Shown here in pieces: positions 1-64,000 of a stretch of DNA of 64,000 bases. A program made the translations under genes and the position numbers. This stretch comes from Chiloscyllium plagiosum (Eukaryota): assembly GCF_004010195.1 (NCBI RefSeq), contig NC_057718.1, positions 62,954,225 to 63,018,224 of the forward strand, written 5' to 3'. How positions within the stretch are numbered: position 1 is the first letter of the stretch; each line of letters starts with the position of its first letter. The notes beneath the pieces are model-generated. The model made no database searches. It worked only from the letters and a program-made list of their open reading frames with translations, and had not been told where the DNA came from.

Positions 1-1163
1 AGGGGCTGTTTCCATGCTGTCTATCTCTAAGACTAATTACTTTCAAATTACTGTTTTGATTTACTTAGACATTCCATGTCAAATTGGCATTAAGACAATT
101 GAATAGTTAAAATGAATTCTGTTTAATTTGCTGAATTCAACACCATTGTATAACTACAAAAATATACATAAATTAATTTTAAAAAGATGGAGGTGACAAT
201 TAAGTTAGGATAAATTGAGAACACTAAATGAGTGTATTTAGCCTTTTTCTTTGCCAATTTTTGAAATGCATAAGCTGCAAGTCATTACCATAGACACAGA
301 TGTACAAGTAAACTTTGAAGTCTCAAAAATCCTCTAAAGTCAGGGGTCGACTTAGATTTAGAGGATTAAAAACTGAACCCTCAGTGCAACTGTTACATGT
401 GGTCACGTCTTAAAATTTCGCATGCCTTCACAAGAGGCTCCATAGCATCAATTTGACGTTTTGCACCCAGTTATAGCATTTACTGTGGGTGAAAAATTGT
501 GGATGACTACTAATATGAATATAGCATGCCATGGCTGTAAAGGGGATCAATTATATATACAATATATGCAAAAACATGACTTTGAGGCTGAAGAAATGGG
601 GCACCTTATATAATGTCTTGACTGATATGCTGCAATGCATTGTTGGATTATGGGACTGAAAACCACAAAGCTAAGTCAACTTGCTGTGGCAACACTTACT
701 GACAGCCCAGTGTCTGCATCATCAATGATGAATGGGTTTGAGACAGTGCTGCAGCAGTGACAAAGTCTGCAGCAAAGAGAACAAAGAAACATTGGTTTCT
801 CATGTGTATCATGCAGCAACTGGGAAATTGTAGTTAAGGCATCACCTTTACTTTCATGGGTAGAATGGGATACGTATTTGGTACCATTATCAAAACGGAT
901 GTACATACCATCAGCCACTGGTTAAATTATTGTTGGATTAATAAGAAATTTAATGGGAGGACTTCAACTATGTTTTTACACCTTCCCCAAATAAAGCTTC
1001 TGCAATCAAGCTATTATAGCCGGATTTGAAATGGGACTTCATCTGCATTTTTAAAAGTTGCATTAATCAAGGATTGCATGAAAATCTTTTTAAGGCATGA
1101 ACAGCAGCTCTCATGTCCTCTCAGTACTGAGACAAGGAAATAAAACACTACATAACCATTCAA

Positions 1164-1670
1164 CCTTAAAAGTCACATAACACCAGAGTATAGTCCATTA
1201 GGTGGGTGGTTGATGAAGGAGCAGCACACCGAAACCTAGTGCTTCCAAATAAACCTAAAAATCACACAATTGTAAGACACAGAATTTATGGCAAAAGTTT
1301 ACAGTGTGATGTAAATGAAAGTATAAATTGAAAAATACCTTGATTGTCTGTTGACAAGAGACAATCAAGGTATTTTTCAATGTATAATTTCAGTTACATC
1401 ACACTGTAAACTTTTGCTATAAATTCTGTGCCTTACAATTGTGTCCTCCATAACCATCTGATGAAGGAGTGGCGCTCCGAAAGCTAGTGTGCTTCCAATT
1501 AAACCTGTTGGACTATAACCTGGTGTTGTGTGATTTTTAACTTTGTATGCCCCAGTCCAACACTGGCATCTCCAAATCATGTCAAATAAACCTGTTGGAC
1601 TATAACCTGGTGTTAAGTGATTTTTAATTTTGTACACCCCAGTCCAACATCGGCATTCCAAAATCATGAC
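1164..1670. mobile_element. PLE terminal-repeat mosaic, family B (tandem and inverted copies)
   Basis: Same sequence family as 7348-8690 and 63266-63640. Internal inverted repeat ~1268-1349 / ~1360-1443. Tandem 3' ends at ~1500-1580 and ~1584-1668. TSD-like TAACCA(T/A)TCAA at 1153-1163 and 1671-1681. Confidence 0.75.
1455..1489 (+). ncRNA. Minimal type I hammerhead ribozyme motif (PLE family B)
   Basis: cat-CTGATGA-A-GGAGT(GGC)GCTCC-GAAA-GCTA-gtg. Intact core, stem II, palindromic AGCU stem III, predicted CUA cleavage triplet. A degenerate copy lies at ~1210-1240. Confidence 0.65.
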
Positions 1671-2989
1671 TAACCAATCAATACAGGCTATAAATTTCAA
1701 AATCATACTCATTAAAAAGAAAATATGAAGCAGTGCAAAGCTAGGAGAGCAAAATGATGAGAGATTTTAATTCACACATCTGGTTCAAAGTAATAGTGGC
1801 AACATTACTTGATCTTTCAGCAATGAGCCCAGACTAACAGTATAATACAAAATTTGGGACTTCCGAAATTCGTGAACTACTTCCACATCCCTTGAATTTG
1901 GTAGAACAAGTATCATGGGAGATTGTCACAAATATTTAGATGCCCAGCTCTAGAGATGTCAACCCTTCCGACAGAGGCACGCTGTGGATCATCCCTACTG
2001 TTAGGATAACTACCATTCCATTTTGTTCCGACAGCCATCGGGAGGATTTTCATCCATAGTCTGAAAACACAATAATACCAAACCCGATAGACATATGTTA
2101 GATATAAATCCAATTCTATAGGCACAAAGTCCTTTCCCACGGTAGTTTGTGTTCTATAACAAACCAACTGACTATTTCAACTGTCTGTATTTCAAATCCA
2201 TGCAGTTTCATGAAAAGACACCATTTCTTTCTCCCAGTTTCACCAATTCTTTTTTGATGACATAATCTTCCATACTAATCTTCCCTTCTTGCAATGGTTC
2301 TTCTTTCCCATAATAGTCAAGACCTTTAGTTGAGTCAATCCTATTCCCCATGGTTCTATTCCCCTTTTCGTTGAATCCCTACCCCCACTTCAAAACCATG
2401 ATGAGATTCCCTGTTGTTCTCCTTTTCCATATTTTCCTGTCATTTCCACCAGCTCAATAATTTTATCATGCCCCTTCCTTCATTTTCAAAGCTCCTCCTT
2501 CATGACAATATGCTCACTCTTCCTACACCCATGTCTAGAGACAGGCAATAATCTACATCCAGAAAAAAAACCTCAAAATATACAAATAACTAAGCAGAGA
2601 CTTAGGTCATTTGGTCCAACTTATGCCCAATATGTGCCTCCCTTCCATAGCCTTCGTCTAACCCTATCAACATAACCTTCTATTCTTTTCTCACTCATGG
2701 GCTTTTCCAGCTTCCTCTTAAATGCATGTATTTTGCTTACCTCAAATGCTTGATTATGGAACCATACGACATACTCTAACCACCTTATACACAAACGTCC
2801 CACAAGAGGAGACATGACCAGATAATAATATTCTGGCATCATTAGTTGAAGGGCAAGTATTCCCCATTTCACTGCTCTTGCTCTCAATATGGACTGTTCA
2901 GGTGACCAGAGAACATTTTACAATGTGAGCAACAGTTGGCAAAACAGGAATAGTGTGAAATCTTAGACACATCCATGCAGATGTCTTAC

Positions 2990-3115
2990 CTGTTCGGTGT
3001 GCACACTGGGGTGAAGAGCGGACACTAGATTAAGAAGGTGACGGAGTGGAACAGGGTCCAGGTGCTTAATAAGGGAAGGGAACAAATCATGGATGTATCG
3101 ACTACAGTGCTTCAA
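2990..3115 (-). CDS. USP34: USP34 coding exon (exon 11 ortholog), 126 nt: LKHCSRYIHDLFPSLIKHLDPVPLRHLLNLVSALHPSVHTEQ
   Basis: Inside ORF 2963..3187. Acceptor ctgcaatacag, donor gtaaga. Confidence 0.95.
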
Positions 3116-3799
3116 CTGTATTGCAGGAGAGGAGAACATAAAAGGAAACATGTCAAAAAATACACTTGTGCACAGCTGAAATAACAAGTGTCACAAACTG
3201 GAGATATTAAAGCTGATCACATAATTAAGTTTTACAAAAGTTAATTGCCACGAATTAAACAGTTTTCAAAAGAGAAACTTCTACAAAAGAAACTTTAACC
3301 CAGGTGATGGATTGAGCCATTATTCTAAATCAGGTTGCAGCAGTGCAATGTTTGTCCAAGTGCAACATTACAAAGAAAGACACGATTACATCAAACAGTC
3401 CCAGGAAATTATTGATGGGATTAGATTAAAGCAAACTGAGAATTTAGACAAATAAAAGCTTGATTAGAACCAAGTTAAACTGAATAGCAAGAAGGTGTTG
3501 TTCAAGAGAACATAGAATTGACAAGATCATGGGGGGTGGGGGGGGGGGGGGGGTGTCTCATTATCTTCTAAAACCAAATATTTTTAGTGTTTAACTGTCA
3601 AACAAAGGAAACATATCACAAAACACAGATTTCTAATGTGTTTGCTGTCACACGTTACAGAGAAAAAAAAACTAAAAACAATTCTGAAAAAGCATCACCA
3701 TATGACTGAACAGCTAATGCAATTCCCATGACCAACAAACACAAATGCTGAAAACGGATACATTGATCACCTAGGAAAATCTAATCCAATCATATTCCA

Positions 3800-4540
3800 T
3801 TTCAGAGGAAAATCGATTATCCGAATATCGCATTATCCGAAGGAGATCTCGAGGTCCCGATAGAAATATTACATCAAAGACCGATCGCGCCTTTCGTTTA
3901 CAGTGATTAAAAATGAACTCCGCTTCCTGAAATGCTGCCTAGAACTGTCCTGCACAGATGGGAGCCCAGGCACTGTCTCCAAATGACTGACCTACGACCC
4001 TCTCCCTACTTTCCCTGGAGTTCTACTCAGGGATGTACCCTAAACCCCCCATTTCCCCAAATAATCTCTCCAACATTGTCCTGTCAAAGGTAGAACCTGT
4101 CAAAAAGTTGCAGTAGAAAGGGGTGTGCGTGTGTGTGTGTGCGCGCGTTATTTGGAGACTCACCCCCCAAGAGGCAGCAGCAGCAGCCTTCTTGTTGTTG
4201 GTGTCCAGTCCGGCTGCCCCAGAGCAGGGGCGGGGCTGCACAGGGGACGAAGTGTTGGACGGAGTTGGGGGGGGTGGGGGGCCAGTGTTGGAGCGGCTTG
4301 GGGGGCAGGTGTTGGACGGGGTTATGGGGTGGGCAGGTGATGTTGTACAGGGCTGGGGGCAGGAGACGACAGAGTTGGACGGGGTTGGGGGGCAGGCGGT
4401 CGTGGCAGAAGGCCGGGGGGGGCCAATGTTGGACGGGAGGCGGTGTTGGACGGGGTTTTGGGGGGGGTCTCACGTGTGTGGTATGCTGCTGCCTATTCTC
4501 CTGCCAAGGAGACAAGGATGAAAGATTGCATGCAAAGAAT
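3800..4540. repeat. GC-rich interspersed repeat containing a G-rich minisatellite (core TGTTGGACGGG, ~4250-4470) and (GT)n/(GCA)n tracts
   Basis: Sharp GC and CpG increase over the flanks. About 7 imperfect copies of gTGTTGGACGGgg. Left end has repeated ATTATCCGAA, resembling a DNA-transposon end; no matching right end seen. Confidence 0.6.
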
Positions 4541-4552
4541 CTCAAAAATGTA

Positions 4553-4745
4553 TCTGCCGCTTCCGGTTGTTGTAAATCACTATAAATGCCAGAGGAAACA
4601 TCACAGAAGCGCTTCACAGGAGGCTCCCAAGCACTGGAGGATGTCACCTAGACAGGGGACGAAACGTCTGCAACACAAATTTCCAGCTTGGCGAACAGAA
4701 CCACAACAACGAGCACCTGAGCTACAAATCTTCTCACAAACTTTG
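4553..4745 (+). mobile_element. PLE family C 3' fragment with HHR motif (extra G in core) at ~4631-4671
   Basis: Near-identical to 49300-49471. Motif gca-CTGGAGGA-TGTCACCTAGACAGGGGAC-GAAA-CGTC-tgc. Confidence 0.8.
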
Positions 4746-5177
4746 TTGCTCAAATCTGCAATGAACTAATCTCAGCTGCTGAAATAAGGTAACTATATTT
4801 AATATACAGTCAGCTTTGAACCACTGAACATAGTCCAAATGAGCTACTACATTTTTTGTGTTTGCATAAATATATAACTACTTACCTATATGCACAAATT
4901 CAAAACATTGTATTGAAAAGAAAACCTTTATCAATATTTCACTGGCATGCACAAATTAAGGCCAACTCTAACAAAAAAATTTAAATCACTTTTTGTCTCA
5001 GTAGGATTTGACGTTGAGTGTTCCTAATAAACACTACCTTTGCAAAATTACTTCCAAGAAAATCATTAAAATAGTCACTTTTTTGAAAAAAAAAGCAAAT
5101 ATGTATATTTGTATTATACAGTATTTGTCTTTTAAACACCAGAAGTCTGCAAAATTGTGGATTTATTTCATTAGTAC

Positions 5178-5270
5178 CTGTGCTGCTGCCCAAATACAAT
5201 CTATATGCTGTGTGCTAAGTCTCCCTTCTGCAGCTAGAAAGTTCAAGATGACTTGGCATTGTTTGATGAT
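5178..5270 (-). CDS. USP34: USP34 coding exon (exon 10 ortholog), 93 nt: IIKQCQVILNFLAAEGRLSTQHIDCIWAAAQ
   Basis: Inside ORF 5163..5387. Acceptor attttgcag, donor gtacta. Confidence 0.95.
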
Positions 5271-5389
5271 CTGCAAAATTAATAAATGGAAGAATTGTGA
5301 AAGCAGGAAACATGTTTTGCAAGCTTGTTTTGAGATGCTCAGTAGACGAGTGGGAGAGAAAGAAGAAAAAAAAAGTGATCCAGACAAAC

Positions 5390-5471
5390 CTCAATGTGCA
5401 AATTTGGTCCAAAGATATGTTCAACAACACTGTTATGAATTAGCCAGTCAGCTAGTTCCTTTGCAATTGAC
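5390..5471 (-). CDS. USP34: USP34 coding exon (exon 9 ortholog), 82 nt: (T)SIAKELADWLIHNSVVEHIFGPNLHIE
   Basis: Inside ORF 5339..5524. Acceptor atcgtgcag, donor gtttgt. Confidence 0.95.
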
Positions 5472-5673
5472 CTGCACGATAGTAAAAACAGGAAAAAAGG
5501 TTTACACCTAAAGATTTCCTTCAATTCCCTACTTCTGCAACTTTCTAGAACTGCATTGTTAATTTTCTTTCAGAAGGCTTATGGACATTTGGTAAACAAT
5601 CATCTTAATTATCTTCTCTCCACATAAGCATTTGATGTTGGATCATCTCTCTAATTGAAACACCGTTACTTAC

Positions 5674-5735
5674 GTTTCAGTATCTGACACCAAAGATTCA
5701 TTATTACAAACATCGTTGAATGTGTGAAGTTGATT
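5674..5735 (-). CDS. USP34: USP34 coding exon (exon 8 ortholog), 62 nt: NQLHTFNDVCNNESLVSDTE(T)
   Basis: Manual translation matches the recalled human sequence. Acceptor tttcctgacag, donor gtaagt. Confidence 0.95.
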
Positions 5736-5919
5736 CTGTCAGGAAAGAAAAGTTAGAAATTAAATTTTACAGATAAGTTAATTTGCAAATTAATTACTTT
5801 ACTGAAAATGTGAAGTTTATTGAATACAATTGATTTAAAAGGGAAACAGTACAACCAAGGGGTTTATTGGACATGCTTAGAAAACAAATTTCTTAAAAGT
5901 AATATCAAATTAAACCTTT

Positions 5920-8890
5920 TTCCATTGAGCCCCTCTTCATACCTCAGCCCTGCTATCGAAGGAATCAGACTGGCCAAACATTCCCGCCATAGCCAGAACA
6001 TCAATTCTCAGATAAAGAACAAACAAAAACTGCACACAACACAGATGTAGTCTCACCAAAGCTCTGTACGACTGCAACAAGACATCTCTGCTACTGAACT
6101 TGAATCTACTTGCTATGAAGGCCAACGTACCATTTGCTTTCTTTACAGCCTGTTGAACCTGCATGCTCACTTTCAGTGTCTGCATACCACGGTCTCATTG
6201 CACCTACTGCTTTCCCAACCCATCACCATTCAGATAATAATCTGCTTTCTGGTTTTTCCTACCAGAATGGATAACCTCACATTTACCCAGAATAAACTGC
6301 ATCTGTCAGGTATATGCCCACTCAGCTTGCTCACATGACGCTGAAGCATGTCTGCATCCTCCCAGTTCACCTTCCTATCCAGCTTTGTCTCATGTGCTAA
6401 CTTGGAGATGTTACATTTAGTTCCCTCAACTAAAATATTACTATACATTGTGAATAGCTGGGGTCCAAGCACTGATCCCTATGGTATCCCACTAGCCACT
6501 ACCTGCCACTCCAAAAGAAATCTCATTTATTACTACTTTGCTTCCTGCCTGTCAACCTGTTCTCTATTCATGTTAGTACACTACCCCCAATCCTAAGCAC
6601 TTTAATTTTACAGTTATCTCGTGGGACTTTATTGAACACCATCTGAAAATCCAAGTAAACGTCTTATCAACTCTACTGGTTATAGTCTCAAGATTCTGGC
6701 TGATTTGTCAAGCATGACTTTCTTTTCATAAATCCATGCTGACACTGTCTGATCCTGTCACTGTTTTCCCAAATGCTCTGCTATTAAACCTTGTCTAATG
6801 GGTTCTAGAATAATCCCTACTACTGTCAGTCCATCCAATCAATAATTCCGTGTTTTTACTCTACCTCCATTTTTGTTTCAAAATAATAATGAGATGACGT
6901 TAGCTACTTTCTTATCCATAGGAATTGTTCCAAAGTCTTTAAAATCTTGAAAGATGACCAGCAATACATCCACCATTCCAAGAGTCACTTCTGGGATGTA
7001 GATCATCAAGCCACGTGGATTTAATAGCTTTTAATCCTAATTAATTTTCTCACCTCCATTTCCCAACTAATACGGATTTCCTTCCGTTCCCCTTTCATTT
7101 GACCCAGTGTTTCCCAAAATTTTGGGGGACGTTATTTGCATCCACCTTTGTGAAGGCAAAACCAAATAGATTTGTTTAATTGGTCTGCCATATCGTCAAG
7201 TTGATAACTGTCCCTGTTTCTGACTGGAAGGTGCCTACATTTGTTTCCACTCATCATTTTTACATACCCCAATAAATGCTTTTACTATTTGTACGTGCCC
7301 CTACAAATTTACTCTCGTACTCCATTTTCTCCCACTTTATTTCCTTTTTAAAAACCACACAACACCAGATTATAGTCCAACAGGTTTAATTGGAAGCTCT
7401 AACTTTCAGAGTGCCGCTCCTTCAACAGGTGGTTGTGGAGGACACAATTGTAAGACACAGAATTTATAGCAAAAAAGTTTACAGTGTGATGTAACTGAAA
7501 TTATACATTGAAATATACCTTGGTTGTCTGTTGAGTCTATCAACTATTTGAATACCAGGATAGTTTCACTTCTTTCATATGTAAATCACAACCTTTTTTT
7601 AAAAAAAAGTTACATTCTCAGGTTAATTGTAACAATTGGTGTTAGTCAGATAACATGTTGAAGGTGTTAGCCCCCTGTGTCCTCCGTCTGTGCCATAACG
7701 TTTAGATTGATTCTAATCTAAAAAGTGAGTTAACAGAGTCTTACATGAATTCATGCAGTTGTTGAGCAAAGTACAACGTAATTCTGCAAGTACAAATTCA
7801 CCCCAGAAACATATATGTATATGAATGCATGTGTGTGTCTGTCTGTCTGGGGTGGGTTGTGAGTGAGAGTGAGTGTATATGTGTATATATATGAGTGTCG
7901 AGTGTCTAAGTCTGTGAGGAGGTGTGTGTGTTTGGGGTGGGGAGTTGTGAGTGTCTGTGAGAAAGTGTATATGTGTGTGAGTGTAGAATGGTCTGTGAGA
8001 GGATGTATGTGAGAGTGTGGGAGTGCATGTGTGAGAGTAGCTGTGTGCGTGTCTGTGTATAGGAGTGCGTGCGCGTATATATAAAATATATATATATAGT
8101 GCAATGGTGGTCACCTGTAGTATGACATAAACCCAAGGTCCCAATTGAGGCCCTCCCTATAGGTGCAGATCACACACGCACACAAAAACCCATATGCACG
8201 TGGGGTGAATTTGTACTTGCAGAGTTACATTGTACTTTGCTCAAAAACTGCATGAATTCATGTAAGACTCTGTTAACTCACTTTTTAGATTAGAATCAGT
8301 CGAAACATTATGGCACAGGCAGAGGACACAGGGGGCTAACATCTTCAACAGATTATCTGGCTAACACCAATTGTTACAGTTAACCTAAGAATGTAACTTT
8401 TAAAAAAAAGTTGTGATTTACATATGAAAGAAGTGAAACGATCATGGTGCTCAAACATATGAAAGACTCAAACAAACAATCAAGGTATATTTCAATGTAT
8501 AATTTCAGTTACATCACACTGTAAACTTTTTTGCTATAAATTCTATGTCTTACAATTGTGTCCTCCACAACCACCTGAAGGAGCAGTGCTCCAAAAGCTA
8601 GTGCTTCCAATTAAACCTGTTGGACTATAATCTGGTGTTGTGTGATTTTTAACTTTGTACACCCCAGTCCAACACCGGCATCTCCAAATCTTAATTTCCT
8701 TTATCCTTCTTTGCCAAAATCTAAACTGCTACCAATCTTCAGGAATACCCTACCTTGGATCTAATATTATCCCCAATTTCCTTTGTTAGCCACAGTCAGG
8801 CCAACTTTCCCATTTTATTTTTGTGCCAGACAGGAATGACCAATTGTTGCACTTCCTCCATGCACTCTTTACATGTTTGCCATTGCCTAT
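5920..8890 (-). mobile_element. Decayed CR1-clade LINE ORF2, interrupted by the PLE at 7348-8690
   Basis: ORF fragments LGPQLFT...CNISKLAHETKL and QVQQAVKKANGTLAFIAS...LLQSYRALVRLHL are typical CR1 RT and C-terminal sequence. Confidence 0.8.
7348..8690. mobile_element. PLE family B fold-back insertion with ~460 bp inverted arms and a (GT/GA)n-rich spacer
   Basis: 7348-~7805 is the reverse complement of ~8200-8652. Right arm has an extra 38 nt (8653-8690). Degenerate HHR cores at ~7397-7431 (-) and ~8572-8603 (+). TSD-like tt(t/a)atttccttt on both sides. Confidence 0.8.
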
Positions 8891-8921
8891 CCTGAAATAC
8901 ATCAAAAAAGGAGAAACAAGG

Positions 8922-9020
8922 CAAAAATAGAAATTGCTGGAGAAACTCAGCAAGTCTGGCAGCATCTGTAGAGAGAAAACAGTTAATGTTTCGGATCAAG
9001 TGACCCTTTCTTCAAAACTA
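8922..9020 (-). mobile_element. PLE family D terminal fragment with degenerate HHR
   Basis: Minus strand reads TTGAAGA-AA-GGGTC(ACTT)GATCC-GAAA-CATTAAC, followed by GATGCTGCCAGACTTGCTGAG..TCCAGCA. Related to 15645-15770. Confidence 0.6.
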
Positions 9021-10937
9021 ATAACATCAAGCAAGAAGTGATCTTAATTTTTAAATGCATATTTACTTGCATATGAAGTTTGGGAAGGACTTAAACTGGA
9101 ATGTACTTAAACTGGAATGTACTTTCTGACCCATTATGTATACTAAACAGGCAAAGTTAATAGGAAAGAATTTCTGGGAGATTCCCATGCTCATCTTCTG
9201 TAGAGAAGTGAAGAAATCCAAGAAAAAAAAGACTAAGCATCATTTATACTATTCTTCCAGAGTTTACTTGCCTCTCCAACTGAGTTATGGTTCACAAACA
9301 TAGGATCACCATAGTAATTAATATTAAAAAGTACTTTTGCTCTTATTTGACCAGAAACAGAAAAAATGCAGAACTGTTAATTTGGGAAAGTAGAAAAGTT
9401 GCATGTATAGATTGTCTGTAACATCAACATAATGTGTAACTGAAAAACAAACAAATGATTTGCATCCTAGAATCAGAAATAAAATTTCAAAATCTGTGGA
9501 CATTAAATTGCCACGGTTAGTTATTATTACACAATACTATCAAATGCATGACATTACTAAACTTGCAAAATGAGCATGCACTGACAAATGAATTTTAATA
9601 TAAGCATGTGTGGAGGTGGCAAAGTTTGCTAGGAAAGACATGGAAGTCAGTCTATTACTGGGATAACCGAGATTAAATTGGTGGAAGAACAAAGGAATTT
9701 GGAGCTACAAATACATACACCACAAAGAGTAACAATAGAAGAAGACAATAAAGCATTGAAACAAATAAAAAACAGTGCATTTCTAGAGGGAAGGAGTTAG
9801 AAAGGAGTGAAATTACATTGCATGTGCGTAAAAAACACACAGAAACAATAGATCTTTCATCCAAAGTCTGTTCCGCTATTCAATGAGATCACAATCTATC
9901 CAATAATGCTCAACTCCACTTTCCATTGTGCCCATGCTCTTGATTCCCTTTAATGATTAAAGATTTGTCTCTCAACTTGGAATATACCCAGCCTCAGTCT
10001 CCTGTGGTAAAGAATTCCACAGATTCACTACTATCAAAAGAAATTCCTCATCTATCTGAGATGGGTGACTCACTGCCTTAAATGGACAAACATAATTTGA
10101 TGGTGACATCACCCAAGAGTACACAGTTCCAGAATTCATATTATAAACAGGATATTGAAACACTGGTGAAGCTGCTGAGAAGATTCAGAAGGATGGTACC
10201 AGAATTTATAAAATACAATCAATAACTGCTGAATATCTAGGAATTTTTATACTGACTAATGAGCAACCCTTCAGATACCTCATGAAAGGGCTAGTTAGTG
10301 TAGTTAGCAATATTACTAGTATATCAAGAAACCAAAATATAAAAAGCTAAACACTAAGAAGTCCAATAAGGAATTCAGGAAAATTGTCTTGACATAGAAT
10401 GGTCAAAATATGGAACTCCCGATTTCAAAATGTACTGCCTGTGAATAAAAATTAAAGATATGCAGATAGCAACTGATCGAGCGGCTGGGGGGGGGGGGGG
10501 GGGGGGGGTAACCATTTAAACAGAGTCTAAACACTTGCATGGATCAGTTAAAGTGAATGACCTGTACCATTCTGACTTGGCAATAGATTGCTGTTTTTTT
10601 CAGTGTCGCTGGATCAAAATCATTAAACTTTCTCCCTAACAGAATAAATGGGTCAACCTATACCAGATGGACTGCCGCAGTCCAAGAAGATAGTTCATCA
10701 ACATATTCTCAAGGGAAGTAGGAATGGACAATAACCCAAACCACCAACATTCCACTGATGTATTTTTAAATATCTGTCCTGTTCATACAATTACAAGCAA
10801 TTCTAAATGAAAGCAGTTTTTTTTAAGCAGCAAGTTTAGGCACAATAATAGAATGCAACAAGTAACCAGAACCAATTGTATGTCACAAACATTCAGTTTT
10901 CAGTTAGTTAGTCAATGTCTACAAGGTTACGACTCAC

Positions 10938-11130
10938 TGTAATCTGACTCAGTCCAGCCAACCTCATAGTTAGAGTTGGTGACATGAAATACTTGAATGC
11001 AAGATCCAAACTTTCTTTATCAAAACATAGTGCTGTATCCAAGGGCTCCTTAACTGTACTCCACATCAAATCTGCCATGTTGCGTGCAGCACTTTGTCGC
11101 AATTCCTGGTCTGAAAGTTTACATAGATAC
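10938..11130 (-). CDS. USP34: USP34 coding exon (exon 7 ortholog), 193 nt: (R)YLCKLSDQELRQSAARNMADLMWSTVKEPLDTALCFDKESLDLAFKYFMSPTLTMRLAGLSQIT
   Basis: Inside ORF 10908..11225. Acceptor tcatatctag, donor gtgagt. Confidence 0.96.
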
Positions 11131-11273
11131 CTAGATATGAACATTTTTGAAAAATGTAAAATAGGATTATTTTTTTGAAAATGCACCTTAATTTTTTTCC
11201 AAATGAAAAACAAAGTATTTGCCATAGTATTTTTGATGGAATGTTAAAATGCGTATTCAGTCTGATCACTTAC

Positions 11274-11341
11274 CTTATAACATAAGTTCTAAAGGGGATA
11301 ACATGCTGCATAACAGCAGGGATGTGTAACCATATCCTGAT
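11274..11341 (-). CDS. USP34: USP34 coding exon (exon 6 ortholog), 68 nt: IRIWLHIPAVMQHVIPFRTYVI(R)
   Basis: Manual translation. Acceptor atgttacag, donor gtaagt. Confidence 0.95.
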
Positions 11342-11829
11342 CTGTAACATTAAACAAAACATAAACTGTTATAGTTCAATTACAAATTAACTCCTTTGCT
11401 AGAGCTACATTATGACTATTTAGCAAATACATTTATTTTACCATGCTAAAAATATTAACCATCACTTTCAGCATCAAAATACAACTTTCTGGGAGTCAGA
11501 TGGAAACTGTATGGTGCCTCTATAGGGCATCAGGAGATAACTCAAGAAAAACTGACCCAAGAGGCTATAGCAAGAGTAAAGATACATAGAGGGAAATAAA
11601 ATGTGTCACAAAATGGCATTAAATGACAGAAAGTTAGTTCAACTGCAATTACAATATAATAATATATTATAGTAGTACATAAGCAGTTTTTAAAATGCAA
11701 CTTCTTGTTCAATTAACTTATTGTAATTAATGTGCATCATTCCTGAGTATTTGTTATATTGTTTTTGCTGCTGCCCGTAAGTTCAGAGGTTATGTGGAAT
11801 AGCTTGAAAACTTCAAGTTTTAAATCATA

Positions 11830-12310
11830 CAGTAGGGTCCAGGGAGGGGCAATTTTCTCCATACAGATGGTGGTGAGTGCCTAGAATGGGGTCTCCTAGA
11901 GGTAGTGGTGGAAGCGAGTACAATTTCATTATTTAAGAAATATTCAGACAGCTACACGACTGCGATGGGTATTTTGGGGGGAGGGGGATATGGACCAAAC
12001 ACAAGCAAACGGGACTAGATTAGTTATGAAAACTGGGCAGCATGGACAAGTTGGGCCAAAAGGGCCTGTTGGGAGACAGTGAGGACTACAGATGCTGGAG
12101 ATCAGAGTCTTGAGTCCGGTACTGGAAAAGCACAGCAGGGTAGGCAGCGTCTGAGGAGCAGGAGAATCGACATTTCGGGCGTTGCCCTTCATCAGGGATG
12201 AGAAATTCACATTCCTGATGAAAGGCTTATGCCCGAAACGTCGATTCTCCTGCTCTTCGGATGCTGCCTGACCAAAGGGCCTTTTTCCAAATTGTAGACC
12301 TGTATAACTA
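11830..12310 (+). mobile_element. CR1/HER1-type LINE 3' end, with the PLE at 12071-12272 inserted in its tail
   Basis: The tail gcatggacaagttgggccaaaagggcctgtt also occurs at 1-35, ~26110-26160, ~38875-38935 and ~62525-62580. Confidence 0.7.
12071..12272. mobile_element. PLE family A fold-back insertion with two divergently oriented HHR motifs
   Basis: Minus ~12165-12199: CTGATGA-A-GGGC(AAC)GCCC-GAAA-TGTC-gatt. Plus ~12211-12246: attc-CTGATGA-A-AGGC(TTAT)GCCC-GAAA-CGTC-gatt. Duplicated flank CCAAA(A)GGGCCT.TT. Confidence 0.8.
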
Positions 12311-14549
12311 TATCACAACTTCACTTCCAAACTTGAAAATGCCTACTTACCTCAGTTTTTATTTAGTTTCTTCAACTGGATAAATACTGAACAAAATTTT
12401 TATGGTCCTTTGGAAATAGCTCAACTATTGTTTACAATGCAGGAACAAACATTCACTGCTTATCAATTTTAGCCATCTTTTTGAGGGTTTTCCAGGGAAA
12501 GGGGAGGGGAGGAGGAACACACTGCCACTTCAATTGCTTACCAAACAAATTAAAACTACCAGCTCTTTAGCCAGCCTAACCTTTGTAGCAATATGGTAGA
12601 CACAACTATAGCCTTCGGAACATCTGGATTTAAGTCTCAAGGGGAGTGACTTTTTTTTTTTCAATTTCTCCTTAGAGTAAATCAGTCAAATCAATATAAG
12701 CCATTTTTATTCGATTCAATTAGATTCTACAGGCTTTGCAATATAATGGTCGAGTCCTTTCTGCAAGCAATGTGCTACCACCACAATCTTCACCACCTCC
12801 CTGGATCAGTACCAGCCCACCCACTATCAGCAAGGGCACTGGATGGACGATTTCAGCATTATCATGTACCCCATTACTTAACTATTACTTAATATATGCA
12901 GTCAAACCTTTCTACTTGGTCCTTCAGTGAATGGTCAATGGTTAAGCTTCACCATTCAAGATGTATTCAGATCTTTTACATATTCTCATGAATGAATCAG
13001 CTAGGTTTGAGCATTGAGGGCATTATCTGTTTTTTCTTTGTGATCTGCATTGGTGTTTATGGTCCATTTAGGCATTCTCACTTAACAAATGGTATTCTTC
13101 CCTATAGATGTATGTGACAGGTGACTTCAAATGACATGTCTTCTACTGATGGCACCCTGTGCTTTGAGAAATGCAACAAACAAGTGGAATGCGTAAGATT
13201 TGTCCTTTTGCCTATCTGAAGATATCACAAGCAGTAAAGTGAGAAAACCTGCAAAATGACGTGACCGACCAACTGCAGACTTTCATTGCATCACAGTGAT
13301 GTTGCAAATGCCATTAATGTTTGACTGAAATGATCACATGCATAACAAAGCACTATAGTTGCCTTCACTGTCTATTAACAAGGTTCCATGAAAGCTAGAG
13401 CTAGCTTCCTCCACTTTTACTTTGTTTGAGATACAGGAAGTACCCAAGACAAAGCTCAAAAGCTACGTCTTCATGTTCAATTAATTTATTAATTCCACGA
13501 CCAATTTAAACGTAGGCCCTTCAAAAGAAATTATTAATAGTCTGCCACCAATGTTTTTACACTGTAACCAATGCAAAGATTTTTTTAAATGGTCAATGCT
13601 TAAGTAATAGCAGTTCATCAGCAATTTGACTCCCAAGGCTACTGCCATATCCTATTGTATAGGGTAGGCATAGAAGGATTTAGAATCAAAAAGAGGAAAA
13701 ACATAGTGTCAGACTGCCAGTCAATACAAATTAGCAAACAGAAAGGCAATGAGTGTACCAAGTTCTGTTTAAAGATAGGATACAGATGGGTTTGGGCAAA
13801 CCAAATTTCTAAATGGTGCAAAGTGGATTGCTGGTCAGGGAGCAGTCAGGTTTAGGGTTAGGGTTTTAGCATCTGATGTATTATGGATAAGGGAGACAAC
13901 ACATGCAGGCTTTGTTACTGTAATGGAAAATTATCCATTTACTGTGAAATTAATTATCCAGCTACTGTGAAATTTGAAAGAGAATGCTTTTCTTTAACTT
14001 AATGCTGCATAAGTTAAATAATACTTTGATGAAGGCCTGTAGTCAGCTTATCTCGGTTTGAATTCTGTAAACATTCAACTTGACCTTGCGATAGTCAAAC
14101 TCAGTGAAAGCTAAAGAACTGTTATGTCTAAGACTAGGGGATTCACCCTAGAGAGCGTGATAAGAAACAGGATAAAGCAAGTGTCTGTGCCATGCTAAGG
14201 CACTTTTTTACATTAAGGCATCTAGCATTTGTGTACTGGAGTCACTTCTGCAGAAGTAAAAATAAAGCTCCTTTCTTTCCTCTTGCTAATAGTTGAGTCA
14301 AGTTGATTTAATTTCCACGACAGTTACAGATCTGGAAATAGGCAAGATGTTAGTAATTCTTTACATCTTTCGTTACATTGTACTTTGCCTTTATTAGGAA
14401 CTCCATCTTAAAGGCAGCAATTTCCAAAAAGAAACTGACAACTAATAGAAGATGCTACCTATCCTGACTTCATCATGAATCCAATTGAACCATTCTAAAC
14501 AAATTGCAATGTGTCAGAAACTATAGGAAATGAACTTATCCCAATTTAT

Positions 14550-14772
14550 GGAGAAAGTGAGGTCTGCAGACGCTGGAGATCAAAGCTGAAACTTTATTGC
14601 TGGAACAGCACAGCAGGTCAGGCAGCATCTAGGGAACAGAAGATTCGACGTTTCGGGCACATGCCCTTCTTCAGGAATGTGAGAAGAAGGGCATGTGCCC
14701 GAAACGTCGAATCTTCTGTTCCCTAGATGCTGCCTGACCTGCTGTGCTGTTCCAGCAATAAAGTTTCAGCTT
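14550..14772. mobile_element. Young PLE family A fold-back insertion: perfect 90-bp inverted repeat, 15-bp TSD
   Basis: Arms 14583-14672 and 14683-14772 are exact reverse complements with a 10-nt spacer. TSD CTTATCCCAATTTAT at 14535-14549 and 14770-14784. Confidence 0.9.
14643..14678 (-). ncRNA. Intact minimal type I hammerhead ribozyme motif on the USP34 sense strand
   Basis: AUUC-CUGAAGA-A-GGGCA(UG)UGCCC-GAAA-CGUC-GAAU. Stem I AUUC/GAAU is perfect, stem II intact, GUC triplet, palindromic ACGU stem III. Confidence 0.75.
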
Positions 14773-15182
14773 ATCCCAATTTATATCAAGGCAAGTATTC
14801 TCATAAGCCCCAATTTACATCTCAAAATAAATATCTTTCCACTCCATATTTATATTCAATTTTCAAGTTCCCTAAAATAATCGTGTCAGGTTTTTCGATC
14901 TTTGAGGACTGCGTAGGTGTATACCATAAAGTCTCAGACGACATAAGTCTCAAAAGAACTCATTTCAAATCTACAGGAACTCAAATGAATTCTGCAACTC
15001 ACTGGATAATAAATAAAAAGGGGCATTTATTTTATTTGCTTCGGGTTGAAGGACCAGATTCCCCGGCTTAAGAATCTGGAGGTGGTCAGAGTTTGGATAT
15101 AATGCCCTAAAATACAGGCAACCTAAATCAAAACATCCTGTTTTTCATACAACTTAAAACTATTCGGCAATCCAAGCAATAA

Positions 15183-15475
15183 GGGCAGCACAGTGGCTCA
15201 CAGCACTAGCGTCCCAGGTTCGATTCCAGCCTTGGGTGACTGTCTGTGTGGAGTTTGCACATGCTCCCAGTGTCTGCGTGGGTTTCCTCTGGATGCTCCG
15301 GTTTCCTCCCACAATCCAAAGCTGTGCAGGTCAGGTGAATTGGCCATGCTAAATTGCCCATAGTGTTAGGTGCATTAGTCAGAGGGAAATGGGTCTGGTT
15401 GGGTTGATCTTCAGAGGGTTGGTGTGGACTGGTTGGGCCGAAGGGCCTGTTTCTACATTGTAGGGAATCTAATCT
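15183..15475 (+). mobile_element. tRNA-derived V-SINE (HE1-like)
   Basis: A-box-like agtggctca, B box GGTTCGATTCC, V-domain ctgtgtggagtttgcac...ggtttcctcccaca, and LINE-type tail gggccgaagggcctgttt...aatctaatct. Confidence 0.85.
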
Positions 15476-15644
15476 AAAACAGTTCTATGTTATCAATGTG
15501 AAAAATATAATAATTAATTATTAGATAGCTCTCGGCTACATGTAACAAGTATGCAGAAATACAATTGCGAATAAACGAGACAGCCAAAATAACTAAGTGA
15601 CTACTGAAAAGTAGTAAGGAAGAACAAATGATTTTAAAATAAAA

Positions 15645-15770
15645 ACTGAAAGAACTGCAGATGCTGCAAGTCCAAAACAAAATCAAAAATTGCTGAAATA
15701 GCTCAGCAGGTCTGGCAGCATCTGTGGAAAGAAATCAGAGTTAACATTTCGGACCTTTCCTCAGAACAGA
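15645..15770 (-). mobile_element. PLE family D terminal fragment; HHR with collapsed stem II
   Basis: Minus strand reads CTGAGGA-AAGGTCC-GAAA-TGTTAAC...GATGCTGCCAGACCTGCTGAGC...CAGCATCTGCAG. Confidence 0.6.
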
Positions 15771-16390
15771 ATTCCTGTTTTTTTGAAGGTTTAAAAGTAT
15801 ATTTTTGTTACTTCAGTCTCCATAGCTATTTCAAAGGAAGTTGCAATTACTCAATTGACAAGATACTTGGGTAACCTTGCAGATTATGAGCTTTTATAAT
15901 AACAGTCAGAATATGTTACATAAGACCTTCATTTTTTAAAACTTTTCCTTAATTATTAAAAATACATTTAGGTTTCACACATTCTTTAAGCACTCAGATA
16001 ACTTAATTCAAAACATACTTGATCTGGAGTGCCTGCTTGGATTTCAAGAGTCTGAACATGCCACGAATGATGAAAACAAAGTAACTGGTCTCCAAGTGGT
16101 AGAAAATATGGTGCAGAAGATAGGAAGAGGCAAAAAAACCTGACCTTGTGTTTTGTCCAGAGAGTATAGCCTTCTACACAACAGTAAAGTTTAGTCAGTG
16201 TCAAATACTGGTTTCTTTATATATGTTCTGTGAGGCTATTAAGGGTTAACACAGATTCCAGAGGCACCAGAGCACCTCTTTGCAAGCGGTCTACAGCAGA
16301 TCTTATTCTGACATATTTTATAATTGTTCTGCTCTTCTAAATCTCAATTCTAAATCTACCAGAATTTCTAACAATGCTTTTTTAAATCTA

Positions 16391-16613
16391 CAGGTCATTC
16401 TGCTATAAATTTTGCATGTTTTGTCAATGCAAATTCGCTGTAACGTGATTGACGAATTGAAGACACTGTTTCTTAAGCACGAACTTTTAAAACTTGCGTT
16501 GGTTGTAACATAATTACATCACCAACATGTTAAGCACTGTTTCTAAAGCGCAATTTTTCTATAATGCAGGGTTGTACAAGAACGCAAACCTTGCATTATA
16601 GAAGAATTGCCTA
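16391..16613. mobile_element. Tc1/mariner-pogo-type MITE
   Basis: Left end TA|CAGGTCATTCTGCTATAA; right end TTATAGAAGAATTGCCTA|TA. Imperfect TIRs and TA TSD. Confidence 0.6.
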
Positions 16614-17139
16614 TACTCTCAGGCTTGAAGATTCCCCAAGACCCAATTACTGACACTGAAGGCAGGCCTAGAGGGATCACAGACCTACGGGCTTCTCACA
16701 AACCTGACCTCACCATGGAAACCTGGAACCAAGGCCCAATCAATGCATGAACAAGACCCCACAGTGACCAGACATCTAGGAGTCCCAACCAGACTGACTG
16801 GAAGACACCCCCAGAGCACTGATGGATACGACTAGCACCCAGGAACCCAGCAGATGTACTCACATTTCTTGCCGTTGCTGGAACTGCAAGTCCAGAGGGA
16901 TCAGAGGATTTCCAGTCTCTTGCAGGCCTGACCTCCCTAACCTTGTGGATACTCATATCTGAGGTGACCAGACATCAAGACCAACTGCAAGACACCTCAA
17001 AATGCTCAAGGTTGCAAATGGTGCCCAGGACCCCCATGCACTTACCTTCCCAGAGCAGTGGATTTCCCTCATTGACACCTGGGATCAACTTGGAACAGCC
17101 ATGTATCAAGGAAATGTGGGAGATGCAATGGACTTATGG

Positions 17140-18675
17140 TGAGACGGAAACTTTGAGGTTTACGTCCCTGTCCAGCATACACCTGGCAAACATCCAAGCC
17201 ATTGAACACAAGATGGATAACCTCAACTTCCAAAGACAATTAAGGAACCACCGTATGCTATGTTTTGCAGAAACAGGGCTCACGCCAGCTATACCTGACT
17301 GTGCCCTACAGCCTGGGGCTCTGCAACACACAGACCAGACACACACACAAAAGAAAATCTTGAGACAGAATACCTCAAGGCCTTGTTCATCATGATTCAA
17401 GACTTCAACCAGGCCAACCTCAAGAAAGTGCAACGAAAATACCTTCAACACATCTCATGTGCCACCAGAGATCCAAACATCCTTGACCACTGTTATACAA
17501 CCAAAGATGCCTACCACTCCAGCCCCCATCCGTTTTTTGGTAAATGAGACCATAATGCTGTGCTCCTCCTCCTGGCAAACAAGCAGAAATTGAAGTGCAA
17601 GGACTGAGGAAATGGAAGGGCTTCTACAGGACTGCTTAAGAGTTGGTGGACTGGTCCATATTCAAGAACTTAGTGGCCAACCTAAATGAATATGCCACTA
17701 CCGTTACAGACTTCACAAGTATGTATGTAGAACACTGCATGCCAAAGAAATTAATGCAAACATTCCTCAATTGAAACCGGGAGAACCACTCTCTAATGAA
17801 GTCCAGGTTTGAGATGTTCAAGTTAGGTGATCCTGACCTATACAGGAAATCAAGATATGACCTTCTGTGGGCCAACTAGCATGCTTCCACACTGTAGGGG
17901 TTCTATGATTCTGCCACCATTGTAGGCAATATCTCAAACAATGAAAGAGAATATAGGGAAGAAAATGAATGCTAAGTGGCAAGTCAACAATCTCTCACAT
18001 TGACTTCAGGAAGTGGAATGGAGGGCAGGCCCCCAATGGTGCTACGGTGGAGGTGGTCAACAGCATCAAATTCCTGGGAGGGATGGTCACTAATAATCTA
18101 CCCTGGTCCAGCTACATCGACATAACTATCAAGAAAGCACAATAATGCCTCTATTTCCTCAGGAGGTTAAGGAAATTGTGGATATGCCCACAAAACCTCT
18201 TACCAATTTTTATAGATGCACCATTGAAAGCACCCTATTTGGATGCATCACAGCATAGTATGCCAACTGCTCTTCCCAAGACTGCAAGAAACTACAGAGA
18301 GTTGTGAACACAGTCCGGTCCATCATACACACCAGCTTTCCATCAATTGACTCCAACTATACTTTCTACTGCCTCAGGAAAGCAAATCAACATAATCGAA
18401 GAACCCTCCCACCCTAGTTATACTCTCTTCCACCCTCACCCACTGGGTACAAGATATAAAAGTTTGAGTGCATGTATGAACAGATTCAATAACAGTTTCA
18501 TCCCCAATGTTATCAGACTTTTGAACGGATCTGATCTCTCTCTGCAACTGTAATTGTATTCTGCACTCTGTTCTGCTATCTGATGCACTTTGTATGTTAT
18601 GATCTGCCTCTAGAGCACACAAAACAATATTTTTCACTGAATCTCAGTACATGTGACAAAAATAAATCAAATCAA
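17140..18675 (+). mobile_element. Internally deleted Rex1/Babar-type LINE (may extend 5' to ~16620)
   Basis: APE N-terminus LANIQAIEHKMDNL...MLCFAETGLTP and C-terminal FYRCTIESTLFGCITA. 3' end cagtacatgtgacaaaaataaatcaaatcaa. Confidence 0.7.
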
Positions 18676-21600
18676 GTCTTTACTTATGAATAATTAATAA
18701 AAAGGTACTTCAGGGCAATAAGAGTCAACTCCATAATATGGAAGTGCAGTCATATACCTATTATAGTGTGAAGGGACAACTAGATTCCGGCTCCAAAGGC
18801 ATTAAGTAAACCAGATGCACTTTTACAATGTACAAGATTTAATGTAATTTCTCCGGTGCTATCACACAAATTAGCAATTCACCCAAGCTCATCCTAACAT
18901 ACTACAGTGAAATCTGAACTCTGAATAGTTGTCTAATAACATAAGCAGGTGGCTATCAAATGCTCTATTACTGTAAAGTACAGATAAACTATTAGTGAGT
19001 ACATAATCAATCTGAACTGCAATGGCCTTCATTGCAAATAATTTATCACCATTCTTTTTAGTGACATGAGAAATGGATAAAACACAAGAGATCTGCCAGT
19101 ATCTGTGGAACTCATTCCTACATTTTCAAAAATCAGAACATTAGAGAGGAATGGGATTTAAAAATCAATAAGCAACATTCTCTCATATCTCATACAAAAA
19201 AAAAGTTCAAGATGCTATTCCCAGTGTATTCATGTCCAAATCATCACTTTAAACATGAAATATATTTATATGTAACATTCTAGAACTTTGTTTTCCAAAT
19301 GGACACCAACAGGTGACTAAGATGGCTGCTAGGGGTCAGACGTCCCTTGAATTCAACACAGACCACATCAAGCTTGCAGAAAGTTACTTCTGAAATCATC
19401 CAGAATGGGGGTCACCCCCTTCAAATGAATATATCCAAAGAACACTCTGCTTTTTGATTTCATATTTTATTGTTATTGGTTTACTCTAAACTCAGAATAA
19501 ATGAATTTCTACACTTCATGTCCTCAAGTTTGCATCCTATCAAAGGAAAAACTGCAGGAAACTAGCTAGTACAAACAGGTGTGAAGCAGACATCATCTAA
19601 CTTTCATTGTGCAGAATGGCTTTCGCTTTAAACCATTTGGGATGGACAACAGTCGCTGATGTGACTGAAGCTTGTTTTTGATAACAAAATCCTTTATTAA
19701 CCCAAGAAACTGAAACAGTCTGCAAATAATAGCACTGCAGAATACCAGCCAACAGACCAAAGTCGAATTGAAACGGCTATATCTTAATAAGACATCCAAT
19801 CTGATCCCTAAATGAAGTCCATCTCTAATGAAATTTGATCTTCTGCTAAAAGAAATCTAACTTTAAGACCTACTGAACATTCAGTTCTTCAAAGGAATCC
19901 TGCAAGAATCCAGAAATTGGACTCCACCGATTTGAACCTACCTTAAACTACACTTCAAGAGTGAAAAATTTGCTGTTCTGGGTCCATAGCTGTTACTATG
20001 AACTAATAACTAACATTTTGTTAACCAAATGTAGAAGTACACCACTGTCTTCAACTATAAATTTGTGTGCGTGGGTGTAAGTAATATAGCACTGATATTT
20101 TTGGATGAATGGGGGAATGTGTGAATAAATAATCCTATTTATTCAAACCCTTAAAAGCATGGCGATGTTGTTTAAATTGACCTAGACTCCAGGACCTAGG
20201 AAATACATGTATCCTCTACGCTAAAATCCACAATGATTGAAGAAAGTAAGAGAAAAAAGTTACAGGGTTTCACAGTTCACTCCTGCTCTTTCCACAACAC
20301 AGATGACGGCAATACAAACTTATACATTTAGTTGCACCAACGCTTGACCTTCAATCTCTAATTTTGCCATCAACTATGTGTATTAGTACAATTTGTTGAC
20401 TTTTCTCCAAAGATACTTTTCACACAGAAGATTGCAAAATATAATAAATCATCCACCTGCAAAGCCCTAGGAACCTTTAAATGGACTTAGGGTAAAGACT
20501 TTGCCTTCATTGCAAACTACTAGTCAGGTGAACTTTATTGTAATTTTCCCCCCACACACAAATCTATGGCTACTAGATCTCATATTTAAGTCTAAGTCTC
20601 TCAATCAGTCTTTCAGCAGACCGTCATGGTACCTTTGCAGACAATATCATAACCATAGTGCAATTAATGTAATTCAATCTGGCATTTTAAAACAAATTCA
20701 GTGTTCACTTTCAAATACAGACTTGGCTTTTTTTAAAAAAAAAGAACATAGCTTAATCTGCATTTATTTCAAGAGATCCCATTTCACCACAAAACTCAGA
20801 TCATCAATTAAAGTATTCCCAAAATTCCAGCGACAAAGTTTAGTACAAATGATAACATAAGCAAGAAATTTGCACTTCCAACAACTACAAAACCAATTAA
20901 GAAAATGAATACCTCCAATAAGATATGATCTTACATCATTTGTTTATTCTCTATATTTGAATATCACTGGTAATTAAGTTAATTAATGCCAATCACTAGA
21001 CATTCTCAAAAGGTGGCGTTGGTTTATCTTCTTTAACTACTACAGTGCATGTGGTGCCAATGCATGGGTAAATCCAATATTGAGACATAATGGCCTAAAT
21101 TTTGAGGTCCCAATGGCAGCGACTGTCAAGTCTGTAAATTCTGTGCTGATGCCAAATACCAGAATTACACTCTGCATTAACAAGGGGATTATACAACAAT
21201 GATTGTAATTAACTATTCTGTAAAACTGGGCTCTGCTGTGACAATTTGGCTAACTGCCAAGAAATTACTCTAATTCGCCCAATTTTTGATAGCTCTTAGC
21301 TGACAGACTCTGTTCATAAGATTCTGCAAATAACAAGCCTTTTAATCTAAAGCACTATGCTACAAACATATCAAAACAGATCAAGGGTTTCCTAACAGTT
21401 GGATTGTTTGCAATGCAAAATTTCAGATACACAGGACATTTCTTTCTAAAAGTTAATTTTTTTTTTAGAAACTGCTGAGGTGCTTTTACAATAGCAAACT
21501 CTGCCATAAAATACAGATGTTTATTGGATGATAAGGTGGTTATAGGGTAGATAGTAATTGATAGCAAACTCCTTTAAAATGAATAAAATAGTCTGTGTGC

Positions 21601-22725
21601 ACTGATATAATTGTGTACAACAGCCTCAAGACTACCCATACATTTCAGATTATTTGCATCGTTCCCCAAGACATTTTCCCAGTACTCCAATGATTGTAAG
21701 GCGTTGACAGCATTCAAGACTTAGTTGATGCTGAGCATCAGGATTAACAGAGGAAGTACTTGTTGCCTTTAATTATTTCTGCTTTTTTCAATTTTATATT
21801 TACAGAACTCCGGGAAGAAGAGCAATGTAGTTCTCAGTGGTTTGTCTCGGATTTGGACGCAGCTACGTTTTAAGTCGAATACGATTTGCATCATAAGCCA
21901 GTGACCAAAGTCTACAAGGGGTACCTGTATTAAATAAAAGAACTTCAGTCTGTCTTTATATAATTTTGGTATCAAAGTATTAAATTATAGTAGCTACCAA
22001 CAAAAGGACAAATCAATTTTAATAATATCACTTCCGATCTTGTCTTCGCAATGGTATGGGTGGAAAACTAAGGCAAGGGGCTGAAGAATTAAAATGAATA
22101 TTTTATAACAGTGCATCGCTGTTCCTTCATCGTCACTTGATCAAAATCTAGAAACTCCCTATCCATTTTCACTGTAGAGGTATCTTCACCACAGGCCCTA
22201 GAAGACCTCAAGATGGCAATTGGCCATCACCTTCTCAGTTAATAGACAGATTTTGTTTAAATTTAAATGAGATATGTTGACTTTGAATGGTTAGGATAAA
22301 TGTTTAAATTTTAAAGAGAGCAAAGCATTGCAGCTATCAGTGAGCGCTAATTGGTGCATTCTTATGGTAACATCTCTAATAATTAGTGTCGACTTGACAA
22401 ACTTCCAATAGTCCCCTCTCATTTAGTATAACTGTTGATTTTCCCTTTGAACTGATATTCTTGCAAAAATGTCCTGATGAGTGCAAGATAATAAGCTTTG
22501 GCAAAATGTGTCCATCAAACAGGCATAAATTATTTTATTCATCCTTATGGCAGAAACTGCCTATGCAAACTTATTATAATTACACCCTACTACCACTGAT
22601 GGTTATGAAATGTGAAGAGGAAGAGCAGGTGCAATGTACACCAAGACAAATCTACACAAGCAATGTCAAATTTCAGGCACAGGAGTTCATAACACAAAAC
22701 ATCAACATGACATGCTCACAGACAC

Positions 22726-24138
22726 AAGTCATTAAAATGTGAAGCTGGAAGAACACAGCAGATGAGACAAAAAAAAAGAGCTGCTGGAAGAGCAGGCAAG
22801 TTGATGTTTTCAGTAAGGCACTTCATCAGGACACTGGGGAGGGGTAAAGGAGCTCAGAAATAAATGGAAGGGTGGGGCTAGTGATAGTAGATGCAGGTAG
22901 AGATTTATTATAATTCGGCAGTGGAAAGGGTGCAGTGGATGGGTGAGAAGGAAGATGGACAGGTTAGGTCAGTTAAGGAGGCAGGGAGGAGAGGGAGGGC
23001 TGGACATGGGTTAAGGGTAAGTGTGGGGAGATTTTGAAGCTAGTGAACTCTATGTTGAAGCCATTGGGTTCAAAGCTCCCGAGGTGAAATATAAGGTGTT
23101 GTTCCTCCAGTTTGCATGTGGCCTAATTTTGTCACTGGAGGAGGCCCAGGATGGACATGTCACCAAGGGAATAGGAGGGGGAATTGAAACGCCTGGCAAC
23201 CTGAAGGTGGAGTTTATTGGAGTGTACAGACTGCAGATTCTCTGTGAACCAGTCCCCAATTCTGCGCTTGGCCTCTCCAATGTAGATGAGACTACATCAG
23301 GAGCAATGGATGTAATAAACCAGGTTAGTAGTGCAGGTGAATCGTTGCCGGGATTTAGAATGATTGTTTGGGGCCTTGGATGAAGGTGAGAGAGGTGTAG
23401 TAGGGGCAGGTTGCAGGGAAATATGCCAGGTGTGTAGGAGAGGTTGGTGGAGAGTACGGAACTGATAAGGGAGTCATGGAGTAAGTGGTCTCTACGGAAA
23501 GCAGATGGGGTGGAAGGAAATATCTTTTTAATGGTGGGGCCTGACTGCAGTTGACTAGAGCGGCAGAGGATATGTTGGATTTCAAGATTGATGGGATGGT
23601 ATGTGAGGACAGGGGAACTCTATCCTTATTGGGTTGGGGGAGGGGATGTGTGGACTGAAGTGTGGGAAATGGAGGAGATGCAGTTGAGGGCATTATTAAA
23701 TCACCGGCGAGGGGAAATTATGGTCCTTGAAATAGGAAGACATCTGGGAAGTCCTGGAGTGGAATCCCTCATCCTGGGAGCAGATGTAGCGGAGGCAGAG
23801 GAATAGGGACTATGGGATTGTATTTTTGCAGGAGGGTGGTGAGAGAAAAGTATAGCTAAGGTAGCTATTGAAATCGGTGGATTTGAAATAGATGTCAGTG
23901 CTAAGTCGGTTACCAAAGATATAGACTGAGTGTTCCAGGAAGGGAGAGAGGTGTCAGAGATAGTCCAGGTGAATTTGAGGTAGGGGTGGAAGGTGTGGGT
24001 AAAACTCGATCAGTTCATCAAACAGTCTTGACCCGAAACATCGACTTTCTTGCTGTTCCGATACGGTCTGACCTGCTATGCTCTTCCAGCTCCACATTTT
24101 GACTTTGACTTACAGCATCTGAAATCCTTACTATCTCT
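22726..24138 (-). mobile_element. 5'-truncated Penelope-like retroelement (RT C-terminus plus GIY-YIG endonuclease remnants) with an inverted terminal copy and 13-bp TSD
   Basis: Manual minus-strand translation gives HTFHPYLKFTWTISDTSLPFL...TDIYFKSTD (RT), VYYIHCS*CSLIYIGEAKRRIGDWFTENL (GIY-YIG) and KLEEQHLIFHLGSFEPNGFNIEF. TSD TGCTCACAGACAC at 22713-22725 and 24139-24151. Degenerate HHR at ~22800-22832 (-). Inverted terminal copy at ~24015-24138. Confidence 0.88.
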
Positions 24139-24214
24139 TGCTCACAGACACCAACTTCATCAAGATAGAGAGCAAAGAAATCTAACAAAATGAACACATG
24201 AACAAGACAGACTG

Positions 24215-24830
24215 GTTGGCTATTCTGACCCCAAGCCTGTTCCACTGTTTAATAAACTGATCTGATTTTAATCAGAAATCCAAATTTCTGTCTACCTCAA
24301 TAAACTCTCGCCTAACCCCCCCATTCCAAACAAGAATTTTCCTTTATCTTAAAATATTTAAAGGAATCCACTTCCACCACTTTTTCAGAAAGGAAGAGCT
24401 CCAAACTCTTACACTAGAGAAAAACATTTGCCTCATTTATCTTTTAGAACTGGACAGCACAGGAATGGGCCCTTATTTTTTAAAAAGATGTGAGCCCTAC
24501 TTCTAATTACCTGACAAATGAAGCATCTACTCCACATCTACTCTGTCAAGGCTTCTCAAGATCTTGTGCGTTTCTATCAAATCACCTCTAAACATGCTTT
24601 TAAAAATTCTAGTAGATAGCAACCGAGCGTGTCTAGCCGCTCATTGCTCAGTGACCCAGATCCCTCTGCATCTCAGGTATCTGTAATTTCTCATCATTCA
24701 GATAATATCTTTGTTTTGTTCTTCCTACCAAAATGACAATTTCACATTTTCCCACTTTATATCACATTTGCCAGATCTTTGCCTACTCGCTTAACCTATC
24801 TATACTTTGTAACTTCTTGCCCACTTTCCT
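24215..24830 (-). mobile_element. Decayed CR1 3' fragment
   Basis: Resembles the minus-strand CR1 ends at ~9865-10080 and ~44030-44410. Confidence 0.5.
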
Positions 24831-25249
24831 CATTAATAATTATTTTCAAAGAGTCATTCACATCTGTCATTTTCTGTTTCTTGTATATTCTGTCCAATCT
24901 TCTGACACACCACTGATCTGTGCGTAATAATATACTTTGTTTGGATAATATTTTTAACCTTTCAAGTTAACCATGAATGTTAGGTCTGTCCCTTATTTCT
25001 TATTTGTTATACACTCTATCCTTATTACCCAGTGATTCGCTACCATGGATCTGTGTGCTCACAAGGATGGCCCCAGACCCATTTTCTTTACTGCCTCATC
25101 CAGCTGATCATGTGGTCTTTTGAGGTACATAGAAAAGTTACACTGCAGCAGTATCTGCATTTTCTGTTATCCATGGGACATCCATGTCCATATCCCTCAT
25201 AGATAAGGAGGATTATCTAATCTGTTTATTCCAAATTATCCCCTCACAT

Positions 25250-26160
25250 TCGATGTGAGCATAGGGGGTATAGTTAGTAAGTTTGCAGGTGACACCAAAA
25301 CTGGAAGTGTAGTGGGCAGCGAAGAAGGCTACCTCAGACTGAAATGGGATCTTGATCAGATAGGCCAATGGGATGAGAAGTGGCAGATGGAGTTTAATTT
25401 AGATAAAATGTGAGGTGCTGCATTTTGGGAAAGCAAATCATAGCAAGACTTATACACTTTATGGTAAGGTCCTGGGGAATGCTGCTGAACAAAGAGACCT
25501 TGGAGTGCAGGTTTATAGTTCCTTGAAAGTAGAGTCACAAGTAGATAGGATAGTGAAGAGCATTCAATACAGAGTTGGGAGGTCATGTTGCAGCTGTACA
25601 GGACATTGGTTCGGCTACTTTTGGAATATTGTGTGCAATTCTGGTCTCCTTTCTATCAGAAGGATGTTGTGAAACTTGAAAGGGTTCAGAAAAGATTTAC
25701 AAGGATGTTGCCAGGGTTGGAGAATTTGAGCTAGAGAGAGAGGCTGTACAGGCTGGGGCTGTTTTCTCTGGAACATCGAAGGCTGAGGGGCGACCTTTTA
25801 AGATTTATAAAATCATGAGAGGCATGGATAGGATTAATAGTCAAGGTCTTTTCCCTGGGATGGGAAAGTCCAGAACTAAAGGGCATAGGTTTAGGGTGAG
25901 AGGGGCAAGATATAAAAGGGACCTAAGGGGCAACAATTTCACACAGAGGATGGTGTGTGTATGGAATGAGCTACCAGAGGAAGTGGTGGAAGCTGGTACA
26001 ATGGCAGCATTTAAAAGGCATCTGGATGAGTATATGAACAGGAGCGTTTAGAGGTATATGGGCCAAGTACTGGCAAATGGGACTAGATTAATTTAGGATA
26101 GCTGGTCAGCATGAATGAGTTGGACCAAAGGGTCTGTTTTTGTGCTGGACATCTGATTCT
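25250..26160 (+). mobile_element. 5'-truncated CR1 (HER1-like) LINE
   Basis: VSKFAGDTK, LHFGKAN...EQRDLGVQV and RTKGHRFRVRGARYKRDLRGNNFTQR, followed by the conserved 3' tail. Closely related to 61675-62580. Confidence 0.9.
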
Positions 26161-28179
26161 ATCCCTACCACTGCATCTCTGTTGATGCAGCCTTTAGCCT
26201 TCTTAACCAATTTAGCTTTAGCTAGCACTGCTTCCAAGCAGTCATTATTGTTCTTAGTTAAATTAAAAGGAAGTAGTACTCTCTCTCTCTCAAACGGAAT
26301 ATAAAATGAAATGATATAGTTGCTGCTGTCTTGGGGTGCCTTCACAGAGATCAATAATTAATCCTATTTCTTTGTATAATATCTGATTAGTATAACATGT
26401 TTCTCTGGTTGGCTCAAGGTCACCTTTTTTTCTGAGAAATAATTCCAAAACCATTCTTTAGCTCCTCACCTTGCCTACCTTTGCCTTTCTGACTTCTCCA
26501 GTCCACATATTCTTTAAAATCCAGCACCCCACCAACCAGATCATCACTTTGTCTTTCTGACAAGTTCACAGTATTTCTTCCTTTATGTTCCAACCTACAA
26601 TAGAGAGTTACTCTTACAGGGCCTGTGTACCACTCCCATAAGCAATGTCTTGACTTTGTAATGTCTCATCTCTACTTAAACAGTTTCCACATTCTGGATT
26701 CCTAAATTTAGGTCAGCCTTCTCATTTGCACTAATACCATCATTAACTAACATAGCCATCTTCCCACCTTTTCCTAGCTTCCTATCCTTCCTAAATGCCC
26801 TATTCCGTTCAATATTCAGTACCAGTCTATGTCATCCTTCAGCCACATCTGTAGAACTACCAGTTCATACCTATTTGAACTGTTACTCTACCTGTTTTAT
26901 TTTAAATACTATGTGCATGCAGATAATCTTTGGTTATATTGTTTTTGCAACTTCTAACCTTATCGATCAATTTACTTTGACAGTTTCAACAGTACAAATC
27001 GGACTTTCGCAAGTATTAGGGAGATTCCCCCACAAACCAGAACCCACTTCTCCCACACCATTAATCTGGCAAATTTGATTTACCATATGCCAATCTGCAC
27101 ATTGCTAGTGCAATAACTCAAATATTATGAGCTTTAAGATTCTGCTTAAGTTGGTGTCAAGATAATTTTACTCACAATCCAGAACTTCCTTTCCTCGCCT
27201 TGGCTGTTTCATTCATAATTGCACATAGCACGATAATTGGATTATCTTCTCACAAAATTGTCTCCAGTCCTGAGCAGATATACTGAACCCAGGTACAGGG
27301 CAAGCAACACAGCAGTCTAGACTCATGCTCTTTGTTGTACTGAATAGTATCAATTCCTCTGGTTACCACAGCACTTCTATTTATTCTCCGAATTTGAATG
27401 GCTTCCAGTGCCACGATCCTGTAGCTCTTCCAACATGCAACCTTCACTCTCTTCCAAATAAACTGAAAGAACCTCAAACCCATTGGACAATTGCAAGGCC
27501 ATGGCTCCCGCTTTCTGGGTCTCTTTACCAGTCTCACTTGCTGTCATACTCTCTGCCTTGAACACCGACTTAAATCAGAAGATGCCAATCAAGATGTATG
27601 AAGGCTTCATGAAAGAAAGAATCCAATAACTCCACCCTCCGTCATGGTAACTGTAGTTGAGACTCCTGTTCAAACTGAATCAAAGCTCCTCATCAAACTT
27701 GTAGTCCAGGTGTGTTTATTCTCAATTAAACATGCTGCAACTGTGATACTTTCCCCTTCTCCTCTGTTCCGCTAAATTAGGTTGCTGTATAAGTTTCAAC
27801 ATAAAGCTTATCTGATCCAGTTATTGAGGAACCATTTTCAAACCGCTTTTGCAGCTAAGTAAGCCCAACTGTTCCACCAGTGGAAACCTTGTTAAAACCT
27901 GGATTAAGACTGAGAACTTTAGAAATTTAAACTGCAGGTTTCAGTTAAATGCTAATTAACACTAACAAACAAAATTAGACTTTACAAAAAAAATTAAAAT
28001 TATCTTACCACCAAATGCTAGAATGAAGAAAGGGTTGGGTTTTGTTATTAGAAGTGGGGGGGTGGGGTGACTGCATTTGCTGATCTCGAAGAAATTAGCA
28101 CAAACAAATCTCATGATGCAGAATTCCCCTTTCACAGCGGCAGTTCCACTTTAACACTAAGTAAAGGATATCTCCATTG

Positions 28180-29530
28180 AAGTCAGGACACAATACACCC
28201 GGAGATAGTGAGGGAATATTAAAAAAAGCCCATTAATCATGAGTGACTTTAATCTTCATGTAGATTGGGAAAATCAAATTGGCACAGGCAGCCATAAGGA
28301 AGAATTCAAAGAGTACAAGTGGGACAGTTTTCTAAAATATATATTGTAGATATAAGCAATGATCAGGCTATTTTGTATTTACTAATATGTAATGAGTCTG
28401 GTTTAATAAATGATCTCAGAAGATCACTCAGAGATCAGTTTCTATTCTATGATAGAATTTAGCATTCAATTCGAGAGCGATAAACTCGGATCAGAAACAA
28501 GTACATTTAACTTAAATAAAGGTAATTACATTGGAATGAGGGCAAAGTTGTCTGGAGTGGACTGGGAAAAAAAGAGTTTAGCAGAAAAGACAGTTGAGGA
28601 ACAGTGGCATAAGAAAACAGATTATGACACACAGCAAAGATACATACCAGTGTGGGAAAAGAATTCTAAGAAGCAGTTAAACCAAATATGTTAACCAAGG
28701 AAATTATGGACATTTTTAAAATTGTTTCTTTCAATTTGATACAAAGTGACAAAGGTTAGTGGTAAGCCAAACAGAGTATAAAAGATAGGTAAGTATTGCT
28801 AAAACTATACAGGCATTAGCCAAAATAGAGTCAGTTTTGGGCTCCTTATCTAAAGGAAGATACACTGGAATTGGAGGTAGTCCAGAGAAGGGTCACTAGA
28901 TTGTTTCTGGGTAAAGAGGGATTTTCTTATTTTGAGAGATTAAGTAGGTTAGGCTTGTACTCATTGTAGTTTAGAAGAATGAGAGGCAACCTCATTGAAA
29001 AAAAGGATTCTTTGAGCACTTAACAGGGTAGAGACAGAGAAGTTGTTTTACCTAATAGGAGTTACTAGGACAAGAGGGAATAAATGTCATACTAAGAGAT
29101 CACCCATTTAAGACAAAGATTAGGAGAAATTTCTTCTCTCAGAGGATAGAGAATAGTGGATTTCTGTACTGCTGACAGCTGTTGAGGCTGGGTCATTAAG
29201 CATATTCAAGGCTAAGATAGACAAGTATTCAATCAAAAAGGGTTATGAGGATAAGGTTAAAAAAACTGGCATTGAGGATCATCAAAAATATGGCTGATGT
29301 TGAACGATGGAGCAGACTCGATGGGCCAAATGGCCTACTTGTGTCCTACGTAGTTTGATCACAAGGAAGTATTTTCATAGACTTTTAATTAGTAAGGGGT
29401 TGAAGAATAATGGAGAATGGACAGGAAAGTGGAGTTGAGACTGAGATGAGATCAGCCATGATTGTATTGAATGACAGAGCAAATTTGAGGGGCTGATTAG
29501 TCTATTCCTGCTCTTAGTTCTTATGTTCAT
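28180..29530 (+). mobile_element. Decayed CR1 LINE fragments
   Basis: SMIEFSIQFESDKLGSETSTFNLNKGNYIGMRAKLSGVDW, plus two CR1-type 3' tails ending at ~29350 and ~29530. Confidence 0.65.
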
Positions 29531-29578
29531 GTTTCTTCAAAACCCATAACCTCCACCATCTCAAAAGGACATGGGAGC

Positions 29579-29672
29579 ATTCCTGATGAAGGGCTTATGC
29601 CCAAAACATCAACTCTGCTGCTCCTCAATGCTGCCCGACCTGCTGTGCTTATCCAGCACCACACTTCTCGAT
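29579..29672 (+). mobile_element. PLE family A terminal fragment; HHR with GAAA mutated to AAAA
   Basis: attc-CTGATGA-A-GGGC(TTAT)GCCC-AAAA-CATC followed by ATGCTGCCCGACCTGCTGTGC..TCCAGCA. Confidence 0.75.
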
Positions 29673-30089
29673 ACTATTCTCATAAACAGCAAACCAGAGG
29701 TTTAAAGTATTGAATCCCAATTTAAGAGTGAAATCAATTATTCGGTTTACAATATTTTGGATTCTATCCAATGCAAAGTTTTTAAAAACCTGGACTTTTT
29801 TTTGATGTGATCTCTTGCCTGGGCTTGCACTTCTGCAAATGTTTACTTCAGATTTCCCTTTAGAAGATGCTGTAGACTGGATTTCTTTCTCAGCCTCCAC
29901 ATCCTTGCTGGTTTCAACTCCATCTCATTATGTACTTTTCCCTGACATTCCATTCTCCTATCCTCATTTAATCTTTCCTTCCATAAATCTAACAATCCAA
30001 TCCCTAAACACTTGCTGTTCCCATTAAATCATAGTTAAGACTTTCTCTGATCACTTGCTTAGATCATTCACCATGCTTATCTTGGGAAT

Positions 30090-30315
30090 TAGTTTTGCTC
30101 AATCTGCTGGATTGTTGGTTTGCAGAGCAGTATGATGCCAACAGCATGGATTCAATTCCCACCACAGGTTTGAGGTTACCATGAAGGACTCTCCTTCTCA
30201 AACACTTCCCTTGCCTGAAGTCTGGTGGCCCTCAGGTTAATTCACCACCAGTCACTTCTCTCTCTCTCTCACATGAGAGAGCAGCCCCATGGTCTGGTAA
30301 GACTATGGTGACACA
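30090..30315 (+). mobile_element. Probable tRNA-derived SINE, second family
   Basis: B-box-like GGATTCAATTCCC at ~30148-30160 followed by a distinct body lacking the V-domain. Family not identified. Confidence 0.45.
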
Positions 30316-30450
30316 ATACCACAATGTTTATCTCACTTCAAACTCCAATTCTACTACTTTCAGCATCTGCATCAAGGACAACCCTCCCAATTCATTCACA
30401 ATTAGAGCTTCAAAATCTCAACTGGTTAGCCTTTAAATCTCCATTCACAA

Positions 30451-30517
30451 AGACACTTCTGCAACTACAGAGACACTTCTGCAACTACAGAGACACTTCT
30501 GCAACTACAGAGACACT
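30451..30517 (+). repeat. Perfect 20-bp tandem repeat AGACACTTCTGCAACTACAG, about 3.3 copies
   Basis: Read directly from the sequence. Confidence 0.95.
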
Positions 30518-32715
30518 CAACCGTATCCTTGACCCCATCTTTAACAAAGATTGTTTAACAAAACCATTATTTTCTCTCTTCCTGGCTGTTACCTCGTACT
30601 GCCTTATCACTGCTCTCTTAAATCTAAGGAATGCAAACTTGCACAAGTATTACAGACAACGAGCTTAGTCATTCAACATCAGATCTGAATGAAGCAAAGT
30701 AAGAACCATTGAGCTCAATGGTCATCTGCTAAAACTATTTCAATATCAACCTAGAACCTCTTTATCACAACTGCAAATCACTCTTAAACCCCTTTTCCTT
30801 ATTCCTCAAATGCAAAAAAACTCATGTTCTGCTCTGTAACCAGGATTATGACAGCTTATCACCTGTTCTGTGGTGTTCCTTTCCCTAACTCATCAAGACA
30901 AACCTCTTGTAAGGTTCTTTCATTCCCCAGCACTAAACTTGCATGATTCTCACGTTTCTGTTCCAGGTCCCCCTCATTCTGTCTAGTAATTTCATTTCAA
31001 CCAAACTAACCACCCAACTTTCCTTTCTTGCTTCAGTTTTTGCTGGCACAATTAAAGACTCTCTCCTTTCAGGTACTGTGGTCCTCTCTATCAAAACTGC
31101 AGTCCTCACCTCTTGCCTTAAAAAAACTTTAATCCTGTTACACTCACATTTAGGGATCAGTAAATTTTTGTTTAAAAGTTAATGAATTCTAGAAATCCTA
31201 AATGCTTGTTTACAAAACAAAACCACCAGATTACACAGATTTAAATAAAATAAACATTTCTGTTAACAAGGTAATACAATCTACATTATACACACACAAC
31301 GTAACAGTTATGAGTTAAATATAAAAAGTAAACAAATTCTGGTCAAATACCCCATACACGGCACTTTAAAGTTTCAGAAAAGACCAAGACAAATTCCATG
31401 GATTTGATAACAACCCACCCAAATATCCAAGTGCTGACAGTCACAAAACTCATTTTACATTTGGGCCTTCCTCCAGAGGGATTTCACTCTTCACTCCTGA
31501 AGACTCCAGTTCTTACTTCCCTCCAATGTCACTCTAACTTGGAATGCCTGAATACCTGCCTAGATGATGTGGGTTCAACCTAGTCTTGTAGATGGCTTTC
31601 TGAGAGACACTCCCTGGCTAACCTCTGGCTGCATCTCAACTCTCCTCAGGCTCTTACAGCTCTACTTAAACATTCAGTCTGCAAGCAGTAACGATTGGAG
31701 ATTCCTTCTCAGTACTCCACCAATGGTCAATTCACTGTAGTTTTTGTCCAGCCTTTCCAATTACCCTTGTCCTAGTTCCTGTTTCTTTTTAAGTTTTAGT
31801 TTCTTCTAATATCTTGACTGCTTTTGTCAGAAGTCCTGGATCCTTATCATCTTCCTCTCTCGAACTACTAGATAATGTTGCCAGTTGTTTTCTTTACCTA
31901 ATTACCATTTCAGACCTATTCAACTGCCTTCCGCTACGTTTGGAAGCATCTTTTCACTACACTGAAATACACCCAAGTCCTGTGGGCTCCCCTTTTCTTG
32001 GGGACTTCATACACTCAGATTATTGCATTCTCTATAACTCTGATGGCTAAGCCCTTGGAATACTTAAAGGAATACAAACGGCCCAGAACAAAAGATGTAT
32101 AGCTGGAAACGCTGCCATGGACTGCGCATGCACCAAGACTTGAGGGCTAGCCAGGAACTCGTAGTCTTGGCCTTTACCCAAAGCCCCTGCAGACATGTTT
32201 CATAGCAATCTTTACATTCTTAATAACTACCAGCTCATTTCTACCTTCTTCCTCTTCAAAACCCTTGAACAGGTTGTCATCTTTTGAACTCGTACTCATT
32301 TTATCTGTGCCCTATATGTTAGTGCCTTCAACAATTTCTACTCATGCCACAATTATCACTGGGTCACTGGATATTATCAAGACCAAATTAGGCAGATCCT
32401 TGATCTGTAGGGTAGTCAAAGGTTTTGGAAAGTAGACAGGAAATTGGGTTAAGACCACAAAATAGATCAGCTATGCTGAATGACACAGTAGGCACAAGGG
32501 ACCAAATTGAACAATTCCTGCTTCTATTTATTATGTTCTTATGTACACAATGGCTCTTGAGGTCACAAATGCAAGCCCCTCCCAAAATGCCACTGTCCTT
32601 TCACATGACCAATCTACTTACTTCTAGATCTGCAGGGAAGAGTGACATTTTGATAGATTAGTCAGCCAGCTAGATGGGTACTTAATAGAATTTGTTTTTA
32701 AAAATCACTACTTAC

Positions 32716-32865
32716 ATTGGATACTATTGTAATAAAAGCATGTGCTATTGGAAACGGAAGAGTTTCAGGCATTCCATATTCAAAACAATCTTTCATAAGT
32801 GATAGCCCATTTTTCCCACAAAAGAGGCAGACATAACGAAGCAAGTGCAAAGGTACTTCCACATC
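32716..32865 (-). CDS. USP34: USP34 coding exon (exon 5 ortholog), 150 nt: DVEVPLHLLRYVCLFCGKNGLSLMKDCFEYGMPETLPFPIAHAFITIVSN
   Basis: Manual translation nearly identical to recalled human USP34. Acceptor tctatttag, donor gtaagt. Confidence 0.96.
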
Positions 32866-34407
32866 CTAAATAGATGACAAAAGAAAATATAAATAGTTAT
32901 GGCTGTGGTAACTACAAATAAATCATAAAAACAAAATAATTTACATAAGATATTCAAAATGAAATTGAATATTTAACCTTTCCCTGCCCACCTTTCCCAC
33001 TGAATATTTTATATTGTTTTAATAAAAGTTTGGCTGGCATTACGATCAAAAAATAGAAATGTTATAAAAGGGTGCCAGAACTATTTCTTAACACCTTTAC
33101 AATGATTAAAATTTTCCACTTAGCTTCTCTCTGGTTTTGTAGAAAGCTAAAATTAATACATATATTCTATTGGTATTCACAGTAAGACTATACTTATCAA
33201 GAGTTTGAATCATACAATAATTTTCCCTGGAATTTCAGGAGAGGTACAAACATTACAATTGAATCCTAATTAATGCACTATTAGCTGATTTTGCTTTCAC
33301 AATGATCAAATTAAAACGGAGGTTCAGATCTGACAAAATATCTATTTGAAAATATCAACTTCTTTATTTTTTTCCCCCACAGGTGGTGTTGCCTGTTTTC
33401 AGTTTGTACTTCAGATTTCCAGCAGTTGCAAATCTAATGAGATGTTACATTTACCATAAGAAAATACAAAAGCAAACAACAGATATTAGACAATGCATTT
33501 ACCTGACCTCACTGTGGACTACATTATTTGAATGTCCATTTTAAACATTATTAGCTGGTCCAGTGAGAAATACTTTACCATATTATGTATAAAATATAGG
33601 AATTTGAGGAGGCACTGGGATATATCTGGATTACATACCAGAGGGATCAGAAGATAAATGGGGTAATTTGATTGATGGGTTCAGAATAAAGAAAACTGAC
33701 AGAATATATAATTCTTCCACAGAAATGTGTGTTTGCAGAAGGACTTGAAAGAATGTGAATGGAGTGTCATAAAAGGCCCCAAATCAATTAAGTAAACGCG
33801 ATAGCATCGGCATCCAAATGGTTAAAAAAAATGGCAGGAACATTGAACTAACAAATTAATTTTTGTTCCTGTAAATAATTACTACTTCTAAATTTAATTT
33901 AGAAGAGAGAACTTTACAATCTATGTTTAGACATTACAGCCGACTGCAAATTGCAGTTTCACAGACAATCTGTGTTTTCTTTATAAAACTTCCGAAGATG
34001 CAGCATTAGTTCCATTCTAAACATAATAATCACTTAAAATCAACCAACTCAGCCCCTTATACAGCTAGGAAATCCCTTTAAGAGTTATACTGGATTTGAT
34101 GATTCCTAATATTATGTTTTTCCTGAAAAACATACTTAACTGTATCTCATCTTTACTTCTGGTAAACTAATTTCTCAACATGCTTTCCTTTCTGTCCGTT
34201 AAACAAAAGTTTAGTCACGGTAGTTTGTGGACACAAAAAGCTGAAATTTTAATCATGTCTACACAGCTTTTATATTTGGGTTGATGTCAAAGTATAAGAA
34301 TTTCATTCTGAAACATATTCTTATTTCCCAAAATGACTATTTATTCATCCTGTTCTAAAGTTTAATAAAACAAAATCATGTAAAGTTTTTTTTAAAATGT
34401 TACTTAC

Positions 34408-34458
34408 ATTCATATCACAAAACGCCCCTAATAAGTTGCTTTCATGAGCTGAAATGTC
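34408..34458 (-). CDS. USP34: USP34 coding exon (exon 4 ortholog), 51 nt: DISAHESNLLGAFCDMN
   Basis: Manual translation resembles human DISTQESNILGAFCDMN. Acceptor caaattag, donor gtaagt. Confidence 0.94.
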
Positions 34459-34809
34459 CTAATTTGAAGAAAAGTTAGCACAATTTAAAGAAAAACAATT
34501 CTTCAAAGTGAAGAAAGCACAATACATTCCATTGTCGAGACAAACTACATTACTGACTCAATCTATAGTAGAGGATTTAAAAACTGCATTGATAAATAAA
34601 TAAAATTCTACAGTGTCAGCATTTCTTCAATGATAGCAATTTTATCTAAGTCAGGTGGCAATAGGTGAAAGTTAACAGTGACATTTGAGCACTTAAGTCC
34701 AACTTATCCAAGTTAAATCAGTGTCTTGTTTGCCTGCTCAGGTCCAACTGCATTATTGAAAAAGGAGAAAAAAGTTCTTCCTGAATTGTTGGCAATATTT
34801 ATTACTAAT

Positions 34810-35280
34810 CAACTGCATTTATACAGTGACTTTAACATAACAAAAACATCCCAAGGTTCCACAAATGAGTGTTAACAAACAATATTTGACAGAGCCACAG
34901 AAGGGGTTATTAGGACCAATTATAAACAATTTGTAAAAATTAGGTAGGTTTTAATGGAGAAACGGTTTAAGGAGTGAATTCCAGAGTTCAGCAGGGAATG
35001 AAAGTCGAGGAGGCACAAGAAGCAGAATTGGTGGAGCACAGTTCTCAGGTGGTTGGATGGCTGGAGAAGTTTACAGAAATTAGGGGGTGAGGCCATGACG
35101 GAAAAGGGGACAGAGGATTTGAAAGCAAATATGAGATTCTTAAAAGAGACAGGTGTTGCCAAAGGGAAGAGAGCCAATGATGGTCAAGAAGCACATAGAT
35201 AATAGGTGAACACAAGTGAGCATATAGACAGAGTTCTGGATGAAATAAAGTGTGTTGGGTGTGTACAAAATGGGATGCTA
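34810..35280 (-). mobile_element. L2-type LINE 3' fragment
   Basis: Minus strand ends ...ccttgggatgtttttgttatgttaaagtcactgtataaatgcag, an L2-like tail. Confidence 0.55.
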
Positions 35281-35285
35281 GCAAA

Positions 35286-35429
35286 CAAAGTTCCCTCTAC
35301 TGTGTGCACAGCCATCTGCTCTGACATTCTGCACATGGCAATCAGCAGGGACGGACTTCCACCTCTGGAAGTCTCTGCACAGACCTTGTAGACCCCTGCA
35401 AATCAGAAGGAAAATTAGAGGGAACGCTG
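35286..35429. mobile_element. Small hAT-like MITE
   Basis: TIRs CAAAGTTCCCTCTA and TAGAGGGAACGCTG. Degenerate 8-bp flanks ctagcaaa / ctggcagc. Confidence 0.5.
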
Positions 35430-36812
35430 CTGGCAGCAACTAGAGCACTGGAATGATGAATTAAATAACAGTAGTTACAATCAATTAATTACTTTTATAT
35501 TGTAAAGTGCTTAGGGATGACTTAGAGTGCTATATAAATATAAGTTTTTTGCTTTCCAGGTTTATTCACTCTATTGTAGCTGGATTTACTTTTAAATTTT
35601 ATTTATATTTTAAGATCCTTAATGAAAACATATTCTTGGAAACCTTAAATACATGCATAATAAATTCCAATCAAAATGTAAATGCAAGAAGGACACATTT
35701 TTCACCCAGAACCATGAAGATGGTAGCGCAAAGTTTCATGTGCCAGGCAAATTTAAGTGGCATTTGCTTTGGTTAATTCACTTGAAGGCTTAAGATTTCC
35801 CTTCAATAGTACAGAGAACACTGGGCTTTAAGGCAGTGACAAATCTATTTCCAAACAATAAATAATATTATCCATAAGCTTACGTGTGACAGCTTCCAAT
35901 TTAGCGAGGTAAGCTACTAACACTTTTGAAGAACTCAGTAATAGCGTGGGTAACTGGATTTTAATATCTTAGTGCTTGTTGAAACAACATGGAGATCGAT
36001 CAAGTCAAATTTTGCTGAGCAACACTGACATACAAGTTAATTCGTGTATTAAATGAAAATTCCTCTAACCGGTACTTTAGCCTACAAGTCTACAATAAAT
36101 TCTGGAGTGATTTTTTTAAAAATTTGAACGCAGGATGACCACAGCACAATGCTCATAATCAAATCATGTTTAAAACAATTATCAAATCGGAATCACCCTC
36201 AACTGTTGGCATTTATAGTTTCCTTATTCATATTAGCTAGTAGTAAGCTGTTACTAAGAAAGAAACAAAAAGTTGATCTCAGAAATATATCCCTACAAAT
36301 TGCTGTGCTGTTCTCTTCCCCACCCAAAAAATTAATTTGGTGTAGAAATGGCAACTTGAAGACAAAACCCCAATATATTAAACACAAGTTTTAGAACAAC
36401 AAAAAGCTTTCAGTTATTGTGAAAACTAATTTCTATTTACCCTAACATTCACATCTATTAGTTAATATCATTATAACTCCTTCAAAAAATTTGAAAAACT
36501 GATAACACTCCAAAGTTAGCGAGGAAACAATAAATTTTATAAACAAAAAATCAAAACCACTTTCTGAATTGCCCAAACAATTTATCAGGCTTTTTTTTCC
36601 CTTACATTGGATATTATATATATAGATAATAATTTAACTACACAATTTTAAATATATGTTTTCTGTTCCTAACCAATCTTGGGTATGTTAAATTACAAAT
36701 GATAAATAATGCATTGTCATTTTCTTTCCTCAAAGCAACAGAAAATGTTCACAATCTAACAATTACTGGGTTACATGTATCAATTGATGCATCAAAAAAA
36801 AACACATTATAC

Positions 36813-37236
36813 CTCTATAGTGGCATGAGTGTTATGCTTGTAGGCAGTATATAAAGGGAACTGAATTTGAAATATCTTTGCCACACATAACAGCAACTTT
36901 TCTTTCTCCTCTGTACTCCATGTGCTAAATGGATCAGTGCTCCGTGCAGAAACCTCCTCAGTTCTCCCACATGTTCTATTATCTGCTTTTTTCTCCACAA
37001 AATCCTTTGATTTCCGACCAATATCTTCTTCATCATTATTACACTCGCCTTCCTGATTAGCCTGTTCATGGATTTTCTGATTCAGATCCTGCCACGATGA
37101 ATCATTACTAGTGCAAATTTTACATAACTGGTCCTGGAGAGTCTGGACTTGGGCAGTCACCATATTGATAAGGGCATAAACCACCTGGTTGAAGATTTCC
37201 AGGTGCTTGTACTCCTTGAAGCAACAAAGACATTGC
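36813..37236 (-). CDS. USP34: USP34 coding exon (exon 3 ortholog), 424 nt: (R)QCLCCFKEYKHLEIFNQVV...KHNTHATIE
   Basis: Inside ORF 36807..37349. RQCLCCFKEYKHLEIFNQVV and EKEKLLLCVAKIFQIQFPLYTAYKHNTH match USP34. Acceptor ttcttatag, donor gtataa. Confidence 0.96.
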
Positions 37237-39199
37237 CTATAAGAAGGAAACATAGTATTAACAGTTTTACAGCAAACATAAAATTGGGCAAAAATATTAG
37301 GGGAATTTACCCAAATGCTGATTTGGTTTACAAATCTGTGTACCTGCATTAGGAAGTAAGGATCGAGAAGATATATCTATCATGGTATAATGAATATAAT
37401 TATGATAGTATTAAAAAGCCAGCTCGCTTTGATCTATAGGAGATATAGGTATATATTTTTGGGAAAAACTTGAACAGCAGTTAATGTTCAGTACAGTGAT
37501 AGCGAGAAAAAGCCAAGAACTGTATCTGAAGTTAGAACATTGCTACATCAGGTGACGAGACCACTTGGTGTAACTCATACATAGACCAGAATGCCAAGAT
37601 GAAATAACAGTGAAAAGAGGTAAGACAATAAATACAATATTATAAGCCAAAAGTTTATTCACAACAGATGCAATCTTATTGCAAAACATGTGACAGAGGA
37701 AATAGCATTCCAAACAATCACACTTCTTACTTAATTTCTTAAGTAACAGAGACTAAAACGAACACTTGCACTAATCAACAATATAGGAATTCAAACATTC
37801 CATATGAAGCAATCCCTGCCATTAGATGTTCAAATCTGCCAGCACAGCAAGTTAAGAGAGTCTGTGACAATTGCTTGGATTTCCTAGTGAGTGTTAGTCA
37901 TATTCTGTTAACAAAATGCAAACACACCAGCATATTCAAGAACAACCCAGCAGAGATTTCTCTAACAGAAAAATTGAACCACTTCTCATGAAGGATCTCA
38001 TATAATTTTTGCTTACACAAGAGTTCAGCATCAAATCAATTGGCACCAAAGTTTTATTAATGCCATAATACCACATTTAAAACAGTTTGGACCCCCATCA
38101 ATAAAAAGTGGTCTCAATAACTTAGCATCAATATGCACTCAGCAACAATAAATTTCTTACCCTTGTTGTATATTCCCATCTCGCTCTAAACAACATTATG
38201 AGATAGCTGTACCAGGTTACAAATATACTGGGCAAATCACAATATTGCATTCAGTTAAAAACATCTTATGCAACAAAAGTGGACTATTGTATCATGCACA
38301 GATTTAGAGGAGGAGTTGACAAACTGCAGCACAGAACTCTTATTTTATTCTGGCGGATGGAATGTATTGCATGAGGCAAAGACAACAAAAAACTACAAAA
38401 TCATAGCCCAGTTGGACACATACACTTTTTTTTTAAAAAAAGTGTTAAAGCGTGAAACAGGGGTATGGTAATCTAACAAGGGGACAAAATTCCCTCAATG
38501 ATTGGAGTTAAAAGGAAAATGATCCTTTCGTTTGGCATGATATAGAGGGAAGTTTCTTTTCTATTTACAAATCTGAATTTGATTCACACGTGAGATTTCC
38601 TTCTTACCTTTACAAACAGGATTGAGACCAGTGGGCAATCAAATACACAGGTTTCCCCATTGTGACACCTTGTGGCTAACCTTGCAACTAAATACAGATT
38701 CTAGGAATAAAATAGCACCAGTTTTTATTAGCTATTTGAAAGACACTACATCAGTAGTTCAAGCTTTAGCTAAAAAGAATGAATAAAATAGTGAGTGAAA
38801 ACTCAAATCACAACACCACATATGGGATTTGTATACATTGCAGGAGAACATAAATGTAAAACTGCCTAAGTGGTCGGCATGGACAGGTTGGACCGAAGGG
38901 TCTGTTTCTATGCTGTACATCTCTATGACTCTAAGTGCAGTAGTCTTAAAGATTTTCAGTATTTTTAAACAGAATACTGCAACACACCAATTTATTTTAA
39001 GATAGAATATCAATAATATGAAAAAGTGTCTATTTTGGATGTTGCAACTGAAATGCAGAAAAACCACTAACATATTTTAAAACATAAACCCAAAACTTAA
39101 GAGGCAAAAGCTAAATACTTTCATCAGACTATCAACACACTCTAGAGACTCCGTTCAAATCCCATCACAGCAAAAGGCGCAATTTCAGGTATTTTCTTT

Positions 39200-42100
39200 A
39201 AGTGTAAAGCATACCCTCCCCACTTTACCATCAGGGGAGAAGATGTAATCCTGGTTCAATGAAGAGTTCAGGAGGGGTTGCCAGGAGCAGCACCAAGCAT
39301 ACCTAAAAATGAGATGTCAAGCTGGTAAAGCCACAAAACAGGACAACTTGTTTGCCAAACAGTAGAAGAATAAGTTATAGGCAAACTGAAGTCTGATCCA
39401 CAACCAACAAACCAGATTTATAGAATATAGAAAAGTACAACACAGAACGGGCCCTTCGGCCCATGATGTTGTGCCGAGGATTAATCCTAATGTAAAATAA
39501 AATAATCTTACCTACGCACCCCTCAATTCACTGCTGAATATGTGCATGTCCAGCGGGTGCTTAAATGTCCCGAATGACTCTGCTTCCACCACCATCGCTG
39601 GCAACACATTCCATGCATTCACAACTCTCTACGTAAAGAACCTACCTCTGACATCTCCTCAATACCTTCCTCCTAATATCTTCAAACTATGACCTCTCGT
39701 CCCAGTCAATCCTGCCCTGGGGAAATGTCTCTAGCTATTGACTCTATCTATGCCTCTCATTACCTTGTATACCTCGATTAGGTCACCTCTCTTCCTCCTC
39801 CTCTCCAAAGAGAAAGGTCCAAGCTTAGTCAACCTCTCTTCAGGAGGCAAGCCCTCCAGTCCAGGCAGCATCCTGGTAAACCTTCTTTGCACCCTCTCCA
39901 AAGCCTCTGTATCTTTCCTATAGTAGGGTGATCAGAACTGAACACAATATTCTAAGTGTGGTCTCACCAGGGACTTGTAGAGCTGTAGCAAAACCTCGCG
40001 GCTCAAACTCGATCCCCAAAACACCATATGCTTTCTTAACCCTATCCACTTGAGTGGCAATTTTGAGGGATCTATGTACTTGAACACCAAGATCCCTCTG
40101 TTCCCCCACACTGCCAAGAATCCTGTCTTTAATCCTACATTCAGTATTCAAGTTCGACCTTCCAAACTGCATCACTTTGCATTTATCCAGGTTGAACTCC
40201 ACCTGCCATTTCTCATCCCAGCTCTGCATCCTGTCTATGTCACACTGCAGCCTGCAATAGCCCTCAATACCATCAACTGCACCTCTAACCTTTGTGTCTG
40301 CAAATTTTTTCTAACACACCCCTCAATTTCCTCATCATAGTCATTTATAAAAACTACAAACAGCAGAGGCCCAAGAACACAGCCCTGCAGGACACCACTC
40401 AACAGTGACCTCCAAGTAGAATACTTTCCATCCACAACCACTCTGCTTTCTGTCAGCCAACCAATTCTGAATCCGGATAGCCAAATTTCCCTGTATCCCA
40501 TACCTCCTGATTTTATGAATGAGCCTACCATGGGGAACCCTATCAAATGCCTTGCTTAAGTCCATATACACCACATCTACTGCTCGACCTTTGTCGACCT
40601 GTCTTGTCACCTCCTCGAAGAACTCAATAAGACTAGTTAGGCACAACCTGCCCCTCAAAGCCATGCTGACGGTCTTTAATCACACTATGCTTTTCCAAAT
40701 AGTCATAAATCCTAACCCTCAGAATTCTTTCCAAAACCTTGCAGATCACAGACGAAAGACAGACTGGTCTGTAACTGCCACGGATTTCCCTATTACTTTT
40801 CTTGAAAAGAGGAACATTCGCCTCCTTCCAATCCTCTGGTATGACTCTCGTAAAGAGTGAGGAAGCAAAGATCTTCACCAGCTGCTTAGTAACCTCCTTT
40901 CTCGCTTCCTGGAGCAATCTATGATAAATCTGGTCTGGTACTGGGGACTTATCAATCTTAAATTTCTAACACATCAATTTCATCAATCTTGATCTGTTCA
41001 AGCCCATATCCCGGCTCCTCAAAGTTCTCATTCACATTTCCTTAGTGAAAACTGAGGCAAAAAACTAATTTAGGGCTTCCCCTATCAGCTCAGACTCCAT
41101 GAACAAGCTCCCTACGCTATCCTTGATCGGCCCTACCTTGTCTCTGATCATTCTCTTATTCTTCACGTATGAGTAAAATGCCCTCGAGTCCTCCCTAATC
41201 CTTCCTACCAAGCCTTCCTCATGCCTTGCCTCAGTCCATTTCTGAGCTCCTTTCTAGAAGCCTGTAATCCTCTAAAGCTTTGCAAGATCCTTGCTTCCTC
41301 CACCTTACATAAGCTGCTTTCTTCCTTTTGACGAGAAGCTCCTCTGATCTCATCATCCAAGCCTCCTTAATCTTACCCCTACTTACCTGTCTCAGAGGAA
41401 AAAAATTCATGCATCACTCGCAACAACTGCTCCTTAAACAGTCTCCACATGTCTGCTTGCCCCTTCTTTGGAACAATTGTTCAGAGTCTGTACTTCCTAA
41501 CTCCAGTCCGATAGCATCATAATTTCCTTTTCCACATCTAAATATCTTCCCTCTAACTGCTCCTTTCCCTCTCCAACACTATGGTAAATGTGAAGCAGTT
41601 GTGGTCACTGTCACCAAAGTGTTCTCCCACCACGAGATTTGACACCTGTACTGGCTCATTGCCGAGCACCAAATACAAAATGGCCCCTCCCCTCGTCGGC
41701 CTGTCTACATACTGAGTAAGAAAACCCTCCTGAACGCACCTGACAAAAACGGCTCTATCCAAACCATCTGCACTAAGGAGGTTCCAGTCAATATTGGGAA
41801 AGTTGAAGTCACTCATAACAACCCTGCTACATCTGCATTGTTCCAAAATCTGTCGGCTTAATGGTTCTTTAGTCTCCCTACTGCTATTAGAGGGTCTGTA
41901 GAAAACCCCCAATGAGGTTGCTGCTCCTTTGCTGTTCCTCACTTCCACCCACTGACTCAATAGGCAAACCTTCCTCAACAACTTTCATTTCTGTAGCTGT
42001 GATGCACTCTCTGATTAGCAATGCTACACCCCCCTTCTCTTTTTCCCACCCTCCCTGTTCTTTTTAAACGTCCTAAACCCTGGAACATCTAGCAACCATT

Positions 42101-43810
42101 TCTGCCCCTGTGAGACCCGCGTCTCCATTATGGCCACAACATCATAGGGCATGGATCAATACTTGGGCTCAGTTCATCACTGCAATTTAATCTCTGCAGT
42201 TCTGACAAATCTAGCAGCCAATGGTGGTGGACAATTAAACAATTCATTGGAGAAGGTGGTTCCACAAGTATGTTGATCATTAATGATGGGGGAATCCAAA
42301 ACATCAGTGAAAAAGCCAATGCTGAAACATGTGCAACAATCATCAGCCAGAAATTCAAGTGTATGATCCATCTCTCTTTCCATCAGAGGTCCATGCATCT
42401 CAGATGCCAGTGTTCAATCAATTCAAGTGACTCCACATGATACTAAAAACAGGCAAAAGGTATTGGATACTGCAAAAGCTATAGACCCTGACAATATTTC
42501 AGTAGTGTACTGAAGACTTGTGACCAGATTTTGCCACATCCCTAGCCAAGCTATTCCAGTATGTTCACACCACTGGCATCTACCCAGTAAAACTTGGAAA
42601 ATTACCAAGGTATGTCTCTTCCACAAAAAAAGCAGCAAAAATCCATCCTGGCAAATTGCCACCCCATCAGTCTATTCACTAACATCAGCAAAGTGATGGA
42701 ATGGGTCATCAGCAGTGTTAGCTCGTTTTCAGGTCTGCCAAGACTATACAGTTCTGAACTCATTATAGCCTTCGTTGAAACATGGACAAAAGAGCTGAAT
42801 TCCAGTGTTTAATATTAAAGCATTTGGCATCAAGAGGCCCCTAGCAAAACTGGAGTCAATGAGAGTCAGGTGAAAACCTCTATGCAAGTTGAAGTCACAC
42901 CCATCACAAAGGAAGATGGATAGTGGTTAGTGAAGAACAATCATCTCAGGTCCAGGGCAGCTCTGACAGAATTCCTCAGGGAAATGCTCTAGTAGTGCCT
43001 AGGCCAAAACAGCTTCAGCTGTTTCATCAATGACTTCCCCTCCCTTATAAAAAGATCAGAAGTGGCAAGGTGCACTTGATTGCACAATGTTCATTCACCA
43101 TTCATGTCAACTCAGATGCTGAAGTAGTACCTGCCCAAAATGTAAGAAGACCTGGACAATATCCAGGCTTAGGTTAACATTTAACATGCCACACAAGAGC
43201 TATGCAATGACCATCTGAAATGAAAGAATCTAACTTCACTTGACGTTCAATAGAATTACCTTTTTTGAATACCCCACTATCTACATTCTGGCAAAAACTC
43301 AATTGGACCAGCCACATAAATACTGTGGCTACAAGAGCAGGTTAGAGGCTAGAATTAAGAACTAATTTCCCAACTCTCCAAAGCCTGTGTACAAGTCACA
43401 AGTTCCAGACGATGAAGTATTCCCCATTTGCCCAGATGCACATCTCCAACAAATACTCAATAAGCTTCATAACATTTAGGAGTTGCTGGAGTTCACATTT
43501 ACAAACATTCAATTCTTGCATCACTGATACTCATTTGCAGCAGTGTCTACAACATGCACTACAGAAATTCAGCAACACTCCTTGGACAGCACTTTCCAAA
43601 GCCTACAACCAGCAACTTTGGAACACCACCAGTTCCCAACCAAGCCTCAGACTTGGAGCAATATCAGTATTCCTTTACTGCAAGCTGGTTCAAAATTCTC
43701 GAACTCCCTCGCAATACCAGGTGGGCTACAGTGATTTAAGAAGGCAGCTCACTACCATATTCTCAAGGGTAACTAGTCATGGGTAATAAGATACTGGTGA
43801 GGTAGCAAAG
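39200..43810 (+). mobile_element. Older non-LTR element (L2/CR1-group; same family as 55850-56340), split by the CR1 insertion at 39420-42185
   Basis: RT-like ANCHPISLFTNISKVMEWVI at ~42650-42710. Its 3' part (~43540-43650) is the reverse complement of ~56100-56200. Continuity across the insertion is inferred. Confidence 0.6.
39420..42185 (-). mobile_element. Near full-length CR1 ORF2 pseudogene (APE plus RT)
   Basis: GVFYRPSNS, VMSDFNFPNIDW, GDSDHN, YRPVCLSSVICKVLE, CLTSLIEFFEEVT, VDVVYMDLSKAFDRVPH, LGPLLFVVFIND. Multiple frameshifts. 3' tail at ~39420-39480. Confidence 0.92.
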
Positions 43811-44029
43811 TCCAGCGCCCTGAATTAATTAAAACATACTCTACAATTTAAGATAGATGAACTTGTGGTACAAATAGTGATAAATGGTTTAGATTTAATC
43901 ATCCACACAGAAACATGGTGACAAAGGTGACCAAAGTTGGGAAATAAGTAGTATAGGGGACACACATTTTTACAGAAAGGCAGCAAGGCAATGTCGAAGA
44001 AATCATCCTGACAACAAAAGGATGGTGGT

Positions 44030-47000
44030 GAACATAAGAACTAGGAGCTGAAGTAGACAATCCAGTTCCTTGAGTCTATATTTCATTCAATACAACTATG
44101 GCTAATCTCATCTGTCTCAACTCCACTTTCCTGCCTGCTCTCCACAGCTCTTTAACACATTACTAATTTTTTAAAAAATCTATTTCCTCAATGTTATTCA
44201 ATGTCCTGGCATCCACAATGCTCTGGTGTAGTGAATTCCACAGATTCATTACCCTGTGTGAGAAGCAATTCCTTTTCTCTCCATTTTAAATCTGCTACCC
44301 TTCATCCTAAAACCATGACATCTCATTCTACATGCGAGAACAACCCTTTCTACATTTACTTCATCAATTCAGTTTAGCATCTTATATACCTCGACTTGAT
44401 CTCCTCTTATTCACAGAAACATACAGCATGGGAACAGACCCTTCAGTCCAATGCTGACCATAATCCCAAACTAAATTAGTCCTACCTGCACTTGACCCAT
44501 ATCCCTCCAAACATTTCTTATTCACATACTTATCTAAATGTCTTTTAAACGTTGACTGTATTCACATCCACCACTGTAAAAAAAAAATTGCCCCATAAGT
44601 CGTTTTAAAATCTTTCTCCTCTCATCTTAAAAATGTCCTAGTCTTGATATCCCCCATCCTAGACAAAAGACACCTGGCATTCACCTTATCATGATTTTAT
44701 AAACCTCTTTAAGGTCACCTCAAGTGCCCATGCTCCATCGAAAAAAAGTCCCAGCCTATCCAGCCTCTCCTTATAACTCAAACCTTCCATTCCAAGCAAC
44801 ATCCTGGCAAAAAATCTGTTCTCAATTCTCTCTATCTTAATAATCTCCTTATTATCGGGTGACCAGAACTGGACACAGTACTCCAGAAGAAGCCTCATCA
44901 ATGTCCTGTACAACTTCAACATAGCACCCAAACTCCTTTTACTCAAAAGGTCTGAGTAATGAAGACAAGTGTGCTAAACACTTTCTTAACCACCTTATCT
45001 ATTTGTGATAGAAACTTCAAGAATTGTGTACCTCAATCCCTAGGTCTCTATTCTCCAACACTACCAAAAGCCCCTGTTTGTTTTACAAAAATCCAATACC
45101 TCACATTTATCCAAACTAAATTCCATTGGCCAAGATCTCTTAGCCAGTGAAGATAACCTTCTTCACTGTCCACTATACCACAAATCTTGGTGTCATCCAC
45201 AAACTTAGTAACCAAGCCTCTTATATTCTCACCCAAAATCATTTTTATAAATGACAAACAAAAGTGGACCCAGCACTGATCCCGGTGGAACACTGCCGGT
45301 CACAAGCCTCCATTCCAAAAAACAGCTCTCCACCATCACTGTCTCTTGCTGTTAAGCCAATTTTAGATCCAATTAGCAAGTTTGACCCCGAATCTCACAT
45401 GATATACCTTTAGTAATTAGTTTATCATGCAAAACCTTGTCAAAGTCTTCATTAAAGTCCAAGTAAACAAAGTCCAAGTAACCACTCTGCCAACAATCTT
45501 CTTGGCTACTTGTTCAAAAAACTCAAATTAGCTTTGTGTGACACAATTTCCTTTGCACAAAACCATGCTAACTATCCTTAATCATTCCTTACCTCTCCAA
45601 ATGCATATAAATCCTATATTTCAGAATCACTTCAAACAACTCCCCACCACCAAATTCAGACTCGCAGGTCCATAGTTCTCAGGCCTCTCATTACATCCCT
45701 TCTTACACAGAATGACAACATTAGCCACCACTCTCCAGCCATCCAGCACTTCACCATATTTATAGATGATACAAATATTTCGGCAAGGGGCCATGTAATT
45801 TCCTCCCTAAATTCTCACAAAGTCCTGGGATACACGAAATCAAGTCCCAGAGATGTATCCACCTTTATATTTTCTGAAACCTACTCTTCTGTAATGTGAA
45901 TAGGTTTCAAAATATCAATATTTATTTCCCCGACTTCTCTAGCCTCCATTTCTTTCTCCACAGTAAAAACAGGTATAAAATATTCATTTAATATCTCTCC
46001 CATCTCCTGAAGTTCAACACAAAGATGACTTCTTTGATCTTTAAGGGGCACTGCTCTCTCTTTCTAGTGACTCTGACTCTTAATATACTTGTAGAATCTC
46101 TTTAGATTAGCCTTATTTGTCAAGGCTAAGGCCGTCTCATATCCTCTCTTCGCCTTCCTGATCCCCCTCTTAAATAATGCCTTTACACACTTTATACTGT
46201 TGAAGAGATTAATTTGAATCCAGTTGTTTATATCTAATATAGGATTCTATTTTTATTCTTGACTAAAACCTCTATTTTTATTCATCCATTGTTCTTTAAA
46301 TCCTACTTGGTCTTATTTTTCCATTAGAATGAAAAGACAACAGTTCTGAAGTCTCATTATTACACTTTTGAAAGCCTCCCACTTATCAGACGTCCTTTTA
46401 CCTGCCAATCAATTTTAGAAATTGTCTTATACCATTAAAATTTGTCTAACAAATTTAAAACATTAACTTTTATGAAAAGTTTATCCTTTTCCATAACTGT
46501 TTTAAAACAAATAGAATAATGATCACTTGATCCAAAGTGCTCCCCCACTTTCACTTCAGTCACTTGTCAGTTTTATTACCAAAAATGTGGTCACATTTTG
46601 CTCCTTCTCTAGTCAGAACATTTACATATTGATGAAGAAAATTCTCTTGAACACATTTAACAAATTCTTCACCTTCCAAACCTTTAATTCTATGGTAGTC
46701 CCAGTCAATGTCTGGAAAATTAAAATCACCTACTATTACAACTTACTATTCTTACATCTCGGAGAGATCTTGACATATTGGCTCCTCAATTTCCTTCTGA
46801 TTATTGGGGGTCTATAGTGATCAAGGTGATCATTCCTTTTTTTTATTTCTAATTTCAACTCGTTTTCACTGGACTATTTTTCAGAAATATCTTCTCTAGT
46901 TACAGCAGTAATGTTTTCCTGAATCAAAAATACCACTCCCCCTTCTCTTTGACTTCTCTTTCTACCCTTCCATAGCATCTGAAACCCAGAATATTGAGCT

Positions 47001-47850
47001 CCTGACCATCCTTCAGCCAAGTTTCGGTGATAGCTATCCTATCCCAATCCCATGTTCCCAAGCATGCCAAGTTCATCAGCTTTACCATAGACCCCTTGCA
47101 TTGCAACAAATGCAGTTTATTGCTTCAGTGTTACTTTGTTCTCTGACTTGTTCTGGTCTGTCATTTCTAATTAACTTGTATTTTCAGATTCAAAGCCATC
47201 CTCATCCATTTATTTTGCTAGTTATGCCCCAAAGAGATCTCAATGATCGAAAAACCCAAATCCCTGAACATTGTACCAACTCTTTAGCCAATGATTCACC
47301 TCCTTTATTCTTTCCTTCATTCAAGCTCGAGACCAGAAGTAAACCAGGAGATGACTACTCTTGATAATAATTATATATTCACTCTGTAAAGTCTTAACCC
47401 TTTCCCTATGTCATTCCTATCAATGTGCACAATAATTTCAGATTTCTCATTCTCCCCTTTGACAATTGCTTCAAACTTTGAGACATCCTTAACCGTAGCA
47501 CCAGGAAAACAACACACCATCATAGGAAATTCTATGACAGTGAATGTGAATCTATGTTCCTGACAGTAGAATCCTCTATTACAAATTATTCTATTACATT
47601 TTGTCAAACCCCACCTAACATAAGCTTCATTTTTAGTGCCCAAGATCTGACTGCCTCTTCTATTTTCCTTAGAGGCTAACCTTTTCAGCAGTCCCCAAAA
47701 TGTTGTATTTGTTTGAGAGAAGAATAGCCACTAGGGGAGATAGGAGACCTCTAAACTACCTTCTCACTTTCCTGAGTCAGTCAGTCATTCATCTATCTGA
47801 CTGATCCTACTGTGTTATCACTTCTCTAAATCTACTAGCCATCTAAGTCT
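44030..47850 (-). mobile_element. Stacked decayed CR1 LINEs, including an ORF1 esterase remnant at ~47400-47530
   Basis: LYRTLMRLLLEYCVQFWSP, TKFVDDTK, IAITETWL, and CCFPGATVKDVS...IIVHIDRNDIGK (SGNH-esterase-like CR1 ORF1). Confidence 0.8.
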
Positions 47851-48284
47851 ACATGTCTTGTATGCCCTCAATAACATTTGGCCTACAAGGAAGCAACTTA
47901 CAACAGCACCTTATATATGAAGTAAACCATCTTTCCTTACCAAAGACCTAATATTAAGCATGCAAAAAAAAACTCTTAAATAAAATCAGCCACTTAGTTG
48001 AACAATCATTTTTTTTTTCCAAAACATTGTTCCTCAAGTGGTCCAGCAGACAGCTTTCAAACTTCTGACCAAAACAAAACTCACTCCAGAGCCATCCATG
48101 TGTAGGCCTCTCCAGAAGTTCCGTAAACATAACTGTTTTAAAAAAAAACTCCTCCGCAATTTAAAAAAAATTCTTCTAAGTGTATAATTCTACATGTTAA
48201 CAGAATTCAGTTTGAAAAAAACATGCACGTTTGCATTTTTGATTATAAAAGAGCCAAAAAATGATTCAAAATAAAAATCTTATA

Positions 48285-48619
48285 CAGGTTGACAACCCTT
48301 TATCAGAAATCCGAAAAGCTCCAAAGTCCAAAGGCTGTTTTGTGAAGTGCTTTTCTCATTAACAAGGCTGTTTGGCACACAAACAGTTAACCCAAGTCAA
48401 CACCCACTTGATGCGTGCCACTCAGATGCAACATGGGTGGGCGTGGCCCAGCACTGACAGGCCTCAATTCTGTCTCAAGGTCCATTTTACTCTGAGTCTA
48501 CTCTTCCACTAAGATTTTTTTAAATTTCACCAAACTATCAATTACTCGGAAATTTGAAAAATTCTGATTTCCGACAACCAGCTGGTCCCGAGTATTTCAG
48601 ATAAAGGATTGAGCACCTA
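48285..48619. mobile_element. Tigger/pogo-derived MITE related to the element at 56923-59361
   Basis: Ends TA|CAGGTTGACAACCCTTTATC and GATAAAGGATTGAGCACCTA|TA. Shares subterminal blocks with the Tigger. Confidence 0.75.
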
Positions 48620-48884
48620 TACTACTGAAATGTAACAGCTGTAAGAAATCTTGAAGTATAGAAATAAGCCTGAATCTCAGGAGCAGTTGCATGATCCACA
48701 CGATTCTCAGTCCACCATTTCTTCTAACACCAGAAACTATAGGTCTAAACTGCTCAACTTCCTTTCATAAGATCAAACCTTAGTCTCTGGAATAAATGTA
48801 ACAAACCTTCCTTGAACAGCCTTCAGTGCAACTACATCCCTTCTCATTGTTGTGGTTCAGTTTGCCGAGCTGGGAATTTGTGTT

Positions 48885-48924
48885 GCAGACGTTTCATCCC
48901 CTGTCTAGATGATATCCTCAGTGC
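48885..48924 (-). ncRNA. Hammerhead ribozyme motif (family C) on the USP34 sense strand
   Basis: GCA-CUGAGGA-U-AUCAUCU(AGAC)AGGGGAU-GAAA-CGUC-UGC. Core intact; stem II changes (G-C to A-U, C-G to U-G) retain pairing. Confidence 0.62.
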
Positions 48925-49356
48925 TTGGGAGCCTCCTGTGAAGTGCTTCTGTGATCTTTCCTCCGGCGTTTATAGTGGTTTGAATCTGCCGCTTCCAGTT
49001 GTCAGTTCCAGCTGTCCGTTGCAGTGGCCGGTATATTGGGTCCAGGTCGATGTGCTTGTTGATTGAATCAGTGGATGAGTGCCATGCCTCTAGGAATTCC
49101 CTGGCTGTTCTCTGTTTGGCTTGTCCTAGGATAGTAGTGTTGTCCCAGTCAAACTCATGTTGCTTGTCTAGGAATTTCAGAGAATTCCTAGAGGCATGGC
49201 ACTCATCCACAGATTCAATCAACAAGCACATCGACCTGGACCCAATATACCAGCCACTGCAGCGGACAGCTGGAACTGACAACCGGAAACGGCAGATACA
49301 AATCACTATAAATGCTGGAGGAAACACCACAGAAGCGCTTCACAGGAGGCTCCCAA

Positions 49357-49396
49357 GCACTGAGGATGTCACCTAGACAGGGGACGAAACGTCTGC
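49357..49396 (+). ncRNA. Hammerhead ribozyme motif (PLE family C, longer stem II)
   Basis: GCA-CUGAGGA-U-GUCACCU(AGAC)AGGGGAC-GAAA-CGUC-UGC. Stem I GCA/UGC, GUC triplet. Confidence 0.7.
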
Positions 49397-49739
49397 AACA
49401 CAAATTCCCAGCTCGGCGAACAGAACCACAACAACGAGCACCTGAGCTACAAATCTTCGCACAAACTTTGAACATCCCTTCTCAAGTACAGAAACTAAAA
49501 CTGTATGCAATACTCCAGGTGCAGTCTCACTAATATTTTGGACAGTTACAGCAACACTCCCTCATTTTCATTCTCTACTCTTTTAGTGATAAATGCAAAA
49601 ATTCCATTTTGCCTTCCTAATTACTTTTAGTCAGAAAAGACGTGCCCCAGATCAGGCCGAGTCAGAATGAACATAGGTTAGATGAGAAATTACAATGGTC
49701 TAGAAATACAAATGGGAGTACTTTAAATATTCCAACAAC

Positions 49740-52700
49740 AGCAGTGTCATTGAACAAACAAATAAACAGATGGAGCTTAATCAAAGAGTGTAATAATGGT
49801 GGGGGGCGTTAATCTTCATATTGTCTGACCCAATCAAATTAAGGTAGTCGAGAAAATGCATTTATGAAATATTCTTGCAACATTTCCTGGAACAATACAT
49901 TATGGAAACAAAGAAAGATAAATCTAATTCAGAACTAATATTATGTAATGAGAATGGGTTAATTTGTAATTGCACAGTAAAATGATCCATGAGAAGACAT
50001 CTTGTTACCACAACGCAATTCAATATCATATTAAGTTTGAACGCAACATACTCAAGCCCAAACAAGAATCTTAAACCTAAACAAAGCAGGGTGGGATGGC
50101 AGACCACAGTGGCTAGCAATGCTGCCTCACAACATCAGGACCCAGGTTAGATTTGTGCCTTGCGTGACTGTCTGTGTGGAGTTTACACATTATCCCCATG
50201 TCTGCTTGGGTTTCCTCCTTCAATCCAAAAGATATGCAGGTGAGGTGAACTGGCCATGTTAAATTGCCCAGTGTTAGGTGCATTAGTCAGGGGTAAATAT
50301 AGGGTAAGGGAATGGGTCTGGGTGGGTTACTCTTCAGAGGGCCGGAGTTGTTTGGGCCTAAGGGCCTGTTTCCATACTGTAAGGAAGCTAATCTAATCTA
50401 AAAGCTAGTTACAGAGGTAGAGGGGAAGGTCACTAAAGTTGACTAGGTAAGTAAATGAAAAAGGTATGACAATGAATAAACAGTGGAACTTTTTTCAAGA
50501 AACAATTAAAAGAAGTGTTCAATAAAAATACATACTAATAAAAAACTCAGCAAAAAAGAAATAATAATTGATTGATCTACAGCTTAAACAAAGTTAAGGA
50601 TAGTAATAAAAAGACTTAAAACGTTGCTAAATATATGTCTAACTATGAGGATTGAGAGTCCTATAGAAACCAGCTAAGAGCCAACAAATAAATAGTGGAT
50701 ATACAGGAAAAGAAATAAAGGGTATGACAGCAAGCTAGTCAGGAATATAAAAACAGATCCTAATAGCTTTTACAAGTATATAAAAAGATGCGTTGTTAAA
50801 GTAAAAAGGTCTGTCGCTTAGGGGCAGAAACAGCAGAGAATCATGGGGAAAAAGAAAATGGCAAAAACATGGGCAAATATTGTATACGTCTGCCTTCACA
50901 GTGAAAGACACAAATTACACACCAGAAAGTGTGTGTAAGGAGCTAATAGAAGAGGGACAGATACATAAAATAGTTAATATTAGTGAAAACTTAGAGAAAA
51001 TTTAAAGAATTAAACCCTAACCCAGGATATGACAGTCCACATATTAGGATTCTAAAAAAAGGTAGCTGCAGAGATAGTCAACATACTGATTATTATTTTC
51101 CAAAATTGCCTAGATTCTATAACAGTCCCATGAATTTGAAGTGTGTAGAGGTAACATCGCTATTCGATCAAGGAAGGGAGAGAACACAGGGAACTACAAG
51201 CCAATTAGTCAGACGTCAGTCACTGGGTAAAGTCCAAAATTTATTAAAGAAGTCTCAACAACTCACAAAGAAAATCTTGTCAGAATCATCAAATTTAACA
51301 TGACTTTACAAACGGGAAATTACGTTTATGAAATTAATTCAGAGTTATTTCAAAGATGTAATTCGTAGGTTAGATTCATGGGATCCAGTAGGTGCAGTTT
51401 AGGTAACACATCACGGGGATTTAGATAGGCTAAACGAATGATGAAAATGGAATTATAATATGGAAAAATGTGAAGTTATTCTCCTTGGTGGGAAGAACTG
51501 AAATGCAGGATGTGTCTTAAAATGAATAAAGTTTAGAAGTGTTAATATCTAAAGGTGACTTGGGTGTCCTTATTCATAAATAACTGGAAGTATGCAGGTG
51601 CAGCAAATAAATTAAGAAAACAAATGATATATGGTCTTTATTACAAAAGAAATACTGGAGTTAAAAAAAAAGTCTTGTTGCAATTGTATGTACCATGGTA
51701 CAGAGACACCATGAGATGTGATTTGATTGAAGCATACAAATTTCCCACTGAGCTCAGCAGGGTTAATGCAGGAAGGATGATCCATGTGATGGCATCAAGG
51801 AGTCTACAGAGGACAGGCTCAAAATAAAAGAGGTATACTATTTAGCATTAAGAGGAGGAAGTTTTTTTTTTAATTCTGAAGATGGTGAATGTTCGCAATT
51901 CTCTACTGCATCAGGCTATGGAGACTCAGTCAGTGGGTATATTCAAGACAGACTGATATATTTCCATTTATTAAAGATATTGAGGGATATGGAAATAGTG
52001 CAAAAACATAAGTGTGAGGTATATTGGCCATGATGTGGCTCAAGGAGCCAAAAGGCTACAGCTCCTATGTGTTACATTTCTATTTTGGGATTTCAAAAAG
52101 GCATTTGATAAGGGGGTCTCACCAAACAAGGGGTCATGGGGTTAAGGGCAACAAATTTCCATGGAAAGAGGATTTGTTAACTGCTGGCAAGTAGGAATAA
52201 ACAGGGCATTTTCAGTTTGGAGGCTGTGATTAGTGAGTCTTCAGATGATGTTTACAGTTTACTTGAAATACCTAAACCAAAGGACAGAGGGAAACATATC
52301 TAAATTTGCTGACATTGCAAAGCTGCATGAGAATATAAGGTGTGCAGACAAATTGAGGCTGCAGAGACAGAGACAGACAGATAGGTTAAGTGAATAAGCA
52401 ACAACTAAGCATAATGCAGAGAAGTAACAGATTATTCACTTCGGTAGTAAAAATAAAAAAGCCAACTTTTTTTTAGAACGATGAATGTTGCTGTTTAGAG
52501 ATCTAGGGTATATACTTACAAGAAGCATAGAATATTAGCGTGTAAATGCAGCAGGAAAGCAAATGGCATATTCACCTTTTAATGCCAAATGACTGAATTG
52601 AGAAGCCCTGCTAAAATTGAACAGGAGTTTGATCAACTATTGTGTACGGCTTTGATCTCCCTATCTAAGAAGTGTAGTTAGCTCCTGGGCTGAGGGAGCT

Positions 52701-53470
52701 GTCCCAGGTCAGGTTGCAAAATAAATCCAACCTGTGCTGTCTGGAAATTGGAAGAGTAAGAGTTGATTCCATTGAAACACAATAGATTCTGAAAGGGCTG
52801 ACCAGGTGACCATAAGAGGCAGATTATTTAAGACTTCGAAGAGAAATTTATTTGTTCAAAAATTTGTGAATCTTTGAAATCTCTACCTCAGAGGTTTATA
52901 CATACTTCATTGTTGAATATAACAACCAGACAGACTGACTTTTGTTTCATGGAATCAAGAAATCTGGAAGCAAACAAGAAAGTGCAGCCAAGACTAAATG
53001 TAAATCATGATTGTAATGAACAGAGGAGCAGGTTCAAGCAGTTGCTGGTCTACCACTTTTTTTAAAAACGTTCTGTGTCTCTGTATGTCTCAGAGTTTAG
53101 AAGGATGAGAGGAAATATAATTGAGGCATACAAAATGTTAAAAAGTGAGTTGATAAAGTAAACACAAAAGGGGATGCTTCCTCTGTGGGACAATTTAGAA
53201 TGATAAATCATAGTTTTAGGCCAAGGGTGGCAGTCTTGAAACAGAGAGGAGGAGAAATTACTTCTCTCAAAAGGGGAATTCAGTAAAATAGTAGAATTCA
53301 CTACCCCAAAGTGCAGGGGACATCAGGATACTGAATAAATTTGAGGAGACAGACAGATGTACAATTAGTAATGAGTTAAAGAGTTTATAGGAAGCAGGCA
53401 GGAAAGTGGAGTTCAAGTCAAGGGGAGATCAGCGAAGAAGGCTCAAGGGGCTAAATTGTCTACTCCTTTT
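49740..53470 (+). mobile_element. Cluster of heavily decayed CR1 fragments, interrupted by the SINE at 50098-50400
   Basis: Recurring CR1 ORF2 remnants (gattttcaaaaaggcatttgataag, tctaaatttgctgac, MRCDLIEAYK) and several 3' tails. Confidence 0.65.
50098..50400 (+). mobile_element. tRNA-derived V-SINE (HE1-like)
   Basis: Same family as 15183-15475; ends ctaatctaatcta. Confidence 0.85.
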
Positions 53471-53533
53471 ACTTGTTAACAGAAAACATAAATGTTATTA
53501 CAAAGTCATTCTATAAATAGAAAGTAAACATAC

Positions 53534-53621
53534 CTTTGCGTCCAAGAGTTGATGTAATTAAATATCTTGAGCGCATGTTCCTTTTTGAGCTGCAACCCTT
53601 CATTATTTTCTGTTTCAGATA
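53534..53621 (-). CDS. USP34: USP34 coding exon (human exon 2 ortholog), 88 nt: xSETENNEGLQLKKEHALKIFNYINSWTQ(R)
   Basis: Manual translation resembles recalled human USP34 ISDVEGGDGLQLRKEHTLKIFTYINSWTQR. Acceptor ctctccttgcag, donor gtatgt. Phase 1 in, phase 2 out. Not in the ORF track. Confidence 0.93.
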
Positions 53622-53869
53622 CTGCAAGGAGAGGACAACAAAAGATTCATCAGTTTTATCTAGACCACAAGATCGGACCCATTTTTTCCTCTATCTCTCT
53701 CTTTCCTTCTCCCTGTTACATGCATCCCATTACCCCTTAAAACACATCAATTCTTCCTACTTCAATCACTTGTTATGGCAGGAAATTACACATGCATCAT
53801 CATTCTTCCATGAAGGAATGTTCAATTATTGCATTAACTCTTGTTATCTATTAACTGTCCACATCCAGC

Positions 53870-54750
53870 AAGGGCAAGGACCAGAAATGAAAGTTTTCAA
53901 ATCGGAAAATGCTCCTTTTACTAGGCTGAAATGCAAGTTTGCTAAAGTAGTCCACAAACAAATGTGTAAAAATAGATCAGTGCACCATCAGCTGAAGGCA
54001 TTCAAGAAAGAGATGATGAGGGCTCAGTCAGCGAACAAACAAATTCAGAGCCCTCTCGATGTCAAGTACTTAAAGAGAAGGATAAAAGAAAAAGAAAAAG
54101 CAGATCATGAACCCAAAGAAGGAATGCTGCAGAAAACCCAAGACAGAAAACAGAGAACTGTAGGCCAATTAGTCCGATATCAGTCGTCATGATGTCAGAT
54201 GACAAACATGGAAGAATCAATACTGCAGAAAGCCTAAAGAAATAGAAAGTGTGTCATGGAAATTTTTTTTAAAAAAAGGAAAATTTAAAGCAAAGAAGGA
54301 ATAAAACAGTACTGACAAATAAAATCAAGGAAAGCCTAAAGGTTTACTATTATAAAATGTATCAAAAGAGTGAGAGGATAACTCAGGAAAGATTAAGAGC
54401 CCATTAGGGACCGTGAGGGTAATTTGCGTGTGGATGTGGAGGTTACAGGACTTACGGTCCTTAATGAGTACTTTGTGCCTGTTTTCACATGAGAGGCACA
54501 ATAAATACATTACACTAGAGGAGAACAAGTGCAAAATATCACATGAAATTAAGTTGTGAGAAAGAAAGTATCAACAGGTTTAGCATATTTGAAAATAGTA
54601 CATCCCCAGAACCAAATGAAACATAGCCTAGGATGCTAAAGGATGAAAGACAAAAAACACAGGATTATTTTCCAATCTTCCCAAGTTATGGGTATGGTAT
54701 CAAAAGTTATTGAATGTAGTCCAACTGTTTAAAGAAAGGTAGAAAGAGAT
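53870..54750 (+). mobile_element. Decayed CR1 ORF2 fragment
   Basis: KIKESLKVYYYKMYQK-like inter-domain remnants and a tccccagaaccaaatg (SPGPDG-like) motif. Confidence 0.5.
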
Positions 54751-55849
54751 ATAGTCATTTCTTCTGTAGCATGACAGTCACATTCCTGCACGACCTTGTG
54801 CTATACAAGAATTGTACAAACATGCTACAGCAAACACATGTTTTTAAAAGTCCACACTTTAGAAACAGCATCCCCTATTCATCAATCGCATTAAAGCAAA
54901 TTTGCATAGACAAAACAGACACTACAGCAGAACAACCTGTAGATAATAAATATGAGACAAATATCAGCAAAGGGAACATTATTGAAAAGAAAGTCTGAGG
55001 GACAAAATAAATATCAATTTAAAAGTAGAAGATTAATCAAAAACAGCATGAATGTATTGAATCCTTAATACTTGTGTCATAAAATAGCATTAGTTGCAAT
55101 TCACCAACAATAATGCTGGAGTTTGGAAGCTATTTTTTGTCGTACAAGGAACAAAATAGACGATTCAAAAGAAGTGTTACAATATTGCAGTGGTTAAACA
55201 GTCTTAATCAGTGATTTAGTTTTCACAGGTAGCTTCCACTTTAAAATGAATTAAAAAAATTACATAGATAAAAATTGCCACAATTAAGACAGAAAGGACA
55301 CCTATACGTTACCAGAAATAAATTTCAAAGAACACATTTTCAGGTAAGAAGTCACTTGTGAGAGTGTTTCTTTGCTTCCTAATAGAAATTACACAGTAGG
55401 ATGAAGTACACAGGATCACCAAACTCATCCCTGATATGGAAAGACTATTTTGCAATGAGAAATTTGGAAAATGTGGTCTGCATTCTCTGGAATTTGAAAG
55501 AATGAAAGACCAACTCATAAATTTACATTTTCTTAAAAGTGATAGAGGTAAATGCATAAAGGAGATTTCCTGGTTGAGGGGTCTGGAACAAGGAAACAGA
55601 CTCCATTCTAAATTGCTTACCATTTATTCACTGAAAAGTGAATTTTTTTTCAATTCAGAGAATGGTGAAGATTCAGAGTATTCTATCTTGGAAGGAAGCT
55701 CAGTCATTTACTAAGTTCAAGAGAGACTGGTAGATTTCTAGTTACTAAAGGCATGTAGGGATATGGGGTGGCACAGGAGTAAGGCAGAGAAGTAGATAAT
55801 CAGCCATCATCTCAAATGGCAGAGCAGGTTCAAGAGGTTTTTTTTTTAA

Positions 55850-56340
55850 AATTCATTTTGTGGGACGTGGGTATTGCTGGCCAGCATTTATTGCCTGTCC
55901 CCTGCCTTTGAGACAGTGATCGTGAGCTGCCTTCTTGAACAGATGCAGTCTACTTGCTGTGGGTTGACCCATACTGCCATTTGGGTGGGAATTCCAGGTA
56001 CAGTGAAGATACAGCAATATATTTCCATGTCAGGATGGTGAGTGGCTTGGACAAGGACTTGAAGGTAGTGGTTTTCTCATATATCTGCTTTTGTTCTTCT
56101 AGTTGGAAGTGGTCATGGTTTGGAAGGTGTTGGCTGAAGATCTTTGGTGAATTTCTGCAGTGCATCGTGTACAATACTACACACTGCTGTTACTGAGCAT
56201 CGGTGATGGAGGGAGTGGATGCTTGTGGGTATAGTGCCAGTCAGGCAGGCTGCTTTGTCCTGGATGGTGTCAAACTTCTTGTGTTGCTGGGGCTCCACTC
56301 ATCCAGGCAAGCGAGGATATTCCATCACACTCCTGGCCTA
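55850..56340 (-). mobile_element. 3' end of an L2/CR1-group LINE
   Basis: KKFDTIQDKAACLTGT...IHSLHHRCSVTAVC and YTMHCRNSPKIFSQHLPN; same family as ~43400-43800. Confidence 0.65.
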
Positions 56341-57124
56341 ACCTTATGTTGCCTAAATCGTGAGGATTTGAGAGAAAGCTATGGCAATAGTTACAATGAT
56401 TTTAATACAAATATAGATTGATCCAATCAGATTGAAACTACTTTTGATAATGGTTAGTTCTTAGTGTGTATTTGGGATAATTTCTTGGAGAAACACATTC
56501 TAGAGACAACCCGAGAGCAAGATTAATGATTTCTTAACAATAGGTCCCTTGGTAGCAGTGATCACCTTGTAATTGAGTTTCATGGGGAAAGGAGTCAGTC
56601 TCAGACTAGTGCATTTTTAAAAACTTAAATAAGGAAGTTATGAGAGAATATTAAAGCAGAGCAAACTCATAAATAAGGTTAAGGGATAGGTCAACGACAA
56701 AGATAGATTCAAAAAGGTGTGGACACTCCATCCATGATTAACTAAGGAAGTAAAGATAGGATCAAATTGAAAAAAATGATCATTCCAAAATCATGGAATG
56801 ACAAGTCAAAAGATTGGGCAGAACTTAAATGACAAAGAATGCTAAACAGGTGAATAAAAAAAGAAAGAGAGACAAATCAAACAATGAGCAAAAACTACTT
56901 AGATTTATTAGAACAGATATTGCAGGCACACAATCTTTTATCCAAAATTCTGAAATCCGAAAATGTCTGAAATCCAAAGATTTCTTGGTGAAGTGTACAG
57001 CGTCAGTCATACTTGCATAACAAGGTTTGTTTGGCGAAATCCACACCACTCAACCCACGTGGCGGCATTACCCAGCACTGGCAGGCATCAATTGAGTATT
57101 TTTTCACTTCATTTAATTACACTG

Positions 57125-58790
57125 TGAAATTGCCAAAAAGAGCTGCAGATACACCTATGCATAACAATAATAAAAAGAAAAGGAAGCAAGCATCTGACGT
57201 TATCGATAACACAGGAAGTGGAATTATTGCAGAAGCTTGATCGTGATGAATCTGTATAGCATCTTACTGAAGAATATGGTGTCGGAACTATCACTGTATA
57301 TGGTTTAAAGAAACAAAGACAAGTTACTGACGTTTTATGGTAACAATGGTGACCTTTAACTAACGAAAATTAGGAAAAGCACTGCATAGGGCAAAAATGA
57401 AGATCATAACCGTGCGTTGATGAAGTGGATTTGACAACGAAGAAGTGAACGTATGCAACTGACAGGTTTGTTGGTCATGAAACAAGCTAGAATAGATCAT
57501 AAAGAACTGAACATTGACGGCAACTGTCAATATTCAGAAGGTTGGCTGCAGAAATTTAAGAAGTGTAATGGTGTAAAATATCTGAAAATCTGTGGTGAAA
57601 AAGGCTTCTACTGACCATGAAGCAGCTGAAAATTATATTGACGAATTTGCCAAGATAATACCGGACGAAAGCCTTAACCCTGAACAAATTTACAATGCTG
57701 ATGAAACAGCTCTCTACTGGCGCTATATCCCTAGAAAAACATTAACAACGGCTGATGAGAAAGCACCAACAGGTTTTAAGGATACGAAAGACAGGTTAAC
57801 TATTCTCGGGTGTGCCAATGCTGATTGGTAAAAACAAACATCCAAGGCGTCTAAAAAGGTATACACAATTTACCTGTGCATTATTATGCAAACAAGGGAA
57901 ATCTTTTGACTGGTTCAGTAACCACTTCGTACCAGCGGCACAAGCTCATTGCAGGCAAGCTGGAATGGAAGAAAACTGTAAAATTTTATTGTTCCTGGAC
58001 AACTGCTCCACACATCCCCCTGCCGAACTTCTTGTGAAATGTAATGACTTCGGCATTTACTTGCCCCCTAATGTGACATCTGTATTACAGCCTTGTGACC
58101 AAGGAATTTTACGCTTGATGAAGAGCAAGTATAAAGACTTTTTTTTAAATTGTGTGCTTGCTGCAGTCAACAGAGGGGTAGGAATCCAAGGCTTCCTGAA
58201 AGAGTTTGGTGTTAAGGCATTTTCGTAGTTGCTAATGCTTGGAAGGATGTTGATGAATCAACATTAACAAACGCTTGGCACAAACTGTGGCCTAAAATGA
58301 TGTTTGATGTAAATGAACCTACAGACAAAGACTTTGAAGGATTTTGTGTTACTGATGAGAAAACTATGAGAGCAAACCTTCCAACTTACACACAAAGTTT
58401 ATCGGACAACAAAGTGTAAATAAATTACAGGAAGCTGACATCGAAGAAATGCTGAACATTAACAATGACGCAACTATTGTGCATTCCTCGAGTGATGGGA
58501 AAATTGGTGAAATGCTGTTAAATACAGATAAGCGTGAGGATAGTAGTGTTGATGATGACGACGACTTTGTGAGCACAGCTGAAAGAATCCCCAAAGACAA
58601 TATGGTGAAAATGCGTGATCAGTTAATCGCTGGCCGTGAACAACGTTCATTTATCAGTGAGAAAGAGATTATGGCAATTTACTCAATTAAAGAGAGTTTG
58701 CTTAGACAGAAATCTATGTTAATGAGACAGAGGACATTTGAAGTCTTTAAAAAAGCCGTCTGCCATAGTGGTGAAGCAGTGTACGTTTAA
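57125..58790 (+). pseudogene. Disrupted Tigger/Jerky-like (CENP-B family) DDE transposase
   Basis: YSEGWLQKFKK, QIYNADETALYWRYIPRKTL, KDRLTILGCANA, ILLFLDNCSTHP and LPPNVTSVLQPCDQGI, split across frames with stops. Confidence 0.88.
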
Positions 58791-58872
58791 GATTTACAGA
58801 ACTTTTTTTCTGGAAATAAAACGTCGAGAATTTATGATCTGTGTATTTCATTGATCAGTATATTAGCCCACA

Positions 58873-59160
58873 AGCAGCACGGTGGCTCAGTGGTTAGCAC
58901 TGCTGCCTCACAGTGCGAGAGACCCGGATTCAATTCCCGCCTCAGGCGACTGTCTGTGTGGAGTTTGCACATTCTCCCAGTGTCTGCGTGGGTTTCCTCT
59001 GGGTGCTCCGGTTTCCTCCCACAGTCCAAAAATGTGCATGCTAAATTGCCCATAATGTTAGGCGAAGGGGTAAATGGAGAATGGGTCTGGGTGGGTGGGT
59101 GGCGGGTCAGTGCGGACTTGTTGGGTCGAAGGGCCTGTTTCCACACTGTAACTAATCTAA
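58873..59160 (+). mobile_element. tRNA-derived V-SINE (HE1-like) nested in the Tigger
   Basis: A box GGTGGCTCAGTGG, B box GGATTCAATTCC, V-domain and LINE-type tail. Confidence 0.88.
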
Positions 59161-59519
59161 TTTTGAAAATGTAATCGTATTTCTAGTCTTTATTTATCCC
59201 ACTTCGTGAAAGTATTCATGTTTTTGCTGCAGTATTAGTGTTGGATTACAAGGTGCTGTCCTGGACCTTGAGGAGGAGATACATTTGTTCCAAAGTCCAA
59301 AAATCCCGAATTCTGATAACCAGCTGGACCCGACAATTTCGCATAAAGGACTGTGTACCTGTAATAGTTTCCAAAGCTGTTTGAAAAAGAAAATAAATGC
59401 AAGCTGAGTGAATGTTGATCTTCAAGAAAAAGAGTTTGTGAAATTAACAATGGAAAATAAGGAAATGGCAGATGAATTGGGAGATATTTCGCATCTGTCT
59501 TCACTGGAAAAGGACATGC

Positions 59520-62500
59520 AACAGAAAGGATAGAAAGGGAGGCAAGAGGGGAGGGGGAGTGGCATTTTTGATAAGGGATAGTGTTACAAGCTGTATTTAG
59601 GGAGGATATTCCCTGAAATACACCCAGGAAAAAGTTACTTGGGTGGAACTGAGAAATAAGAAAGGGATGATTACCTTTTTGGGATTATATTATAGACCTC
59701 CTAATAGTCAGCTGGAAACATCTTTGTAAGGAGATTTCAGTTAACTCTTGGAATACTATGGTGCTTATGGGAGGGGATTTTATCTTTTCAAATAAAGACT
59801 GGGACTGCCTTGGTGTTAAGGCTTCAGATGGAGAGGAATTTGTTAAGTGTGTACAGGAAAGTTTTCGGATTCAGTATGTGGATGCACCTTCTAGAGAAGG
59901 TGTAGAACTTGACCTACTCTTGAGAAATAAGGAAGGGCAGGTGACAGAGGTGCCAGTGGGGGACCACTTTGGGGCCAGCAACCATAATTCTATTAGTTTT
60001 TGTAAAAAGTGATGAAAAAGGATAGACCAGATCTAAAAAGGTGAAGTTCTAAATTGGAGGAAGACTAATTTTGATGGGGTATTAGGCAAGAACTTTCAAA
60101 AGCTGATTGGGAGCAGATGTTCACAGGTAAAGGGACGACTGGAAAATGGGAAGCCTTCAGAAATGAGATGATGAGTGTTCAGAGACAGTATATTCCTCTT
60201 AGCGTGAAAGGAAACGCTAAAGGAAACGGTAGGGGTAGGGAATGCTGTATGACGAGAGAAATTGAGGGATTAATTAAGAAAAAGGAGGAAGCATATGTCA
60301 GGTATAGACAGGACAGATTGCATGAATCCTTAGAAGAGTATAAAGCCAGGGGGAGTACGCTTAAGAGGGAAATCAGGAGGGCAAAAAGGGGACATGAGAT
60401 AGCATCAGCAAATAAAGTTAAGGAGAATCCAAAGGGTCTTTACAAATACATTAAGGACAAAAGGGTAACTAGGAAGAGAATAGGGCCCCGCAAAGATCAG
60501 CAAGACAGCCTTTACATGGAGCCACAAGAGATAGAGGAGATACTAAATGGGCATTTTGCATCAGTATTTAGTGTGGAAAAATATATAGAAGATATAGAAC
60601 GTAGGGAAATAGATGGTGACATCTTGGAAAAATGTCTAGATTACAGAGGAGGAAGTGCTGGATGTCTTGAAACAGGTAAAGGTGGATAAATCCCCAGACC
60701 TGATCAAGTGTACCCTAGAACTCTGTGGGGAGCTAGAGGAGTGATTGCTGGGCCTCTTGCGGAGATATTTATTTGTATCATCGATAGTCACAGGTGAAGT
60801 GACAAAAGACTGGAAGTTAGCTAACATGGTTCAGAAAAGGTGGTAAGGACAAGCCAGGGAATCAAAAGTGTGGGAGAAGATTTGTAGCTCAGGTGTTCGT
60901 GGTTGTGGCTCTGTTCGCCGAGCTGGGAATTTATGTTGCAGATGTTTCGCCCCCTGTCTAGGTGACATCCTCAGAGATCAGCCAGGGAATTCCTAGAGGC
61001 ATGGCACTCATCCACAGATTCAATCAATAAGCACATCGACCCTGGACCCAATATACCGGCCACTGCAGCGGACAGCTGGAACTGACAACTGGAAGCGGCA
61101 GGTACAAATCACTATAAATGTCGGAGGAAACATCACAGAAGCGCTTCACAGGAGGCTCCCAAACACTGAGCAGGGGACGAAACATCTGCAACACAAATTG
61201 CCAGCTCGGCGAACAGAACCACAACAACAAGCCAGGGAACTATAGACCAGTGAGCCGGACATCAGTGGTGGGCAAGTTGTTGGAGGGAATCCTGAGGGAC
61301 AGGACGTACATGTATTTGGAAAGGCAAGAACCGATTAGGGATAATCAACATGGCTTTGTGTGAGAGAAATCATGTCTCACAAACTTGATTGAGTTTTTTG
61401 AAGAAACAAAGAGGATTGATGAGTGCAGAGTGGTAGACGTGACCTATATGGACTTCAGTAAGGCATTAGATTCGGTTCCCCATGGGAGACTGGTTAGCAA
61501 GGTTAGATCTCATAGAATACAGAGAGAACTGACCATTTGGATGTCGACTGGCACAAAGGTAAAAGACAGAGGGTGGTGGTAGAGGGTTGTTTTTTAAACT
61601 AGAGGCCTGTGACCAGTGGAGTGCCATAAGAATCGGCGCTGGATTCACCACTTTTATTCATTTATATAAATGATTTGGATGCGAGCATAAGAGGTACAGT
61701 TAGTAAGTTTGCAGATGACACCAAAATTGGAGGTGTAGTGGACAGCGAAGGTTACCTCAAATTACAATTGGATCTTGATCAGATGGGCCATTGGGCTGAG
61801 AAATGGCAGAAAGAGTTTAATTTAGATAAATGTGAGGCGCTACATTTTGGGAAAGCAAATCTTAGCAGGACTTATACATTTAATGGTCAGGTCCTAGGGC
61901 ATGTTGCTGAACAAAGAGACCTTGGAGTGCAGGTTCATAGCTCCTTGAAAGTGGAGTCGCAGGTAGATAGGATAGATTGGCATGGTTTTCTTTATTGGTC
62001 AGAGTATTGAGTGTAGGAAATGGGAGGTCATGTTGCAGCTATACAGGACATTGGTTTGGCCACTTTTGGGAATATTGCGTGCAATTCTGGCCTCCATCCT
62101 ATCGGAAAGATGTCGTGAAATTTGAAAGGGTTCAGAAAAAATTTACAAGGATGTTGCCAGGATTGGAGGATATGAGCTATAAGGAGAGGTTGAATAGGCT
62201 GGAGCATCAGATGCTTATGGAGGTTTATAAAATCATGAGGGGCATCGACTGGGTAAATAGACAGTCTCTTCCTTGGGGTGGGCGAGTCCAGAACTCGAGG
62301 GCATAGGTTTAGGGTGAGGGGGGCAAGATATAAAAGAGACCTATGGGACAACTTTTTCATGCAGAGGTTGATGAGTGTGTGGAACGGGGTGGCAGAGGAA
62401 ATGTGGAGGCTACCACAAATGCAACATCTAAAAGGCATCTGGATGGGTACATGAATAGGAAGCGTTTCGAGGGATTGGGCCAAGTGCTGGTAGGTAGGAT

Positions 62501-62580
62501 TAGTCTAGGTTGAGATATCGAGTTGGCATGGACAAGGTGGACCAAACAGTCAGTTTCCGTGCTTGACATCTCTATAACTG
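59520..62580 (+). mobile_element. CR1 (HER1-like) LINE, most of ORF2 plus 3' tail, pseudogenised
   Basis: GLYYRPPNS, VDAPSREGVELDLLL, KENPKGLYKYIKDKR, PGNYRPVS, YMDFSKALDSVPH, SKFADDTK, EYCVQFW. Confidence 0.92.
60862..61228. mobile_element. PLE family C fold-back insertion inside the CR1, 13-bp TSD
   Basis: TSD ACAAGCCAGGGAA at 60849-60861 and 61227-61239. Minus arm 60862-60974 has the HHR core CUGAGGA...GAAA-CAUC. Plus arm 60972-61228 has its HHR stem II deleted. Confidence 0.88.
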
Positions 62581-62958
62581 AAGTATGCAATATTGAGATT
62601 CACAGAACTCCTTCAGTAAAGCTTCAGTTGTGAAAATGATGTCTTCCAATGGATTTTTCACACTCAAACATTGATGAAAAAGCTTTAAAAGAATTGGTAA
62701 AGACTTTTGCTTTTGTGGCAAGTTTTTTGTGACCATGTTCAAACCAAAATAACCTTTTATAGCCTGAAGCATGTAACCTCTTTGAAAAAGTGTTGTACAC
62801 TTAGTGTCTCCATCCAAGCAGCTTGCTCTTTACAAATGCAACATTGATACTAGCTGCAGCAAGTTTTGCTTTGTAAAGTAACTTTCCAAAAAGTTCAAGA
62901 TAAATATCTTGATACAGATAAAAATAAATACATACATATATGTACATTACAAGTGAAT

Positions 62959-63178
62959 GCAGGGTGAGCCTCGTATCCACAGGATTGTTTTCCGCTGTTT
63001 CAGTTACCTACTGTTTACCACAGCCCAAACATGCTATGGGGAACGTTCCAGAACCAGGGACCAGGAGGCTACCAGGAAGGTACGTTTCCCATTTAAATGA
63101 ATGGGTTCGCTCCGATCCACAGTTTTGGGCTTCCACTGCAGGTCTTGCAACGTTTCCACGTGGATACGGGGTACTGCT
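62959..63178. mobile_element. Probable Tigger-like MITE
   Basis: Imperfect TIRs CAGGGTGAGCCTCGTATCCAC and GTGGATACGGGGTACTG. Confidence 0.5.
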
Positions 63179-63265
63179 ATATTGTAAGTTAATATTTTGT
63201 GGAATATCGCTCAAACCAACATGCTTAGAGACTATAAAGCAACAGGAACAACCTTAATATCTTAC

Positions 63266-63640
63266 TTTCCTGATTTGGAGGTGCCGGTGTTAGACTGGGG
63301 CAGACAAAGTTAATAGTCGTCCAACGGATTTATTGGGAAGTACAAGATTTCAGAGCACCTGCTCCTTTGTCAGGTAGCGAGTGGGGCAGGATCACTGATC
63401 TTTTCCTATAAATTCTGTGTCCTATGATCCTGCCCCAATAGCTACCTGACGAATGAGCAGCGCTCTGAAAGCTTGTACGTCCAAATAAACCCACTGGACT
63501 ATAACCTGAACATCAGGAATGATGAAGGGCTTATGCTCGAAAGGTCAATTCTCCTGCTCCTCGGATGCTGCCTGACCTACTATGCTTTTCCAGCACCACA
63601 CTCTGACTATAACCTGGGTGTTGTGAGATTTTTAACTTTA
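63266..63640. mobile_element. PLE family B fold-back insertion containing a nested family A fragment (63509-63604)
   Basis: Inverted arms ~63325-63393 and ~63426-63492. Plus-strand HHR motif ac-CTGACGA-ATGAGC(AGC)GCTCT-GAAA-GCTT-gt at ~63443-63476. Nested insert flanked by GACTATAACCTG at 63497-63508 and 63605-63616. Confidence 0.8.
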
Positions 63641-63729
63641 TCTTATATTCATCAGTTTATTGACCTCCTTTCTCACCACATGTCAGAAACAATAACAACA
63701 GGGATCAAGGATATCACAAAGCAACTGTA

Positions 63730-64000
63730 GGGCACTCTTCTGGACGAGGGCGAATAGTCAGATGTTCTGGTCCACATTGGTAGCAATGACTTGGGTAAGA
63801 AGGGTATCTGATTCTGCAATGAAACTTTAGGGAGCTAGTTATCAAGCAGCATTTCAAACGTACCTCGTGCAAGTGGGTACGGAAATAGGAGCATCAGAAT
63901 AAAGTTATGCATGCTTGGAAAGATGATGCACGAGGGAGGACTTCAGATTCCTCGAACAGGCGCCGAGGAAGATGGCACCTGTTTAAGTTGGACACTCTGC
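63730..64000 (+). mobile_element. CR1 ORF1 (SGNH esterase-like) remnant, running off the window edge
   Basis: DVLVHIGSNDLGKKG motif. Confidence 0.6.

What the first reader, a model, noticed from the sequence alone, without database searches (positions are those of the whole stretch)
1164..63640. At least four families of hammerhead-ribozyme-bearing Penelope-like elements in USP34 introns
Seen in sequence: about 17 intact or degenerate copies of CTGANGA-N-hairpin-GAAA-NNUH at about 11 insertion sites. They fall into families with different stem II and different self-complementary stem III. A: GGGC..GCCC with GAAACGUC (12.2, 14.6, 22.8, 24.0, 29.6, 63.5 kb). B: GGAG..CUCC with GAAAGCUA or GAAAGCUU (1.2, 1.5, 7.4, 8.6, 63.4 kb). 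C: GUCACCU..AGGGGAC with GAAACGUC (4.6, 48.9, 49.4, 60.9, 61.2 kb). D: GGGUC..GAUCC with GAAA.. UUAAC (9.0, 15.7 kb). The core is kept while the stems covary, which is the expected signature of a selected RNA structure. Established: PLE terminal repeats carry minimal type I HHRs with palindromic stem III that cleave as dimers. Inference: these shark families may be uncharacterised, and the different palindromes (ACGU vs AGCU) could restrict dimer partners by family.
Basis: partly seen in the sequence, partly recalled or inferred. Interest (0 to 1): 0.72.

Follow-up and report, generated by a model that had tools for sequence, protein, structure and literature searches.

The report
Shark Penelope stubs carrying hammerhead ribozymes
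These motifs are real but are the end-pieces of four ordinary Penelope-like jumping-gene families, present about 164,000 times with an intact core in this likely shark genome and mostly mutated in this gene, and most short copies stop at the motif's first letters rather than at its predicted cut site, so they likely record DNA copying to the capped front of an uncut RNA.

Summary
Observation confirmed: 21 motif-bearing copies lie at 12 sites, all in introns of minus-strand USP34. Only 3 are fully canonical; 9 keep the core. All four families lead to GIY-YIG endonuclease frames: A, B and D are Neptune-type, C is Poseidon-type. The genome holds 164,338 intact cores against 83 in controls, and density here is average. 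The architecture, several families per genome and alternative palindromes were published in 2014 for other animals. Corrections: D uses ACGU with a GUU site, and A, C and D share one palindrome, so palindromes separate only B. The catalytic G decays like any CpG (68/319 vs 149/775), which gives no sign of a host role. Most informative result: 5' ends pile up at the ribozyme's first bases, about 30 nt after a TATA-like box, and family A has an excess extra G (10,206 G vs 4,524 A). Abutting inverted pairs carry one long and one short tail (69/74). This likely marks reverse transcription running off a capped, uncut transcript that begins with the ribozyme. The scan noted this before on other DNA, including this genome. 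Cleavage is untested.

The parts
1164..1670 (+). Family B site: decayed motif at 1210, canonical motif at 1458-1486 (+, antisense to USP34), inverted upstream arm 1265-1353, duplicated 87-nt tail
4564..4746 (+). Family C (Poseidon-type) terminal-repeat copy; core has a one-base insertion
7348..8691 (.). Family B head-to-head pair with long inverted arms; both cores broken
8920..9045 (-). Family D copy, C3 changed and palindrome CpG-decayed, GUU-type site
12073..12273 (.). Family A head-to-head pair fused at -8/-6 of the core; long tail on the minus copy
14550..14773 (.). Family A head-to-head pair, 90-nt perfect inverted repeat; canonical motif 14647-14674 on the USP34 sense strand, predicted to be locked in the long hairpin
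15645..15770 (-). Family D solo copy starting at -6; stem II partly deleted
22727..24135 (.). Old A/D-related element: broken RT-thumb, linker and GIY-YIG frame (about 23024-23797, minus) between two decayed, outward-facing terminal repeats
29577..29672 (+). Family A solo copy starting at -6; G12 decayed
48842..49471 (.). Family C head-to-head pair with endonuclease C-terminal coding remnants; canonical motif 49360-49393 (+)
60864..61244 (.). Family C head-to-head pair; one palindrome decayed, one core partly deleted
63268..63601 (.). Family B head-to-head pair with a family A copy inside its right tail
2978..53640 (-). USP34 exons within the window (host gene; context only)

Best explanation
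The motifs are minimal type I hammerhead motifs in the terminal repeats of four Penelope-like retrotransposon families; the copies in USP34 are mostly mutated, likely inert stubs, most of them likely made when the element's reverse transcriptase started about 90 or 125 nt inside its own RNA and ran off the capped 5' end, which likely begins at the ribozyme's first bases. Shown: PLE identity, copy numbers, two 3' end points, the 5' pile-up, the upstream TATA-like box, the excess G (family A), one-long-one-short inverted pairs and CpG decay of the core. Inferred: that the pile-up is the transcription start; that the G is a copied cap; that each inverted pair is two cDNAs primed from the two ends of a cut target and joined; that the RNA templates were uncut, since the copies span the cut site; and that the motif was selected only while its family was transposing. 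Cleavage, if any, would need a dimer or protein help and was not tested.
For: GIY-YIG frames lie upstream of A, B and D repeats and an RT plus GIY-YIG frame for C. In 1.17 Mb not chosen for the motif, 5' ends fall within -15..+10 of C3 in 109/192 A, 32/76 B and 30/68 D copies, 2.9-3.9% per nt against 0.3-0.7% at the cut site +/-4. Upstream flanks are unrelated host DNA or the inverted partner. A TATA-like hexamer sits at -35/-37 in 15/15 long A copies, -38/-40 in 11/13 B and -33/-35 in 5/5 D. Before the A at -4 of family A, G occurs 10,206 times and A 4,524 times genome-wide, against 26 G in the first 100 rows at a control boundary; none of 9 long reference copies has G there. 69 of 74 abutting pairs have one long and one short tail. 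G12 decays in 68/319 against 149/775 at other CpG sites, p=0.45. Frangieh 2024 (PMC11167929) showed two internal RT start sites, extension of both DNA strands and uncut RNA as the main substrate in vitro.
Against: No RNA 5' end was observed: the one informative RNA run showed no start or end pile-up. Family C does not pile up at the ribozyme (4/28); its ends lie at -26..-45 (13/28), a loose fit to its box at -53. The A box (TTTATC/CTTATC) is a weak TATA. D. virilis Penelope has a TATA-less internal promoter with an intron before the ribozyme, so the layout is not universal. Non-CpG core bases are somewhat better kept than flanks (61 vs 84 expected, p=0.01; 114 vs 169 before subfamily correction). 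Copies starting exactly at the cut site number 598 against 183-427 at neighbouring boundaries, so some cleaved templates are not excluded. The G test covers family A only and its control is confounded by fold-back junctions.
Confidence: 0.7

Rival explanations
1. The same PLE stubs, but the 5' pile-up comes from structure or microhomology: the RT falls off or folds back at the ribozyme hairpin and short palindromes, not at a capped RNA end.
For: Many junctions use short self-complementary stretches, some centred in stem II (B +8/+8). Ends spread over about 20 nt rather than one base. Family C ends lie near an internal palindrome.
Against: Solo copies with unrelated flanks stop at the same place. 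The stop lies after the RT has passed the hairpin. Family-specific box-to-stop spacing and the G excess are not predicted by this model.
Confidence: 0.17
2. The ribozymes cut the element RNA in vivo as family-restricted dimers, and the copies derive from cleaved or re-ligated circular templates (model of Cervera and De la Pena 2014).
For: The core and palindrome are kept across families with changed but paired stems. There is a modest excess of starts at the cut site (598 vs 183-427). B cannot pair stem III with A, C or D.
Against: No cut-site peak in the sampled copies: 12 of 364 start within +/-4 nt of the cut, at or below background rate. A, C and D share one palindrome. The published in vitro activity is low, and 8 of 9 Xenopus dimers did not cleave. 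The cut-site count is confounded by purine-rich flanks and by an ATTC repeat on both sides of the motif.
Confidence: 0.1
3. Some copies are co-opted by the host to cut or regulate USP34 pre-mRNA.
For: One canonical motif (14674) lies on the sense strand.
Against: Only 3/21 copies are canonical. Orientation in the gene is 31 sense vs 26 antisense. Density is 37.5 per 100 kb vs 32.6 genome-wide. The sense copy is predicted to be buried in a 90-bp hairpin (-189.6 kcal/mol).
Confidence: 0.03

Closest known systems
Minimal hammerheads (min-HHR) of metazoan PLE terminal repeats (Cervera and De la Pena 2014, PMC4209133; parts 1-2 of 4 and supplement file 2 parts 1-2 of 3 read)
   Same: Type I layout, extra base after A9, G10.1-C11.1, 4-nt palindrome (ACGU, AGCU, AUAU all listed), GUC/GUU/CUA sites, several families per genome, mostly solo or opposite-strand copies.
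   Different: No shark in the parts read or in the supplement search. Counts there are about 4,000 (coelacanth) and 9,000 (Xenopus) against 164,338 here, by different search methods. 5' ends were not mapped in the parts read.
Poseidon element of Anolis carolinensis, PAc (Frangieh et al. 2024, PMC11167929; parts 1-2 of 4 read)
   Same: Two internal RT start sites bounding a 30-40 nt tail, both DNA strands extended, uncut RNA as substrate. In family C an ATG opens a frame at the start of stem II, as in PAc.
   Different: PAc was studied in vitro; no cap run-off or start-site pile-up is reported in the parts read. A, B and D are Neptune-type.
Neptune and Penelope/Poseidon EN+ PLE clades (Craig et al. 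2021, PMC8557442; passages read)
   Same: C-terminal GIY-YIG; zinc-finger linker in A, B, D and absent in C; 5'-truncated inverted copies; tail at one end only; start site in the terminal repeat for D. virilis Penelope.
   Different: Here the dominant insertion is a 100-250 nt stub or stub pair that ends at the ribozyme's 5' edge.
Non-LTR retrozymes (Li et al. 2026 preprint 10.64898/2026.07.22.740005; parts 1-3 of 5 read, supplements closed)
   Same: PLE-derived type I hammerhead units, reported in one cartilaginous fish.
   Different: Retrozymes are head-to-tail tandem arrays; the window copies are solo or head-to-head.
Untemplated 5' G of LINE-1 insertions (PMC9341517; passages read)
   Same: An extra G at the 5' junction, read as a copied mRNA cap.
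   Different: In L1 it marks full-length copies; here it would mark 130-nt copies because RT starts internally.

Membership tests
Minimal type I hammerhead (min-HHR) | Core CUGANGA...GAAA and NUH site | tested here: met
   9 of 21 window copies; 164,338 genome matches vs 83 control
Minimal type I hammerhead (min-HHR) | One extra base after A9 and G10.1-C11.1 closing stem II | tested here: met
   Commonest type of each of the four families
Minimal type I hammerhead (min-HHR) | Palindromic 15.1-16.1 in place of helix III | tested here: met
   Of 92 motifs in 1.17 Mb: CG 51, GC 14, CpG-decay forms (CA, TG, TA) 21, other 6
Minimal type I hammerhead (min-HHR) | Short stem I with family-specific paired arms | tested here: met
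   A 2-4, B 3-4, C 3, D 4 pairs from majority arms; no formal covariation statistic was run
Minimal type I hammerhead (min-HHR) | Self-cleavage as dimer or with protein | not testable with these tools
   Needs bench assay; RNA reads uninformative
EN+ Penelope-like element | C-terminal GIY-YIG endonuclease just upstream of the terminal repeat | tested here: met
   A 9 loci (a tenth row shares its frame with a D copy), B 4, D 2; C
EN+ Penelope-like element | PLE-type reverse transcriptase in the same frame | tested here: inconclusive
   Met for C; fragments upstream of A repeats; not found for B or D in the DNA held
EN+ Penelope-like element | Inverted 5'-truncated partner and optional 30-40 nt tail at one end | tested here: met
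   Two 3' end points per family; 69 of 74 abutting pairs long+short
Neptune clade (A, B, D) | CX2-5CXXC linker before the endonuclease | tested here: met
   Seen in A and B frames, degenerate in one D locus; also fits Nematis; no RT tree built
Penelope/Poseidon clade (C) | No linker zinc finger | tested here: met
   L232 frame; no RT tree built
Non-LTR retrozyme | Head-to-tail tandem units each with a ribozyme | tested here: not met
   No such array in the window
Annotated Dfam/Repbase family | Match to a curated consensus | not testable with these tools
   Libraries not held

The most novel reading that the evidence does not exclude
In shark Neptune-type Penelope elements the transcript begins at the first base of the hammerhead. 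About a million genomic stubs are abortive products of internal priming that ran off the cap, often as two cDNAs (one from each RT start site) joined head to head. The genome thus records the element's promoter, both priming sites and an uncut template, and the ribozyme's job would be 5'-end control of the RNA (decapping or translation) rather than release of monomers.
Probability: 0.5. Interest if true: 0.62.

Novelty: new member of a known kind. Interest (0 to 1): 0.4.

Why it matters
How Penelope-like elements copy themselves and what their ribozymes do is still open. A genome with about 164,000 intact cores and roughly a million stubs gives enough events to read start sites, priming sites and template state from DNA, and it names exact positions to test by 5' RACE and in vitro assays. 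The families themselves and their presence in USP34 are ordinary.

Tried and rejected
Rfam scan: no hammerhead hit, only hairpin-type chance matches. Pfam did not recognise the window's decayed PLE frames. My first family B pattern had the wrong loop length (26 hits) and was corrected (23,938). Direct-repeat pairs about 3.3 kb apart (L127, L128) were not full-length elements. One search had an off-by-one in core positions for A and D and is superseded. A local test of the extra G was too small (6 of 10), so genome-wide counts were used. An unmodelled upstream subfamily as the cause of the pile-up was considered: copies with shared upstream flanks (36/76 A) are, on inspection, those with an abutting inverted partner. 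A conserved spliced first exon was rejected for the same reason. Sequencing runs: no RNA holder listed on record. Of two raw single-cell runs laid on a family A copy, one gave 1,475 of 12,955,460 records in both orientations, continuous over the predicted cut and with no start or end pile-up; the other gave none. This neither shows nor excludes cleavage or a start site. Cut-site boundary counts were inconclusive. Lunse et al. 2016 is not held; only its title was seen in a reference list. Literature searches (listings only unless cited) showed no paper describing shark PLE hammerheads or cap run-off in PLEs. Subscription papers, supplement file 1 of PMC4209133 and the closed supplements of the 2026 preprint may hold them.
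Full report
Observation. The motifs are there. A family-blind pattern gives 8 window matches against 1.03 expected. Family profiles built from real copies give 24 hits, 21 of which cover the ribozyme region, at 12 sites. All lie in introns of USP34, which runs on the minus strand through and beyond the window. Most copies are damaged: 9 of 21 keep the 11 core bases and 3 are fully canonical (1458, 14674, 49360). Intact genomic copies read GAAA-CG-U-U then AACU, pairing with AGUU upstream (28 of 31 with U at the cut position), and the two window copies have CpG-decayed palindromes.

What the elements are. Family C leads to a frame with an RT (Pfam RVT_1, E 1.4e-9) and a GIY-YIG motif without a linker zinc finger. 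Its best relatives are bamboo-shark proteins at 87-91%, so the host is likely a carpet shark. Long A, B and D copies have GIY-YIG frames 290-1,000 nt upstream, with a CX4CXXC-type linker in A and B and a degenerate one in D. The window's 23.0-23.8 kb remnant matches the A-type frame. By the criteria in Craig 2021 (passages) A, B and D are Neptune-type and C is Penelope/Poseidon-type. No RT was found for B or D and no tree was built.

Abundance. Exact patterns count 21,237 A (one N7 variant only), 23,938 B, 3,987 C and 380 D. Family-blind cores number 132,800 with ACGU and 31,538 with AGCU, against 72 and 11 for reversed controls; these patterns do not test stem II pairing. In 95 stretches taken at round coordinates (912,072 called bases) there are 297 profile hits, 32.6 per 100 kb, or about 1.16 million if extrapolated. 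The window's 37.5 per 100 kb is ordinary, and orientation inside USP34 is 31 sense to 26 antisense. PLE expansion in shark introns is reported for the whale shark (10.1101/443036, passages).

Selection. Between families the core is constant while stems I and II change and stay paired, which fits selection on transposing masters. Within copies the essential G12, which sits in a CpG, decays in 68 of 319 cells against 149 of 775 at other CpG sites (p=0.45). Non-CpG core bases are somewhat better kept than flanks (61 observed vs 84 expected in 186 of 383 copies that fell into clusters of 6 or more, p=0.01). Inherited flank variation and profile anchoring could cause this, but it is a result against pure neutrality. 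Monomers fold no better than shuffles, and the one canonical sense-strand copy is predicted inside a 90-bp hairpin with its inverted partner.

Partner restriction. A, C and D share ACGU and only B has AGCU. With majority arms, stem I gives 0 pairs for A x C and C x D and up to 4 (two of them G-U) for a D core on an A substrate. Restriction is plausible but would rest mostly on stem I. All these palindromes and several families per genome are already in Cervera and De la Pena 2014.

Ends of the copies. Each family has two 3' end points about 35-40 nt apart, and 69 of 74 abutting head-to-head pairs carry one long and one short end, as described for PLE tails. The 5' ends are the informative part. 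They fall within -15..+10 of C3 in 109 of 192 A, 32 of 76 B and 30 of 68 D copies that reached past +60 and did not touch a stretch end. That is 2.9-3.9% per nt, against 0.3-0.7% at the cut site and 0.2-1.6% further upstream. Family C differs (4 of 28; 13 of 28 at -26..-45). Flanks are host DNA or the inverted partner. A TATA-like hexamer lies at -35/-37 (A, 15 of 15), -38/-40 (B, 11 of 13), -33/-35 (D, 5 of 5) and -53 (C, 11 of 12). A and D have an initiator-like sequence with its A at -4, the first base of stem I (motif definitions recalled, not from a call). I formed this reading before consulting earlier notes. An untemplated 5' G is read as a copied cap in L1 (PMC9341517, passages).

Mechanism. 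Most likely a promoter in the terminal repeat starts the RNA at the ribozyme's first bases. The element protein cuts both DNA strands and primes at two internal sites, as shown in vitro for the anole element (PMC11167929). When it uses the sites nearest the 5' end it copies 100-130 nt and runs off the cap, giving solo stubs or two cDNAs joined head to head. Because the copies span the cut site, their templates were uncut or re-ligated. The start site, the cap origin of the G and the joining step are inferred.

Against and open. No RNA end was seen. Starts exactly at the cut site (598) exceed neighbouring boundaries (183, 287, 427), but flank composition, single-base deletions and an ATTC repeat on both sides of the motif confound this. 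D. virilis Penelope has a TATA-less promoter and an intron before its ribozyme (PMC2377424, passages). Published activity of such motifs is low or protein-dependent (review PMC6765202, passages).

Verdict. A real feature and a new member of a known kind. It is ordinary for USP34, notable for copy number, and useful as a DNA record of PLE transcription start and priming. The scan has noted the same pattern on other DNA; nothing was noted near this window.

Noticed in passing
L232:1213-2691 (family C protein): Apart from shark copies and unnamed metagenome records, the named relatives among the best 120 are all parasitic flatworms (e.g. Dicrocoelium 51%, Opisthorchis 53%, Clonorchis 54%, Spirometra 41-48%); no bony fish is named. 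The Clonorchis motif in the 2014 alignment also resembles family C. Possible old host-parasite transfer; no tree was built.
   Followed up: no
G000:C1:17220150, 25229437, 27599627, 65452851, 143964878: Five identical motifs with an AUAU palindrome among the first 100 rows: possibly a small fifth family in which a double CpG change kept the palindrome. Most other AUAU rows look like decayed A, C or D.
   Followed up: no
L157:1541; L173; L182; G000:C1:22510797: Further hammerhead types beyond the four (GAGUC/GACUC stem II, older C-like types, a long stem II type) appear.
   Followed up: partly
window:4641-4746: In family C an ATG at the start of stem II opens a frame through the whole tail, as reported for the anole Poseidon element.
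   Followed up: partly
window:57800-58790: Decayed DDE_1 (pogo/Tigger-like, name recalled) transposase remnant.
   Followed up: no
window:25400-26150, 39900-41990, 44690-45240, 59670-62570: LINE-type RT fragments, likely CR1-like (label recalled; Pfam RVT_1 for 61630-62010), and a SINE-like repeat at 15.2, 50.1 and 58.9 kb.
   Followed up: no
window:4244-4465: G-rich imperfect tandem repeat about 100 nt upstream of the 4.6 kb family C copy.
   Followed up: no
L205-L206 (about 86-99 kb beyond the window end): Exons matching the part of a sturgeon protein that lies before its USP34 part; that protein carries exportin-1 Pfam domains, so this is likely the neighbouring XPO1 gene.
   Followed up: no
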